DNA of 64,000 bases from a virus, in the IMG/VR virus record IMGVR_UViG_3300010373_000043, positions 7,189-71,188 of that record. One strand, 5' to 3'. The notes beneath the pieces are model-generated. The model had not been told where the DNA came from and did no database searches. It saw only the letters and a list, made by a program, of their open reading frames with translations. A program made the position numbers and the translations under genes. Numbering within the stretch: position 1 is the stretch's first letter; every line of letters begins with the position of its first letter. This document shows, one piece after another, positions 1 to 64,000 of this stretch.

Positions 1-9
1 CTAAACAAT

Positions 10-84
10 CTGGGTATAGCGAAGTGGTATCGCGCTCGTTTCGGGAACGAGAGATCGGAAGTTCGAACCTTCCTACCCAGACCA
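10..84 (+). tRNA. tRNA-Pro(CGG)
   Basis: Cloverleaf: acceptor CTGGGTA/TACCCAG, anticodon arm CTCGT-TTCGGGA-ACGAG, T arm GGAAG-TTCGAAC-CTTCC, encoded ACCA end. Confidence 0.95.
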
Positions 85-85
85 A

Positions 86-160
86 CAGGCATTAGCGAAG
101 CGGTATCGCGCTCGGTTTGGAACCGAGAGATCGCTGGTTCGATCCCAGCATGCCTGACCA
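86..160 (+). tRNA. tRNA-Pro(TGG)
   Basis: Acceptor CAGGCAT/ATGCCTG, anticodon arm CTCGG-TTTGGAA-CCGAG, T arm GCTGG-TTCGATC-CCAGC, encoded ACCA end. Confidence 0.95.
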
Positions 161-165
161 TCACC

Positions 166-197
166 AAAGCCCTCTGGTTCACTCCAGAGGGCTTTTT
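166..197 (+). terminator. Intrinsic terminator after tRNA cluster
   Basis: AAAGCCCTCTGG-ttcact-CCAGAGGGCTTT stem followed by T-run. Confidence 0.9.
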
Positions 198-220
198 GCG
201 TTAGGGGCAATCTTACCGGC

Positions 221-742
221 ATGGATACAATCAAGGCTCTCTGGAGCAAGGTGGTTGCGTGGTGGAACCTTCTAATGGCGTATACCGTCTGGAAGGTCGT
301 TTTCTGGTGGAAGAAGCAAACAGGCTGGCTTGATCTTGGTCAGACTATTACCGTCACCGGAACAATTGTCGCAGTCGACATGAATGTCACCGGGCTCTTC
401 AACGACGGCGATGTCTGCTTTAACGTCCAGCTAGATCCGGGACAAGAGAAGTACATCACCGGCTTCGGTGGTGTGCAGACGAACGAGGACAAGAGCGGCA
501 CCACGCCTCCGTCGATCCATTGCGAAATTACTCCGTGGATGCGTGCTCAGTTTGATGGCAAGTGGCAACAGCTCGCTGTAGGCAAGCGTGTGAAGGTTAC
601 TGGTGCATGGGGATTCGACGGCGTGCATCTCGGCGGATCAGAGTGGCTGGAAATCTGGCGAGCGATTTGGCGACACATGCCGAACGTGCTCGACGGATGG
701 TTTGAGATTCATCCGGTCACGAGCTTCGACTACATCGACTAG
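221..742 (+). CDS. OB-fold-like hypothetical protein
   Basis: DGD..F / V.VTG.W..D / WFEIHPV pattern; starts 6 nt after an AATCTT motif. Confidence 0.6.
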   Translation: MDTIKALWSKVVAWWNLLMAYTVWKVVFWWKKQTGWLDLGQTITVTGTIVAVDMNVTGLFNDGDVCFNVQLDPGQEKYITGFGGVQTNEDKSGTTPPSIHCEITPWMRAQFDGKWQQLAVGKRVKVTGAWGFDGVHLGGSEWLEIWRAIWRHMPNVLDGWFEIHPVTSFDYID

Positions 743-818
743 CGTCGAAGTCTGCCGGCGAAGAAGCCGACGATGAGCCCGAGCAGCAGCGGGTAGATGT
801 CTCGGAGCGATGCGTGGA

Positions 819-2275
819 TCACGGCATCACCTTCTTGCACCACACACAGACGCCGCAACCGCAGCGACCGTTGGGCATCGGATTGCTGCGGCCAGTGCGC
901 TTCTTCTCGGCGTAGCCGCGCTTCCAGCCGTCACGCCACGCACGATTCTCGGCTTGGCTCTGAGCTGAGAACGCACGGGCTTCCTTGCACGTGAACCTCG
1001 GCGACGTGCGACGGTCGCGGCCTGCACCGCGACCCGTGCGGCTGTTGCCGCAATCGTAGCAGCCGCGATCGAGGTAGACCCAAGGGCCTCCGGGCTCGCC
1101 GTGCTTGTCCCACGCATCCGGCCACGTCAGACCGACGTTGTAGCCTTCGAGGTACTTGCCGATCGTTCCACCCGCTTCGAGACTGAGGGCGTTGGGCAAT
1201 TCCTCGTCGAGGAAATTCACTTCGGTTGGATTGAAGAACATTAGAGCACCGCTTCCCAGTAGAGAAAGTTGAGGAGAGCGTCGAGCACATCGACCGCTTC
1301 CTGCGGCAGTCGATACTTCTTCGGCACCACCGTGCCGTCGTACTGCGCCGCCTTGAGCGCAACACACGTCACGAGAAGCTCCCCACGGGAGAACTTGAAA
1401 GCTTCGTTGATGAAGTGCTGGAGCTTCAGCAGCTCACCGTCCTTCTTGGTCATGACGAATTTTTTCATCGGCCCCTCCAGCCCGGTTTCTTCTGATTCTT
1501 CTCGCAGAAGAGGTTGGCGCAGACGTACCAGACCTTGTGGCCGGCACGAGTCTCGCGGTCCATTGGCTTGTCGCAGCTACGGCAGAACACCGGCACCTTG
1601 CCGTGCTTCTCGACGAGGATTTTGAGAGCCGCTTCGAGCAGCTCACGACGGGCCTGACGCTCTTTGCCCTTGCCCATCGGCAGCTTCGCCTTCTTGCGCT
1701 TCTTGGCCATGGCTAGTCCTTCTTGTTGTGCTCGTGAAGCCAGACGCCGCCATTGTACGACAGATCGGCCCGCCAGGAGTCGCCAGAGCGATTCAGAACC
1801 ACGAAGCCACGGTCCTGGAGGCTGCGAGCGGTCCGCAGCCACGCACCAGCCACGCGACCGGCGTCACGTCCGCCCACGAAGGGGCAGCGCTCGCTGCACA
1901 TGGGCAGCCCGAGGAGACGCTCCAGGAACGAAGCCTGATTCTTGCTGAGCTTGGTCTTCATGGTCAGCCTCCCAGCGAGTCGTTGACGAGGTCGGAGACC
2001 GCGTCGTGCAGGGCAGCCTGCTCGGCCTCCCACGCTTCCATCTCGGCCTCCGGCCAATCGCTCGGCGCGATGCCGAGGGAGAGCGCACGCTCGCGCCAGA
2101 AGCTCGCGACGAAGCAGTTGCCGTGGATGTTCCAGTCGACACGGTACCCGAAGGACTCGATCGCCGCCACGACGGCCTTGAACTGATTGTTCACGGCAGC
2201 GTCGGGCCCACCCGTGCAGAGCTGGATGTCGAGCTTGGTGAGCTTTTCGGCGAGCTGGTTGATCAGGGTTCGCAT
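819..2275 (-). CDS. Chain of about 5 small hypothetical genes (1964..2275, 1713..~1961, 1465..~1710, 1241..1468, 819..~1241)
   Basis: Abutting or overlapping start/stop codons, GGAGG SD sites, downstream of the sigma70-type promoter at 2296-2324. Confidence 0.6.
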
Positions 2276-2295
2276 TGTCGGCCTCCTAAGGAATA

Positions 2296-2324
2296 GTTAT
2301 AGGCTAGGCCGAAAATGGTTGCAA
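2296..2324 (-). promoter_or_regulatory. sigma70-type promoter TTGCAA-17-TATAAC
   Basis: 17-nt spacer, upstream of AGGAGG and ORF 1964..2275. Confidence 0.7.
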
Positions 2325-2325
2325 G

Positions 2326-2925
2326 CTAATTCTTCAGCAAAATGTCGCTGATGGAATCCACAACAATATCAACAGCTTTGACTGCCTGGGCTTCTTTGTA
2401 GTCAAGCCACCAAGTGCGGCCACCGTCGATCTTCTTCTGGAGCTGATCGTAGGTCACGTTCATGTGCATCACGTAGTTCATGATGCAGATCTCCTGAAGG
2501 TGCCAGAGATAGTCAAGCGAATTCTGCAAATCATTCGGTTGACCACCATTTCCGCCGTAGCCCGGCTGGTGGATCATCAGCAGCGAACGTTTCGTCATTA
2601 CTCTTTTCGGACATGTCACGAAAATTTCTGAAGCCATCGAGTCCGCTTCACCGTCGACGATACACACGACAGGGACCTTGCTGCGCTCGATGTCGCGAAT
2701 CAGCTTGAAGCCCTCGTCAATGTCACCACCGCCTGAGTTGATGTCGATGATGATCGCATCAGCCTCATTCTGGTTTGCCTTCTGCACGACTTCTCTGACG
2801 GGAGCAATTGTCTTCGCTGTGATTTCGTCTTCGAGTCTGACGTAGGCTGTACCGCCCTTAGCTTGAGCCTGTAGCGGTGATAGGAGCAGGCAGAGACCAA
2901 AAAGAAGGGCAGCTAGGTACTTCAT
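2326..2925 (-). CDS. ClpP/crotonase-fold serine protease with N-terminal signal peptide
   Basis: INSGGG, ADSMAS (catalytic Ser), LMIHQP (His), WLD..EA...VD; leader MKYLAALLFGLCLLLSPLQAQA. Confidence 0.8.
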   Translation of the reverse strand: MKYLAALLFGLCLLLSPLQAQAKGGTAYVRLEDEITAKTIAPVREVVQKANQNEADAIIIDINSGGGDIDEGFKLIRDIERSKVPVVCIVDGEADSMASEIFVTCPKRVMTKRSLLMIHQPGYGGNGGQPNDLQNSLDYLWHLQEICIMNYVMHMNVTYDQLQKKIDGGRTWWLDYKEAQAVKAVDIVVDSISDILLKN

Positions 2926-2973
2926 ATTGACAATGATTCCTTCTAGCATCAATCTCTGTAGTAGGAGGTTGTC

Positions 2974-3138
2974 ATGCTTGACGCCTGGATCATCGAAGAG
3001 ATCGAACGTGCTCGTCGTGAACGCGAGGAGCAGCGCCCTGAGCTTCGCATCGAGATTGAACCTCCGATGCCGTACTGCGAGCCCGGTGAAGAGCCGAAGG
3101 AAGAGCGCGGCGTGATCATCATCGATTTGATCGGCTGA
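2974..3138 (+). CDS. 54-aa small protein MLDAWIIEEIERARREREEQRPEL...ERGVIIIDLIG (missing from ORF track)
   Basis: AGGAGG SD 8 nt upstream, CAATCTC motif at 2950, intact frame to TGA at 3138. Confidence 0.75.
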   Translation: MLDAWIIEEIERARREREEQRPELRIEIEPPMPYCEPGEEPKEERGVIIIDLIG

Positions 3139-3289
3139 TTGATAGCACGCACAGTCCGAACATGATCGCCATGTAGAGGGCGAACATACCTAGGGCTGCA
3201 AACTTTCCTCCGACGATTAGTCCGGTGACGCCGAGAGCAGTCATCGCACTGAAGAGTGCCGCGCCCTCGATCTTGTCTCTCTTAGTCAT
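3119..3289 (-). CDS. Small two-TM membrane protein
   Basis: MTKRDKIEGAALF... hydrophobic; overlaps the AAA ATPase stop. Confidence 0.55.
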   Translation of the reverse strand: MTKRDKIEGAALFSAMTALGVTGLIVGGKFAALGMFALYMAIMFGLCVLSISRSNR

Positions 3290-4706
3290 CGTCGATTCCT
3301 TCGTCGACGTAATCCGGCATAACGTTCGCGTCGTCATCTTCGGCGTCGTCATCTTCGTCGTCGGGGAATGCATCATCGTTGATGTGCAAGTTCCCTTCTT
3401 CGTCGATGAAGCCGACTTCGCGCAATTCGCCATTGACTTCTGCCGTGATTGTTTCTCCGGCGTTCTCGGCGAATTCTCCGTCACGCGGAGTCGCGTCGTC
3501 GATGTCCTCGATAGCCTCCGCTGCCTTCAAGATGTCGTCGCTGCTTGATGCAGGATTCTTGAGAGCGTCGATCAAGTTCTCGATAGCCTCAACGGGATCG
3601 GGACGTGAAGGGCCGAGCGCGAAGCCGACCTTCTTCGTTTCCTTCACCACTTCGACCATTGCACCATTGCCCTTGGCGATCTTGTAGACGGTGCCGAGCT
3701 TGTAGAGCTTCTCTTTCAGCTCACCCTTCTTGCCAGTCAATCGCTCGTAGATGCTGTTCGCCATCTCGGCATCGAGCAAGCCGATCTCCATGCGAGTGCA
3801 CAAACGTCCGTCGCGAGTGACGGCGGGATCGAGGTTGTCGATCTCGACGTTGGTCGTGCAGATCAGACGCATGTCTAGCAGCGTGCCGAAAATACCGTCG
3901 GAGAAATTCAGCAAAGCGCTGATCGCCGACGTGTTGCCTTCCTTGCGATTGACGAGAGCTTCGTCGGCATCTTCGAGGATGAGGATCAACGGACAATCCT
4001 TGCGCTGCTCACGCATGAGCACGCTGAGGAATTGCGGGTCGCCGAGCTGCGCGATGTAGTTCGACGGGATCAGGATGAACGTTGCACGCGGCACTTCGTT
4101 GAGCAACGCACGAACCATGTGCGTCTTGCCAGTGCCGGGTGGTCCGTCGAGTAGAACGATGCGACCGCAAGGATCGCTCTTGTTCAAATCGTCCACGACG
4201 TGCTTGTACTGCTGCACGGCCTCAGGACGATAATTCGAAGGAATGAAGTTCTCGCCGGCTACGCCCATCTCACTCAGACGAGGACCCTGGCCCGAGCTGG
4301 TGACGACGTAGATGCGCCCCTTGGTCTGCGTGCGAACGATCAAAGGATCGATGTATGCACGCAGACTGTTCATCAACTTATCGTCGACTGAAACAGCTCC
4401 GACGGTGATGCCACGGTTCTTCGTCCAGTATTCGACCTGGACACCGGCCCCGTCCCAAATCACGATTGATTCGGAATTCTGATGACGGTTGGGAACTTGT
4501 TGGCGAGCGATGTGACCGCCGAGCTTGGTCAGCTCGGCGAGTAGTTCTTCGATCTGAACGCCGGGCTTCAGTGAGCCGGCGTTGTAGTAGCGGACGAGAG
4601 TTTCCTTCGATTCAAAGGCGCGTTCGAGGAGTTGAGTTTCGACCCAATGGAGACCAAAATCCGTAGTGCGATACTTGGTCGTGTACTTCCAGAATGGTTT
4701 CTTCAC
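3282..4706 (-). CDS. AAA+ ATPase with acidic C-terminal tail
   Basis: Walker A GPPGTGKT, Walker B LILEDAD, TTN sensor, LDPAVTRDGR arginine finger. Confidence 0.9.
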   Translation of the reverse strand: MKKPFWKYTTKYRTTDFGLHWVETQLLERAFESKETLVRYYNAGSLKPGVQIEELLAELTKLGGHIARQQVPNRHQNSESIVIWDGAGVQVEYWTKNRGITVGAVSVDDKLMNSLRAYIDPLIVRTQTKGRIYVVTSSGQGPRLSEMGVAGENFIPSNYRPEAVQQYKHVVDDLNKSDPCGRIVLLDGPPGTGKTHMVRALLNEVPRATFILIPSNYIAQLGDPQFLSVLMREQRKDCPLILILEDADEALVNRKEGNTSAISALLNFSDGIFGTLLDMRLICTTNVEIDNLDPAVTRDGRLCTRMEIGLLDAEMANSIYERLTGKKGELKEKLYKLGTVYKIAKGNGAMVEVVKETKKVGFALGPSRPDPVEAIENLIDALKNPASSSDDILKAAEAIEDIDDATPRDGEFAENAGETITAEVNGELREVGFIDEEGNLHINDDAFPDDEDDDAEDDDANVMPDYVDEGIDDD

Positions 4707-4733
4707 ATACCTCTTATAGCGAATCTCTAGTAC

Positions 4734-5395
4734 TTATTTGCCCTTTAATGCGTTTCCAATGACACAGTGCTCAGTGCACCGTTCTTCCTCACCGCAATAG
4801 ATGCAATTGCCACCCTGGCCAGCGGTTTGAACCTTCTGTAATACATGCTCCAGCTCTAGGATCCGATCTACGTTCTTGCTGTTGATTGCAACGATCGCGA
4901 GCAGATCGTCTTCGTCTTTTTGAAATTCTATTTCTATCTCGCGCTGCACGTCGCAGTAGTCTTCGAAGTAGACCTTCTTCAGACGCTTAATGATATTGTA
5001 TGCGCGGTCCCGAATGGTCATGGTAGTTCTCACTCGCCGAGTTCGCGTTTCAGGCGTTCGAGCTGCGCGCGTTTCCGCTCACGTTCCTCGGTCTTCTTCA
5101 GCTCGTCGAGCTTCGCTTCTCTAGCGCGGACCATCGGCATGGCATCTTCAGCAAGCGACAGGATGAGCGCGTGGTCCATCTTGCGCTCGGCACTGCCGAC
5201 CCCGTAGTACTCCATGGTCTTGTCCGCCTCGGTACGCGCCTGTTCCATCGTCTCAGCGTTCAGGAGAACGAGCCGCTGGCCGCACCCGATCGTGTAGTCG
5301 CATCCTTCGCCACTCTGCTTCAACCACAGGTAGAACTTCATCGGCTTTCTCCTCGCACGTTTATCGTCATTCTCATCACGGCTTATCCAATTCAC
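4734..5395 (-). CDS. Two hypothetical proteins (5030..5395, 4734..5033)
   Basis: Overlapping stop/start, coding-like composition. Confidence 0.6.
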
Positions 5396-5999
5396 CCTTA
5401 ACGTGATCGACGAGGATTTCCATCTTGTACTTAAAGCTGTCCTCGCAGTGCGGGTTGACGATCAGGTGGAAGTTCGGATGCGAATCCCACTGAGACATCG
5501 TGAGACCGTCGAGGATGCGAGCCTCTTCCGGCGTGTCCGTACGCACGGCGTCGTTCTTGTAATGCTTCTCCGCGCCGATGGCAGCCGACTGCAAGTGAAA
5601 CACAGCATCGTAGCGCTTGAGAGCGTGGTGCACGTCGGTGTGAGCGTACGAGAGGATCGTATGCCAGTCCGTGCGAGCCATGTACGCACCGTTGTCGCAG
5701 AGACCGCGATCGCAAATGATCAAGCCGCGTCGCTCGCCTTGTGTGAAGCGAATGAAGCTCTCGGCCGCATCCTCCAGCTCGATCTGCAATCGAACAATTG
5801 TCGATTGGATGATACGAATCTGAGCTGGATCGGTGAGCACGCGAGGATCGACGCCAGTGCTGATGAGTGTGCGTGCGACTTCAGGCACGACCATGCAGAG
5901 ATAGTTGCGATCTTGTGCAACTCGCGTCAGCTCGGACAGTCCGGTTGACTTGCCTCCGCACGGGCCTCCGGTGATGACGAATTTCTTGATGACGTTCAT
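5376..5999 (-). CDS. NadR/Ttd14-type (AAA_28) P-loop kinase-like protein
   Basis: FVITGGPCGGKST, VPEVAR, ICDRG..D, YDAVFHL motifs. Confidence 0.85.
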   Translation of the reverse strand: MNVIKKFVITGGPCGGKSTGLSELTRVAQDRNYLCMVVPEVARTLISTGVDPRVLTDPAQIRIIQSTIVRLQIELEDAAESFIRFTQGERRGLIICDRGLCDNGAYMARTDWHTILSYAHTDVHHALKRYDAVFHLQSAAIGAEKHYKNDAVRTDTPEEARILDGLTMSQWDSHPNFHLIVNPHCEDSFKYKMEILVDHVKGELDKP

Positions 6000-6205
6000 T
6001 GCTTCGGCCTCTTGAAGAAGGCGGTCCATTTACCGACGCCGCCTCCTCCTCCGTTCGCAGGCATAAAGACCATGGAGTATGCCTCCCAGCCTTCTTCGCC
6101 CATCTTCTCCATCTTCTCGTTCCAGCCTTTTAGGCCCTCATCGGAAGCGGTGCGGGTGAATTCGGCGTACTCCCACTTCTGGAGTATCGATTTCGCCTTC
6201 TTCAT
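5996..6205 (-). CDS. DUF4177-like small protein
   Basis: KWEY...MEKMGEEGWEA...FFKRP pattern. Confidence 0.65.
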   Translation of the reverse strand: MKKAKSILQKWEYAEFTRTASDEGLKGWNEKMEKMGEEGWEAYSMVFMPANGGGGGVGKWTAFFKRPKQ

Positions 6206-6396
6206 AGCAGCTCCCACGCTCTTTCAGCGATCAATTCGCGGATGCGAGGATGAGGACGTGCGACACCGATCGCCCAGCGGCGCACCGTGCTCGCAGCTAC
6301 TTCGAATTCGCCACGCAATACATCTACAAACTGATCAGCCTTCTTGTGGCTGACGAGTAGAAGAATCAATTGCTGGAATCCCTCTTGTGAAATCAC
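6202..6396 (-). CDS. Small HTH (XRE-like) protein
   Basis: FEVAASTVRRWAIGVARP recognition-helix pattern. Confidence 0.55.
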   Translation of the reverse strand: MISQEGFQQLILLLVSHKKADQFVDVLRGEFEVAASTVRRWAIGVARPHPRIRELIAERAWELL

Positions 6397-7481
6397 ATCG
6401 ACTCCACGATCTCGATGCAGAGCTGATTGAGCGCTGCACGATTCGGTTGCTTCGGTAGCGGCGTGGTGAGGATGAGAGCTTCGAGATTCTTCTCTTGCTG
6501 CTCTGCCCACTCCAGCAGGTAGTCGAGCGTCCAGGCTCCATTGCGAATCGCCTTCAGCTCTTCAGCATCGGGACGCTTCACGATGACACCCTCACCGCGC
6601 ATGATCTCTTGCGACATGCGCATGAGACGAACGAGGTGCATGCCGTGCTTCGTGTCGTAGCCGTACTTCTCTTCCAGCTCGTGACGAACGGCGTTGCGAG
6701 TCTTCTTCCATTCCTGGTACTGCTTCCATCGCTGGTGAGCACCGCGGTATCCACGCTCTTGCGCAAGATACTCCAGGAAGTTCTCGTCGAAGCCGAGCTT
6801 GCGGCCGGCTGCCGTCCACACGTCATTCTTCGAGTACGCAGCGATCTCTGTGATTGCGTCCTCGTACGTGCGCAGCAAGCCGATACGAAGGGCATCGTCG
6901 ATCTCGGCGAGGTCCACACGCCAAGCTTCGATCTGCTTCTGAATCTGCGACTCAGCAGCACGACGCTGCTCGACGGACAGTGCCGTGTACTCCGGCAATC
7001 CGAATTGCGTACGCGTCGGCTCCTCTTCCATCGGATTCGTGATCCAGTCGCGATGCGTGCGGATGCGCTTGAGCTGCGCCATTGCGTAGCCCGAGAATCT
7101 GTACTTCGCGTTCTGCGACAAGAACAGCTCACGTGCAGCGTGGATTTTCTCCCAGCGCTTGCTGACGTAGATCCAATCGTTGATCCAGGCAAGCTCGATA
7201 ATGTTCGGATTGCAGTCCGCTGCCAGCTTCATGAACTTGCGAAGCTCGTAGTAGCAGCAGTCGTACGGATCGAAGCCCTTGTCAGCTTGCTCGAACGTGT
7301 CGGTGAAGCCGAAGTCGTACTCCCTCGGAGCTACGCATACGCCCTTGACGTCGATGTCGCTTGTGGGCCCGTTGGTGCCGTACGCATGCGAGCCGTGCTT
7401 CATTAGCACAAGCGTGCGTCCGAAGATCCACTTCTGGTTGCCCTTGTAGGCGTTGTAGATGTCGTTCTCAGTTACGGTCAT
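6393..7481 (-). CDS. Pol-beta-family nucleotidyltransferase (RlaP/YcgL/T4 NrdC.11-like)
   Basis: GSHAYGTNGPTSDIDVKGV, CNPNIIE, YDTKHGMHLVRLMRM, LKAIRNG motifs. Confidence 0.9.
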   Translation of the reverse strand: MTVTENDIYNAYKGNQKWIFGRTLVLMKHGSHAYGTNGPTSDIDVKGVCVAPREYDFGFTDTFEQADKGFDPYDCCYYELRKFMKLAADCNPNIIELAWINDWIYVSKRWEKIHAARELFLSQNAKYRFSGYAMAQLKRIRTHRDWITNPMEEEPTRTQFGLPEYTALSVEQRRAAESQIQKQIEAWRVDLAEIDDALRIGLLRTYEDAITEIAAYSKNDVWTAAGRKLGFDENFLEYLAQERGYRGAHQRWKQYQEWKKTRNAVRHELEEKYGYDTKHGMHLVRLMRMSQEIMRGEGVIVKRPDAEELKAIRNGAWTLDYLLEWAEQQEKNLEALILTTPLPKQPNRAALNQLCIEIVESM

Positions 7482-8204
7482 AGCTCTTCACTAAAGAAGA
7501 GGCGGTACTTGCCGCCTTCGATTCTCCACACAGCCACGAGCCGTGCGTTAGGATACTTCGCCATCAGCGAATCGAGTGATCGCGTGAACATCTCGTCGCT
7601 GTTCGTGTGGTCTTCAAACACGAGGTTGAAGTTTTTGAACTTCGGGTGTTCGTCTGCGCGCTTCATAGCTCCCTCGTGAGGAAGATCCAGAATCGGCCAG
7701 AGCTACCAGTCACGACATTGGCGATCTGCCAATTCTTCCACTTCGCCAGCTCTTCCGTCAGAGATTGAGCGTCCTCTTTGTTCGACGTAGTGCTGCCGAA
7801 TTCGATGTAGAGCACCTTGTGCTCGTAGCGCTCTCTGTCGCTGGCCAGTTTCATTAGTTCGCTCCGGTGCCGTTGCCCAGTGCGTTGTCGATCGTGCGCT
7901 TGCCTGCGATGAGGAAGTCGATATGGTCCTGAACCATCTTGACCATATCGTCATAGCCTCCGACTTCTTCGAAGACTTCGCGTGTCGTGACGCAGTGCTC
8001 GATCAGCCCCTCGACCCCACCTTGGAGCATGAGGTAGTTGATCTTGCCCAGCTCCTTCGACTTGGAGTCGATGTCCTTCGCCTTGTCGAGGATGCCGGTG
8101 AACTTCGTCTCCCACTTGGTGAAGTTGTCTCGGAAGCGCTGCTTCTCCTCGGGTGTGACACCGTCGCGGAGGAGCAATTCCTTCATCTTCTCTTTAATGG
8201 TCAT
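7478..8204 (-). CDS. Three small hypothetical proteins (7854..8204, 7663..7854, 7478..7666)
   Basis: Coupled start/stop overlaps; the two smaller ones resemble the DUF4177 pattern. Confidence 0.6.
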
Positions 8205-8214
8205 GCCATAGCCC

Positions 8215-8277
8215 TTATAGCGGATCTTTCACAACCCACGATACGGCCAGCAGAACCCCTAGTACCAAGTACACCAT
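8215..8277 (-). CDS. 20-aa hydrophobic peptide MVYLVLGVLLAVSWVVKDPL
   Basis: Lies between two CGCTATAAG elements, AGAGG SD, stop codon inside the downstream element. Confidence 0.55.
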   Translation of the reverse strand: MVYLVLGVLLAVSWVVKDPL

Positions 8278-8346
8278 GGTCGCCTCTGTGCCTCTTATAG
8301 CGGACGTAATCTAAGACCTACATCCCCAATCTGGAGACTTTGTACT

Positions 8347-8730
8347 ATGGCGATCAACGATCGACCGTTCAGCGTCCGCATTCAAGGCGACGCAACCGGT
8401 GAAACATGGGTAGGTGACTTCCGCGCGAAGGTTGCACTCACTCGTAGAGATATCCTTACTAAGGACCGCATCCGTCGCGAGATGCTGGGCCCCGTCGGCG
8501 AGCCGGATGAGCACGCCCGTCTGCTTGCGATTGCGTATTCAGAGCTGAAGGTTCGTATCACCGATGCACCAAAGTGGTTCATCGAAAGTGATTGCGGACT
8601 CGATCTCGAAGATGAAACACCGATGGCCGCTGTCTACAAGGAAGCGATGAAGGTGGAGAACGACACAGTCGAAGCCAAGATCAAGGAAGCTGCAACCAAG
8701 GCTTCTGATCTGAAGAAGGAAGCTGAGTAA
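8347..8730 (+). CDS. Putative tail assembly chaperone
   Basis: Position upstream of tape measure, size, GGAG SD. Confidence 0.6.
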   Translation: MAINDRPFSVRIQGDATGETWVGDFRAKVALTRRDILTKDRIRREMLGPVGEPDEHARLLAIAYSELKVRITDAPKWFIESDCGLDLEDETPMAAVYKEAMKVENDTVEAKIKEAATKASDLKKEAE

Positions 8731-8981
8731 TGCCGGCCGGTGATCCGCCGCTGTTCTACGGCTACAACTTCGTGTTCGGCGATGATTACTGCTCGTGCAA
8801 GCGTTGTCCGTGTTGCGGTAAGCTGGTACCTGTACAGCTTGCTCCGTATATTCCGAATCCTTATATCCCGGTAATTCCTTCGCCGATTTGGATTCAACCA
8901 TATCAGCCGTACTTCGAGCCATACACTGTCACAGTCACGCTCGATAGCACACTACCTAACGGCGATCCTGAAAAGAAGTAA
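8730..8981 (+). CDS. Cys/Pro-rich hypothetical protein
   Basis: TAATG overlap; CSCKRCPCCG plus PY-rich segment. Confidence 0.45.
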   Translation: MPAGDPPLFYGYNFVFGDDYCSCKRCPCCGKLVPVQLAPYIPNPYIPVIPSPIWIQPYQPYFEPYTVTVTLDSTLPNGDPEKK

Positions 8982-8989
8982 GGTGTGTC

Positions 8990-9523
8990 ATGTCCAAGAA
9001 GAAGGACATGAATATCATCGAGGCCACACGCCTAATCGCGTTGTGGAACGTTACTCGTGCTTCTGATAAGCAAGATCCTGAGTACATCTATCGCGTCATG
9101 GCACGCTGGTACTCAGAGAAGTTCGGTTACAAGCTCGACGAGGTCGACGATATTCCTATCGAGACTGTAGCGATGCACTACTACGAAGCGCACTACGAGG
9201 ACATGACTCCCGAAGAGCGCAACGAAGAGATCAAGCGTCTCACTCAGTCAGATGAAGAAAAGATCGCAGCCGATAAGGCCGATGACGACTTCCTCAAGCA
9301 AGCGATCAAGGAAGCCGAAGACGCTTCGAAGCTTCGTGCCGCCGCTTCTGCTCTCGCAAGAGCAACTGAAGAGCTACAGCAGGTTGCGATTCCGAAAAAG
9401 GTCGAAGGACTAAAGAAGGAATTGGCTCAGCCTGATATCAACATGACGTTCATTTCTGAGGAAGAGATGGAGCGCATGGGTGAATGGGACATCTTGGGCC
9501 CGACACCTTCGTCGGGAAAATAA
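8990..9523 (+). CDS. Pre-tape-measure chaperone-like protein
   Basis: Directly upstream of tape measure; charged, helical. Confidence 0.55.
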   Translation: MSKKKDMNIIEATRLIALWNVTRASDKQDPEYIYRVMARWYSEKFGYKLDEVDDIPIETVAMHYYEAHYEDMTPEERNEEIKRLTQSDEEKIAADKADDDFLKQAIKEAEDASKLRAAASALARATEELQQVAIPKKVEGLKKELAQPDINMTFISEEEMERMGEWDILGPTPSSGK

Positions 9524-9554
9524 CAACCGCAATCTTATGATTTAAGGTCATCCC

Positions 9555-11960
9555 ATGGCAGGCGAGAATAAGAACCTCGAAATCGGCGTCGTAGTCAACG
9601 AAGGCCAGATGAGCAAGTTCAACACCGCGATTCGCGATGCGACTCGTGAGGTGTCGAAGCTTACGGCTGAGTTGAATCGTGCTGCGTCCGCTTTCAAGGG
9701 CTTCTTGTCTGGAGCCCAGATGTCGGGCAGTGGCCAAGGTTTCCGTCCAGGCTCAGGCTTCGCTCGCGCTCCTCTCTCGCAAGGTGGCATCACTCAGCCT
9801 GCTGTAGCGATTGCATCAGCGATCAAGGCGACTGCGAAGGAGTCGACTGACGCTCTCCGCAGTATGGATCAGGGCGTTCGCACGACATCGAGCAAGATGT
9901 CAAGCAGCCTCGACATGTTCGATCAGGCACTCGCAAAGGTCGAGCGTCGCTTCAAGAGTATCAAGGCTCTTGGTAGCAGTGGCGCTTTGTTCCCTGGTGG
10001 TGGTTCATCGAATGGTGGATTGATTCCTGCGAATGCGAATATCGTTAATCGTGGTGGTATCGATTTCATCGGCCCTTCGAAGGGCGGTGGCGGCGGTGGC
10101 ATTTTCGCAAAGCTGATGCGAGGAGAAGATGTGGGCGACATTGGATCGATGATCCGCAAGGTCGTTCCCTACGCACTAGCAATGCGCGGTGCTCAGATGA
10201 TCGCTAGCGAGATCGCAGCACAGCCGAACGATTTCATGAATCAGGCTGGACGCCAGGGCACTGCATTCGGTGGTCTCGCTGTGAGCATGATGCAGGGTCG
10301 TGACTTCGTCACGCCATACGCTTTGCGTCGCATTGCTGAAGAAGGTAAGGCAAACAATCCTCGCATGACCTACGCTGAGCGCAATAGAATGCTCGGCAAT
10401 CAGCTCAGCTCGCATTGGTGGTACAACGCTATGCCGGAATTCGGCAAGCGTTACTTCAGCACGATGGTAAAGCAAGGTCTCACTCAAGGTGATGGCGCAG
10501 GTAACGCCGCCACTGATCTTATGGGCAATTCGAGTCTGTCGAATAGCTTTATCTCTGCGATCAAGGCAGCTCCTAGTTTGCTCACTCAAGGACCGGGCGG
10601 TGTGTTCCGTGCTCTTGAAGGCTCAGACGTAGATGAGAATCTACGCAAGCTCGGCTATGCGCAGCAATACGCATCAGCTCACCAAGCTGAAGTAGGATTC
10701 CGTGCACGTCAGGCTTACGGCTCAACGTGGGAATCGATGATTCCTGTTATGCGTCAGCTCGGCACGAGTGATCCTTGGACAACGCTTGCTAAGCTTCGTA
10801 TGCGTGGCTTGGGTGGTGGCGATCTTGGTGCTGGCATTGGTCAGGTCGCTCCTCTCGCTGGTTGGGCAAACCGCGGCCTCGGCTACACAGCAATGAACGC
10901 CACGATTGGTCACGTTGATAACGTCGGCCAGCTTCTCGGTGCTGGCATGCAGTCAGGCATCGGTGCCGGTGGTGCACGCAACCTCGCTGGCTTCCTCGCT
11001 GGTAACGGTACAGATCCATATGCACAAGGTGCAATCGCCAAGGCTCTAGCAGCTCAAGCGCTGAACGGCGGTCCTGTTGTCGATCCGACTGGCTCTCTCG
11101 GTGCTCTTAATGCGTTCAATGGTCGCGGCCAAGGTGCTGCTGAGCAAGTGCGCATTGCAAACGCTCAGGCTGGTGGTCTCGGTGCTATCAACAGCGATCT
11201 GTTTGGTGGTGGTATCGATAACCTTCAAAAGGCTCGCAACTACGCTAACGCGATTGATGTGATGCCAAACAACTTGTTTGGCTCGAACTATCTCGCCGAG
11301 CACTTCAACTTCGGCATGTACGCAGCGGCGAAGCGTGGTGGCAAGGGCTATCACGTTCCCGGCGTGATGGCGGCTCGTGGTATCTCGCAGAAGGACATCA
11401 TCGGCTATGGCGATGCGTCCGTAAACAGCATGTTCCGCAACGTCATGCTCGGTGGCACTGACACGCCAATGGGCCAGCTCGCTAGCTCGATGCTGCATGG
11501 CGGTTACGGATCGAACATCGGCAAGTACATCAAGGACCACCGCAAGGATAAGGGCTTTGACGTAAACGGTGTGCTCACAAACTTCGGTGCAATCCTCGCA
11601 TCTGAAGGTTATGGTGGTGGCAACGATCAGACCGCTGAAGGTATCGCTCGCGATCTAGCCGGTATCGAGAATCCTCTTCTTCGCAAGGGGCACTTCCGTG
11701 ATGCTTCTGCTGGCACTAGAGCGCGATTGACTGCTGGTGCAGTAGGTAGTCGCGATCTTGAGACTGCTGGTGCAATTAAGGGCATCACTCCTGAAGAAGC
11801 GAAGAACACTCCTGGTCGTGGCGCAGATGTTGTGGGCGATATCGCTGGCAACATTGGTTACAGCTCGGACGTTGTCGCTGACAAGCTCCTCGGCCTTGCA
11901 GATGTTATCGATCAAGTCACTCAGCGTATCGCTGGTGCTGGTGGCGGCTACGTCAAGTAA
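9555..11960 (+). CDS. Tail tape measure protein
   Basis: 801 aa, Ala/Gly-rich helical, between chaperones and baseplate hub; CAATCTT at 9530. Confidence 0.75.
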   Translation: MAGENKNLEIGVVVNEGQMSKFNTAIRDATREVSKLTAELNRAASAFKGFLSGAQMSGSGQGFRPGSGFARAPLSQGGITQPAVAIASAIKATAKESTDALRSMDQGVRTTSSKMSSSLDMFDQALAKVERRFKSIKALGSSGALFPGGGSSNGGLIPANANIVNRGGIDFIGPSKGGGGGGIFAKLMRGEDVGDIGSMIRKVVPYALAMRGAQMIASEIAAQPNDFMNQAGRQGTAFGGLAVSMMQGRDFVTPYALRRIAEEGKANNPRMTYAERNRMLGNQLSSHWWYNAMPEFGKRYFSTMVKQGLTQGDGAGNAATDLMGNSSLSNSFISAIKAAPSLLTQGPGGVFRALEGSDVDENLRKLGYAQQYASAHQAEVGFRARQAYGSTWESMIPVMRQLGTSDPWTTLAKLRMRGLGGGDLGAGIGQVAPLAGWANRGLGYTAMNATIGHVDNVGQLLGAGMQSGIGAGGARNLAGFLAGNGTDPYAQGAIAKALAAQALNGGPVVDPTGSLGALNAFNGRGQGAAEQVRIANAQAGGLGAINSDLFGGGIDNLQKARNYANAIDVMPNNLFGSNYLAEHFNFGMYAAAKRGGKGYHVPGVMAARGISQKDIIGYGDASVNSMFRNVMLGGTDTPMGQLASSMLHGGYGSNIGKYIKDHRKDKGFDVNGVLTNFGAILASEGYGGGNDQTAEGIARDLAGIENPLLRKGHFRDASAGTRARLTAGAVGSRDLETAGAIKGITPEEAKNTPGRGADVVGDIAGNIGYSSDVVADKLLGLADVIDQVTQRIAGAGGGYVK

Positions 11961-13900
11961 TGGCTACGCAAGCTCCTACATACGATCTGCTCACTGAATT
12001 CGGTGATGGTGCGGAAGCGTCGAAGTCAACCTCGACGAGTCCGTATTGGGTGATTTGCGTATTCCCTCTTGGATTGCCGCTATCATTTTCTCGTTCGTCG
12101 ATGGCTTCTGTTGAGCAGTTGCCTTCACATGGAGCACAGCTTCGCGGTCCGCGTCTAATCATCACTGGTGATTGCAAGCAGCTCACCATCACGAATTCGA
12201 AGGCGAGCCATCTCAAGTCTCTGCAAGCTACATTGCTCCAGACATCGACCAATTATCTCGTCGAGATTCTGCCGGGTGATTGGGTCATGGCGTGGATCGT
12301 CAACTACGAAGACAAAGCCGTTGGCAACAACGGCATCGTGTCTCGTCTGCGCTCTGGCGATCCTTGCAACAATTTCGACGATGGATTGAAGTTTGTTGGT
12401 CGCGTCGACAACATCGAGAAGATGATCGATCGCGGTCCTGACGGGCAGCTCACTTCGAAGTACGCTCTCTCGGCTAACGCATTCAAGGAATTTGATTCTT
12501 CGATATTCTACGAATACAACTTCGCTGAGTTTGCGAAGAACCAAGTCGGTACGTGGCTCGCGAAGATCGGTCTCAACATCAACGAGCTATTTCGCTCTAC
12601 AAAGAATGGTGGCATCCAAGACAATGTCCATGTCTTGATTCCATCTCTGTTCGAGATCCTATTCGGCTCGGGCATCAGCCCCAACATCAATCCTGGCGGC
12701 ACGAGACTGCAAGCTGCAACAGGAGCGCTCGGTCCTTCGTCAACGACGAACAACAAGGAAGCTCCGTTCGCGTACCTTGTGCCCGAGGAGATCGGTGACG
12801 CTCTCAACAAGGAATCGCGTTCAAAGACCGGTGGCGTGCTTGCGTTTGCAGATATCGTCGAGCTTGTATTTGGAGTGCAGCAGTACTCGAATACGAATTC
12901 AGGAATCTCTTCGTACACGATGTTTCTGCCTGACACGCAAGATAGCGGTGGTACTAGCAACAACCCTCACCATTACACAGGCACGCCTCTGCTGGGAGCA
13001 TTCATGCCTCTCATGCCGACATTCACGAACACTCCGTTCTGGAATGTGCTTGAGCAATTCCTCAATGCAACCGTCAATGAGATGTACACGTGTCTGCGTG
13101 TGAACAAGGACGGCTATATCGTTCCACAGCTCATTGTTCGTCAGATCCCGTTCACCACGGACATATTCGCCGAGCAGATGGCGAGTGGATTGCCCTCAAA
13201 TCAGAGTGGGCCTCTCAACCAAAATCAGAACGTCTCGATTCCGGTCACACGCTTTCTTAGCTTGCCTCGATGGAAGATGTCGCCGGTCTTGCTCTCTAAG
13301 GTGAGAGTTGGGCGTTCCGATGCAACACGCGTCAACTTCGTTCATGTCTACGGACAGAACAGCTATAACACAGGTATTCCGATTGTCCGTCAGCTCGTGG
13401 TGAATCCGCCCGTGCGTGATGATATTGATATCCAGAGATCCGGTCTGCGACCATACATCCAAACTGTCGCCTGCGACGCTGTCAATCAAGTGGGTAAGAC
13501 TCCTGGTGTGTGGATGGACTTGGTCGCAGACCGTCTCATTGGATCACAATTCACGCTAAACGGTACCATGCAGAGCACGGGCATTTCGGCTCCTATTTGC
13601 GAAGGTGATAACCTCGAATTTGACGGCGTTGTCTATCACATCGAAGGCGTTGTGCATCAGTGTGCTATAGACGCGAACGGCAATCGCACATTCCAAACAC
13701 AGCTTTCTTTGTCGAACGGTATGCGCACAGCTCCCGAGACCGTTGCTGACGTATCAGCTTCTAACACCGAAGCGGCCATCTATCCTGGTGTGGCTCAGGA
13801 CGATCTCACTCAGTACGATCCAGGCATCACTGACGATCACACGACGCCAAATGAGCAAGTCAACGATGGTCTGCGTTCAGGAAAGCCGGGTAAGGTCTAA
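11960..13900 (+). CDS. Baseplate hub/tail protein
   Basis: Follows tape measure; C-terminal LNGT...GDNL...YHIEGV.H hub-like pattern. Confidence 0.65.
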   Translation: MATQAPTYDLLTEFGDGAEASKSTSTSPYWVICVFPLGLPLSFSRSSMASVEQLPSHGAQLRGPRLIITGDCKQLTITNSKASHLKSLQATLLQTSTNYLVEILPGDWVMAWIVNYEDKAVGNNGIVSRLRSGDPCNNFDDGLKFVGRVDNIEKMIDRGPDGQLTSKYALSANAFKEFDSSIFYEYNFAEFAKNQVGTWLAKIGLNINELFRSTKNGGIQDNVHVLIPSLFEILFGSGISPNINPGGTRLQAATGALGPSSTTNNKEAPFAYLVPEEIGDALNKESRSKTGGVLAFADIVELVFGVQQYSNTNSGISSYTMFLPDTQDSGGTSNNPHHYTGTPLLGAFMPLMPTFTNTPFWNVLEQFLNATVNEMYTCLRVNKDGYIVPQLIVRQIPFTTDIFAEQMASGLPSNQSGPLNQNQNVSIPVTRFLSLPRWKMSPVLLSKVRVGRSDATRVNFVHVYGQNSYNTGIPIVRQLVVNPPVRDDIDIQRSGLRPYIQTVACDAVNQVGKTPGVWMDLVADRLIGSQFTLNGTMQSTGISAPICEGDNLEFDGVVYHIEGVVHQCAIDANGNRTFQTQLSLSNGMRTAPETVADVSASNTEAAIYPGVAQDDLTQYDPGITDDHTTPNEQVNDGLRSGKPGKV

Positions 13901-14838
13901 TGCCAGTAATTCCTAGCCATCTACGTATAGGCAAGACTCAGCGCTTCTCTGATGGAGGAGTGTTCGATGATATCCAACTTCACTTTGGTGAAGTACAGGA
14001 GGTCATCTACGCAAATGATGAACGCTCACGCTCGAAGCAATTCACTGAATACTCAGTCTATGTGCAGTACAGAGATCCCGACACCAAGGCTGGTGTGGGA
14101 AAGATCTATGACAACTGCATCATCTCGAACGTGTTCGGTGGCGTTGCTGACAACGTCTCTTACAACCTACGTGGCGACAAGAGCGTATCGAAGCCTTCAA
14201 CCAATCGCCTCGGCCTCGGCTCGAAGGTGCTGTTGGCTTGCATCAATGGCGAGACCCAGTTTCCAGTAATTATCGGCGCGATTGGCGATCCACAAGACAA
14301 GTCGCAGAACGGCGATGCAGATCAGAAGCTCGGGCATTACTTCCGCTTCACATTTAACGGCATCGTAGTACTCATTAACAACGATGGCGAAGTGAGCATC
14401 ACGCGTAATGGCCCTACGAAGATCGATGGTTCGTTGCAGGATGGTGTCGACAAGAAGACCGTCGGTGCATCTATCACGCTGAACAAAGATGGCAAGATCA
14501 TCGTCAAAGAGAATCAAGCTCTCGAAATCGGCGATGCTACCGATCACTTCATCCTCGGCGACACATACCGCAACGCCGAGCATGATATGAATCAGTCTCT
14601 TCAGACTGGCCTACAGAACGTAGCTCAGAAGCTCACGATCGCTAGCACTCAGCTCGCAGCAGCCGGTGCTTCAATGGCTACGCCCATCACTGGCGCAGTG
14701 GCGGCAGCTCCTAACGTCACCTCGGCGTCGGTGCAGCTTGCTTTGGCTGTGGCCGAGCTGAACAAGATGGCTACGGCTATCGCCAAGATGGAAGCTCAGG
14801 CTAAGAAGTATCTGTCGTCTAAGAACAAGACTGACTAA
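13900..14838 (+). CDS. Baseplate spike (gpV/gp45-like)
   Basis: OB-like N-terminus GSKVLLACINGE..PVIIG followed by beta-repeat region. Confidence 0.65.
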   Translation: MPVIPSHLRIGKTQRFSDGGVFDDIQLHFGEVQEVIYANDERSRSKQFTEYSVYVQYRDPDTKAGVGKIYDNCIISNVFGGVADNVSYNLRGDKSVSKPSTNRLGLGSKVLLACINGETQFPVIIGAIGDPQDKSQNGDADQKLGHYFRFTFNGIVVLINNDGEVSITRNGPTKIDGSLQDGVDKKTVGASITLNKDGKIIVKENQALEIGDATDHFILGDTYRNAEHDMNQSLQTGLQNVAQKLTIASTQLAAAGASMATPITGAVAAAPNVTSASVQLALAVAELNKMATAIAKMEAQAKKYLSSKNKTD

Positions 14839-14861
14839 CGCAATCTTTATAGTCACAAGCC

Positions 14862-17339
14862 ATGGCGACGGTTAAGAACAACGCATCGATCAATGCGGAT
14901 GCTATCTCAGCGAAGGACAATAGCTCAGTAGAGCAGAACGATCCGTTCTGGACTCATGCTGACATCGATACGCTTCGTTGGAATCAGCAATTCGCTTATC
15001 AGTTGCTCCTCGTGAAGCGTGAAAACGGTCAGTACATCATTGACCAGACTGCTTCGAAGTGGCAGTTCACCTTGCCGATTGGCCCATCAGGCGTCTCGTA
15101 TTCGATGCCATTCGCGATCAATGGAGAAGTGAAGCTCGACGGCTTCAGCGAGCAGCACGGCGGTGCTCCTGTTCGAGCTATCACCATGAGCGGCACGACC
15201 GGAGTGTTGCCTCTCAAGGGCTCAGCTCCATCACGCTCGACCGCTGGATTCTTCTCAGGTATCTTTGCCGGCACTGTAGCCGCAGCTCAGCGTACAGCTC
15301 AATCGGCAGTCTCGCTCGCTACCGGCATATCAGCTTCTCCGAATATCGTCACTGATGACGATTTCCAAGACACGACCATTTCTAAGACTACTGGATATTA
15401 CCAATTCAGAAAGCTTCAAGAGTTTTTTGAGAACTATGCTGCGTTCAAGAAGCTGCAAACGTCTCAGGACTACGTCCTCGCTTTGGCTATCTGGAAGGAT
15501 CAGGCTGTCTATCTCGTCACTCCGACGCAGTTCAACGTAACCCGTTCTGCCGATTCTCCGTACGAGTACCCATTCACGCTTGCATTCAAGTCGTGGAAGC
15601 GCGTGAACCTGCAACAGTCAGGACCACCCGCTAATTCATTCACACCTGTTACTCGCCAGCCTTCTGCTCTTGGCAACATGCTCGCATCGCTGATGAAGGC
15701 ACGTCAGGTACTCGAAGGTGTTCGCGACACGATCCAAGCTGTGGGTGGTGATGTCGATACATTCTTGTTCACGCCGATCCGTGAGACCGTGTTGTGGGTG
15801 AAGGATCTTCTTGGTGTGCCGATCGCATTTGCCGATTTGCCCGTGCAGATCATCAGCGACGCAAAGCAAGCAATCATCACTGCCGTTGGCGTGCAGTACG
15901 CAGCCCAGGGCGTGCCCGCTGCATTCTTTAATGCTCAGCAATCGACGCAGGACTTGTTTGCTCAGATTGGCCAGATCGCTTCGCAGACAGATCAAGCAAC
16001 AACTCAGGGCGGTCTCTCGCAGGACGTGAATGTCATCGACGGCTCGACGACGACTGACTACGCACAAAAGATTTTCGAGAACCCCGAGATGTACTATGAC
16101 TTCTTTAGTCGTATTAACGTCGCATCAGTATCTCTATCTCCATTCGTCATTCGCTCTATCGTGAATGAACGTGATCGTGTTCGTCAGATCACTCGCCTCG
16201 ACTACGAACAGCGTCGTGATCAATTCGTACAGGCTATGAGCGACTACGCTGACTTCGTTGGTGCTGGCAACGCTACGTATGCAGCTACGTATGGGCGTGC
16301 AGCACCTACTACGACTCGCACACCGTCGACGCAAGACTTCCAAGTCATCTTCGCGATGAATCGCGTGATCATGGAGCTGAATCGTCTCGCTGCATCTGGT
16401 GAAACCAACCAATTCCAGGTCGACTCGATCAACTATGTTGCCGGTCTTGCATCGAAGTCTGGCATCGCATTCACGAAGCCTCAATCGAAGTTCGCTGTGC
16501 CGTTCCCGTATGGAATGACACTCGAAGAGCTTGCACAGCGCTACTTGCTATCGCCCGATCGTTGGATCGAGATTGCAACGCTCAATGGCCTGCGCGCTCC
16601 GTACGTAGATGAAGTGGGCTTCGATCTGCCGCTTCTCACGAATGGTCACGACAACCAAGTCACCATCGGCGATGCAACGAATCTATTCATCGGCCAGCAA
16701 GTGTGGCTCAGCTCGACCACGACAGCACGTACATCGCGTCGCATCGTGAAGCTCGAAACGCTAATGTCGGGCCAGACGATCCTCACGCTCGATGGCGATC
16801 CAGACCTAGCACGCTTCTCTACGCTTGCTCAGGCATCGCTGCATGCGTTCTTGCCTGACACTGTCAACTCGATGATGCAAATCTACATCCCGTCTCCTGA
16901 TGAGCCGGCTGATGAGGATTATCGTCTCAAGTCGATTCCAGGTGTGAACTACTTCGATCCGCTTGTCGAGGCGGCTGGCGTAGACATCTTGTTGACAGAG
17001 AGCTTGGATCTTGCGATCACACCTGATGGTGATTGTCGTCTTGCCGTTGGTCTCGCGAACGTCGTACAAACCGCACGCATTCGCTTGAGCACGCCGCAGG
17101 GCACGCTTATTCGTCATCCGAGCTTTGGTCTGGCAATCAAGCCGGGCGAGTCCACAGCAGATGTGGATGCACAGACGCTACTGCGTAGCTGCCAGGATCT
17201 CTTTGCAGACGATCCTACGTTCACTGGTGTTGAATCAGCTTCGATTGCGAAGCAGGGTCCGTCAGTGTTGATCCAATTGCAGGTTGGTATTCGTGGCGTG
17301 AGCCAGAACATTCCTGTTACGTTCAAGCTACAGGGCTAA
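14862..17339 (+). CDS. Baseplate protein with LysM-like and C-terminal gp25/gpW-like domains
   Basis: TLEELAQRYL..PDRWIEIATLNGL (LysM); DGD.RLAVG.AN.VQ...RLSTPQGTL.RHPSFG (gp25-like). Confidence 0.75.
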   Translation: MATVKNNASINADAISAKDNSSVEQNDPFWTHADIDTLRWNQQFAYQLLLVKRENGQYIIDQTASKWQFTLPIGPSGVSYSMPFAINGEVKLDGFSEQHGGAPVRAITMSGTTGVLPLKGSAPSRSTAGFFSGIFAGTVAAAQRTAQSAVSLATGISASPNIVTDDDFQDTTISKTTGYYQFRKLQEFFENYAAFKKLQTSQDYVLALAIWKDQAVYLVTPTQFNVTRSADSPYEYPFTLAFKSWKRVNLQQSGPPANSFTPVTRQPSALGNMLASLMKARQVLEGVRDTIQAVGGDVDTFLFTPIRETVLWVKDLLGVPIAFADLPVQIISDAKQAIITAVGVQYAAQGVPAAFFNAQQSTQDLFAQIGQIASQTDQATTQGGLSQDVNVIDGSTTTDYAQKIFENPEMYYDFFSRINVASVSLSPFVIRSIVNERDRVRQITRLDYEQRRDQFVQAMSDYADFVGAGNATYAATYGRAAPTTTRTPSTQDFQVIFAMNRVIMELNRLAASGETNQFQVDSINYVAGLASKSGIAFTKPQSKFAVPFPYGMTLEELAQRYLLSPDRWIEIATLNGLRAPYVDEVGFDLPLLTNGHDNQVTIGDATNLFIGQQVWLSSTTTARTSRRIVKLETLMSGQTILTLDGDPDLARFSTLAQASLHAFLPDTVNSMMQIYIPSPDEPADEDYRLKSIPGVNYFDPLVEAAGVDILLTESLDLAITPDGDCRLAVGLANVVQTARIRLSTPQGTLIRHPSFGLAIKPGESTADVDAQTLLRSCQDLFADDPTFTGVESASIAKQGPSVLIQLQVGIRGVSQNIPVTFKLQG

Positions 17340-17354
17340 CGATTCTGGTAGTTC

Positions 17355-18250
17355 TCACTCGTCGCCGCACGGGCAGAGCGCCTTGATGCCCTCGCATTCG
17401 CCGCTCGGGTTCTCCCACGTGGCAAATTCAACAGCCCACCCCGAATAGCTGCGTTGCTCGTCGTCCGGCCGGGTCGCGGCGAACGCGTCAATGCGTGGCT
17501 GCCGATGCCTCGCGTTCGGCGACACTTCAGCATGGCGCTTGGCAAACTCGATTGCGTTCATCGTCATTCTCATAGCGCTATGATATCGCCCACGGCGTGG
17601 ATCTCGTATCCGCCCGTGTAGCCCATGCGCTCGATTGCGGCCTCGGCTAGGCCCACGTCTGCATCGTTACGCACGTTGACGCGTAGCAGGTATTCGTTCT
17701 TGCCGATGTCGAATCCAATGCCGACGCCCTTGAACCATTCGGGCAGATCGATCTTCATACCCGGCTCGTAGGTGCCGATCGTGCGCATGAATTCGTACTT
17801 CGCTTCCTGAATCTCACTCCACGTCATCATCGTCCTCTTCCTCATCCTCGTGGCATTTGCAATAGCATTTGTCTGGATCGAGTGGTGTTGGCTCGAAACC
17901 TTTCCAATACTGATGCTCACCGAAGAAATATTTCTTCGGACCGGTGCGAATGATGACCGCAAGCTCAAGCACAGCAAAGAAGCCTATGATGAGCGTCCAG
18001 ATCATTCGTACTTGTACTCGTCAGCGACGATGACGAAGTCAGCGGAGTAGCAATTCGACACCGCAGTGACCATGATCGGATCATCGCCGGCAGTCTTGTA
18101 GACTGCGCCGCGACGCTGCTGGTAGCGCTTCCACTCCATCTTGCCGCATGCAACGCAGTGATAGAGGTCCATAGCTCCGCACTCGCCACGACCTTCCATA
18201 AGGCCGCAGCCACGCGGGCAAGGCACTTCTGGTTGCGTTTGGATCTTCAT
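17355..18250 (-). CDS. Four small hypothetical genes (~18002..18250, 17814..18005, 17570..~17830, 17355..17573)
   Basis: Coupled overlaps; one has CPRGCG/CVACG Zn-ribbon motifs. Confidence 0.5.
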
Positions 18251-18717
18251 CGACGTGATGGTGAAATTGAGTAGCGCTTGCTGGGCTCTGGACCGAATAC
18301 GCCCAAAGCCTTCAGGCGGCGATACTTCTCGTTGTTCATCCAGCCTTGGTTGGTGAGATAGCCCCACGTGCGTTCACGCTTGCCAGTGACGACCAAGCTC
18401 CAGCTCGTGCCGTTCAACAGGCGCAGGATCTTGTGGTACTCGCCGGCTGCCTGCATGCGCTTGAACGTGAATGGACTCGCCACACGCGTACTCACGATGC
18501 TGTTCTGATCGCAGTACAACTCCATGTAGCCACCCTTCAGGATGAAGCTCAGGAAGTTCCACGGATGGTCGTGCATGAAATGGTCACGATCGTGGTCGTA
18601 GACCGCATGGATCAGCACTTGGAACCATCGCGTATTGATGGCACGCCATCGACGGAATACGACGCGACCAGCCTGCGACTTGATTTCGCGAGTCAAGAAT
18701 CGATCAAAGAAGCCCAC
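18247..18717 (-). CDS. Cupin-like phage protein
   Basis: HDHPWNF.SFILKGGY.E ... H.I ... WSLVVTG...R.WGY. Confidence 0.75.
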   Translation of the reverse strand: MGFFDRFLTREIKSQAGRVVFRRWRAINTRWFQVLIHAVYDHDRDHFMHDHPWNFLSFILKGGYMELYCDQNSIVSTRVASPFTFKRMQAAGEYHKILRLLNGTSWSLVVTGKRERTWGYLTNQGWMNNEKYRRLKALGVFGPEPSKRYSISPSRR

Positions 18718-19399
18718 TCTTCACTCCACAATTCTTCTGACACGCAACGGTCGTGTTGAATCCGATGTACGCAGGCCCCTTGCACGCAGGACACACGTGA
18801 GGAAATTCGGCGATGGTCCTGCCTGAAACACTCGCGGCCTTCTTAATGGGCCCGTCGAGAAACTCGACAATGCTCATCGGGCTGACCCAGCGATAGACCG
18901 GAGCCTTTCTATCCGCGTCGATCACGAACACGGTCGTGCTCGTTGCCGATAGTCGCCCAGATCCTCCGTCGAGACAGAGGTAGCCGGTTTCGCGTTTGAA
19001 ACCAACCACACGTCCGGTCGGATGGCTCATCGATTTGACCTTGACCATGCGGCCGGCGTTATCGCGCGCCCACTTCTCCAGATTGTCGATAATCATCGGA
19101 CGATCTCCACAGTCGATTGCATCCAGCCCATTTCCATGCGATCGCGACACTTGGAGCAGTACATCTCTTCCATTGGTTTTGCGATGTGACTGATGTCTGT
19201 CGTAGCGAGCTTATGCTCAGCATGGCAACGCACGCACGCGTAGATGTGTACCGCGTATGTGAGCGGCGGCGCCTTGCCACGACCAGCGATGCGCCAGCCG
19301 AGACGACGGAACACGAGGGCGAGCTTCTGGAATCTGAAATAGCTCTTCTTGCATGCGTACAAGAAAGCGATCCCGACCATCACCCTTATGTAGCCGAGC
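18704..19399 (-). CDS. Two Zn-ribbon hypothetical proteins
   Basis: CPAC..C...C in 18704..~19096; CVRC/CSKC in the C-terminal part of ORF 19093..19599. Confidence 0.5.
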
Positions 19400-19403
19400 T
19401 TGC

Positions 19404-20135
19404 TCACTTGACGTCGCAGACCGAAGCGAACTTGACTTCCTGGTAGCCGCACCACTGCTTGTTGTCGACGGCGTACAGGTGCGGGTACGTGTCGATGACG
19501 AAGTACTTGTAGCCGAGCTTGACTGCGTGCTTCGCGCACTCCTGGAGTTGCACCCATTCGGTTGCCGCCTTGGCTCCGATGTTGAGCACGTTCTTCCACG
19601 TCAGCTCTTTGAGGATCTTCTCACGATCCTCACGACGCTGCACTTCGGCCTTCAGCTCTTCGGTGGTGAAGTTCTTTAGCACGATACTCATGATGTACCT
19701 CTTTTAGCGAATCTCGCTCTTGTCGATCGGCAGCGACTTGAAGTGGAAGCCGGGCTCGCTCCACATCGGCTCTCCGACGGCGTAGACGTTCTGGTAGCCC
19801 TTGACCACGAAGTACTTGTAGCCGAGCATCGCAGCGGCCTTGGCAATGCGGTGGAACGTCATGCCGCCCGGCCACTGATCGTTGGTCACGTTCATGACCT
19901 TCTGCCACGTCATGTCCTTCATGTGCTGGTCGCGCTCTTCACGCTTCTTCAGCTCTGCACGGATCTCTTCCGTCGTGCAGTCCTTGAGACTCTTGTTCAT
20001 GTCTTTCCATTCCTTCATCGTGTACGCACCGAGAGTGACCTTCGGCGGATAGAACACGTGCTTGCCGAAAAAGTCGTAATCGTAGTCGCGCTCGTACGGA
20101 GCCCAGGAATACTTGATGTCATGACGAAGTGACAT
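19404..20135 (-). CDS. Tandem paralogous hypothetical proteins (19704..20135, 19404..19691)
   Basis: Shared LK..TTEE..AE...RE and LGYKYFV...Y...YAV. Confidence 0.7.
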
Positions 20136-20647
20136 TACTTCTTCTCCTGAATCATCTTCTGCATGAGGTACTGCATCACCGACTCCGGCGTGTAGCGCTT
20201 GATCTCTTCCCAGTTGCCCACGCGCATCCATTCCTTGATCTGCGTCGAGCTGACGTGCTGGTAGTTGTCGTTGGCCGGAATCAGGATTGTCTCGACATGC
20301 GCACGCTTGCGATTGAAGTCGGCGATCTCTTTCTCGTAGAGATAGTCCTTCTCGTTGCGCACGCCACGCACGAGCACGGCTTCGTCGCCGTACAGATCGC
20401 GGGCCCAGTCAGCGACGTATCCGTACGTGGCTGAGACGCCGACCTTGTACTTCAGTATCGCATTGTAGTCGCGGTGCAATGCATCGCGGATGAGGTTGTG
20501 TCGCTCTTCACCCGTCAGCATGTGCTGCTTGTTCGGATTGGTTGCGAGCAACACCACGCCCTTGCCGAAGTGCCTGACCATCATGTCGATGACGTTCATG
20601 TGCCCCTTGGTCAAGGGATCGAACGTGCCTGCGTAGATCGGTGTCAC
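20135..20647 (-). CDS. coaD: Phosphopantetheine adenylyltransferase
   Basis: IYAGTFDPLTKGH, LVRGVR...DY.YE, VSST.IKE motifs. Confidence 0.88.
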   Translation of the reverse strand: MTPIYAGTFDPLTKGHMNVIDMMVRHFGKGVVLLATNPNKQHMLTGEERHNLIRDALHRDYNAILKYKVGVSATYGYVADWARDLYGDEAVLVRGVRNEKDYLYEKEIADFNRKRAHVETILIPANDNYQHVSSTQIKEWMRVGNWEEIKRYTPESVMQYLMQKMIQEKK

Positions 20648-21326
20648 TATCTGCCTCCAATTTGATAAGCTTCGGTGCAGATCCACCAGACACCTACGAC
20701 AATTCCGACCATGATACCGATAATGGGGATGAGCACGGCGAAGAATACGCCGATTTCCCCATCAGCAGTTTCGCACCGTCCTCCAGTGATCTTACCCATG
20801 ATAGAAGCAGACAAAACCATGAGGAGCACGTAGAAGATAGTTCCGAATATGATGGGTACAGCAATCATTCTTGCACCTTCTTAGCGAGCTTCGCACCGAG
20901 ATCGACAATCGGACCCAGTAAGCCCTTCCACAGCCACACGCAAAGACCCACAAAGAGACCGATGAATGCGACAATTGGTGCGAACAGAGTCGTGAAGGCG
21001 ATTCCCCTCAGATCTTCCTCGTCCACATCGCTTCTGTTGTCGAAGAATTGATGACAAAAGCCGAAGCAGAAGAAGCCCAGCACAACCCATAGTAGGCCGA
21101 GAAGGATAATAAGAATCGGGCCCATCTACTTGCAGCTCTCTGCCTTGGAAGGCTGCGGATTGCACTGGCACAGCTCGGAGTTGACGAACCTCACGCCAAC
21201 CGAACCGCACGCCTTGCCACAGGCTTCGATTGAAGCACCGTCGACGCAGCCGCAGCACATGGCGACCATGCCGCCGATGCCGACGAGGAGCACGATCCAC
21301 CAGATCGCTTTCGTGAACGACTTCAT
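20647..21326 (-). CDS. Three small membrane proteins (21126..~21326, 20865..21125, 20647..20868)
   Basis: Hydrophobic helices, coupled starts/stops. Confidence 0.55.
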
Positions 21327-21327
21327 G

Positions 21328-21669
21328 TTAGTTCTCCTCTTCGTGCGGAGACGCTCGAAGCGCGTCGTCGACCATTGCACGAGCTGCATCCATCGGCAGG
21401 TTCAGACGGTCGTGGACCGCCATGATCGCGCGGCCACGGTTGACCTGGGCGAGACGAAGCTCTTCTTGTGTGAGAGCGACGGGCGCTTCCATCATCTTGT
21501 TGATGAGGAGATTGAGTGTGTTGGAGAGAGCATTCATCTGACGCTCGATGATCCGGTTCGCGATCTCCATACGGAGACGCTTTGCCACAAGCTTGTCCTT
21601 CTGCTTGAGCACCTTCTCGATCTCGCGTTCGAGATTCTTTTGCTCTTGGCTCTTCTTCGATTTGGACAT
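21328..21669 (-). CDS. Coiled-coil protein with degenerate ribosomal L7/L12 C-terminal-like domain
   Basis: GRAIMAVHDRLNLPMDAARAMVD aligns with the neighbour's IPAIKSVRARTNLGLKEAKDLVD. Confidence 0.55.
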   Translation of the reverse strand: MSKSKKSQEQKNLEREIEKVLKQKDKLVAKRLRMEIANRIIERQMNALSNTLNLLINKMMEAPVALTQEELRLAQVNRGRAIMAVHDRLNLPMDAARAMVDDALRASPHEEEN

Positions 21670-21711
21670 GACGTTGCCCTTATAGCGAATTAGTTGGGAA
21701 ACTTCTGGTGA

Positions 21712-21909
21712 TTACTTCACCAGACTCAGCTTGGTGCTCTTCTTCCAGCCCTTCTTACGCGCACTAGCTGCGCACAAGGCTTGGCACTGCGGAATGCAGA
21801 TCGAACAAATGCCCTGTGACGCATTGCCCGACTGAACCATTGTCTCTTCGTCGGGAATAGTAGTCTGGTCCCTTCCGCAGAAGAGGCACACGACGAGTTG
21901 CTTTGCCAT
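21712..21909 (-). CDS. Stand-alone ClpX C4-type zinc-finger protein
   Basis: CLFCGR...MVQSG....ICSICIPQC. Confidence 0.75.
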   Translation of the reverse strand: MAKQLVVCLFCGRDQTTIPDEETMVQSGNASQGICSICIPQCQALCAASARKKGWKKSTKLSLVK

Positions 21910-21911
21910 GA

Positions 21912-22232
21912 CTACAGCCCGTTCTTCTGACGGTAAGCGTCGACCAGATCCTTCGCTTCCTTCAGACCGAGGTTCGTGCGAGCACGCACGGACTTGATGG
22001 CGGGGATGTAGTCACGAGCGAGAACCATCGAGCGCTCGGTAGCGGTGAGGGTTTCGCCTTCGACGCGAGACTTCTCTTGACGGTAGGTGTAGATGCTGTC
22101 GTTGATGTTCGCGAGTTGTGCATCCAGGATCGCGACACGCTCCATGAGGATCACGCGAGACGCGGTGACACGCCCCTTCTTCGCGATCAGAGCATTCAGA
22201 TCCTTGTCTGCCTGACTGAGCTTCTTCGCCAT
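21912..22232 (-). CDS. Ribosomal protein L7/L12 C-terminal-domain protein
   Basis: AIKSVRARTNLGLKEAKDLVD signature. Confidence 0.8.
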   Translation of the reverse strand: MAKKLSQADKDLNALIAKKGRVTASRVILMERVAILDAQLANINDSIYTYRQEKSRVEGETLTATERSMVLARDYIPAIKSVRARTNLGLKEAKDLVDAYRQKNGL

Positions 22233-22577
22233 TTTGGGCCTCCTGTGGCCCTTATAGCGAATCTATCTACCGCCGAAGTACCAGACCCACTTGCACAGCT
22301 CTTTCCAGAACGAAAACCATTCCTCATGCCACCAACATTCGTGGAAATAGGCACTATAGAAGGTGCCGTCGCAGAAGTGGCAATCGCGCATGTTACTGTT
22401 CCTGGAGAGCGAGCTTGCGAGCCCACAGCTCATGGCACTTGAGGCACTTGGCTGTGGGCTTGCGTAGGACTTTGTAGGTGGGATGCTTCTCACACAGCGG
22501 TTTTTGAACCACCGTAGGACAATCGCAGTTGCCCATGGGGCAGCCGCAATTGTGGGTATTGCCGCCGTGCTCGAACA

Positions 22578-23135
22578 TTACAGAAGGCCGGAATCCTGGA
22601 GGAGAGCCTTCGAGAAGTTGCGAAGAGCCTTCGCGATCTTCTTGCGGCGACGCTCCCAGCCCGACTTGGTGTCGTCGTTGGCTTCGCCCACGCGATCGCA
22701 CGTGAGACGCAGCGTGCTGGGCGGCGTCGACGAATACGGGTAACCGCTTTCGCCCGTGACCGTCTCGGTCTTGCCGTACTCGACATCTTCCTCGTTGAGC
22801 CCGAGCGACTTGGCGAACGCCTCGACGTTGTTCTCGATGGCGTACAGCTCTTCGTCCTCTTCGATGAGCTTCTTCAGCTCTTCCTTGGACATCTTCATCA
22901 CGCGCTGCACTTCCTCGGGCAAGCAGTGAGCTGCCGAGAGCACGCAACCGAATGCACAGACCGGCTGACCCTTCTCATCGAAGGCTTCGCCCGTGCCGAA
23001 CTTCTTCTCGACACCAGCGTCGAGACGCTCCGCAGTGCGCTCCGCTTCGAGAGCGATCACGAGAGCCTTGCGCTTGAGAGCAGGCGTCCAACGAACCGAC
23101 GACTTGACGAACTTCTCTGATTCCTTGTTTTCCAT
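22578..23135 (-). CDS. Hypothetical protein, paralogue of 62658..63116
   Basis: Shared A..L..G..K.FG and (N/A)DDTK....RR patterns; own promoter element and SD. Confidence 0.7.
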   Translation of the reverse strand: MENKESEKFVKSSVRWTPALKRKALVIALEAERTAERLDAGVEKKFGTGEAFDEKGQPVCAFGCVLSAAHCLPEEVQRVMKMSKEELKKLIEEDEELYAIENNVEAFAKSLGLNEEDVEYGKTETVTGESGYPYSSTPPSTLRLTCDRVGEANDDTKSGWERRRKKIAKALRNFSKALLQDSGLL

Positions 23136-23165
23136 TTCGACCTCTGTGTGCCTCTTATAGCGGAT

Positions 23166-23506
23166 CTATTCTTCGACCAGCTTTGATTGCATCATCATGT
23201 CGCGTAGCATCCAGTCAGGCCACGTCGGCTTGTACATGTCGTCGAACCAAATCGCGACTGCACGATTGCGACAGAATGCATTGGACGGCGAGGGATCGTG
23301 ATAGAGATGCTGCATGATGCAGCCTGGAGCCTTCGCGTTGTAGCTGAGGATGGTATGCGTGGGATCGAGATGCACATCACCACCTGTCATCAACAAGCCT
23401 TCACGATGCTTCTCGACGACAGTTTCGAGCTGTTCTCTCGTGATTTGCTCACCGAGGTAAAACGAGATCGACCCATCCTTGCGCTTGCTGCCGTACGAGA
23501 TTTCCA
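23166..23506 (-). CDS. Hypothetical protein
   Basis: ORF 23166..23624; likely start MEISYG after an AAGGA SD. Confidence 0.5.
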
Positions 23507-23682
23507 TATTTGTATTCCTTATATCGAATCTGTCCAATAGATCTGGAGGGCATCCCAGCATGGAGGCAAGCCTGGAGGAGGAACTTCGTGTACGTCCCTC
23601 GTGATCCAAGGCGCTTTCATCCAACGAAGCCAGTTCTGGATCTCATTGCGACAAATCTCGTGGTGTGGGCAGCCGCGTAGCA

Positions 23683-24153
23683 CTATTTCCTCTTGAAAAC
23701 GTACTCGTGGTTCGCGTAGTCCCACGCCACGAGTCGTCCATCACGAGTCCAGCCGCACTGACCGCCATCACACTCACCACACCACGGCTCGAACTTCTGA
23801 CGGTTCTTCCGATAGAATTCTCCCGCACTCAAAGCGCAGGGCGCAGCGTCGACGACCTCTTCCATGTGGAGGATCTTGACACCCTCGAACACTTCGATTG
23901 AGCAGCGAGCGAGACGAGGATCTTTCAAGCGAACGAACATGTCGTATTCGTTCTTGTTCGCATCCTCACCCGCTCTGGAGTGAGGCACCTTGATCACGCT
24001 ACTGGTGTAGGGATTGCGGAAGGTGACGCGATGGCGACCACTACCGATCTCTTCGAATCCGCCCAGGCCAAATGCCACGCGGATCTGTCGCATATCGTAA
24101 TCGTCGACCAGATATCTGAGTGATGTCTTCGATTCCGGCAAAAGGGCACTCAT
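23683..24153 (-). CDS. Minimal protein-kinase-like fold protein
   Basis: IGSGRHRVTF, VIKVP, N.NE, GW..DGRLVAWDY. Confidence 0.55.
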   Translation of the reverse strand: MSALLPESKTSLRYLVDDYDMRQIRVAFGLGGFEEIGSGRHRVTFRNPYTSSVIKVPHSRAGEDANKNEYDMFVRLKDPRLARCSIEVFEGVKILHMEEVVDAAPCALSAGEFYRKNRQKFEPWCGECDGGQCGWTRDGRLVAWDYANHEYVFKRK

Positions 24154-24174
24154 GTGCCCCTTATAGCGAATCGA

Positions 24175-25110
24175 CTAGTGGCACTTATTCTTGCAATCGG
24201 AGCTGAACAAACCGTTGTAGGCTGGTCCACCACAACGATCGCACTTGTGCGGCCACTTCGTGGGATCGTTCGGATCTGCTGGTGCTGGTGCAGAAGAGAA
24301 CACAGCCGGTTTGGGCTGTGCTGGTGCCGAAGGCTTGGTGAAGTAGCCCAAGCTCTGCTTAGGTGCTGGAGATGCACTGACCGTAATCGATCCGACCGCA
24401 GGAGCCTGATACAGATAGCGGCCGAAGCCCTTCGGTGCACAACCAGGATTCTCGAAGAAGAGGACCGGCTCGGGATCGCCAGCGTCGTAGCGTGACTGGC
24501 TCAAGATCTCTCGTACTGCATCTGATTGCAACATCGCTTGGTACGTGATGCGCGTCTTTCTCGACCCCAGAGCCCTTGAGAGGCGAATGTAGATATGCTT
24601 CTTGCCCGGCGTGCCTGACTTCGAAGGAATGACCGCTTCAGCGACAAATGCCATGATGTTCTGCTCGAACACCGGCTTCGCACGCAGATACGCTTGGTAC
24701 TGCGCATCGGAGTCGATGTCGATGAATAGCTCATCGCCCTTTGGTGCGAGCACATCCCAGCCATTCGACTGAGCGTGCTGGATTGCCTGCGGGCTCGTGC
24801 GACCACCCGTATAGGGCGCGTTCATGCTCACAGGACCGATGCCACCAGGAATCACGTGTGCCGGCATCGCGTGCGGAGGGATCATCGCAGCGACGAGAGG
24901 CTGACGAGGATGCGTGAAGCCCTTCACTCTCGGTAGAGTGATCTTGTCGAAGTCTCGCCCTTGTGGATCGAAAAAGATGTCGACCTTCTCAGGCGTGCGA
25001 GGAACCTGTACAGCAGTGACGATCGGCTTGCCTGAGCGAATTGATTCTTCCATCAATTCAGCAATACGCTTTACTTGTGCATCCCAAAATGGATCTTTGC
25101 CTTGGCTCAT
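24175..25110 (-). CDS. Hypothetical protein with Pro-rich linker and C-terminal Zn ribbon
   Basis: LFIDID...SKSG..KKHIY core (primase-like DxD/SxH resemblance); C-terminal CDRCGGPAY.G....C...C. Confidence 0.55.
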   Translation of the reverse strand: MSQGKDPFWDAQVKRIAELMEESIRSGKPIVTAVQVPRTPEKVDIFFDPQGRDFDKITLPRVKGFTHPRQPLVAAMIPPHAMPAHVIPGGIGPVSMNAPYTGGRTSPQAIQHAQSNGWDVLAPKGDELFIDIDSDAQYQAYLRAKPVFEQNIMAFVAEAVIPSKSGTPGKKHIYIRLSRALGSRKTRITYQAMLQSDAVREILSQSRYDAGDPEPVLFFENPGCAPKGFGRYLYQAPAVGSITVSASPAPKQSLGYFTKPSAPAQPKPAVFSSAPAPADPNDPTKWPHKCDRCGGPAYNGLFSSDCKNKCH

Positions 25111-26623
25111 TAGAAATTAACTCCACCCGAGCGAATCACCGTCGATCGACGAATCATCCAGAACTTCGAGCAGCGCTTACATGTCTTGCTGACTCCGCTC
25201 CAGCTCGTTGAGTTGAACCACTTGTGACCAACAACGAAGCAGACCGATCGATAGAGAGTGCGACGAATCCGCTTCTTCATGCGGTGTCGCTGAACATGAA
25301 AATGGAACTTGATGGTTGAAAGCTTCACGTACCGCTTATAGCGGATCTACCAGCGGATCTCGAAGTTGTAGCTATAGTGACCTTCCCAATGCATGCCGTC
25401 GTCGTTGACTGGTTCTACCCAGTGACGAGTTGCTGTTGCCTTGAGACCAGCCTCGGTGACGAGCAAAGGCATCAGCAGAGCAAGAGCTTCGTCACCCCAA
25501 TTTTCAAGCTCTGTGGGCTTGTAATAGGAGTTGAACGTGATCTTGTCGTGGCCGAGCCCCGCTTCTCTTTCGAGCAGCGTTGGCAGCTTGTCCTTGATCC
25601 AAGCGTGACAGCAAGCGAGAGTGTCGGCTTTCCACTTCTCGTGGGCAATTCGCTCTTCCTCGCGCTTCTTCTCGGCTGCGAGACGCTTCTCTTCTTGCTC
25701 TTCGGCGTGCTTCTTCTGACCACGCTCGATTGCTTCTTGGACAGCCTTATTCATCGAATCGCCAATCGTCGTATGAGACTTCGACGGGGAACGTCGGCAG
25801 AGCAGGCACGTCGGTCATCTTGTGCGCAATCGCACGAGCGTACATATCGAATTTCTGGCGCAGATCGACAGCATCATCGCCCAGGCCGAGGCTGACGCTC
25901 CTGTCATTGTCGTCGCGACCAGTGACCCAGCTAAAGCTGACGCCATGCACCTTGATGCCGGTCGTCTTGAAAGCCTGAGCCATCAGACAATTCTTGCAGT
26001 ACTCGCCACCCGGCTTACCCAGCTCGGGAATCGCTTCTGCAACAGCCTTGTCCCACATCTCTTGCGTGATGGTGATCTTCTTGCCGGTTTTCGTGCTCAT
26101 GTGCCTCTTATAGCGAATTTAGGGCAACCACACTTGGAAACCGGTTGCGCCGTACATTTGGGATGTGTAGCCGGCTGCCGCAAATTCGCCCATTAGTCGT
26201 GTGGCGATGTTCTTGTGCGATTGCTGCTGCACGGTGGGAGACCACTTGAAGTAGCCTTCCTTGGCCATGGCCTCGATCGCCATCGTCTTGACGTGCTCAT
26301 AGAGCCTGTCGACCGACTGAGCAGTCGTCGGAATCGTGATGACGTTCGGATCGGGTGCAGCCTTCATGTCCCTCTTATAGCGATTGTTATGATTGCTGCA
26401 TAGGAATCGTTACAGTGATCTCATCGGCTACTCTTTCAGAAACTTCGTAGCCGCCGAGCTTGAAGCCTTCGAAATGAGAACGATAGATTCTCTGTACTTC
26501 ATATGTATGATCGAACATCTTAACTTTAAAAGAGCCATACTGTTGAAGACTGGCAACGATTCTGTCGAGGATTGTCTTGGTAAGGGCTTCACGAGACGAT
26601 TCAAGAGTAGGATAAATTGTCAT
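25110..26623 (-). CDS. Five small hypothetical genes (26387..26623, 26119..26367, 25747..26100, 25347..25754, 25110..25328)
   Basis: Four start exactly 6 nt after a CGCTATAAG element. Confidence 0.7.
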
Positions 26624-26630
26624 GGACTTC

Positions 26631-27089
26631 TTATAGCGGATCTCGCCATCGTGTCCCGTTCACGATTCGACTCACTTGTTGATGGCTGATACCATAGAGC
26701 AGCGCAATCGCCTTCTGGCTCAGTGCGCCCTCGTGATAGATTTCCTTGATTGCCTCAACTTGATCCTCAGTGAGTTTCCTACGACCATGACGAATCTTGT
26801 AAGCGTGGCGTCTCTTCAGAACCATGTCCTGCATGTTGTCTTGGTGTGTGCCGAGGAATAGGTGATCTGGATTCACGCACAGCTTCACGTCACATCTATG
26901 AAGCACATGAGAGTCACCAATTGGCCCATGTTCTAGCTCAAAAGAGATACGATGGGCATAGGTCGGCACTCGCTTGACGCTAAATACGCCATAGCCGCTT
27001 CGAACGGCAGCCGTCCACAACCAACAGCCTCCCGGCGAGAGCTGGGATCGGTCGACCTTTGCCCAAAACAGATCTACTGATACTTCCAC
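26631..27089 (-). CDS. HNH homing endonuclease with C-terminal HTH
   Basis: CWLWT, AHR.S, VLHRCD...CVNPDHLFLGT..DN..D. Confidence 0.92.
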   Translation of the reverse strand: MEVSVDLFWAKVDRSQLSPGGCWLWTAAVRSGYGVFSVKRVPTYAHRISFELEHGPIGDSHVLHRCDVKLCVNPDHLFLGTHQDNMQDMVLKRRHAYKIRHGRRKLTEDQVEAIKEIYHEGALSQKAIALLYGISHQQVSRIVNGTRWRDPL

Positions 27090-27153
27090 ACTTCACTTAT
27101 AGCGGATCGCAATCTTCTTTAGCGAAACCCTCTAAGCCTAGGTCACTACTAGA

Positions 27154-30100
27154 ATGGCGACGATCCCAGTACCTCGTTCGTACTCACAAATTATCGGCGA
27201 CATGATCGATGCGTTTTTGTCACGCTTTGGTCTGCGTTCGCTGAAGGTGGGCTCGCCCGTTCTCAGTATCCTAGAATCTGTCGCACAGTCTCAGCTTCGT
27301 AGCAGTGAGGATATCTTCACACTCCTCGAAGCCCAGTCTCTCGACAACGCTTCAGGGGATGCGCTTGATCGTATCGGTGCGGATGAGAGCACTCCTCGCA
27401 TTCCGCAGAACCCTGCCTCGGGTACAGTTACGATCACCGATTCTTCATTTACAAAAGTTGCTTCAAAGATCTTTCAGGGAACACCGGCTCCGATTGTAGG
27501 CTCGACTAGCATTAACGTCGTTGATGCGTCACTATATCCGAACACGGGATCTGTTTATCTTGGACGCAACACACCCCAATTCGAAGGCCCACTTGCTTAC
27601 ACGAGCAAGACAAATAACGGCACGTATTGGACACTAGCATTGAGCACACCTACCCTTCGTTTTCACAACCAAGGGGAGGGCGTGGTCCTTGCGCAAGGTG
27701 GCGACCGCCAAATTCCAGCGGGTACGGTAGTACAAACACCTCAAGGGAATACCGCAGCAGCAGTCCAATTCAAGACGTTGTTCAACTCGACCATTCCTGA
27801 TGGCGAGACTTCGATCACGGGTGTATTGGTCGTAGCGATTGTTCCGGGCATCTCGGGCAACGTAGCTGCGCTCGCTATCAATGGATGGGGATCAGGTAAT
27901 GGCCCATTCACTGGTGCACAAGTCTCTAATCCTCTACCGCTTACAAACGGTACGAGCGTTGAAGATGATGACACCTACCGCGAGCGTATTCGTCAAGCAA
28001 CTCAGTCACGCACCAAGGGCACGGCACTGGCTATCCAGACGTTTGCCGTCGGTGTTACTTCGAGTGACGAAAATAAGCGCGTGCTCTCAGCGTCGGTGGT
28101 TACTCGTCAGGGTTACCCGACCACGCTGTATATCGATGACGGTACGGGCTATGAGATGCGTGCGCAGGGTGTGGCTATTGAATCACTCATTGATTCAGCC
28201 CTCGGTGGTGAGCAATACTTTAAAGTCTCACAACGTCCGATCGCCAAGGCATACATCCAGTCACTCAACGCAGCACCATACGTACTCGCTTCAGGAATGA
28301 AGCTGAGCTTCGCTGTGGATGGCGTAGTGACTGAGCACACGTTCGATGTGGATGGCTTCAGAAACATCACGAACGCTACAGCCTACGAAGTGGTTGCATC
28401 TATCAATGCAGATACGACCCTTAATTGGCAAGCACGCACGGCAGGCTCAGGCACGCTCGTTGTTGTAACGGCTAAGGCTGATACCAACGAATCGATCCAG
28501 CTACAGACTGTCACGGATGGCGATGACGCTAATTCAGCGCTGCTATTCCCTGCTGGTCGTGTGGATACGATGCGACTTTACCTCGATGACCGACTCCTAT
28601 CTAAGGATGGGCGTACGGCCGAGGCATTGTCTAAGCCGATCGCTGAATGGGCTACGATGACATCGCCTCAATCCCTCGTGGTGAAGGTCGATGGTATCCA
28701 GCTCTCATTCGATGCAGCGCAATTCCCGAAGTTCACCGATCAAGACTTCATTGACGCTAATACGGGCTTCACTACGCTAGGCCGCAATACGCTCGATGCA
28801 TGGGCCAAGGTTTTCAACTACCGTATCCCAGGCATCACTGCGAGCGTAGAGGCTGGTGTGTTGGTCGTAGCCTCGAACCGTCAGCACTCAGCCAATGGCA
28901 AGGTGCAGATCGTATCGGGTGATCTTGTTTCGAACCACATGTTCGATACGCAGGTATCACTGGGTGCCAACAGCGATTACACACTCAATCGCAACACTGG
29001 CGAGCTGGCTCTTCAAACACCGCTCACAGTGGGCCAGAAGCTTTCAGCAGGCTCGACACAAACCCGAGCCTTCCTCCAGTCGCCTTCGATCTCAACGCTC
29101 AACCTAGCGGCTCAGGCGAATTTGTGGCTGGCTATGGACGCTGATGCTGCTGTGATCCCGACTGGTGTCAACAACGGCACTCCTCTCACATTCACTGCTA
29201 CGGCTACTGCGTACGGCTTCCTCATCAAGTGTGATGCAGGTACGGCTGTATTCCAGAATCTATTGGCTGGTGATTGGGTCGTGTTCTGGGATAGTGCTCT
29301 AGGAGCATTGACCGGATCATACCGCGTATCGGCTGTCGACACCGGTTTCCAGTATTTCTATTTTGAAAAGAATACGACGTACTCTGGTGGACCAATCACT
29401 CTCACGAGCAATGGTATCCAGTTCTGCCGTACGTCTACCGATCTGCCTCTACAGCACGACACGATCTCATCAGGCTCGCTGTACACCGCTACGTCTCTTG
29501 CCAATGCTTTGGATGAGGAGCTGGTTGGTGCTCTCGCCACTACATATCGGACTAATATTCTCCGCGTTCGCACTAACACATTCTCGGATGTGAATGGCGA
29601 TATCGCATTGGTAGCAGCAGACGTTGAGGCACAGAAGCTCGGTCTGCCTGTAGCGAATGCAACGAAGAACCTGACCGGCCACATGGCTTCGATCGAGTCT
29701 GGCAATTCGTTGGTCGGCACGCCTGACTTCCACTTGGCTCGTTACGTGACGAATGGTGGTACGCAGGATGATATCGTTATTGAACGTCTGCCGAATGAGA
29801 TTCCCGACACTGGATTGACGCTATATGGTCTGCGTAATGACGACCTCGGTCTCACTCCATTGACTGATACAGCGTGGGGATCGCAATTCGGTTTCACCAC
29901 GACTCTCAAGGATGCATTCGCAAATGCTTCGAATTGGGAGATGGATATCCGTTCGACGCCTGAACAGCGTTGGATGGTGACTGACCGAATGATGTTCGCG
30001 AATGGCTTCATGCTCTCGCCGAGCGATCAATTCGGCGTGTTGGTCGATGGTGACGTTACACTCAAGCGCTTCTCGATTCCGATGTGGCGTACGTTCAAGC

Positions 30101-32793
30101 CGACATCACCGACGTATGGCGTGACCAACGACTTCGTCGACGCTGACAACGGCAATGCATCACTCGCCGCAGCATTCGGCCTTGACTATTCGTTCGACGA
30201 CTTCGCTGTGTTCATGGCCGCTCGTGGCAAGACGATGGCTGCTGATGCAAATCGTGCAGTGCTGTGGCGCTATTATCGTCTCGGGCCTGACGGTAATAAT
30301 GCGCAGGTTCGCTACAGCGTTCCTCAATCATCGAATCAGCCTGTATCGGTCGTAGTCTCGAACAACGCAGATACCACGACTGAAGTCAGCATCACGCTCG
30401 CATCAGGTGCCGATCGCACGCTCACCAATATCCGCGGCACGACTCGTGTTGGTTGGATTGTTCCGACAAATGCAGCAGGCATGGGCGACGCTACGTACAT
30501 CGTCGGCATGTCGATCGCTTCGGGTACTCGCGCTGCAAACACTCCGACACTCACTGTGACACTGCCTACGGGCTGCCTCGATCACGGTTGGAACGTTGCG
30601 GACGTGATTTACGTAAACAGCACTGACATTAATTATCCGTCAGGTGCGTACGCAATCACCGCACGTACTGCTACGACTATCACGTATTCAGATGCTAGTG
30701 CTTCAGTCGCAGCGTTCTCGGGCTCGGGCACAGTCAGCTTTGACAGTGCAGGCGAAGCCTCACTGGCTGGCGGTTCGGTCGTTGTTTCGGACTATATGTT
30801 CATCAATGGTCCGCAGCAACCGTTCGGCAGCTTCATTCCGCCGATCTATATCACCAACGTCAACAATCAAGACTGGTCAGGCTCGATCCCGTTCTCTGGC
30901 TCAGCTCTAACGACTGTTGAATGGGGCGTTCCGCTTGGCGCATCGACCAACTTCCGTATCTTCGCAAACGCAGAACAAACGGCTGCTGCAATCGTCTCTG
31001 CTGTAGCTGCGCTCGACAATCCGATCGTCACTGGCACTCTCGTCAGCACTGGTACGGGCATTATCGATCGCAGCTCTGAGGAAGATGCGGCAGCTTCGCC
31101 TGCATGGACGAACTTGGTTGACGGTATCAATTACGTCAAGACCACGACCGCTCCTGGTTCAATCGCTGGCAACTACACGATCGTCTTCAAGAACCAAATC
31201 GATTCATCGCTCGTAACCAATAGCGATTGGATCAACGAAATCATCCGCGTTGTGCCTCGTACGACCGAGAATGTCGTCGAATGGTTCAACACGCTTGCTG
31301 TCACTGGCTTGTCGTCGGTGGCTGATATTGAGGCATCGAGCGCAGGCACGAAGGTGCAGCTCAGCTCATTGCTTCCTGGGTCGACTGGCTCAATCCAGGT
31401 TCAGGGTGGTGGTGCAAACGCTGCCTCAGCTCAGGTTTTGGGCACAGCAGCTCAGTCACACAACCTTTTGCTCTTGAGCGTTCCGGCTGCAAATACACTA
31501 GCGCTCTACGCTGGTATGTGGGTGAACATCGACAACGAGAACGTCATGCCGAAGAGCGGCGTGTTCGATGCGGGCACCAACCTCACTTCGTTGTCAACGC
31601 TCGGTGTGTTCACCTTTAACGGCGCCGGCACCAAGGTCGTCACGCAGCGCTCGGCCACGAGCAACGTCGGTCTCAAGTTTGAGAAGCAGGGCGATTTCGT
31701 CTGCATCAGCGATACAACTTTCGGCACGAATGATTGGGTATTGCGTAGCGGTGGTCCGTTCTTCACGCCTCTCGTGAAGGAAGGCGATTGGATTAACCTC
31801 ACGTTGCCGGCCGCTCCTACTTCAATGCCGCAAATTGGAGACGCCAACACCGGTCTCTACCGCGTTGTGCACGTGACTGCTCCTGGCTGGGGTTCAAGCC
31901 CTGGTAGTGTGTGGATCGAGAATCCTAACTTCGAGCCGCAGAACGTTGCTGAGTGTGACGTAGTATTTGTTTCGCCTAATTCAGTATTGCCGGGCGATAC
32001 GATCCAAATCTCGACCAACTTGTGGAACATTAACAACCTCGGCTCATGGACCGTCACTGACGTTCCTGGCTTGACTGTTGGTGGCTCGCTCTACGAATTC
32101 ACTGTCGACGTCTCACAACGTACGCCGGTAGCTGTTGGTGCTGTTGGTGCTCTTGGTTCAACAGACGCAAACCTCGTGCAGGACATCGAGGCGCATCCTT
32201 CGCACTTCGTCAAGAAGATCGTATCAATCGCTCAGAACGCTACAAATCCATCGCTTGCCGATTTGAAGTTTTCGGCACCGCAAGGAAGCGAATGGATCAC
32301 GGCAGCCGCGGGCTCGATCATTACTGCACGCGACAAGCTCGCATTCAGTGGTGACGTTGCAAACGGCATCGACGGCTACCAGTACAACACGGGCCTCATC
32401 AAGGCGACGAACCAAGTCGAGTACGGCGATCCGGCTGACAGTGGTGCATTCCCTGGTGTGGTCGCTGCTGGTGCGAACATCAACATCGAAGGTGCTCCTA
32501 TCAAGCGCATTCAGGTGTCAATTGCATTGCGTGCACGCTCAGGCGCGAATACCGACTTGATCACTCAGTCGGCCAAGTCGAGCGTCGCAGCTATCATCAA
32601 CAAGACGGGCGTCGGTCAGCCGATTGCGTTGATTGACATCGCAACCGCAGCGAAGGTTCCGGGCGTAATTAGCGTCATCATGCTCAGCCCGCAAATGATC
32701 ACTGGTTCAGACTTGATCAACGTGCAGCCGTTTGAGAAGCCGCTCGTCCTCAATCTCGACCAAGATATCCTAATCTCCTTCGTCGGAGACTAA
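27154..32793 (+). CDS. Giant baseplate J-like wedge protein (1879 aa)
   Basis: N-terminal LDNASG.ALD..G, IPAGTVV, G..GNV, GT..EDD..YRERI, GT..AI J-family motifs; J-like C-terminus. Confidence 0.85.
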   Translation: MATIPVPRSYSQIIGDMIDAFLSRFGLRSLKVGSPVLSILESVAQSQLRSSEDIFTLLEAQSLDNASGDALDRIGADESTPRIPQNPASGTVTITDSSFTKVASKIFQGTPAPIVGSTSINVVDASLYPNTGSVYLGRNTPQFEGPLAYTSKTNNGTYWTLALSTPTLRFHNQGEGVVLAQGGDRQIPAGTVVQTPQGNTAAAVQFKTLFNSTIPDGETSITGVLVVAIVPGISGNVAALAINGWGSGNGPFTGAQVSNPLPLTNGTSVEDDDTYRERIRQATQSRTKGTALAIQTFAVGVTSSDENKRVLSASVVTRQGYPTTLYIDDGTGYEMRAQGVAIESLIDSALGGEQYFKVSQRPIAKAYIQSLNAAPYVLASGMKLSFAVDGVVTEHTFDVDGFRNITNATAYEVVASINADTTLNWQARTAGSGTLVVVTAKADTNESIQLQTVTDGDDANSALLFPAGRVDTMRLYLDDRLLSKDGRTAEALSKPIAEWATMTSPQSLVVKVDGIQLSFDAAQFPKFTDQDFIDANTGFTTLGRNTLDAWAKVFNYRIPGITASVEAGVLVVASNRQHSANGKVQIVSGDLVSNHMFDTQVSLGANSDYTLNRNTGELALQTPLTVGQKLSAGSTQTRAFLQSPSISTLNLAAQANLWLAMDADAAVIPTGVNNGTPLTFTATATAYGFLIKCDAGTAVFQNLLAGDWVVFWDSALGALTGSYRVSAVDTGFQYFYFEKNTTYSGGPITLTSNGIQFCRTSTDLPLQHDTISSGSLYTATSLANALDEELVGALATTYRTNILRVRTNTFSDVNGDIALVAADVEAQKLGLPVANATKNLTGHMASIESGNSLVGTPDFHLARYVTNGGTQDDIVIERLPNEIPDTGLTLYGLRNDDLGLTPLTDTAWGSQFGFTTTLKDAFANASNWEMDIRSTPEQRWMVTDRMMFANGFMLSPSDQFGVLVDGDVTLKRFSIPMWRTFKPTSPTYGVTNDFVDADNGNASLAAAFGLDYSFDDFAVFMAARGKTMAADANRAVLWRYYRLGPDGNNAQVRYSVPQSSNQPVSVVVSNNADTTTEVSITLASGADRTLTNIRGTTRVGWIVPTNAAGMGDATYIVGMSIASGTRAANTPTLTVTLPTGCLDHGWNVADVIYVNSTDINYPSGAYAITARTATTITYSDASASVAAFSGSGTVSFDSAGEASLAGGSVVVSDYMFINGPQQPFGSFIPPIYITNVNNQDWSGSIPFSGSALTTVEWGVPLGASTNFRIFANAEQTAAAIVSAVAALDNPIVTGTLVSTGTGIIDRSSEEDAAASPAWTNLVDGINYVKTTTAPGSIAGNYTIVFKNQIDSSLVTNSDWINEIIRVVPRTTENVVEWFNTLAVTGLSSVADIEASSAGTKVQLSSLLPGSTGSIQVQGGGANAASAQVLGTAAQSHNLLLLSVPAANTLALYAGMWVNIDNENVMPKSGVFDAGTNLTSLSTLGVFTFNGAGTKVVTQRSATSNVGLKFEKQGDFVCISDTTFGTNDWVLRSGGPFFTPLVKEGDWINLTLPAAPTSMPQIGDANTGLYRVVHVTAPGWGSSPGSVWIENPNFEPQNVAECDVVFVSPNSVLPGDTIQISTNLWNINNLGSWTVTDVPGLTVGGSLYEFTVDVSQRTPVAVGAVGALGSTDANLVQDIEAHPSHFVKKIVSIAQNATNPSLADLKFSAPQGSEWITAAAGSIITARDKLAFSGDVANGIDGYQYNTGLIKATNQVEYGDPADSGAFPGVVAAGANINIEGAPIKRIQVSIALRARSGANTDLITQSAKSSVAAIINKTGVGQPIALIDIATAAKVPGVISVIMLSPQMITGSDLINVQPFEKPLVLNLDQDILISFVGD

Positions 32794-32799
32794 TCCCAA

Positions 32800-34578
32800 A
32801 TGGCATTGATTGATCTGGAACTGCCCCTTAGCGGAGGCGGTGGTCCGACTTTGTCGGGCGGTATGCAGTTCAAGACTGCTGGCAGCGGTTTGCCCAATCG
32901 CATTACGGTACAGGATGATGCTGTCGTAGCTCCTGCCTTCGTTTCGTCAATCGGTTCAATTATGATCGATCCAGACGGCGCGCATTTCTGGCTGTCTGAT
33001 TACACAGGCATATGCACTAAGTACCTATTGGCTGATGCCTCAAATACGGGCATCACGACTCCGGCTGGTGCAATGGGTATCTTTGCGTACGATGGCAGTG
33101 TGTTCTACGCAGGCGATTACAGCAACGAAGCGGTAGTCGAATACAACTACGACGGTACAGTCAGTCGCAGCATGGATATGAGCGCTGATCCGTCGTATCC
33201 GCGTCCCATGTCGGTCGTCCGTGCATCGGCCAGCGATCTCGTTTGGATTGTCAATTACCCAAGCAGCATTCCTGCTGAATACAACTTTCCTGCTGCTACA
33301 GCTACGGGCCGCACGCTACCAAGCAGCGCGGATATGATTTTTGCTCGCAATGGCTTCTTGTATTCTATTGACGGTAACAATGTAACGAAGTACGACGAAG
33401 CCACGCTGACGCTGCAAGAGACTTGGACCTTTATTCAGGACAATGCAACTTGGCCGGGCCATACGTTTCCTGGATACGTTCTCGACTTCTACGTAGATAG
33501 TACCGATCATCCTATCGTCTACAACGCCCTTGCATTCTGGATTGATCGCCTCGTGGTTTCTCCAGGCGCGTCGATTGGTCCTGATATGGTCGACAAGCGT
33601 CTCGTCTATCAGCAGCCCCAATTGGGCGGCTCTGGTTTGCAGGACTCAAATCCGACTCCTGGTATTGCGGTCAACGACAAGTACGCTGTATTCGTGAGTA
33701 CGACAGGTGCAGGAGCGAATAGCTTCTGCGCTGTCGTCAAGAACCTCTTCGGTACTCAGCGCGCTCGTTGGAACAAGAGCTTCCCGCAAGGCGGAACGAT
33801 TGAGCGCATTGCTGTTCCCGGCAACTACGTCGGTGATAAGGGCTCGACCTACGATCTACGCAAGACCAAGTTCTATTGGTCGATCGATGGTGGCGGATCA
33901 CGTACTGAATTTCTTCCGGGCGATAACCTAAATATCGCAGTGCCTTCTGGTGGCACGCTCACCTTCGACGTCGACATGATCGAAGGCGACGGTCAAGCTA
34001 CCAATCCTCCGTATATTGGTGGTACAGCAGGCGAGGGACCGCGTGTCATCTATGATGATGGTACCAGCGGCTCATTCGTCGCTACTTCATGTACAGGTTC
34101 TGCTAGCAAGGTAACCGTAGCGTTCAACATGGCTCCGACAGCACTGACGGGTCCTGCTGCGGCACCTTCGAATTGGACGATCACTGTTCCTAATTCAGTT
34201 CAAGTCACTGCCGTTAATATCGTTGGATCTACCATCGAATTGACCACTACGAACCAGACTCAAGGCGGCTCTTATACGCTCAATATTCCGGTTGGTATTA
34301 TGTCAGGTTCGAACGGCTTCCTTGGACCGTACTCGATGGACTTCACCGGGGTAGCGAGCATTCCTGCTCTGCAATTCGCCAGATCACTCGATGAATTCAC
34401 TGTCGATGTCACGTTCACCTTCGCACCGAATGAATCGGATGCTCTCGACGTAACGAATTGGGGCATCACTCCTCCGATCACCATCTTCAGCGTCACCAAG
34501 ATCACTGATTTGAATTACCGTCTCACGACCTCGTCGCAGACGATCGGTCAATCGTACACACTCTCGTGGACGCCGTAA
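32800..34578 (+). CDS. Virion protein: beta-propeller plus Ig-like domains
   Basis: YncE/NHL-like repeats, then Ig-like beta-sandwich repeats. Confidence 0.55.
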   Translation: MALIDLELPLSGGGGPTLSGGMQFKTAGSGLPNRITVQDDAVVAPAFVSSIGSIMIDPDGAHFWLSDYTGICTKYLLADASNTGITTPAGAMGIFAYDGSVFYAGDYSNEAVVEYNYDGTVSRSMDMSADPSYPRPMSVVRASASDLVWIVNYPSSIPAEYNFPAATATGRTLPSSADMIFARNGFLYSIDGNNVTKYDEATLTLQETWTFIQDNATWPGHTFPGYVLDFYVDSTDHPIVYNALAFWIDRLVVSPGASIGPDMVDKRLVYQQPQLGGSGLQDSNPTPGIAVNDKYAVFVSTTGAGANSFCAVVKNLFGTQRARWNKSFPQGGTIERIAVPGNYVGDKGSTYDLRKTKFYWSIDGGGSRTEFLPGDNLNIAVPSGGTLTFDVDMIEGDGQATNPPYIGGTAGEGPRVIYDDGTSGSFVATSCTGSASKVTVAFNMAPTALTGPAAAPSNWTITVPNSVQVTAVNIVGSTIELTTTNQTQGGSYTLNIPVGIMSGSNGFLGPYSMDFTGVASIPALQFARSLDEFTVDVTFTFAPNESDALDVTNWGITPPITIFSVTKITDLNYRLTTSSQTIGQSYTLSWTP

Positions 34579-34593
34579 TCTTCTAGCTATCCC

Positions 34594-37500
34594 ATGTCTG
34601 TCGTATTCGTAGGTATTGCTCTAGAACTAGAGAGCGTCGAGCAGGTTGCACTTGCTACGCTACGAGTACGTTTTACGCAGATCCCGTTGCAGGCATCTCC
34701 GACGGGAGCACACGATGCGTTGAACCCGGCTAACTGGACTCTCGCTGGTCCTGGGCCTGGAATGGTCGTTAGCTGTGTCACCACAGGCGATCCGCAGAAC
34801 ATCGATCTCATCCTCGCGGGTCCTCTAGCGGTAGGCATGTGGAGCGTCATCGGCTCTACGAATATCCAGACAGCAACGTCGAGCCCGCTGACTGATCCTC
34901 GCATCCTCAACTTTAACGTCACCACGTCTGGCTCAATCGAGCCTGTCAACGCTGGCTCGTTGAATGACACCGATGCAGACGTTATTCGCAAGCACCTCAA
35001 CGCAGCTCTCAAGGGCGATGGTTGGGACGCTCTGATCGCAGCGGTAGCGACTGGTGAAAAGACAAATCGCGAGAATGCTCAGCTAGCATTTGATCAGCTA
35101 TTCATCTCGACCGCTAGCGGCTTGTACCTCGACCGCGAAGCATCAGACGCAGGCATTGAGCGTCCCATCAATATGGGTATGTCAGACGACACATTCCGTC
35201 TGTACACGATTCGTCTCACCAACAACAAGCTCACTGAAGAATCATTCCTCGAAATCCTCGAAGTGTTCTATGGCGACTCGTCGCTGCGTGCGTCGGACAG
35301 CTCAGCTCAGTCAGAGCCGTACTTCCTGAATGATGGTGACGATCTCTCGATCTTGATTGACGAGGAAGTCGAAGTGCCCGTCGTGTTCAGCACGAAGGAC
35401 TTCGCAATCATCAGCCAAGCTAAGGCTGTCGAGATCGCTGCCGCAATCACTCGCTATTGCCGTCTGGCCGGTTCGTTGGCTTATGCTGCGCCGGTTGTAG
35501 ATCCGACTACTGGCGAAACGACTGTTCAAATTTTTTCGGGAGCACTTGGTCTAAGCTCGTCAGTGCGTGTGCAGGGAGGCAAGGCGCAGAACGTCTTGCA
35601 GTTCTCTACGCTATTGCCGATCTACACTGGTCCGAGCGCAACACCGACGTGGAACATCACTGCCGATGTGGCCGCAGGTACGATGCGTTTTACTACGACA
35701 TCGAACGCGGTCGATCTCTCGCAGCTCCAAGAAGGCGACTATGTCAACATCTTTGGATCTGAATTCAACGTTGCAAACCGCGGATCATTTACCGTCACCG
35801 CTGTGTCGGTAACGTATCCTTCGGGCACGCTCACACAGTACTTCGAAGTTGAGAATCGCTCAGCGGTCCAACAGCTCGCTCTCGTGCAAACGCTCCAAGG
35901 CGATCTGCTGTATTTCCGTCCTACGAAGAATACGATTCACACAACATCGTCGCGTGCAGTCATCGTTTCGGTTCCTGGCGATCGTGTTGACGTTGTGTTG
36001 CCTGCGACCTCGCAGGCTGTGTCACGCTCAGAGCTGAGCGGTGCATATGCACAAGGCCAATCTCTTGTCGATGTCACATCGCTAGAACGTGTAGATGGTG
36101 TTGTTACCGCTATAGCTCCGTCACATGACTTCTTGGTTGGCGACACCGTCTATATCGAAGGCGCACGTCCTGTATTGGGCTTGCCTACGAAGGTGGCTGG
36201 AGATGGCAACCTCACGACCGACTATTCGCACGTTTCAGTTTCTTCGCTGATCTCTGCAACGAACGGCAATCAGGTTCGTCGCATGCCTCACGTCTGCAAC
36301 CTCGGCGATGGTTCGATCGCTGTAGCTGGTGGTATTCAGGCTGCCGCTACGCCGAACCAACACCACGAAGTTTTGCAGTATGGCTCGGCCGCGACTCTCG
36401 CTGGCGGTGTTCAATACACGCTGGTGAAACCGGCTATTGGTGGTGACACTGGAGCGACCTTCGCGTTCATGGGCTTCATGCAAATGACCGGAGCGATCCG
36501 CAATGGGCAAGCCATCCAGATCGGCGGCACGGATTTCACGTCACCGGGCAATAGCGACTCAACTCGTTTCATTCTTCCTGGTGGCTCTGTCGATTCAGGC
36601 AGCAACCTCGCATTCGCTGTAGCGGCTCCTGGCATCGGCGAATTGAACAACGGGAAGATTCTTGCATTCGGTGGCCAAGCTGTTCCCGCTGGGCCTGCCG
36701 TTGCTACGTCGCAAATCTACGATCCTCTCGCAAATACATGGACCGCGGATGCAAATATGGTTACCGGTCGTTTGCAGGCAAGCACCGTACATATTCCCGA
36801 CACTGGATTGATTGGTGAGATCTTTATGGTCACCGGTGGGCGCACGCTCGCAACAGGTGATCTTGACTTCACCGACAACACCGACATGGGCCCGATCCTC
36901 AACGATGTCGAATTCTATTTGCCGGGCACTCCTGCTTGGGCACGTTCGAACATCGAAATGCAGTACGCTCGTTTCGGTCATCAATCGTTCTACGTTGGTG
37001 ATGGTTTCAATGTCATCGTTATGGGCGGTTGGGGCTACGACACACTCCAGACCAGCATCACACCCGAGCTGCTCAACACATGTGAAATGGTCACTCTGAA
37101 TGGCGTCATTCAGTTGCCGTCAATGAAGCACGGTCGTGCGTTCTTCGCTGCCGTTCAATTCGGCCGCAAGATCTACGTCGCTGGTGGCAATCCTGATACG
37201 ACGGACATTGAGATCTTCGATCTCGATACGTTCACGTGGTCAATCTCTATTGCGAAGCTCGACGTCGCTATGGAGCAAACAGCGGGCGCAGCCCTCACTG
37301 ACAATCTGTTCGTTGTGGCGTGCGGCTATGCTTCGCAAGCTGCTACTGAGGATTCTCACTATCGTGTCATCTCACTCTCTTCTGAGTCATCGATCAGCGG
37401 TGGCTTGAACGGCACGCACAAGATCACTGCGGTCATCGACGGCAACACATTCCAGTACGAAACCGTCGAGCAGGACTACGTCAAGACAGGCGCGTGCACA

Positions 37501-38055
37501 GCTCAAAATGAAGCTGCGGCTCCTGGAGAATTCCCTGGTCCGTTCTCGTTCGACATCGATGGTGGCATTCCTGTCACTGACATTGAGTCAGATCTGACGA
37601 TGGATCTCGACGCTGGTCTGCAATACGAATTCATTACCGTCACTGACGCGACGCAATTCCCGGATGAGGAAGGCTGGCTCGTGTTCGATTTCGGTTACCA
37701 GAACATGGTGTATCCGGTGAAGTACTTCGGTCGTTTGTCTACGACTGAGCTTGCCTTGGATTTCTCGTTCGTATTTCCGAAGACCGTGTTGAGCGGTGCA
37801 AAGGTTTGCTTGCTTCAACAGAAGTCTCCATGGGTACCCACTCAGCCTCAACTCGTAGGATCGTTCTACTTGACCGATTCGCCTTCGGGCCGCATCGGTG
37901 CAGAGCAAGCTATCAATGATGCAGCGGCAGCCGGCGTGGAAGTGGATATCACTGTCACGTATCCAGGTGATCGTGGCCTCGGCAATGAAGGCTCGCCTGA
38001 CACAGGCACGGGCAAGACATCAGACGTGGTCTGGATCTTCGGTGGAGATCAGTAA
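34594..38055 (+). CDS. Baseplate wedge (gpI-like) protein with Kelch repeats
   Basis: TASG.YLD....GI.RP...MSDD.FR; Kelch GG...YDP..NTW and IYVAGG..EIFD...TW. Confidence 0.7.
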   Translation: MSVVFVGIALELESVEQVALATLRVRFTQIPLQASPTGAHDALNPANWTLAGPGPGMVVSCVTTGDPQNIDLILAGPLAVGMWSVIGSTNIQTATSSPLTDPRILNFNVTTSGSIEPVNAGSLNDTDADVIRKHLNAALKGDGWDALIAAVATGEKTNRENAQLAFDQLFISTASGLYLDREASDAGIERPINMGMSDDTFRLYTIRLTNNKLTEESFLEILEVFYGDSSLRASDSSAQSEPYFLNDGDDLSILIDEEVEVPVVFSTKDFAIISQAKAVEIAAAITRYCRLAGSLAYAAPVVDPTTGETTVQIFSGALGLSSSVRVQGGKAQNVLQFSTLLPIYTGPSATPTWNITADVAAGTMRFTTTSNAVDLSQLQEGDYVNIFGSEFNVANRGSFTVTAVSVTYPSGTLTQYFEVENRSAVQQLALVQTLQGDLLYFRPTKNTIHTTSSRAVIVSVPGDRVDVVLPATSQAVSRSELSGAYAQGQSLVDVTSLERVDGVVTAIAPSHDFLVGDTVYIEGARPVLGLPTKVAGDGNLTTDYSHVSVSSLISATNGNQVRRMPHVCNLGDGSIAVAGGIQAAATPNQHHEVLQYGSAATLAGGVQYTLVKPAIGGDTGATFAFMGFMQMTGAIRNGQAIQIGGTDFTSPGNSDSTRFILPGGSVDSGSNLAFAVAAPGIGELNNGKILAFGGQAVPAGPAVATSQIYDPLANTWTADANMVTGRLQASTVHIPDTGLIGEIFMVTGGRTLATGDLDFTDNTDMGPILNDVEFYLPGTPAWARSNIEMQYARFGHQSFYVGDGFNVIVMGGWGYDTLQTSITPELLNTCEMVTLNGVIQLPSMKHGRAFFAAVQFGRKIYVAGGNPDTTDIEIFDLDTFTWSISIAKLDVAMEQTAGAALTDNLFVVACGYASQAATEDSHYRVISLSSESSISGGLNGTHKITAVIDGNTFQYETVEQDYVKTGACTAQNEAAAPGEFPGPFSFDIDGGIPVTDIESDLTMDLDAGLQYEFITVTDATQFPDEEGWLVFDFGYQNMVYPVKYFGRLSTTELALDFSFVFPKTVLSGAKVCLLQQKSPWVPTQPQLVGSFYLTDSPSGRIGAEQAINDAAAAGVEVDITVTYPGDRGLGNEGSPDTGTGKTSDVVWIFGGDQ

Positions 38056-38477
38056 TGGCACGTCCACGTCTACTTGTTGCAGCTCGAATTTTGGTCATTA
38101 TCAATGGCCAGCAATACGGTCGTTGCGCTGGCATCCAATGGACCAGCTCGACACCGAAGAAGAAGGCACGCTCAGTCGATTCGCCTCTTGTGCAGGAGTA
38201 CATGCCCACGACTCTCGAAGTCACAGGCACGATGACGGTATATCGTATGATCGCTGATGGCGGTCTCGAAGGTGCTGGCATCCAGGCTCCTCAAATCCAA
38301 CAGTCACGCGAAAAGTACATCACGATTCAGCTCGTGGAGCGCGAGACCGATACAACCATTCTTCAGATCAACCAAGCCACGATTGAAGGGCAATCGTGGA
38401 ACGCTGTAGCGAAGGGCCTCCTAATGGGCTCGTTCAGTTTCAGCGGAGTCATTTTCACAAACGAAGCCGACGTATAA
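38055..38477 (+). CDS. Tail tube-like protein
   Basis: 140 aa beta-rich, tube-like pattern, within the baseplate module. Confidence 0.5.
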   Translation: MARPRLLVAARILVIINGQQYGRCAGIQWTSSTPKKKARSVDSPLVQEYMPTTLEVTGTMTVYRMIADGGLEGAGIQAPQIQQSREKYITIQLVERETDTTILQINQATIEGQSWNAVAKGLLMGSFSFSGVIFTNEADV

Positions 38478-38507
38478 CGGCAATCTTCTCAAACAGGTAA
38501 TCCCACA

Positions 38508-40595
38508 ATGAGCGTTCTTCGTCAGCAAAACTGGCTCGGTCAGCAGCGTGTCGATATTCCGCACATCCGTGCAATCGAGTCGTCGATCTGCGCAGACTTC
38601 GATGTGCTCGCTGGTCGTATCATGGCTGGCGATACGCCGATGGTTGTCACGGGCTTCGATGCAGTCACCGTTGGTATGACGGGTCAACCTGCGTCGACGA
38701 TGCAGCTCGTTGTCGCAAATGCTGTCGTCATGCATCCGCGTGCAACGGAGGCAGGTACCATCTTCTTCGTTCCTGCCGATCGTCCGGTGGAAGTGCTCAA
38801 CTCCGTCACGAATCCTCGTGTGGAAGGCGGCTTCACTGCGAACACAGTGAACTACGTTGGTATCGATCTCGTCCGCAGCGCGGATGCGACGACATCTGAC
38901 TTGGTGCAATTCCTCAATCCTCGTACGAATGCGGAAACACCGAAGGACGTTCCTCTCGGCCGCACACTCGATTACGTCATCACTGTCACGACGCAAGACT
39001 TCTCGACGACGCCGGGCATTTGTCCAATTGCGATCGTCACGACCGACTCGTCGAATAACGTCGTTTCGAATGGTATCGTTGACGCACGCGAGCTGTTCTA
39101 TCGCCTCGGCTCGGGCGGCTCTGTTCCGAACGTCAACTATACTTATCCGTGGCCGGCTGGTCGCACTGAAAACGACAACGGCACCGACTATGGTGTAGCC
39201 GACAAGGCGATTACCAATATGAAGGATTGGGCAGACGCAGTCATGACGCGTCTGTGGGAGATCGGTGGCGGTCTCCATTGGTACACGCCGACGAACATCA
39301 TCAACATCACGATGACTCGTTCGGGGTCGACGTTCACCAACGGACAGAACTTCGAATGGGACGGCACCAACCTCCATTGGAAGGGCCTCAATATTCTGTT
39401 CGACAACACGCCGGGATGGCAGAACACTGTCATCGACGTCACTGTCGACACTCCAGGCTTGACTGACCTTGCAGCAGGCGATTGCATCTACGTCGATCTC
39501 GATCGCACGATGAATGCAAACCTGAACGCTGCGAAGGCCCCTCTTGCTACGCTCGGCTCACCGCTGATCCCTGGCTCGCGTATCGTCATCGCGTGGAGAT
39601 TCGGCGCAAGCATCTTTACGCGTGGTAGCGATTACGCCGTAGGTACGACGTTCGCCGTCGCTACGACGACGTCTGTTGGTCTCGTGCAGCTCCAGCGCAC
39701 TCCTGGCAATCCTGCTGCGCCGGTTGTGTTCAATCCTGACTCAAGCGGTAAGCTGCTTGTTCAGGCAACAAGCACAGCGATCCAGGCTGTTCGTACAGAT
39801 CTATCTACGAACAACGGCATGATGCTCGTACAAGACGGCAACAACCAGAACCGTTTCTTGATCGATCGCAACGGCTACATGATGGGCCGCAACGGTCGCT
39901 TCTACGAAGACTGGACCGGCGTCGCCCTCACCGGCATCAACAACAACATAACGCAGTCGCCGATGACCGGCACCATCCAGTGGAAGGCGCAAACCGCAGC
40001 CGTCGCTTCGTCGATCATCGACTTTGGTCGTAGCGACACTGGCGAGTACAACGGTGCATCAGTCAATCTGAGCGTCGGTAACGCAAACCAAGTCACGCAC
40101 CTTGAAACAGGCAATCTGTTTAACGTTACCAGCACGGGCTTCACTCCGCTCGTGGCGACGTTCCAAGGTGATATGTCGTTCAACACCGGTCACGCTTCGT
40201 GGGGCTTTGGTACAGGCGATCTTGTATCGGACAACGACTACGTTCGCTTCCGCTACGACGGCACGCAGTATCACATCGAGACGTGCAACAGCGGCACTCA
40301 GACGTCAGTCGCAACCGGCATCGCTGCCAACGCATTCTCTCGTCCTGATCGTCTGCGTATCGAGTGGTTTGGTTCGACTTCAGCTCAGGGCGTTGCAGCG
40401 GGCAATATCCCGATCGTATGGTTCTACATCAACGATCTGACTTACTCCGCAAGCATCAACACGAACATTCCTAACGGTGCGGACTTCTCGTTCCACATGA
40501 AGTTCATTATCTCGGTTGATAGCAACAACGCGTCGTGCAGCTTCGGGCCCATCGAAGGCGCCTGGAACATCTGGAACAATCCTCCGGGCCTCTAA
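38508..40595 (+). CDS. Tail fibre/baseplate-attachment protein
   Basis: MSVLRQQNWLGQQRVD N-terminus, ATTTSVGLVQL fibre repeat, lectin-like C-terminus. Confidence 0.65.
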   Translation: MSVLRQQNWLGQQRVDIPHIRAIESSICADFDVLAGRIMAGDTPMVVTGFDAVTVGMTGQPASTMQLVVANAVVMHPRATEAGTIFFVPADRPVEVLNSVTNPRVEGGFTANTVNYVGIDLVRSADATTSDLVQFLNPRTNAETPKDVPLGRTLDYVITVTTQDFSTTPGICPIAIVTTDSSNNVVSNGIVDARELFYRLGSGGSVPNVNYTYPWPAGRTENDNGTDYGVADKAITNMKDWADAVMTRLWEIGGGLHWYTPTNIINITMTRSGSTFTNGQNFEWDGTNLHWKGLNILFDNTPGWQNTVIDVTVDTPGLTDLAAGDCIYVDLDRTMNANLNAAKAPLATLGSPLIPGSRIVIAWRFGASIFTRGSDYAVGTTFAVATTTSVGLVQLQRTPGNPAAPVVFNPDSSGKLLVQATSTAIQAVRTDLSTNNGMMLVQDGNNQNRFLIDRNGYMMGRNGRFYEDWTGVALTGINNNITQSPMTGTIQWKAQTAAVASSIIDFGRSDTGEYNGASVNLSVGNANQVTHLETGNLFNVTSTGFTPLVATFQGDMSFNTGHASWGFGTGDLVSDNDYVRFRYDGTQYHIETCNSGTQTSVATGIAANAFSRPDRLRIEWFGSTSAQGVAAGNIPIVWFYINDLTYSASINTNIPNGADFSFHMKFIISVDSNNASCSFGPIEGAWNIWNNPPGL

Positions 40596-41110
40596 TAGGC
40601 GTAGGGGATGTCCTTCTGCGCTTGCGGGAGGACCGTCGACCACCACACGCTCGAATGGCTCTGGTCGCCGTCGAGCCCGCTCGTCGAGTACGCCAGCCAC
40701 GCATGCAATAGCTCGTGGTGCAGCACTCCATGGTCGATGCCCCAATCCATGATGTAGATGTCGCTAACGCTGTTGCCGAAGATGCAGGGCCACACGATCG
40801 TATCGCCTGCGACGCCGGGATCACCGTCGGCCCAAAAGTCCTGATCGTTGTGCGTGGTGTCGTTTCCCTTGACGTACCAGTGCCACTTGATGTCCTTCGG
40901 CACAACGTCGGGACCGTGGAACGGCGTGTTCGCCTTGTAATAGTCCCAAATGTCCTGCGCCATCGTCGACCAGCCCTCGGGGCCGACAGGATCAGAAACG
41001 CAGCTACCGTCGGAGCAGGGCGGATTGTAGGGATTGTGCGGACAATCCTGAGCACCGCAGCCAGCGAGCACCGTCAGGAACAGCACGAAAAACCCAAAGA
41101 AATTGCGCAT
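40592..41110 (-). CDS. Lipoprotein with HExxH zinc-metallopeptidase motif
   Basis: Lipobox LAGC; VLHHELLHAW; AGGAGG SD. Confidence 0.7.
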   Translation of the reverse strand: MRNFFGFFVLFLTVLAGCGAQDCPHNPYNPPCSDGSCVSDPVGPEGWSTMAQDIWDYYKANTPFHGPDVVPKDIKWHWYVKGNDTTHNDQDFWADGDPGVAGDTIVWPCIFGNSVSDIYIMDWGIDHGVLHHELLHAWLAYSTSGLDGDQSHSSVWWSTVLPQAQKDIPYAY

Positions 41111-41124
41111 GTGAGCCTCCTATG

Positions 41125-41153
41125 GTTCTAGCCTAATCCCGATTTTTGGGCAA
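41125..41153 (-). promoter_or_regulatory. sigma70-type promoter TTGCCC-17-TAGAAC
   Basis: 17-nt spacer directly upstream of the SD of 40592..41110. Confidence 0.5.
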
Positions 41154-41184
41154 GTCAAGCACATTCGGTAACAATCTTGACTGC

Positions 41185-41580
41185 ATGGAACAAAAGTTTT
41201 GCACTAAGTGCCAAAATTTTCGGAGTACCGAGGATTTCTATAAAAGAAACGGCAAGTTGCGTCTACCTTGTATCGTCTGTTTTAAGGCAGCAAGTGATGC
41301 GTGGAGGCTGGCACATCCCGATCGTATCAAAGCAAAGACTCTCCGTCGGAGGTATCATGGGCTCACCGTCGAGAAATTCGAGGAAATGGTTGCAAATCAG
41401 AACGGCGTTTGCGCTATCTGCCAAAAACCTTGCAGCTCTAAGCCTCGTCTCTCAATCGATCATGACCATAAAACGCAGCGGATCCGAGGATTGCTCTGCG
41501 CAAACTGCAATCATGGCCTCGGCCACTTTAAAGACTCGCCCGAGCTTCTACGCAGGGCTGCAATCTATCTAGAACAATGA
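41185..41580 (+). CDS. Endonuclease VII-domain (HNH) protein
   Basis: CTKC..C, QNGVCAIC, L.IDHDH.T..IRGLLC..CN.GLG; ATG 6 nt after AATCTT. Confidence 0.9.
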   Translation: MEQKFCTKCQNFRSTEDFYKRNGKLRLPCIVCFKAASDAWRLAHPDRIKAKTLRRRYHGLTVEKFEEMVANQNGVCAICQKPCSSKPRLSIDHDHKTQRIRGLLCANCNHGLGHFKDSPELLRRAAIYLEQ

Positions 41581-42089
41581 CCGACAACGACGACAACTTT
41601 GGGCGTATCGATACGCTGGGCCTCTACCAGCCGTTCCTGGAGCGCGTCAGCATGGTTATAGGCGCATGCCAGAAGCGTGGGGTGTACTTCGTGGCAACAT
41701 GCGGTCTACGCACCTACGACGAACAGGACGCGATCTACGCTAAGGGCCGCACAGCTCCGGGCGGCATCGTGACGAATGCAAAGGGTGGCCAGAGCCTCCA
41801 CAATTTCGGAATAGCTGTTGACTTCTGCCGTGACGCTAATTACCCGTCGAAGGAAGGTCTCAAGCCCGACTACACCGACTCGCACTACGCGATACTTGGT
41901 GAGGAAGCGGCAAAGCTCGGCCTCGAATGGGGCGGCGGCTGGAAGAGCATCAAGGACACGCCGCACGTCCAACTCCCATACAACCTCAAATTTGGTATTA
42001 AGCTCTCTGATCTGCGTCGCGAATACTCGAAGGGTGGCTATGCAGCCGTCTACAAGTTTCTTGATCAGTACAAGTGGTTTGACGACTAG
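41577..42089 (+). CDS. Endolysin, M15 L-Ala-D-Glu peptidase
   Basis: GLRT..EQ..IYAKGRT, VTNAKGGQSLHNFGIAVD, WGG.W...D.PHVQ. Confidence 0.92.
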   Translation: MTDNDDNFGRIDTLGLYQPFLERVSMVIGACQKRGVYFVATCGLRTYDEQDAIYAKGRTAPGGIVTNAKGGQSLHNFGIAVDFCRDANYPSKEGLKPDYTDSHYAILGEEAAKLGLEWGGGWKSIKDTPHVQLPYNLKFGIKLSDLRREYSKGGYAAVYKFLDQYKWFDD

Positions 42090-42122
42090 CACGGCAATCT
42101 TACTCCGAGGAGTACTCTCAAA

Positions 42123-42470
42123 ATGCCTAGCATTCAAATTCCGAAGTTCGGCGAAGCGCTCGCCGGAAACGGTGGCGCAGACGGCAAGCTTCAAGTTGCC
42201 AAGTCAGACCCGTATTACGTTGGCTGTGTCGCTTATCTAAGCGACACAACTGGGAAAAATCAAGCAGTCCTCATCACGCAGATTGTCGACACGACGCACA
42301 TTCGTGCTCGCAAGATCGCAAACGACGGTTCGTCGAATGTGAAGACTCTGTCGTATGCGGTTGGTTCTGATCTTTCGGCATTCACAACGGCCAACACCGC
42401 TCGTATCGATATGCCGGCTCAAGTAGCGCGCGTCGATCAGCCGACATTCTCGAAGCCTTCGTCAATCTAA
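42123..42470 (+). CDS. Small virion-associated protein
   Basis: GAGGAG SD, CAATCTT at 42095. Confidence 0.6.
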   Translation: MPSIQIPKFGEALAGNGGADGKLQVAKSDPYYVGCVAYLSDTTGKNQAVLITQIVDTTHIRARKIANDGSSNVKTLSYAVGSDLSAFTTANTARIDMPAQVARVDQPTFSKPSSI

Positions 42471-42488
42471 CCCTTTCGAGGTCGGTAA

Positions 42489-44945
42489 ATGGGTCGTCAA
42501 TGGATTGATGATGTCGAGTCGGGCAAGCTTGTACCGATTCCCGATAGTAATGATTTCCGCACTCGTGGCCCACAGGGTCCGAAGGGAGATCCAGGAGCAT
42601 CAGGCGAGCAGCTCCCCGATAAAACGGGCACGAGCGGCAAATTCCTTATGTCGCAAGGTGAATCAGCTCCTCCGGTTTGGGCCGTAGCTGCCGCTGCGCG
42701 CACGTTCTACGTCGACACCGCCGCGGAGGATCTCGGCGCTGCGATCAACGCGCTCGACGCCGCCGCCGGTGCATGGCCGGCAACGATCGTCGTTCCCGAT
42801 TCTCCGACTGGCGAATACAATTTCGCTACGCACGTCGCGTTATCGAACCACCGCGTCCTCCGTCTCGGTTCGGCGACGTACGCCAATAACATCCCCGCGG
42901 GATCGGCGCTTTTTGAAATGAACCGCGGGCAGTTCGTTTCGATCATTGGTCAAGGTCCGTCGACGGTGATCAAGGAGCACACGGATCCCACCGGGGACGG
43001 TTCCCTTTACAACTATATGTTCGCTCGCTACACGGACCAATACGACGCGACCAACATCGCGTACGGCGACGCTCTTTTCGCCGACTTCACGATCAGCGGA
43101 ACCGGCCTGAATTATGCCGGCAACGGCACGTCACAAACGTTTGCGCTCGCGAATGCGAAGAGGATCGACTTCCGCGGCGTTCGCCTCGATAGCACGCACG
43201 CGATCGGCATCGGAATCGGCGGCTCCATCCAGCTTACAATCAGCGGGCCGCCCGGAGACTTCGCCGAGGACGTTTCCATCATTGGTTGCAGGTTCATCAA
43301 CGTCTCGACGCAGAATATAGGAGCGGTAAATTTCCGGGGGTTGCGGATCATAGGCAACGAATTCCGCGGCGGCCCGCTGTCGCAGGGCACGTATATCGAC
43401 ATCGAGACGAACGACGGCGACGGGCATTGCGAAAACTTCATCATCGCCAACAACACGATCGACGTCGGGCGCGACAGCGTCGGTGATGGCACGGCGGGCA
43501 ACACGTGGGGAATCTTCGTCCAGCAAGGAACCGACGATCCGCTTGAAGGGCAGTGCGGACCGGGACTGATCATCGGCAACACGATCATGGGAGACTCAGG
43601 CGGCGTCAGTCTCGCGACGGCCATCGAGGTCAATCACTGCCGAGACGTCTCCGTCATCGCCAACTACGTCCGCGAGTCGAATACGATCCTGCTCGACACG
43701 TGCACCCGTTGTGACGTGTCTGGCAATCGCGTTCAAGCCTCTGGCGGGGGCGGCAATCCTGGTATTTGGCTCGCCAACACGACGCACACCGACGTCTACG
43801 GCAATAGGCTGATTTGGACGCCGGGAACGTACGCGTCGAACAGCCCCGGGATCGCCGAAACCGGAGGCTCCGACTATAATAATTTCTGGGATAACAAACT
43901 AACGTTTGGCGACGGGACGGGCACGTTCAACCCCGTCGTGACCGTTGTGGGTGCGCACTCCCGCTCCAAGGGAAATATCAAGGCGAACAACGCGAACCAC
44001 GACAACTCGACGACGTGGGACGTCGAGCTAGCAGACGGCGTGGCCGTGCGCTGCAACGGCTCTGGGTTCGGTACGGCGCTCGTTCATAACGGGTATCAGT
44101 ACGCGCCGAAGAATGTCGCCACGTCCGACAACAAAGTCCACGTGTGGATGCCAAGCTCTGTGCCGTCGAGCATGGCGTCGCCGATATGGGAATGGGGCAC
44201 GGTCGTTCAGGCGGACGAGCCCGTCGAAGTGTCGGCGCTGCGCTTCTTCAAAGTCGCTGGCGACGCGCTTTCGACGCACACGTTGCGCATCTACGACGCG
44301 GACAACAACATCGGGGACGGGCCGCTTTGTGAAGTAGCGAGCACCGACGAGACGGCATCAGGGTGGCAGCGAGTAGCGCTCGGAACTCCGTTCATTCTTG
44401 TGAAGGGAAAGAAGTATGCGGTCACCCTCGTCCTGACCGGGTCCAACAATGCGGCCTATTTCGACTTGACCGGAACTCCGACGGTCAACCGACCGCCGTT
44501 CACGATCATCGCAGGGGCTGTCGACAACGCGACGGTTGCCGGTGTTCAGCCGTTCAACTCCACGTCCGCTACGAACACGCCCGCGGTCGGATTCGAGGCT
44601 GTCGTCGGAGACGTCGCGTCGTACAACGTCGAAGAACTGGTTATCGCCGACACGAGCGCGATCGACCTCGTCGACGTGGCTACGCCACGCGAAGGCAACT
44701 ATCTCGTCGCCGCCTACTACCGTGTCGTCACTGCGCCCACCGATGTCACGATCACGGTGACGTGGACCGACGGCAGCGGAAGCGAGCAGTCGCTCAATAT
44801 TGAGACTGTCAGCGGTGCGACGGTAGGATCGCACAGTGTAGCGTCGAGGCTTATCAATGTTCAGCCTCTAGGGCCGCTCAAAATCAAACTAACCGCTAGT
44901 GTGGCTGATAACGTCATTGCGTCAGCTACCGTAATTTTGTTGTAA
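42489..44945 (+). CDS. Tailspike: collagen stub, pectin-lyase-like beta-helix, DUF4082-like domain
   Basis: GPQGPKGDPG; repeated I.GN/I.NN parallel beta-helix motifs; WEWGT...ALRFFK...H.LRIY...SGWQ.V.L.TP. Confidence 0.8.
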   Translation: MGRQWIDDVESGKLVPIPDSNDFRTRGPQGPKGDPGASGEQLPDKTGTSGKFLMSQGESAPPVWAVAAAARTFYVDTAAEDLGAAINALDAAAGAWPATIVVPDSPTGEYNFATHVALSNHRVLRLGSATYANNIPAGSALFEMNRGQFVSIIGQGPSTVIKEHTDPTGDGSLYNYMFARYTDQYDATNIAYGDALFADFTISGTGLNYAGNGTSQTFALANAKRIDFRGVRLDSTHAIGIGIGGSIQLTISGPPGDFAEDVSIIGCRFINVSTQNIGAVNFRGLRIIGNEFRGGPLSQGTYIDIETNDGDGHCENFIIANNTIDVGRDSVGDGTAGNTWGIFVQQGTDDPLEGQCGPGLIIGNTIMGDSGGVSLATAIEVNHCRDVSVIANYVRESNTILLDTCTRCDVSGNRVQASGGGGNPGIWLANTTHTDVYGNRLIWTPGTYASNSPGIAETGGSDYNNFWDNKLTFGDGTGTFNPVVTVVGAHSRSKGNIKANNANHDNSTTWDVELADGVAVRCNGSGFGTALVHNGYQYAPKNVATSDNKVHVWMPSSVPSSMASPIWEWGTVVQADEPVEVSALRFFKVAGDALSTHTLRIYDADNNIGDGPLCEVASTDETASGWQRVALGTPFILVKGKKYAVTLVLTGSNNAAYFDLTGTPTVNRPPFTIIAGAVDNATVAGVQPFNSTSATNTPAVGFEAVVGDVASYNVEELVIADTSAIDLVDVATPREGNYLVAAYYRVVTAPTDVTITVTWTDGSGSEQSLNIETVSGATVGSHSVASRLINVQPLGPLKIKLTASVADNVIASATVILL

Positions 44946-45001
44946 TCAGAATAAGACCGACTGGTTCGTCTCCGTATAATCCCAAACACAATCTTTCAGT
45001 C

Positions 45002-45616
45002 ATGAGCGCTCTTACAATACGTCAACAAGCCACTCTCGATGAAGCTCTTCGAAGACTTCTTCGTGATGCTGGATACCCAGACTTTGTTCCCAATGACGTA
45101 TCACTGGGCGAACTGATTGATAGCGGTAGCACGTCCTCGTCGCCGCCATCGGTCCTTGATCTTCCAGAGATCGCCACCGCTTTCACACCGACTACGTCGT
45201 CGGGCGATATTACGACTTCGATGCAATTTATTCCAAGTCAGAATCGCGACATGACTGGCGTTAAATTCTATTGGGATGGCTTTGCGGGCGAGTCTCTTCA
45301 GGTAAAAGCAACTCTCTATGCTGGTGACGGTACCGTTATGGCAAACAAAACAATTACCGTGAGTGCTGCTGGAGTTTATACAGCAACATTCGATACTCCG
45401 GTATCTGTTGCGCCGGGCGTACTTTACTTTGCTGCAATTTACCAGGGGATCTCTTTTCAAACCGGTATTTCGTCTGGCAATTTGCCTACCGTACCGATGT
45501 TTGCCGGTGGAGACATCGTGCTCGTAGGGAGCTTTTTCACGAATGGAGATGCCTTGCCAGACTCTTCTCCTGGTGGACAGCTCTATCCAATAATTCCGAT
45601 CTTGCAATACGATTAA
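45002..45616 (+). CDS. DUF4082-like virion protein
   Basis: TGVKFYW...TATFDTPV.V.PG..Y; ATG 6 nt after AATCTT. Confidence 0.6.
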   Translation: MSALTIRQQATLDEALRRLLRDAGYPDFVPNDVSLGELIDSGSTSSSPPSVLDLPEIATAFTPTTSSGDITTSMQFIPSQNRDMTGVKFYWDGFAGESLQVKATLYAGDGTVMANKTITVSAAGVYTATFDTPVSVAPGVLYFAAIYQGISFQTGISSGNLPTVPMFAGGDIVLVGSFFTNGDALPDSSPGGQLYPIIPILQYD

Positions 45617-46497
45617 GGTCGAATGACCTTATTGCCACGCTTCTCGTGGTAGACGTGGAAGTAGGATCCGTCGCGGTGAGTGAACGCTTGATAGCGCTCG
45701 CCGCGCTGGTCCTTACCTGTCGGCGCTCCTCGCTTCCAGCCTGCGATACGCAATAGCAGTAGCGTGAACCAGCCCATCACTCGCTCTTGAGGAATGCGAT
45801 CACTGCGTCGCAGTTTTGCTCGACGCCCCAGAGCGCATTCTTCTTGATGTGCTCGATGCCTTCGATCGCTTTGGCGAGCTTGGCCCTTAGGACGTTGCGC
45901 TCCTGCAAGACGTCGTAGTGACGCTTGGAGCGACGGAGGATGTCCTCCATATGTTCCTTTTCTCGCTTATTCCACGAGACGACGACACCTTGTCCGTACT
46001 TGGTCGACTGCTCAAGCTCCCAAGCGATGAAGTGCGCTTGACCGATGCTGTACCACATCGCACTCCATGCTTGCCACCACTGATCGTCTTTGGCAAAGAG
46101 CTGAGTCTCCAGATTGCCGATCTCTGTGGTGTGTTCTGTTCTCGATACGCAACTCGAATGCAAGCTCGCATCGGCAACCGTATCAAGCATGACTCGAAGT
46201 ATGACTTGCTCTATGCGATCCGTAACGACAGTGCATCCGTCGAACGTGCCATAGCTGCGAAGCCTAACTTCTTCGGCATATTCTCTAGCAGTCTTTCTAG
46301 CCATTGGCCAGTACCGACCAGTCGAACGCGCAGCCGATCTTTAGCTGCTGCGCTACGTTCCACTTGACGTCGACGAGCATCTTCATACCGGCGACATCTT
46401 CGAGCTGGACGCGCACGTAGTCGCCGAAGTTTTCCATCTTCTGCACGGTGACTGTAGTGAGCAAGCTGAAAGCCTTCTCTTCTCCGTACGCGCCCAT
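45613..46497 (-). CDS. Three hypothetical genes (46297..~46497, 45777..46304, 45613..45777)
   Basis: Coupled starts/stops downstream of the Nudix gene. Confidence 0.55.
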
Positions 46498-46952
46498 CAC
46501 TTCACTCCAATGTGTGCTGCGAGCTTGCGGTTGTAATCGCCGAACGGACCGTCGAAGAGCTGTTGCCACGTGACCCAGGCAACGCGACCGGTTTCCTTCG
46601 TCGCCTCGATGCGGAAGATCATGCCTTGCGTTGCCATGAACGTGACGCCACCTTCACGACGGAACACTTCCACGAGAGCGCACGTCGCTCCAAACTGCTG
46701 GTAGAGCGTCACGCCAGTCTCCTCGCGGAATTCTCGGCGAGCTGCCTCGTCCTCTGTTTCTGCCGCGACCCTTCCTGATCCTCTACAATCAGGACAGACG
46801 TCTTTGGAAACTCCAAAGTAGTCTACACAGCGACATTCCTTCTCTTCGACCTTGCCACCGGGTAAGCCCCACGCGTTCGGATCGTCCTTACGCGAGACAC
46901 CGAGAACCATGCCCGTGATTGGGCATACCATCAAGATACATGCGCTAGCCAT
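46497..46952 (-). CDS. Nudix hydrolase with Zn-finger insertion
   Basis: WGLPGGKVE-[insert]-ET..EAARREFREETGV. Confidence 0.88.
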   Translation of the reverse strand: MASACILMVCPITGMVLGVSRKDDPNAWGLPGGKVEEKECRCVDYFGVSKDVCPDCRGSGRVAAETEDEAARREFREETGVTLYQQFGATCALVEVFRREGGVTFMATQGMIFRIEATKETGRVAWVTWQQLFDGPFGDYNRKLAAHIGVK

Positions 46953-47821
46953 TAGAAATCGCCTCCCGCGCCGCCGCCACCCGACATTCCACCACCACCA
47001 CCGTCGAAACCGCCGCCACCGAATCCGCCTCCACCGCTGTAATCGTCGTTCGATGACGAGGACGACCAGGATGAAGTGCTGTGGCGGTCGCTCGGCGTAT
47101 CATCACGACGCGACGGGCGGGAGGTTTCGATGACTGGCGCGACTACCGTCGTCGCATGAACCGGAGCCGGCGTAGTAACCCGATATGGAGCCGTAACGGG
47201 TCGATCCGGCGTGATTCGATATGGAGCTGGTGCGTTGACCTTCTCATGGTCCTCACGAACCAGAAAGTAGATGATGAGCCCCACGATGCCAGCACCGAAG
47301 AGCAAGAAGAGCAGAATGATCAGCCCGTCGCTCGGATGGCTGTGCTCGGGCGTTGTTACCGGAGCGGCTTCACGAGCCTCGGCGTGCATCAGCGGAACGA
47401 TCTGATCGACAACAGCGACCAAGCCGCCGCCCCAATCACCACGCTTCCACGCGGGCACACCGAATTGCTGACCGATGTGAGCTGCCTGCAAATCGGTGAT
47501 GCGGCCTTCTAGACCGTAACCGACTTCGATACGCCACTTGCGCATCTGCGGCGAGAGCACGATGAGCACTCCGTCGTTCTTGCCTGCGTGACCGATCTTC
47601 CATTCGGTGAAGAGCTTGTTCGTAAACTCTTCCTTTTCGTCGCCGCGGAAGTCGTTCGTGACGACGACTTCGAACTGTCCATCACCAGACTTGTCCATGG
47701 CTTCGCATGCACCTTCGAGCTGCGTGAACTGCTGGACGTTGAGAGCGTTCGCTTCATCGAGGACGCAGAGTCCGCGAGGCTGCGCAGGCAGAAGTGACAG
47801 GAACAGTAGAATAGCGTGCAT
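46952..47821 (-). CDS. TPM-domain (YgcG-like) membrane protein
   Basis: VLDEAN.L, WKIG....NDGVLIVL, RIEVGYGLEG.ITD, TM helix, Gly-rich GGGGAGGDF tail. Confidence 0.9.
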   Translation of the reverse strand: MHAILLFLSLLPAQPRGLCVLDEANALNVQQFTQLEGACEAMDKSGDGQFEVVVTNDFRGDEKEEFTNKLFTEWKIGHAGKNDGVLIVLSPQMRKWRIEVGYGLEGRITDLQAAHIGQQFGVPAWKRGDWGGGLVAVVDQIVPLMHAEAREAAPVTTPEHSHPSDGLIILLFLLFGAGIVGLIIYFLVREDHEKVNAPAPYRITPDRPVTAPYRVTTPAPVHATTVVAPVIETSRPSRRDDTPSDRHSTSSWSSSSSNDDYSGGGGFGGGGFDGGGGGMSGGGGAGGDF

Positions 47822-47840
47822 TTTCGTCTCCTCATGACCC

Positions 47841-48263
47841 TTATAGCGAAAGTCCCTCGTAGGTGACGCCGCGTGTAGGCCAGAGTATGATCACGGGCTT
47901 GTCGATCTTGCGAGCGTAGTCGACCGTGTACCACGTGCCACCCTTCGATTCTTCGAAATCGTTGTAGGGTGTGGCGATCAGAACCTCGCTCGCGTGCACA
48001 ATGTCACGGTTGCGAGCGAAGTGAGTTTTCTCCGGGAACATCATCACAGAGCCCTTGCAGAAGGCTCGGTGCTTGTCGTCGACAGGAGGATGGATGTGAA
48101 CGAAGCCACCGACAGCGATTGTCAGATAGTGAGCTTCTTTGTCTGCACCTTCGCAGTCGCCATGATGCAATTCGACGGATGATCTTTCAGAAAGGATCCG
48201 CTCCAGGTTGTGGAGCTGTAATTCCGTCATGCCGAAACGAGTGCCGGTGAAGCCGATCTTCAT
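47841..48263 (-). CDS. SLOG-superfamily (DprA/YspA-like) protein
   Basis: KIGFTGTR, HGDC.GAD, ARNRDIV, GGTWYT..YA. Confidence 0.8.
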   Translation of the reverse strand: MKIGFTGTRFGMTELQLHNLERILSERSSVELHHGDCEGADKEAHYLTIAVGGFVHIHPPVDDKHRAFCKGSVMMFPEKTHFARNRDIVHASEVLIATPYNDFEESKGGTWYTVDYARKIDKPVIILWPTRGVTYEGLSL

Positions 48264-48802
48264 GGAAGGGTAGCGGTCAGATACTTTGCCGGAATGTCGT
48301 CGCTGAGCCACACGCCATTGTCGGCACGATAGAAGCGGATCCCGTCCTTGTGAGCTTGCAGAGCGTTTACCTGGATCAAGACCGGCTTGCCTCGACGAGC
48401 ACCGACCTCGACGGCTGCTGCCGTTGTCTCTGAAAGATGAACGTGCGTGCGCTTCATCTTGCTTAGGCCCGTGTCGAAGATCTCGCTGAGCACTGCTGTG
48501 TGCGTCCCGTGGAAGAGCATGTCAGGCGGCTCGACCGTCGGCAGATTCAAATCGACGTCGACGCTGTGACCCTGAGCGGCCTTGATGAAGAGAGTGCCAG
48601 CACCGTGAACGATGAAGCGAACCTTGTCCGATGGAGTCGTGACAACCTCCATGATCTCCTCGACGGTGCGACCAAGAGCCTCAGCGAGCCTGTCGAGTGG
48701 CACGTTGCCTTCGAGCCCGAGCGTGAGACCAAATTCCTCAGGATGATGTCGCAACGCGTACGACATCTTCTTGCTGAGCTTCGTTCGTTCCTTTTCAGTC
48801 AT
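48260..48802 (-). CDS. kptA: RNA 2'-phosphotransferase (KptA/Tpt1)
   Basis: SK.MSY.LRH, K.RF, AAQGHS, LFHGT, R.HVHLS, VGARRG, NGVWL. Confidence 0.95.
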   Translation of the reverse strand: MTEKERTKLSKKMSYALRHHPEEFGLTLGLEGNVPLDRLAEALGRTVEEIMEVVTTPSDKVRFIVHGAGTLFIKAAQGHSVDVDLNLPTVEPPDMLFHGTHTAVLSEIFDTGLSKMKRTHVHLSETTAAAVEVGARRGKPVLIQVNALQAHKDGIRFYRADNGVWLSDDIPAKYLTATLP

Positions 48803-49540
48803 TGATTCTTTCCAAAATCTCTACATCATCCGGCCCGAGCCAAGCAGCCCACTTTGCCATCTTGTCCTTGGTCCATCGCCAAGTTTCGCTCAAGCTCTCC
48901 AATAGCATCTTGCCGTTCTTCTCGTTCTTCACGAGGAACGTGTCGCCGTGTTGCTTCACGCGATTCTTGGCGTATTGCGTGAGCGGTTTGATTCGAACCT
49001 TCATGTGCATATCGGACGAATGGTCATCTTACCGTCGAGGCTCCATTCTTTGGTTACACGACCCTCTTGTTCCCATGAAGCGAACAGGCAGATCAGGTGC
49101 CACGGAGCTAACCACAGCGCACGACCGGCCGCGTGCATGGCGATGTAGAACCAATTGACGTTGCCGAGCGCGGTCATTTCGAAACCTGACAGCAGCCATC
49201 GCAACCATGAACAGCATGTGCATCGACGGCATCCTTCGGGACTCGCGTTCGCAGAAAGCTCAGCTCATCGGGATCGGGATGGCCGATGCCGTGAGGACAG
49301 ATGCGCTCCATCATGCGGCGATCCTCTCGCCAGTGCTGACGCCACGTTTTCATATGGTGATCGGACGGATGATGAATCGAGCAATCCTGTCCTTTGCACA
49401 GCGACGGGAGATGCGTGTAGAGCACTTCGCCACCGACGAGAGTCACGCAATCCATCTGACGAACGACCGGACGCCAACGCGTGCGAAGCGGCTCTTTTGT
49501 TGCCTTCTTCGGCTTCTTGCGTGGGGGTGTTGACTTCATC
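48795..49540 (-). CDS. Three small hypothetical genes (49174..~49539, ~49001..49177, 48795..49010)
   Basis: Coupled; the largest has C.IH.PS.HHM..W, ERICPHGIGHPDPD, HGCDGCC. Confidence 0.55.
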
Positions 49541-49565
49541 TGGACACCTGTCGTATAGGGAGTGC

Positions 49566-49618
49566 GCAAGGGGCTGAGAGCGGGAGGCGGCGGCGTAGGA
49601 GGGCTCTCAGCCCCTTGC
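49566..49618. repeat. Perfect 16-bp inverted repeat with 21-nt loop
   Basis: GCAAGGGGCTGAGAGC (49566-49581) / GCTCTCAGCCCCTTGC (49603-49618), intergenic, no U-tract. Confidence 0.85.
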
Positions 49619-49624
49619 TATGCG

Positions 49625-49873
49625 TTACTGCTTCGGTCCGACCGGACACTTGAAGTCAGCGAACAGCCAGATCGCCGGAGCGAAGATCGTCTCGAAGAAG
49701 ATCACTCCGAGGACGGTGTTGCGCACCGACAGCTTGTACTGGAGGTTCGGCTTCATCTGATCTTCCTCTTGAATGCCGACGCACTCGCCGTACGAAGTGC
49801 TCGAACGGCAGCCCGAGGCGAAGACCATGGTCAGAGCCAGAAGCATCGTTGCGATTGTCTTTTTCATGTTCAT
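49625..49873 (-). CDS. Small lipoprotein
   Basis: Lipobox ASGC after a hydrophobic leader; C-terminal hydrophobic segment. Confidence 0.7.
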   Translation of the reverse strand: MNMKKTIATMLLALTMVFASGCRSSTSYGECVGIQEEDQMKPNLQYKLSVRNTVLGVIFFETIFAPAIWLFADFKCPVGPKQ

Positions 49874-50385
49874 TTTCCTTTGTTGAGTTTCTTCATCGCC
49901 TGTCGAGCGGCTTCACGGCGTCCCTGCGACACGTGGTCCAGGAAGATCTTCCCGTCGAGATGCTCCGACTCATGCTGGATGACGTGCGCGCGATATTCCT
50001 TCTGCGTCTCCGTCCCAGGCATTTCGGCGAAGGTGAACTTGTTGCCGGTGCGATCGTAGGCGTAGCCGTCCACCTTCGTGAACCGCATCACCTTCTCGAA
50101 CACACCCGGCACCGATAGACATCCTTCGTCCATCATTCGCTCATCGCCGTGGGCGTTTTCGATGACCGGATTAAAATAGACTTCCGGCCCGAGCCCGACG
50201 TCGACGACGAAAACGCGGATGTTGTTCCCAACCTGAATCGCTGAGAGACCGACACCCTTCTCTTCGTACATCGTCTGGATCATGTCGTCGACGAAGGTCG
50301 AAAACAATCCGATGTCCTCGACACGCACTTCCTTCGACTCTTGCCGAAGGATGTTGTTCGGCCACATGACGATCTTTAACGACAT
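49870..50385 (-). CDS. def: Peptide deformylase
   Basis: GVGLSAIQVG, EGCLS, QHESEHLDG; GAGGAG SD before ATG 50385 (possible in-frame GTG at 50478). Confidence 0.95.
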   Translation of the reverse strand: MSLKIVMWPNNILRQESKEVRVEDIGLFSTFVDDMIQTMYEEKGVGLSAIQVGNNIRVFVVDVGLGPEVYFNPVIENAHGDERMMDEGCLSVPGVFEKVMRFTKVDGYAYDRTGNKFTFAEMPGTETQKEYRAHVIQHESEHLDGKIFLDHVSQGRREAARQAMKKLNKGK

Positions 50386-50496
50386 CGGTGCTCTCCTCAG
50401 CGGTTTGACAGAAGCGAGCACGCTCACTGATGGTGAGCCCACCCGCTGCGCAAACTCTATGAACTTCCGCCCTCTCACATGCCTCTTATAGCGAAA

Positions 50497-51183
50497 CTAG
50501 TAGATGCCCCAGTCACGCATGAGAGCGTCGAGCTTGTTGTTCGCCTCGACGGCATTCTCGACTTCGTAGTGTCGCTGAGCGCAGATATCCTGCACCCAGT
50601 CGACATTGCCGGAGAGAACGGGTCGCCCGTCTCCGTTGATGAGATCGCACACGGGGCGACCGTTGATGCGGCGGATGTTCTTGATCCGCAGGTTGTACAT
50701 CTCGCTACGCTTCATTGCTCTTCCTTATGTTGGCGAGGATCGCCTCCGCGATTTCTTTTTCTCGCGGAGTCATGGGTAGGCTGGCGATGTATTTCACCCA
50801 CGCGGTGTACGCGTCGCCGCCAACCCGTGCTAGCTCGTCTGCGGTCACAGGCTGCTGACGGAGAAGCCCGTGCGTGGACGCGACGGCATCGAGCGAGTGC
50901 CCTTGCCCGGTCGCATCTTCGCGCCGAAGCGGCTCGGCTTGGTGAGCACGCGAATCGGCTCACCTTCCTTGCGGTACTCGCGCGAGCTGATGCGCTCGTA
51001 GCCGATCTTCACGAGATAGTTCCCGTGGCACTTGAAAGCCTCGACGGGGCCAGCGTGACAACGCAAGCCGCGACCCTTGAGACCGTTCGAGAGCTGTGCG
51101 AGACCACCGGAGCAATGCTCCGACGGAACGCCGCAAAGATGGACGGTCTTACCCTTACCTGCCCTTGAATCTGTCTCAGCCAT
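50497..51183 (-). CDS. Small hypothetical genes (50845..51183, ~50705..50848, 50497..50715)
   Basis: Coupled ORFs with SD sites. Confidence 0.55.
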
Positions 51184-51198
51184 TGGCTGATCCTTTCG

Positions 51199-52686
51199 TT
51201 ACTGACGCGAACGAGCATCCTTCGGAGGGACGAACGTGCCGTCGTTCTCGATCACGTTCTCCATGATCATCTTCATGCGCTTCGACGCCGAGCGCTGCTT
51301 GAGCGTGAAGAAGAGCGCATCCTTCTCCTGCACCGAGACCTTGTCGTCACCGATGTCGACGAACTGGAACGTCTCCGCTCCGAACGACTCGCCGACGTCA
51401 CGCTTGCGCGTGATGATGGTGTCGCTGTCGTAGTGCGGCGTGAGGACGTTGTATCCGCCGTAGCCGCGCTCGAAGGCGATCTCCATCAGCTTGATCTGGT
51501 TCTTCGTGAAGAATTTGCTGAGGTAGTTCTCGATGTCCTTCATCGAGACTTCCGAGATCTCGCCACCGTTGACTTCGTCGAATTCGGCCAGATCCTTGAC
51601 CTTGAACTTGTCGGCGAGCTGCACCGTGCACGAGAAGAGCGCGCCAAGCTGGCAAGCCTGACACGACTTCATCTCCGTCAGGACGTCCTGAAGCTCCATG
51701 TCGCCGATCGCCTTCAGATCCTTCTTGTCCTGATCCTCGGTGCCGGCATCTTCCGACCAGTACGGGCGGTACGTGTTCGGAGCCTCGGCGATTGCGCCGC
51801 CGTCGGTGTTGCGAAGCCACACGCCGCTCTTCGCACGAATGCGACGCGAAGCGAGCTGCTTGAGCACGTCTTTGGCGATGAGCACGCGACGCTCGGCCTT
51901 CGTCGCCGAATCGAACTTCTTGTTCGCGCGATCGACGCGGCGGTTGTAGTTCTTGAGGAGCTTCTTGAGATCTACCTTTGCCATGGTCGTTGTCCTTTAC
52001 GGAATGAAGGTGCCGTTGTTGGCGATGACGTTCTTCATGATTTGTTCGAGGCGCACGCGAGGATCGTCGGATTCACAGAAGTCCTCGCAGCGCTCTTCGA
52101 GAGCGTTGTCGAATTCGACGCACGAGTAGCCGCACTTGTTGCAGTACAAGTCCTTGTGGCCCGGCTTGTAGAGCGCGTTGACGCAGCCACGCTCGAACGC
52201 GTTCTCGATCATGTGAAGCTGCTTCAGCGAGAACACCTTGCCGAGGTACTTGCGCATGCCGTCGTCGTCGCCGATGTAGCTGTCCTCGACGATGTCGCCG
52301 ACGGTGAGCTTGTCCATGATGGATACGGCCGAGACGAACACGCTGCCGAGCGCGCAGGCGCTACAGCTCTTCATGCCCTTGAACACGTCGCACATCTGCG
52401 TGTCCTTGGCTTCGTTGATTTCCGTCTTGCTGGGCTGTTCCGAATCCCACGTCTCGCCACCTTCAGCCTTGTTGAAGAGGCTGTCGACGTCGCTGTCGTC
52501 GATGTTGAGGTACGTGCCCGGCGACGCGATGATCTTGCCGAGCGCGAGCTGAGTGAGCACGTCCTTGGCGACGATGACGCGCTTCTGCGCCTTGGTCGCT
52601 TCCTGGAAGCGCTTGTTGGCGCGACGGATGCGATCGTTCTCGTTCTTGCGGAGACGACGGAGATCTTCGAGTGTGAGCTTTGACAT
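51199..52686 (-). CDS. Tandem paralogous proteins (51997..52686, 51199..51984)
   Basis: Shared RAN..F..ATKA..RV..AKDVL.QL, C.AC.LG..F, E.AFERG, IM.NVI.N.GTF.P. Confidence 0.85.
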
Positions 52687-52719
52687 GATTTTCGTCCTTG
52701 TGTGACCCTTATAGCGGAA

Positions 52720-54021
52720 CTACTGCCCCGCCTTGAATCCTTGCTCTTTGAGAGCGCGCTGAACAGCGCTACCCTTCTTCGAACGGATGTGAGTACCGAT
52801 CTGCTTCCCGACGAGTTGCTCGGGAACAGGTTGACCCTTCTCCGCTCGGCATGCCGGAGCAGCGACCGCCAACGCGAGCGCTCCGACTGCGCCGTCGTGG
52901 TGACTCTTCGGATCACCACCGCGCCCCATGCAGTCGCCGATGCAGACCGTCGACAGACCTTCTGCGTGGATCATCGTCTTGTCGGCAGCCTGGATGAGGT
53001 CCACCTTCTTCCCCTTCTTCATTTCGAGGAAGACGTGAACGCGCATGTGCTGCAAGCAAGCCATGACGGCAGCCTTGGTCAGGTTCGTCGGCAGCTTCAG
53101 TCGAGCGCAAGCAGCTTCGACGATGGGGACGCCAGCGACGTCGTGACCGTGATGCGATGGCCACTTCGCTTCTGGAGTAACACCCTTGCCGAGATCGTGG
53201 AAGAGAGCCGACAAGCGGATCGCTTCACCAACCTCGTCGCCTTGCGTGCGTGCCGTGACGTCGCGCAAGCTCAGTAGCGAGTGAGTCAGAGTATCACCTT
53301 CAGGGTGATGCTCGGGCTTGCCCGCGGGAACCTTGCGCAGATGTGCCAGCTCAGGGAAATGCAGCGACAGAACGCCCGCATGCTCCAGCTCTTCGATGAA
53401 CCTCCACGGTTCAGCGGAGCGCAAGCTCTTGCGGAATTCTTCGCACACTCTCTCAGCCGGCAACGCCGTCAGATCACTCAGCGGAACCGTCCGTGCAAAC
53501 TTCATTGTCTCGGGCGCAACCTTAAAACCAAGCTGCGCAGCGAAACGAGCGAGACGGTAAACACGTAGCGCGTCCTCACTAAATGCAGGACCGACATGAC
53601 GCAAAAGCTTCGCCGCCAGATCCTTCGCTCCACCGAATGGGTCGAAGATCTCACCATCGGGACGCATCGCGATTGCGTTGATCGTCAAATCACGGCGCGA
53701 GAGATCTTCCTCCAGCGTGACTGACGGATCGAACAGAACCTCGAAGTCCGTGTGATACGGCCCCAGCTTGCGTTCTTTGCGCGCAAACGCGACTTCTCCC
53801 AGACCCTCGACGAGGTACACCGGAAAGCTCTTCCCAACAGCCTGAGCCTTCGGGAAGACCTTCAGGAATGCATCTTGCGTCGCGCCGACTGCGACGAAGT
53901 CCAGATCCTTCGGCTCGCGGCCGAGGAGCTTATCGCGCACTGCGCCTCCGACAAGCAATAGCTCGAACGGAGGGTGTAGCTGGCCACCCAGCCACTTCAA
54001 ATAGAGACTTCGGTCGGTCAT
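52720..54021 (-). CDS. cca: Multifunctional CCA-adding enzyme with HD domain
   Basis: LVGGAVRD.LLG..PKD.DF, DL.RRDLTINA, F.EDALRV.R.ARFAA, HHPEGD...H, LFHDLGKG. Confidence 0.95.
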   Translation of the reverse strand: MTDRSLYLKWLGGQLHPPFELLLVGGAVRDKLLGREPKDLDFVAVGATQDAFLKVFPKAQAVGKSFPVYLVEGLGEVAFARKERKLGPYHTDFEVLFDPSVTLEEDLSRRDLTINAIAMRPDGEIFDPFGGAKDLAAKLLRHVGPAFSEDALRVYRLARFAAQLGFKVAPETMKFARTVPLSDLTALPAERVCEEFRKSLRSAEPWRFIEELEHAGVLSLHFPELAHLRKVPAGKPEHHPEGDTLTHSLLSLRDVTARTQGDEVGEAIRLSALFHDLGKGVTPEAKWPSHHGHDVAGVPIVEAACARLKLPTNLTKAAVMACLQHMRVHVFLEMKKGKKVDLIQAADKTMIHAEGLSTVCIGDCMGRGGDPKSHHDGAVGALALAVAAPACRAEKGQPVPEQLVGKQIGTHIRSKKGSAVQRALKEQGFKAGQ

Positions 54022-54029
54022 AGGCGCAC

Positions 54030-54146
54030 CTACTTTCTGGCGAGCTTGATCGCGCACCAGAGCAGCACATACCGAATGGCATGCACTGCGGGTTCAAGAT
54101 CGGGATTGCCTCTGACAGCCGCTTCGACGTAATCCAGGGCACTCAT
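54030..54146 (-). CDS. 38-aa peptide MSALDYVEAAVRGNPDLEPAVHAIRYVLLWCAIKLARK (missing from ORF track)
   Basis: ATG exactly 6 nt after a CGCTATAAG element; TAG 8 nt before the cca start. Confidence 0.6.
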   Translation of the reverse strand: MSALDYVEAAVRGNPDLEPAVHAIRYVLLWCAIKLARK

Positions 54147-54164
54147 GTGCCCCTTATAGCGAAA

Positions 54165-54554
54165 CTACTTTGGAGGCTCTTCTTGGGGAGGAAGGTGAAT
54201 CGAGAGGATATCGAAAACCTTCTTCACCAAATCCTTATTCTGCTGCTTGCCTTTGGTGAAGTAGTCGCGATTGAAGCTGGTGGTGGGAGCTTCGAACCAA
54301 TGACGGAGCACGGTCCCGGAGAGATGCACGGACAGTGCGTGTAATTCCTTCTTCGTCATGAGCTACGAATGGATTTCGCAGCGACCATCCTGGCAGTGGT
54401 TCGAGCAGTGCCCACACACCGAGCTGCCGTTGGGATCGTTGCAGAGCTTCACCTTGCGACCGACGATCACCTTGCGCTTGCAGGGAATCGCGTGCGGCTT
54501 GTCGAGCTTCGCCGGCACCGGTTGCATCAACTCTTCGAAATTGTCCTCGCGCAT
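54165..54554 (-). CDS. Two small hypothetical proteins (54363..54554, 54165..54359)
   Basis: Promoter element and AGGAGG upstream; Cys-rich. Confidence 0.55.
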
Positions 54555-54573
54555 TTCCGTCCTCCTGTTTCCC

Positions 54574-55173
54574 TTATAGCGAACGAAACTGAGGCATGCA
54601 GTACTTCTCGTCGAGTGCCTTCGTGTTCTTCGACGAGTAACGCACCACCTTCAGTGCGTCCTGCGGCTTCACGATCACTTCGCTCTGCGTCCGCACGTTC
54701 CAGCAGAACTGCTCGCCGTCGATGTGCGGGTGCATGTTCGCCGCTTCCGAGAGGAACGTGCTGAGCATTCCGCGGCGGGCCCACTCCGCATCAAACAACA
54801 CGTCGTCGACCTTCGGCACAACACTCGCGATGTAGCCCTCGACGCTCGGGCGAATCTGCTTCACGTATCCGCTCATGATGCTCTTCGTGTCCGCGAACCA
54901 CTCCGCGACGCCGTAGTCGCGCGAGAAACTGACGAAGCTCAGACGAGGATCGGGCGCGAGCTTGCCGTTCACCACTTCCGTCGGCTCGACGAGCACGCCA
55001 CGCCACAGCGGCTCCAGCGCGACGGGATACAGACGATTGAGCACGCCTGCAAACTCGTAGATCTCCGACTGATACTTCTCCAGCAAGCCGTCCGCTTCCT
55101 GCATGCGACCGACGACGGCGTAGAGCAGCCAGTTGACGTAGTAGTTCATCTTTTGGAGCGGGCTCTTCTCCAC
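54574..55173 (-). CDS. Putative ADP-ribosyltransferase-fold protein
   Basis: LWRG...FVSFS.D..VAEWFA...QSEVIV = R-S-E order. Confidence 0.55.
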   Translation of the reverse strand: MEKSPLQKMNYYVNWLLYAVVGRMQEADGLLEKYQSEIYEFAGVLNRLYPVALEPLWRGVLVEPTEVVNGKLAPDPRLSFVSFSRDYGVAEWFADTKSIMSGYVKQIRPSVEGYIASVVPKVDDVLFDAEWARRGMLSTFLSEAANMHPHIDGEQFCWNVRTQSEVIVKPQDALKVVRYSSKNTKALDEKYCMPQFRSL

Positions 55174-55174
55174 G

Positions 55175-55423
55175 TTACACCTCGTCGATTCCGAGATAGC
55201 CGGCCTGGAATTCCTCGTCGAAGAACGCTTCACGGAGCTTCGCAAGCTCGGTCTCGGCGAAGCCGTCGCGACGCGTGAACATATGGAGCACGTTCTCGAA
55301 GTTGTTGAAGATGAAAATCGCAGCGCGGTCGCGGCGCGCTTCCATCTTCGTGTACGCCGACGCAAGCTCGGCGATCTTCTGCTGCATGAACGCGTCCTGC
55401 TCTTCCTTGGTCATCTTCGGCAT
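55175..55423 (-). CDS. Hypothetical protein
   Basis: AAGGTAGG SD, intact ORF. Confidence 0.6.
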   Translation of the reverse strand: MPKMTKEEQDAFMQQKIAELASAYTKMEARRDRAAIFIFNNFENVLHMFTRRDGFAETELAKLREAFFDEEFQAGYLGIDEV

Positions 55424-55442
55424 TTTGACCTACCTTCCAGCC

Positions 55443-55472
55443 GCCCCGCCCGAAGTCACCCTCGGGCGGGGC
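55443..55472. other. GC-rich hairpin after 55481..56893 (no U-tract)
   Basis: GCCCCGCCCGA-agtcaccc-TCGGGCGGGGC. Confidence 0.6.
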
Positions 55473-55480
55473 CTGCAAGG

Positions 55481-56893
55481 CTAGTCGATTTCGAGCTGGG
55501 CGGCGCGGGTCGTCGCCTTGTTCAGCTTCTTCACCAGCTCGGCCAGCTTCTCGGCCGGAGCGGTGAACTTCTGCCCCAGAAGGCCCTCGTAGTTGCGGAC
55601 CTTCGAGAGGAACTGCTCCACTTCCTTCACGCGGTTCTTCGCAGCGCGAGCACCGATACCGTCGCCAGCGTTCAGCTCGCACTCGATATCGTTGATGTAC
55701 TGCGCCGCCTCGCTCGCCACCGCGTCGTAGATCGCCGTGATGGCTTCCGAGGAGTGCATCGCCGGAATCTCGTACACGATGCAGCCAGCCTTCGCACCCG
55801 AGAGAGCCGCCTTGACCTTGCGCAGCGTCTCGATGTTCGCGCGGGGGATGAAGTAGATTCCACCGCGGTCACGGAGCGGAACGCCGTCGAGCTTGCTCGC
55901 GAGCTTCACCAGCCACGAGGAAAGATCGACCACCGAGAGAGCCGCGCGGACCTTGTTGTACTCCGCGATGATGCGGTTAAACTCGATGGCAGCCTGCTCC
56001 TCGTGCCCCGACGTCGGCACGTACTTGACCTCCTCGTTGTCCTTCTCACCCTGGAGGTAGACGCGGAGGATCTGCTGGGTAACCAGCTCCGCGTTCACTT
56101 CCGTCTCGTGCACGACAGCCCAGCCACCAGCCGCCTTCATCTTGCGGATGAGCACCGAGCGGCCCTGCAACTCCTTCGCAGCGCGGCCGAGGGCGACTTC
56201 GGGGGTCGCGAGGGCCGGCGCGTCCGACTCCTCCAAGCCCTGCTCGATGAGCTTCGCCACCAGCGTCGCACGGTCGACTTCGCCCGTGAGCTGCCAGTAG
56301 ACGACGCCGCCCGTCACGTCCGACTTGTTCTCGACGGCAATCAGCCCGTCGCGGAACTTCTTTTGCTCCTCGACCTTGTGCTGCTGAGCCGTCTGCGACG
56401 CCACGCGGTTCTCGGGCACGCGCTGCATGATGCCCTCGATGTCGCGAATCAGCTCGGCCTGGACGACGCCCTCCACCGAGCCTACTTCCAGGGTGCCCAG
56501 GCGAGCCGTCTCGCTCACCAGCGCAGCCTGGAGCAACGGGTAGACCGCCTTGACCTGGGTGTCCGTCGACCAGTCCGACAGGCCGATGCCGGCGTCCTTG
56601 CACCAGCGGTAGAAGCGGTGCATGCGGTCCGAGCCCTTGACGCCGTGCGCGGTGCGGTACTCGCCGACGAGCGGGCGGAAGGCAGCCGGAACTTCCTTGG
56701 CCGGAGCGACGACCACAGCCGCAGCCGCGAGGGCCACCGCAGCGGCCGGAGCCGGGAGCGGCAGGGCCGGTGACGCAGCGGGAACCTCGACGACCGGGGC
56801 CTGGACCTGGGCCTTCGGGCCGAACTTCGCCAGCCAAGCAGCCTTCTCTTCCGGGGTCAGGTCGATCTCGATTTCGCCGAAACGCTCGCTCAT
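55481..56893 (-). CDS. DUF6744-like protein with Ala/Pro-rich N-terminal linker
   Basis: GGVVYWQL.G, LR.RGGIYFIP pattern recalled from DUF6744-type phage proteins. Confidence 0.55.
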   Translation of the reverse strand: MSERFGEIEIDLTPEEKAAWLAKFGPKAQVQAPVVEVPAASPALPLPAPAAAVALAAAAVVVAPAKEVPAAFRPLVGEYRTAHGVKGSDRMHRFYRWCKDAGIGLSDWSTDTQVKAVYPLLQAALVSETARLGTLEVGSVEGVVQAELIRDIEGIMQRVPENRVASQTAQQHKVEEQKKFRDGLIAVENKSDVTGGVVYWQLTGEVDRATLVAKLIEQGLEESDAPALATPEVALGRAAKELQGRSVLIRKMKAAGGWAVVHETEVNAELVTQQILRVYLQGEKDNEEVKYVPTSGHEEQAAIEFNRIIAEYNKVRAALSVVDLSSWLVKLASKLDGVPLRDRGGIYFIPRANIETLRKVKAALSGAKAGCIVYEIPAMHSSEAITAIYDAVASEAAQYINDIECELNAGDGIGARAAKNRVKEVEQFLSKVRNYEGLLGQKFTAPAEKLAELVKKLNKATTRAAQLEID

Positions 56894-56927
56894 TTTCTTT
56901 CTCCGTCTCGTTCGTTGCCGTTGATGG

Positions 56928-56959
56928 TTTTAGAATAACAATTTCTAAAAACGCCGCAA
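56928..56959 (-). promoter_or_regulatory. Extended -10 sigma70 promoter overlapped by palindrome TTTTAGAA-N7-TTCTAAAA
   Basis: TTGCGG-16-(TGt)TATTCT; inverted repeat 56928-56935/56943-56950. Confidence 0.6.
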
Positions 56960-57057
56960 CAAAAATCGACATAGCCTCGTACGATTTTCGTCATAGGGCG
57001 TAACCTCCTGAAACCCTTCAGAAATGAGATTCGCTATAAGGGCCACAGGAGGCTCCA

Positions 57058-57216
57058 ATGCGCAAAATCAATCTGTACGACACGTCGAACGGTGAGCTGG
57101 TGCGCGAGATTTCCGTCGAGTGGCAGACGGGCGTGGACATGGAAGCCTTCGCGAAGAACGCGGAGAAGCACTACTCCGATTTCTACGGCAAGCCGCTCTT
57201 CGCCGAGATCGAGTAG
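57058..57216 (+). CDS. 52-aa protein MRKINLYDTSNGELVREI... (missing from ORF track)
   Basis: Plus-strand CGCTATAAG element plus AGGAGG SD. Confidence 0.75.
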   Translation: MRKINLYDTSNGELVREISVEWQTGVDMEAFAKNAEKHYSDFYGKPLFAEIE

Positions 57217-57566
57217 TGAAGAAGGTAGCTGCACTCTGGTTCTTCCTCAACGTCGCCGACGCTGTCTGCACGTGGTACGGAGTGAGCCATCATTACTGCT
57301 ACGAGGGAAATCCTCTGATGGCAGTCGCGATCGAGCACAGCTACGCAGCGTTCTTCGCCGTCAAACTCACTCTCGGAGCAATCGCCACGTGGTTGATGGT
57401 TCGCATCAACAGCGACGGCAACAAGGTCGCAAAGTGGTTCACGTGGGCGTTCGTCGTCATCTACGGCGTCCTCATGCTTGACCACGCATTCGCTTACTAC
57501 CAAATGAGGATGGACGATGCCGATTATCAGAGTCACGCTCAGCCAAGAGCAGTACAAGTACATTGA
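57216..57566 (+). CDS. DUF5658-like membrane protein
   Basis: LNVADAVCTWYG...E.NPLM...F..VK, TM helices; TAGTG coupling. Confidence 0.75.
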   Translation: MKKVAALWFFLNVADAVCTWYGVSHHYCYEGNPLMAVAIEHSYAAFFAVKLTLGAIATWLMVRINSDGNKVAKWFTWAFVVIYGVLMLDHAFAYYQMRMDDADYQSHAQPRAVQVH

Positions 57567-57864
57567 GAAGATCGCCGAGGCTGCAAATGTCGACGGTGGC
57601 GAAGTGATTCGCACGCTGGTCGACATGGAAATGAAGCGGCCGAAGCAGATTCCGGTACTGCATAAGACCGGTGACAAGATGCCGGCGCATGCGATGAGCA
57701 TCCTCACTCCAGAGGATGATCGCACGATCTACCAGCTACGAGCGCAGGGGCAAACGTGGCGTGCGGTGATGCAGCTCATTCAAGATCGCCATCCTAACGA
57801 CAACATCAGCTACGGAGCCGTGCAACGCGGCTTCTATCGCGCAGCTCGCCAGGGAAACGTCTAG
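57517..57864 (+). CDS. Putative DNA-binding protein (RHH-like N-terminus, HTH-like C-terminus)
   Basis: IRVTLSQEQY.YIE..A......GEVIR; LRAQGQTWRAV...ISYGAVQR. Confidence 0.55.
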   Translation: MPIIRVTLSQEQYKYIEKIAEAANVDGGEVIRTLVDMEMKRPKQIPVLHKTGDKMPAHAMSILTPEDDRTIYQLRAQGQTWRAVMQLIQDRHPNDNISYGAVQRGFYRAARQGNV

Positions 57865-59480
57865 TCCTCTTCTTCATCGTCGACTCCGATGCAGTGATCT
57901 TCGTCGAGGACAATCGAGTTGATCATTTTCCAGACTTTCCTCAGCACGAGTAATTCAGTCTGATTGATGTGGTAAGCAGCGACCCTTACAGAAGAGATGT
58001 CGGCGTTGTACCCACCTTCGACAAGCCGCTCGGTCGCGATGGCCATGTCGTTCTGCAAACCCTCAGCTTCTTCCTTGCACTTGCCGACGCGGCGAATGAG
58101 TGCTTCGCGCATCCTCTGCCGGATCATCTGTAGCTTCTCGGAGTCGTCACGCGCCATACACAACCTCCCGTCGGGGCGGTATAGCAGGCGAATCCTAGGC
58201 TGTCAAGGAAGTGACGGAGGTAACTCTTACTTCTTGTTGATGTCGGTGTTAGGTGACACACCGAGGAGCTTGCCGAGGGCGAGACCGGTCGGGCTCTGAG
58301 CAGCCATCGTACCGCGGAGTACTTCGTAGAGCTTGCGTGCGGCTGTTTCGATGTCCTTCGAATCAGCGAGCTGTTCTTTGAGAGCGTTGCGCTCTTTGAT
58401 CTGCTCTGCGTCGAGGTTCGCGAGCTTGAGCAAGAGCTGGGCGTTCTTCTCTCGAAGCTCGGCCAACTCCTGGTCAGTCTCGGTCACGTACTTCTCAGCT
58501 TCGACGATCGCAGGAGCGAGAAGGTGATCGGCGAATGACTTGTGGTCCTTCACCGCACCGTCAAATGCGTTCTTGTACGCGTGGCGAAATTGTCCGAGCC
58601 AGTACTTGCTCACAGCGGTCTCCCGATTCGATAGGTCAAGTCGCGCACGATCATCTTCGCGTCGTGGATTGCCTGCGCTCGAATTACGCCGACACACATC
58701 TCGCCGGCAGGCGCTTCTTCCATCGCCTTCTCTTCTTCGAGCTTCATCATCGCAACGGCTTCCTTACACGCAGCGCGATAGCCGGAGTAGTACGACGCAG
58801 CGACGAGATCCTTGTGACGGATAATCAGCGCCGTAATCGCACCAGCGACGAGAGCGAGCCAGAGAAATATCATGACAGTCTCTTGGTGTGAGCGTCGGGC
58901 GGAAGGAACGTCGTGATGGCGTGAATGCCGTGGTCATAGACCGCGATTGCTTCCTGCCCGCCGAGATCCACCTTCCATGACGACGCACGGCCAGCAAGAT
59001 GCAGGAGCTTCGCGCCGACGAAATTGAGTCGCGAACGACTTGCGATTGCTTGCCAGAACTTGTCGAGAGCGTTCGCGAGCAAGCCGGAAAGTCGATCGTA
59101 TTCCTCGATCGTCATCTTGATTCCGTATCGCTCTTCAGCACGCTGCATCGCGTGCGTGCGACGGGTTTCTCGAATGAATGCATCATATGCAGCCGACATC
59201 ACGTCCTCCGATTAAGGGCAACGCCCGTCATGAAGGACACCAGCTCGTCGAGAACATTCGACGTCACGCAGCCTGATGTGGTCGGGTAGATTCGGCCGTA
59301 CACCAGTGCGTAGAACCGGCGTCCTGCTTTGACTTGGAAAATTTCCCCCACGAAATTTCCCTTCGGACCACGAACGAGCCAGTGATTGTCCCTATCGCGC
59401 AGCTTGAGCCACCCGACGAGATATTCACTCTTCGTCGCGTAGCGCACGGGCGGGATCGCCATCTTGACCTTCGTGTCCAT
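57861..59480 (-). CDS. Five small hypothetical genes (59199..59480, 58870..59202, 58610..58873, 58227..~58613, 57861..58163)
   Basis: Coupled overlaps; promoter element at 59489. Confidence 0.6.
58178..58206 (-). promoter_or_regulatory. sigma70-type promoter TTGACA-17-TATACC
   Basis: Consensus -35, 17-nt spacer, upstream of GGGAGG and ORF 57861..58163. Confidence 0.75.
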
Positions 59481-59489
59481 TCATAGCCC

Positions 59490-60137
59490 TTATAGCGAAA
59501 CGACCTTGATGCGCTTTCTGCCGAGATTGGCGAGGGCGTCTGCAATCTCGTTTCCCTCGTGCCCGGCGTGTCCTTCGATGTGGTTGATCGTAATGACTGC
59601 ACCGCGAGCTGTGCGCTCGGCGAGGTCGAGCTTGATCGCCTCGGCAACTTCTTTGTTATCGATCTGCGTCTGGTTCCATGGCTTCGTCACCGAGCCGATG
59701 GCGTACTCTGAGTCGCTGTAGATGTTGATGTACGTGCTCATGTGCGGCACCGACTGCAATGCACGCCAGATCGCTCGTAGCTCGGCCAGATTGTTCGTGG
59801 CGTTGCCGATGTTCTCGGCGATGTAGAGAGGTCTGTGCCCATTCCGGTAAACAGCTACGCCGATCCCGGACGGCTTGTCCTTCGTGGTGCCGCTGCCGTC
59901 GGTGTAGGCGTAGACTGTTGCATCACGGTCGACGTAATCGACGAATACTCGATGAATGTCAGCCGGCGTGTACGACCGGTAGATCATCATACGATTGTCG
60001 ACGATGAATGCCCAGGGCTGCATGAAGAGAGCGGCTGGCAGGTTGCGCTGAGTCAGCTCGTGATTGAGCCAAACCAACGTGTCCCTCTTCCAGCCATTCT
60101 CGACGGCGAGGCGAGCTTGAACGCGATCGATTCCCAT
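59490..60137 (-). CDS. rnhA: Ribonuclease HI
   Basis: YTDGS, TNN.AEL.AI, YSDSEY, HIEGH.G..GNE.AD.LA; ATG 6 nt after element. Confidence 0.92.
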   Translation of the reverse strand: MGIDRVQARLAVENGWKRDTLVWLNHELTQRNLPAALFMQPWAFIVDNRMMIYRSYTPADIHRVFVDYVDRDATVYAYTDGSGTTKDKPSGIGVAVYRNGHRPLYIAENIGNATNNLAELRAIWRALQSVPHMSTYINIYSDSEYAIGSVTKPWNQTQIDNKEVAEAIKLDLAERTARGAVITINHIEGHAGHEGNEIADALANLGRKRIKVVSL

Positions 60138-60159
60138 GTACCGCTTATAGCGGATCGGG

Positions 60160-61026
60160 TTAGAGGACGCGGTCCAGCGACGTGAGGGCCTTCTTGCGCT
60201 CGATGGCATCGACGAAGTACTGGAGAACTTCATCGCGCTTCGTCGTGAGCAAGCGCTCGAACGAGTGGTTGTTCAGGTGCGCCCAGAGAGCGAAGAGCGT
60301 CTTGTGGCCGACGCTGTCCTCGTTGTCATTGCTGCCGCTGTTGAGATACGCGGCGAGCTTCTGGATGGCCGGGCTCGTCGAGGAAGCGGTCTTCAGCTCC
60401 TTCAGCAGCGTGCGCACGAGCACGGGGCGAGCCTCGGCGGCGATGGCGAACGCCGCCATAACCGGGGCGCGGCCGATGCCCGAGCGGGTCGTGACGATGT
60501 CGCACGTCATGCGGAGACCTTCGCTAAAGTCGTTGGCGATGCCTTCGATGAGCGAGAAGCTCATCTTCGTGCGGTGCGAGTTGAAGAGGAGGCGAATCGC
60601 GCGAGCACGAGCCATGAGAACGTTTCCGTTCTTCGTGTCGTACTTGATATTCCAGTCGTCGCCGTTCGTGCGCGGACGCTGACGATCGAACGTGCCCTGA
60701 ATGTCGGGCTCCAGGCCGAAGATCATGTCGACTTCCATCGTCACGCCCGACTGCACGATGGCCGAGAGACGGTGCTGACCATCGCGGAGAGCGCCTTCAC
60801 GATCGAACTTGACGCGCTCGCCATTGTCGCGCCACGCACCCGCCTTGATGTCGTTGACGTACGAGTCCACCGTCGCCTTCGAGATGTTGCGATTGTGGAT
60901 GTTGCAGGTTTCGAGGATGTACTTGGCGAGGGCCGGCGTGACCACGACGCGATCGAGCGTGGTGCGCGTGGCGTAGCGATACTTGAAGTTGATGGCGATC
61001 TGAGCGGTAACGATGTTCTTGTTCAT
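60160..61026 (-). CDS. ParB/Srx-like N-terminal domain protein
   Basis: VTP.LA..IL..N..NR.I, W..NGE, DGQHRL.A. Confidence 0.75.
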   Translation of the reverse strand: MNKNIVTAQIAINFKYRYATRTTLDRVVVTPALAKYILETCNIHNRNISKATVDSYVNDIKAGAWRDNGERVKFDREGALRDGQHRLSAIVQSGVTMEVDMIFGLEPDIQGTFDRQRPRTNGDDWNIKYDTKNGNVLMARARAIRLLFNSHRTKMSFSLIEGIANDFSEGLRMTCDIVTTRSGIGRAPVMAAFAIAAEARPVLVRTLLKELKTASSTSPAIQKLAAYLNSGSNDNEDSVGHKTLFALWAHLNNHSFERLLTTKRDEVLQYFVDAIERKKALTSLDRVL

Positions 61027-61111
61027 GGCAGTCTCCTGTTCGCTTTTTGGGCAGATCTCTGATCTGCGTTCATTGCCCTTATAGCGAATGTTTTGAGACT
61101 ACCTTTTGCCG

Positions 61112-61689
61112 CTAACTCTGCTGTAGGAGGTCGAGTAGATGCTTTGCCGCTTGCCGGCACGCACGCTTATCCGGCTGAGAACCAATGAGCAGTACGAGGA
61201 TTCGACTCAGCTCGGTCGGAGCCCATTCCACGCCACGCTCTTTAATGAAGAGCGGCAGCATGTTCATGGCAGTCATGGCGACGGAATCGCGGAGTGTGTT
61301 GCAACGCATGTGGAGGGCGCAGTCTCGCAGGCGCACGAGCGCGAGGAGCTGTGCCTTGGTGAGCATCTTATTGAGCTGCATGTCGTCCAGTATAATGTTC
61401 ATGCGAAGGCACGCACCTTCCTCATCCGGCACCAGTCGTCGATAGTGCGCAGCGCATTCGGGTCGAACGCTCGGCCATCCCAGTGCAACACGCGCCCGCA
61501 CGAGAGCTTGATGAAGTCTCCCGGCGTCAGATTTTCAGCGTTGTCGAAGATCCACTGCAAGACCGTGTTGTCGTCGTTCAGCGACGAGATGGAGCCGACA
61601 CTGTAACGACGGTCCTGAATGAGGTTGTGGTAGACAAGCGTCACAGCGTGATCGCCTTCACCATCCCGGAGAATGATCCACATCGCCAT
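61112..61689 (-). CDS. Two hypothetical proteins (61399..61689, 61112..~61402)
   Basis: AGGAGG SD; ATGA coupling. Confidence 0.6.
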
Positions 61690-61707
61690 AGGAGCCTCCT
61701 ACACTTC

Positions 61708-61736
61708 AGGATAGGGTAAGCCTAGGACGATGTCAA
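61708..61736 (-). promoter_or_regulatory. sigma70-type promoter TTGACA-17-TATCCT
   Basis: Consensus -35, 17-nt spacer, upstream of ORF 61399..61689. Confidence 0.75.
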
Positions 61737-61743
61737 TCCCTCG

Positions 61744-62157
61744 TTACCTATTTCGGTAGCGCTCCAGGATCCGTATGGCGTGCTTCTCGGCGTCTTCCTC
61801 GGAATAGTCGAGAGTCATGACGCGGAAGGCTCCTGTAGCAATCTGCGAAGCGTGGCGAAGCTCGTGCGCAGCGACGAGGACGACTTCCTCCTCGAACGAG
61901 CGCAATTCGACTTCTGGAGTGTGCGTGGTGTGGCGTGTCGTGTAAGGATACTTACACTTCTGAGAAAGCGACAGCTTGACGAGGATCGGCTCGCCGGCTC
62001 GCTCGCGTCCCGTCCATCCCTGCGTTACCTTGCCGCTTTCCTTTCGGTCAGCGACGTACAAGGTTGTGGGATAATTGATGTTGTACTGGTCCGCTACCCA
62101 CTTGAGAAGAGGTAAAACGGAATCGTCGGGACGCCTCGACTCGTTAAAGGTCTTCAC
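61744..62157 (-). CDS. HExxH zincin-like protein
   Basis: VAAHELRHASQ ... E.DAE. Confidence 0.65.
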   Translation of the reverse strand: MKTFNESRRPDDSVLPLLKWVADQYNINYPTTLYVADRKESGKVTQGWTGRERAGEPILVKLSLSQKCKYPYTTRHTTHTPEVELRSFEEEVVLVAAHELRHASQIATGAFRVMTLDYSEEDAEKHAIRILERYRNR

Positions 62158-62178
62158 GTCCCTCTTGTAGCGAATCTT

Positions 62179-62652
62179 CTAAGTTTTCCAGGTAACTCTT
62201 CGGATTAACTTACCTATAGTTTCCTTGCAAACTCCATATTCAGCGGCTAAATGCTCTTGACTTACATCGCCCGATGCATATCGCTGTCTGATCACATCGG
62301 CGATTTGGTGGTTGAGTTTGCGAGCGCCGCTGACCTTGGCCGCATGACGCGGACCTCTGGACTGACGAGATTTGTTGACCATATCGTCTACATTCTCTTG
62401 ACTCGTACCGAGAAACAGATGGTCTGGATTGACGCAAGATCGAATGTCGCAACGATGGAGCACTTGAAGTGCTTTGTCCTGAGGTACGCGGTTTGCGATT
62501 CCATACGAAAATCGGTGGGCCGATACGAGGATTCCATTGGCCCAAAATAGGCCATATCCAGAATTATTCTTAGCGGCAGTCCACAACCAGCAGCCTGCTG
62601 GCGAATACTGAGCGCGATCTACTTTACTCCAAAATCGCGACTCAGTATCCAT
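62179..62652 (-). CDS. HNH homing endonuclease with C-terminal HTH
   Basis: FWSKVD..GCWLWT, VLHRCD..CVNPDHLFLGT; close paralogue of 26631..27089. Confidence 0.92.
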   Translation of the reverse strand: MDTESRFWSKVDRAQYSPAGCWLWTAAKNNSGYGLFWANGILVSAHRFSYGIANRVPQDKALQVLHRCDIRSCVNPDHLFLGTSQENVDDMVNKSRQSRGPRHAAKVSGARKLNHQIADVIRQRYASGDVSQEHLAAEYGVCKETIGKLIRRVTWKT

Positions 62653-62657
62653 TGCGA

Positions 62658-63116
62658 TTAACGAACGGGAACGCCCGGCATGGTGAAGCCGGTCTTGGTC
62701 GACGCCTGCACGGCCGGAGTCGGCACGTTGACGGTCGTCTGACCATCGAGCTGATCGGCGAGGGCGCGGATCTGCTTCACGAGACGCGGAACGCGGCGAG
62801 CGTACGAGCGCTTCGTGTCGTCGGCGGTCGTGGTGAGGTCGATGACCGCTTGCTGCAAGCTCGCCGGCAACTGCGTGACGGTGAGGCCCAGCGTGAGAGC
62901 GAGCACGACGTTCGGATCGGTCTCGTCGACGACGACGCGCGGAGTGAGGCCGGCTGCGTTCACGAGGTAGCCGGTGATGTCACCGGACGTGCCGTTGCGG
63001 TACAGGCTGATGCCCTGATTGCCGAAGAACGGCTTGGCTTCGCCGCGCTCGATTGCGTTGGCGAGATTGCGCGCCGTGAAGGCGAGCAAGGTTTGCTTCT
63101 GAGTACGATTCATCAT
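62658..63116 (-). CDS. Hypothetical protein, paralogue of 22578..23135
   Basis: Own element and AT-rich leader; shared motifs. Confidence 0.7.
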   Translation of the reverse strand: MMNRTQKQTLLAFTARNLANAIERGEAKPFFGNQGISLYRNGTSGDITGYLVNAAGLTPRVVVDETDPNVVLALTLGLTVTQLPASLQQAVIDLTTTADDTKRSYARRVPRLVKQIRALADQLDGQTTVNVPTPAVQASTKTGFTMPGVPVR

Positions 63117-63164
63117 TGTTTGCTCCGAATAAAATAAAGGATAGACGTAGCTCTTATAGCGAAT

Positions 63165-63752
63165 CTACGGCTTGTACCGACGGAGGACTTCCGCTGCTTC
63201 CATGATAATGTCTTGAGCCTTGAGGGCACTATCTGCCGCACTCTCAAGCTGCGTGATACGCGTTGCCTGACGCTGCGAACGCGCCTTCAAATCGTCACGC
63301 TCTTGGCGAATCTGATTCAACTCGAACGTGAGTGAATCGACCGTGTCGCTGAATTGGCTGATCTCGCCGGTAGCGGTTGCGAGTCGCTTCTTCATGTCCT
63401 CGTAAACGAGAACGGTCTGGTTGTGCTGATTGACCATCTCACGCACAACGGACTCGCAGCGAATTGCTTCGCCAATGAAAGCGAAGGCGCAATTCCAACG
63501 GACTTCGAGATCACGCTGGTCATCGCTGTTGAATGCGTCGACGATCTTGAGCAGCGAGCGACGGAGGTCATCCTTCTGCTCTGAGCGAGAGCGCACTTCA
63601 GCACGTAGCTGGCCTTCGAGCTGCGCGATCTTCGTCAACTGCTCTTCGCACTGACGATCCTTCGCGAGGAATGCCTTCTTCGTTTGCGTCAATTCTTCTG
63701 TGAGAACCTTGTTGCTGTTCTCCAGCTCATCCATACGATTTACGAGATACAT
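63165..63752 (-). CDS. Coiled-coil protein
   Basis: Heptad-rich, coupled to the dut stop. Confidence 0.65.
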   Translation of the reverse strand: MYLVNRMDELENSNKVLTEELTQTKKAFLAKDRQCEEQLTKIAQLEGQLRAEVRSRSEQKDDLRRSLLKIVDAFNSDDQRDLEVRWNCAFAFIGEAIRCESVVREMVNQHNQTVLVYEDMKKRLATATGEISQFSDTVDSLTFELNQIRQERDDLKARSQRQATRITQLESAADSALKAQDIIMEAAEVLRRYKP

Positions 63753-64000
63753 TACTTGCCTGTTGAGCCGAAGCCACCGGCACCGCGCTGCGTATCGGTC
63801 AACTCGTCTACGACGACGATTGTTGCCTGAGGAGCGCGAGCGATGACCATCTGTGCAATGCGGTCGTTTGCCTTCGCTTCCCAGCGATGCGGACCGAGGT
63901 TGATGAGAATCACGCCCACTTCGCCGCGATAGTCCGCGTCGACCGTGCCCGGCGTATTGAGCACGGTGATGTTTTGCTTGAGAGCGAGCCCGGAGCGAGG
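63752..64000 (-). CDS. dut: dUTPase (5' end outside window)
   Basis: [36 protein letters not shown]. Confidence 0.95.

Follow-up and report, generated by a model that had tools for sequence, protein, structure and literature searches.

Why does an uncultivated phage from soil, a relative of Myxococcus phage Mx1, repeat one 22-base, promoter-like signal upstream of its small genes, and how are these genes then translated? The window analysed is a stretch of 64,000 nucleotides (positions 7,189 to 71,188 of IMG/VR record IMGVR_UViG_3300010373_000043) within a contig of 71,188 bases. The signal is probably a promoter that lacks a -35 element and yields leaderless mRNAs, a reading that is built from the letters of this phage and its relatives.

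The exact core CGCTATAAG occurs 22 times in the window, 21 times on the minus strand and once on the plus strand; the shuffled window gives an expectation of 0.22 and a maximum of 2. A position weight matrix (PWM) spanning positions -20 to +1 adds three copies with one mismatch, which score 22-27 bits, and the next-ranked match in the contig reaches 12.2 bits. The total is 25 sites in the window (Table 1) and 29 in the contig, so that the repeated motif described in the first-pass annotation is real and its count of 24 copies has to be corrected. A regular-expression match at 40214 was dropped as spurious, having two mismatches and lying within a gene. All 29 contig sites are placed at gene junctions and oriented toward the next gene, as the first-pass annotation had stated, and none is inside a called gene. 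Within the tail/baseplate (structural) blocks of the contig no copies were found.

Table 1. Motif copies in the window, with the predicted transcription start (+1, seventh base after the hexamer) and the start codon and leader expected from it.
Motif copy	Strand	+1	Start codon	Predicted leader	Gene and remarks
4713..4721	-	4706	GTG at +1	leaderless	AAA ATPase (3282-4706, 474 aa)
8214..8222	-	8207	ATG 8204	3 bases	116-aa ORF
8294..8302	-	8287	ATG 10 bases in	AGAGG SD	head of minus-strand block
19701..19709	-	19694	ATG 19691	3 bases	95-aa ORF; one mismatch, CGCTAAAAG, 27.0 bits
21679..21687	-	21672	ATG 21669	3 bases	113-aa ORF
22251..22259	-	22244	ATG 22232	starts AGGAGG	106 aa, L7/L12 C-terminal match
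23154..23162	-	23147	ATG 23135	SD-led	185-aa ORF
23518..23526	-	23511	ATG 23507	4 bases	113-aa ORF (23166-23507); one mismatch, TCGATATAAG, 22.3 bits
24160..24168	-	24153	ATG at +1	leaderless	156-aa ORF
25335..25343	-	25328	GTG at +1	leaderless	72-aa ORF
26107..26115	-	26100	ATG at +1	leaderless	117-aa ORF
26374..26382	-	26367	ATG at +1	leaderless	82-aa ORF
26630..26638	-	26623	ATG at +1	leaderless	78-aa ORF
27096..27104	-	27089	GTG at +1		HNH endonuclease, 152 aa; head of minus-strand block 17570-27089
47840..47848	-	47833	ATG 47821	starts GAGGAG	TPM-domain protein, 289 aa
50485..50493	-	50478	GTG at +1		in frame with peptide deformylase; SD-led ATG 93 bases downstream likelier
52708..52716	-	52701	ATG 52686	SD-led	229-aa ORF
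54153..54161	-	54146	ATG at +1		38-aa ORF, then CCA-adding enzyme with SD-led ATG 125 bases in
54573..54581	-	54566	ATG 54554	starts AGGAGG	63-aa ORF
57032..57040	+	57047	ATG 11 bases in	starts AGGAGG	sole plus-strand copy; head of small plus-strand block
59489..59497	-	59482	ATG 59480	2 bases	93-aa ORF
60144..60152	-	60137	ATG at +1	leaderless	RNase H, 215 aa
61078..61086	-	61071	ATG 61026	45 bases, SD-led	288-aa ORF
62164..62172	-	62157	GTG at +1	leaderless	137-aa ORF; one mismatch, CGCTACAAG, 24.3 bits
63153..63161	-	63146	ATG 63116	30 bases	152-aa ORF

Conservation from -20 to +1 follows the pattern AGATYCGC-TATAAG-rGnnA-YR. T at -12 and A at -11 are invariant, and G occupies -7 in 26 of 26 exact copies and in 29 of 29 when the variants are included. 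The initiator, a pyrimidine at -1 followed by a purine at +1, is equally complete (26 of 26 exact copies plus all three variants), which bears out the earlier remark on the sixth and seventh bases after the hexamer. G is found at -5, two bases past the hexamer, in 25 of the 26 exact copies, and A at -2 in 24, two features not mentioned in the first-pass annotation. The conserved -35 element said to be missing is indeed missing: information content stays below 0.4 bit at each position from -52 to -21, and the best match to TTGACA upstream of the motif averages 2.15 of 6 compared with 2.61 at random positions. TG at -15/-14 is absent.

The last codons of the preceding gene overlap the motif, and this gene stops either with TAG at -21 or with the TAA of TATAAG. 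This TAA, 7 bases before the start codon, closes a same-strand frame of at least 55 codons (not always a called gene) at about 8 sites, and TAG at -21 closes such a frame at 8 sites. The 20-aa hydrophobic ORF served by the copy at 8294 ends in the TAA of the next copy. Between 17300 and 27300 neither TTGACA/TATAAT-type promoters nor terminators are in excess, and no terminators lie between genes. Sites at 8287/8207, 27089 and 57047 head transcription blocks, positions that require a promoter, and copies without an upstream cistron occur at 27089, at 57047 and behind tRNA genes. Since the HNH gene at 27089 has no same-strand gene upstream, no read-through message can serve it.

A start codon, ATG or GTG, falls exactly on the seventh base after TATAAG at 11 of the 25 window sites and 14 of the 29 contig sites (binomial P about 1e-13 with a background of 0.032, in a run on 30 regular-expression matches that included the spurious 40214). 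Other offsets from -6 to +24 are represented by at most 5 sites each, except -2, where 9 non-coding matches arise from the A-T-G of the motif itself. The RTG at +1 opens an ORF of at least 72 aa at 13 of the 14 contig sites; the one at 54153 is just 38 aa long. Over codons 2-16 the summed log-odds at these sites are +17.9 in frame versus -115 and -97 out of frame, with a negative score at 4 of the 14. Homologue N-termini confirm the +1 start for two genes. Seven of eight AAA ATPase homologues start 1-2 residues ahead of a conserved (K/R)PFW, like the product of the +1 GTG, and no alternative in-frame start was found within 150 bases. For RNase H, query residue 2 aligns to target residue 3-6 in 20 of the best 50 library matches. 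The peptide deformylase most likely starts at its downstream SD-led ATG; read from the +1 GTG, the protein would enter its Pfam domain only at residue 34, and the score over codons 2-16 is -11.5. The 11 sites singled out in the first-pass annotation all keep a start codon on the seventh base, and the deformylase leaves the list of likely leaderless genes.

At the 14 other window sites, most of which had been expected to carry short Shine-Dalgarno (SD) leaders, 7 have an SD that starts at or just past +1 and a start codon 10-15 bases from +1, 5 have leaders of 2-4 bases, and 2 have leaders of 30 and 45 bases. Some structural genes appear to use TAAGG 4-7 bases ahead of ATG. One RNA run covered part of the window, and its few contigs had no ends that could be used. 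The broader proposal, that the motif behaves like a promoter without a -35 whose start would be the seventh base after the hexamer, and that about half of the motif-served genes begin there, is supported by reading frame, coding potential, the two N-termini, the related phages and sites where a terminator directly precedes the motif.

These last two lines of evidence come from three related phage sequences (G022, G001 and L011), which share the layout GATTCGC-TATnnG, 6 bases, and then a start codon or an SD. G022, a complete genome of 169,280 bases in which 16 ORFs of this phage have matches at 26-59% identity, contains 33 GAT[TC]CGCTA sites, of which 30 have G at -7 and 17 a start codon at +1; a -35 is lacking, and the interval from about 30 to 56 kb, which holds most of the tail/baseplate matches, is free of sites. 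The 30-kb contig G001 has 9 sites, 3 with ATG at +1, and L011 has one. Phages of 41, 55, 61 and 65% G+C all retain a block of ten bases, from -19 to -10. The sites G001:18793 and G022:136658 are directly behind hairpins (-25 and -26 kcal/mol) with T-runs, which are strong terminators, and the latter has ATG at +1 without an SD. The genes served by the motif are non-homologous between G000, G001 and G022 (67 ORFs, no cross match at 1e-3).

From this arrangement we infer a promoter of the bacterial multisubunit-RNAP type without a -35, with a recognition surface from -20 to +1. Its elements would be, in order, AGATYCGC, a -10-like hexamer TATAAG (TATnnG clade-wide), a discriminator with G at -5 and the A-YR start site, and transcription would begin on the seventh base after the hexamer. 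At about half of the sites the start codon opens with this very base, an A or a G, so that the message there would be leaderless and translated from a 5'-terminal start codon; most other messages would open with an SD or with 2-4 bases ahead of the ATG. Because the promoter lies on the end of the preceding gene and terminators are lacking between genes, each small non-structural gene may have its own start in addition to upstream read-through. Upstream frames that stop at TAA imply that read-through messages could be translated by coupling, so that the leaderless route need not be the sole one. Sigma-70-type initiation geometry fits the invariant T-12/A-11, the G two bases past the hexamer and Y-1/R+1. 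No housekeeping -10 consensus known to us has G at -7, which leaves the sigma-70 analogy incomplete.

The factor that sets this specificity may be determined by the phage, either a sigma factor or a modifier of the host holoenzyme. This is a best guess, held with about equal belief and doubt, because G replaces the near-universal T at -7, a -35 is lacking, and related phages of 41-65% G+C preserve the signal. The first-pass annotation had looked to a phage sigma factor or RNA polymerase encoded outside the window. In the 43% of the genome examined, no gene of either kind was found, and a PF00940 search, which carries no weight because it matched no control genome either, gave no match in G000, G001 or G002. 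A sigma-70-family factor is encoded by Mx1, the nearest cultured relative, and by G022; across genomes, however, the sigma gene is matched more closely by a second motif, GCAATCTT, located upstream of structural genes, than by the TATAAG motif.

An ordinary promoter for the unaided primary sigma holoenzyme of the host, in a lineage tolerating -10-only promoters and leaderless messages, would involve nothing phage-specific and is rather unlikely. A -10 motif 6-8 bases ahead of ORFs is a standard pattern in Actinobacteria and Deinococcus-Thermus, according to excerpts of PMC6028130 and PMC12340547. The sister motif of Mx1, GATC(C/T)GC-TAnnnT with a TTGAC -35 and T at -7, is a host-like promoter. 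Small genes of early type require a promoter readable by the host at the start of infection, and TTGAC-N17-19-TAnnnT is matched only 3 times in the 169 kb of G022. Nevertheless, T at -7 is among the best-kept positions of primary-sigma promoters, and it is G here and in nearly all G022 sites; a -35 and a TG at -15/-14 are both absent. The persistence of the -19 to -10 block at four different base compositions is hard to ascribe to several host sigmas, and 26 identical 9-mers show less degeneracy than is usual for phage promoters read by the host.

The conserved block could instead act as RNA, either as an intercistronic translation junction (by SD-like UAAGG/GAGG or termination-reinitiation at TAA) or as a processing-nuclease site that creates the 5' ends. 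The stops of upstream frames at TAA or at -21, the lack of terminators between genes and the TAAGG of structural genes all agree with it. So does partial complementarity to the anti-SD tail, as TAAGRGG past the TA of the motif resembles the 5' part of an SD, although its duplex with the anti-SD tail reaches -3 to -7.6 kcal/mol versus about -9 to -12 for the unambiguous SDs of this phage. What makes this account improbable is that the distance from motif to start codon varies (0, 2-4, 10-15, 30 and 45 bases), that a true SD is inserted past +1 where leaders are longer, and that the fixed point is A-YR whether ATG or SD comes next. Copies also occur without an upstream cistron, and two are directly behind terminators. 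In addition, DNA melting and sigma contacts would suit an AT-rich TATAA core at a genomic G+C of 55% and the G two bases past the hexamer. It is highly improbable that the motif is a promoter for a single-subunit, T7-like phage RNAP. CGCTATA would then correspond to the CACTATA core, with a start right after TATA and an 8-base leader AGRGGNAY ahead of the ATG, and the motif does resemble T7/SP6-type promoters in being an unbroken block of about 22 bases whose TATA lies close to the 3' end. The 10 features annotated at 1-9 kb in Mx1, however, include a sigma factor and no RNAP, and neither the conservation of A-2, Y-1 and R+1, 6-7 bases past the hexamer, nor start codons and SDs beginning exactly at +1 would be explained.

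The preferred promoter reading can be compared with several known systems. The phage sigma factors of -10-only promoters (T4 gp55 with TATAAATA, phiEco32 gp36) use a single conserved element near -10, without a -35 and in many copies. T4 late promoters serve structural genes, whereas the motif here is absent from structural blocks; the T4 octamer is unmatched, and a gp55-like gene was not found in the 43% of the genome examined. The promoter-stem-loop cassettes (PeSLs) around variable small ORFs of T4-type phages place a repeated, near-identical promoter before each small accessory ORF. The lack of homology among the served genes is a similarity, as are the 26 identical bases shared by the copies at 24160 and 54153, but no stem-loop or terminator was found beside the copies here. 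Mx1 is alike in 13 matching ORFs (29-54% identity), structural gene order, G+C (55.5%), about 14 sites sharing the GATC(C/T)GC-TA core and the presence of GCAATCTT. It differs in the -35 and final T of its version, and GCTATAAG is wholly absent from it. Of the 29 sites of a third Mx1 motif, GATCAAC-N3-GTA, 10 have their ATG at a constant offset of 22-23. The Mx1 genome announcement does not describe promoters (PMC10720576).

A phage translation programme free of SDs is not new as an idea, since excerpts on Thermus phage phiYS40, a myovirus of about 150 kb, describe middle and late messages as mostly leaderless (PMC3594737). Kinship with Thermus phages was not detected: GenBank phage searches with DNA and with an 801-aa protein found nothing, and no Thermus phages were among the 25 of 50 AAA ATPase matches listed. 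The phiYS40 promoters reportedly lack a -35 and are read, without a phage sigma factor, by host sigma A through a TATAAT-like -10. Compared with these promoters, the signal here has a hexamer with a final G and a conserved upstream block of eight bases, and a sigma gene is present in relatives. In Deinococcus-Thermus and Actinobacteria (GeneMarkS-2 'group C'), leaderless first genes arise from a Pribnow-type box located 6-8 bases ahead of the start codon, and other genes have SDs, as outlined in excerpts of PMC12340547 and PMC6028130. Leaderless genes are mixed with SD-led ones in the same way here. The bacterial box is a degenerate TANNNT read by the primary sigma of the host, whereas the phage signal is a near-invariant 22 bases with G at -7, confined to a phage clade. 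The motif layout with its predicted leaderless starts represents a further variant of what phiYS40 and the -10 motifs adjoining ORFs of Deinococcus and Actinobacteria already show.

The nine-base core CGCTATAAG of the promoter-like motif, whose TATAAG hexamer is numbered -12 to -7 with +1 on the seventh base after it, occurs 22 times in the window, where 0.22 copies are expected, and 26 times in the whole contig. A position weight matrix scan added three one-mismatch copies scoring 22-27 bits, the next best match in the contig reaching at most 12.2 bits, which gives 29 sites in the contig. The first-pass annotation was right that the motif recurs, and its count of 24 copies in the window becomes 25 (22 exact and three one-mismatch). 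In the alignment of the 26 exact copies, conservation spans -20 to +1, with no conservation from -52 to -21. The consensus reads A-G-A-T-Y-C-G-C, TATAAG, r, G (25/26), n, n, A (24/26), Y (26/26), R (26/26). T-12 and A-11 are present in all 26 exact copies and in all 33 sites of G022, a complete related phage genome. Position -7 is G, not T, in the 26 exact copies, the three variants, and 30 of the 33 G022 sites. The TG of an extended -10 is absent, positions -15 and -14 being C and G. A -35 had been reported as lacking, and the best TTGACA match at 16-19 bases indeed averages 2.15, against 2.61 at random positions, and is thus rarer than background. The pyrimidine at -1 and purine at +1, claimed for every copy, are present at all 29 sites, this being the point where start codons or Shine-Dalgarno (SD) sequences begin.

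The upstream open frame ends at a TAG at -21 in eight sites and at the TAA within TATAAG in about eight more, so that the motif overlaps the end of the preceding gene. No copy lies in the + strand structural blocks 8347-17339 and 27154-45616. In the region 17300-27300, neither consensus sigma-70 promoters (2 vs 4.9) nor terminators (9 vs 7.6) are in excess. Four further copies are located on the + strand upstream of the window, at about 1700-5000 of the contig; three have ATG or GTG at +1, and several directly follow tRNA-like 3' ends (GGTTCGATTCC). A 20-aa hydrophobic, SD-led mini-ORF (window 8215-8277, -) lies between two tandem copies, and its stop is the TAA in the hexamer of the second. 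The copies at 24145-24170 and 54138-54163 (-) share 26 identical bases reaching into the first codons, and both products begin MSAL. In these two copies GGGCAC-ATGA-GTGCCC forms a perfect palindrome around the start codon, which could fold over the AUG in a read-through message and not in one begun at +1.

ATG or GTG stands exactly at +1 in 14 of the 29 contig sites and, as previously counted, at 11 of the 25 in the window; the binomial P of about 1e-13 was computed on 30 regex matches, of which the one at 40214 has since been discarded as spurious. Thirteen of the 14 codons open ORFs of 72-474 aa, and the last opens a 38-aa ORF preceding the CCA-adding enzyme. The summed codon log-odds of codons 2-16 are +17.9 in frame, compared with -115 and -97 in the other frames; four individual +1 sites score negative. 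Seven of eight AAA ATPase homologues (59-68% identity) start one or two residues before a conserved (K/R)PFW, matching the +1 start, and the eighth (41% identity) starts six residues before it. Of the 50 best library matches to RNase H, 20 have alignments that begin at query residue 2 and at residue 3-6 of the match, which indicates that the 72-residue N-terminal part is real and that the protein starts at the +1 ATG. By sequence comparison, both N-termini are confirmed by homologues, and frame and codon score are what support 11 further predicted +1 starts. The +1 GTG is probably not the main start of the deformylase, whose codons 2-16 score -11.5; its Pfam domain begins at residue 34, and a GAGGAG SD precedes an ATG lying 93 bases in. 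The proposal that roughly half of the served genes are leaderless is partly supported, by the 14 of 29 sites and the two confirmed N-termini, with the deformylase start and the 38-aa ORF counting against it. As for the other 15 contig sites, five have leaders of 2-4 bases, eight have an SD that begins on +1 or immediately downstream of it, their start codon lying 10-15 bases into the predicted message, in agreement with the short SD leaders described for most of them, and the last two have leaders of 30 and 45 bases. Several structural genes have no GGAGG SD; their ATG is preceded either by TAAGGT at a distance of 4-7 bases or, at close range, by a recurring AATCCC (see table).

The IMG/VR contig comprises 71,188 bases, of which the window is 7189-71188, with a CheckV completeness of 43% and a G+C content of 52-59%. 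The two + strand blocks encode tail and baseplate genes (baseplate J/wedge, Kelch-repeat protein, DUF4082). The - strand blocks contain many small ORFs, together with AAA ATPase, RlaP, ClpP, a TPM-domain protein, CCA-adding enzyme, Tpt1, peptide deformylase, RNase H, dUTPase, NUDIX, M15 endolysin, and a protein matching the C-terminus of L7/L12. The last of these and the deformylase are both translation-related and could bear on leaderless initiation. DNA runs containing the phage sequence come from soil and rhizosphere; 99% of the sampled words were present in run X1 and 97% in run X2. In the metatranscriptome run X8, 5% of the sampled words were present, and its contigs over window 8201-28200 cover 8803-8962, 22904-23134, 27149-27487, and a conserved stretch of 35 bases at 21938-21972; these contigs carry no transcript starts or ends and have no bearing on the start site either way. 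In three runs, this 35-base stretch is also carried by contigs from many other organisms. Megablast against GenBank phages gave no DNA relative, and tblastn with the 801-aa protein gave no match in GenBank phages or IMG/VR; relatives of this protein at 55% and 49% identity were present on Logan contigs. Contigs of 176,889, 62,332 and 44,612 bases bear the nearest homologues of the AAA ATPase and the 801-aa protein.

Positions of additional motif classes and selected genes (window coordinates unless stated)
Feature	Position	Strand
GCAATCTT	207-214, 9529-9536, 14840-14847, 27109-27116, 38480-38487, 42094-42101	+
CAATCTT, further copies	44989, 41172	
Mx1 GATCAAC examples (OR576727.2, loci L024-L032)	42971, 50897, 62374	+
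Mx1 GATCAAC examples (OR576727.2, loci L024-L032)	128517, 85285, 84522, 70218	-
Tandem GATTCGC/CAATCT(T)	G001:8712-8731, G001:11240-11259, G022:70165-70183	-
tRNA-Pro genes, two	10-160	
106-aa protein, L7/L12 C-terminal match (30 bits, residues 76-99)	21912-22232	-
Peptide deformylase gene	49870-50478	-
Structural-gene starts with TAAGGT or AATCCC	9526-9554, 13885-13899, 8975-8989, 32780-32799, 38490-38507	

The search of related phages, suggested earlier along with a scan of the full genome, revealed the same layout in relatives. The AAA ATPase led to G001, an IMG/VR contig of 30,249 bases (61% G+C, 47% identity), which has nine GATTCGC-TATxxx sites, with ATG at +1 in three and an SD at +1 in two. 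G022 (169,280 bases, 65% G+C) matches 16 ORFs of the studied phage at 26-59% identity and contains 34 copies of GATYYGCTA, against none in its control. Its 33 GAT[TC]CGCTA sites read GATTCGC-TATnnG, with C-1 in 24 and no -35; ATG or GTG stands at +1 in 17, and other sites have AGGAGG or GGAGG beginning at +1. The stretch from about 30 to 56 kb, where most of its tail and baseplate matches are found, contains no site. Hairpins of -25 and -26 kcal/mol followed by T-runs directly precede the sites G001:18793 and G022:136658. The motif-served genes of the studied phage, G001, and G022 showed no homology to one another and no orthologous promoter-gene pairs. A 2.2-kb JGI contig of 41% G+C carries TTTCGCTATAAG beside a homologue of the 801-aa protein, with an ATG beginning one base after +1. 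The best GenBank match is Myxococcus phage Mx1; 13 contig ORFs have matches there at 29-54% identity, and across the structural genes their order is conserved. Mx1 contains no GCTATAAG; it has about 14 TTGAC-N10-12-GATC(C/T)GC-TAnnnT sites, which share the core of the studied motif but possess a -35 and a T at -7. In IMG/VR, the extended motif found one chance copy and its leaderless form none.

A second motif, GCAATCTT, has six copies in the window, where 2.3 are expected by count; all six lie on the + strand and shortly precede genes of that strand, most of them structural. It is enriched and strand-biased in at least six sigma-bearing records (G007, G010, G014, G016, G022, and Mx1), as well as in the studied contig and G001, and precedes structural and large genes. 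ATG is found on the seventh base after AATCTT at window 221 and 45002, and among CAATCTT sites a start codon has this position in 12 of 38 in G022, five of 32 in Mx1, and three of 10 in the studied contig. GCAATCTT is a candidate late promoter class. In Mx1 a third motif, GATCAAC-N3-GTA, was observed; 10 of 29 GATCAAC sites have an ATG at offset 22-23, opening an ORF of 65-171 aa without SD, and it may represent another leaderless class in a cultured phage. The two classes also occur in tandem, GATTCGC-TATAxx first and CAATCT(T) 0-6 bases behind it, the pattern expected for genes under promoters of two temporal classes.

Transcription would likely start on the seventh base after the hexamer: the A-Y|R point stays fixed ahead of start codons and SDs alike, the motif is found both at block heads and behind terminators, its TATA core is rich in A and T and followed two bases later by a G, and the layout recurs in relatives. 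With such a start, about half of the first cistrons would be leaderless. An archaeal TATA box was rejected, since its spacing of about 26 bases before the transcription start, as stated in a passage of PMC6028130, would put the start within ORFs and downstream of SDs. That the motif acts as an RNA-level element appears quite improbable, and a promoter of a single-subunit RNA polymerase can hardly be credited. Recognition by the unaided host primary sigma is improbable, given the G at -7, the lack of a -35 and of TG, and a ten-base block kept across 41-65% G+C.

The chances that a phage-determined factor of some kind reads the motif seem evenly balanced. In favor, the clade has its own sigma. 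In Mx1 a 'putative RNA polymerase sigma factor', WNM70309.1, is annotated adjoining a helicase, and its family comprises 369 matches, many on 160-182-kb contigs; the family profile aligns to regions 2-3 of SigA chains of known structure (E = 5e-8), and Pfam region 2 is a weak match in 12 of 14 members. In G022 the helicase-sigma pair occurs alongside 33 motif copies. The studied contig, 43% of the genome, yielded no sigma gene, as noted before for the window, and a PF00940 search had no match in any control genome and so carries no information. Against it, the sigma accompanies GCAATCTT across genomes. Across 29 sigma-bearing IMG/VR records, exact CGCTATAAG never exceeded two copies per record, GATYYGCTA stood clearly above its control only in G022 and Mx1 among 18 sigma-bearing records searched, and the CGCTATAAG/GATYYGCTA motif and the sigma gene do not consistently occur together across genomes. 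Within a phage-determined reading, the Mx1-type sigma itself is an unlikely reader; the conserved sigma may therefore recognize GCAATCTT, and a different phage factor or a modified host enzyme may be what the CGCTATAAG class depends on.

A broader proposal for the clade, tentative and somewhat unlikely as a whole, is that widespread Mx1-like phages of about 170 kb would use clade-specific, -35-less promoter classes, GATTCGC-TATnnG serving accessory and early-type genes and CCG-CAATCTT serving structural ones, with the start codon on the seventh base after the hexamer in a third to half of the genes under either class. The divergent sigma-70-family factor of the clade would read one class or more, and TATnnG would be recognized by a factor with a -7 pocket that accepts G, not T. 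Leaderless initiation would be the main translation mode of the phage, perhaps helped by its bL12-like protein and deformylase, in a host group, probably Myxococcota, in which such initiation is considered rare. Should mapped 5' ends agree with the predicted starts, the invariant G-7 would point to a sigma or holoenzyme specificity unseen in housekeeping promoters, and the motif would be a compact orthogonal promoter. For annotation, it fixes start codons that gene callers otherwise place by SD and predicts many short ORFs otherwise missed.

Promoters with only a -10 element that are read by phage sigma factors exist. The T4 gp55-type late promoter, with TATAAATA near -10 before late structural genes, is not matched by the studied motif, in which the hexamer is TATAAG followed by RG and no copy lies in structural blocks. 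The literature search, which covered open-access article text, found nothing on promoters or leaderless messages of Mx1-like phages, PMC10720576 included, and the motif 9-mer gave primer matches only, among the matches listed. What is new is the signal with G at -7 and its spread in the Mx1-like clade, the two motif classes (in Mx1 perhaps three) with a start codon at fixed distance, and the existence of a cultured relative that makes these points testable. Parts of PMC12340547 and PMC6028130 present -10 boxes 6-8 bases before ORFs as standard in Actinobacteria and Deinococcus-Thermus, and a leaderless phage program is described for Thermus phage phiYS40 in a passage of the review PMC3594737. 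If 5' ends confirm the predicted starts, this would be the second well-defined phage lineage after phiYS40 with a large share of leaderless genes; one of its members, Mx1, is cultured on Myxococcus xanthus, and its metagenomic relatives number in the hundreds.
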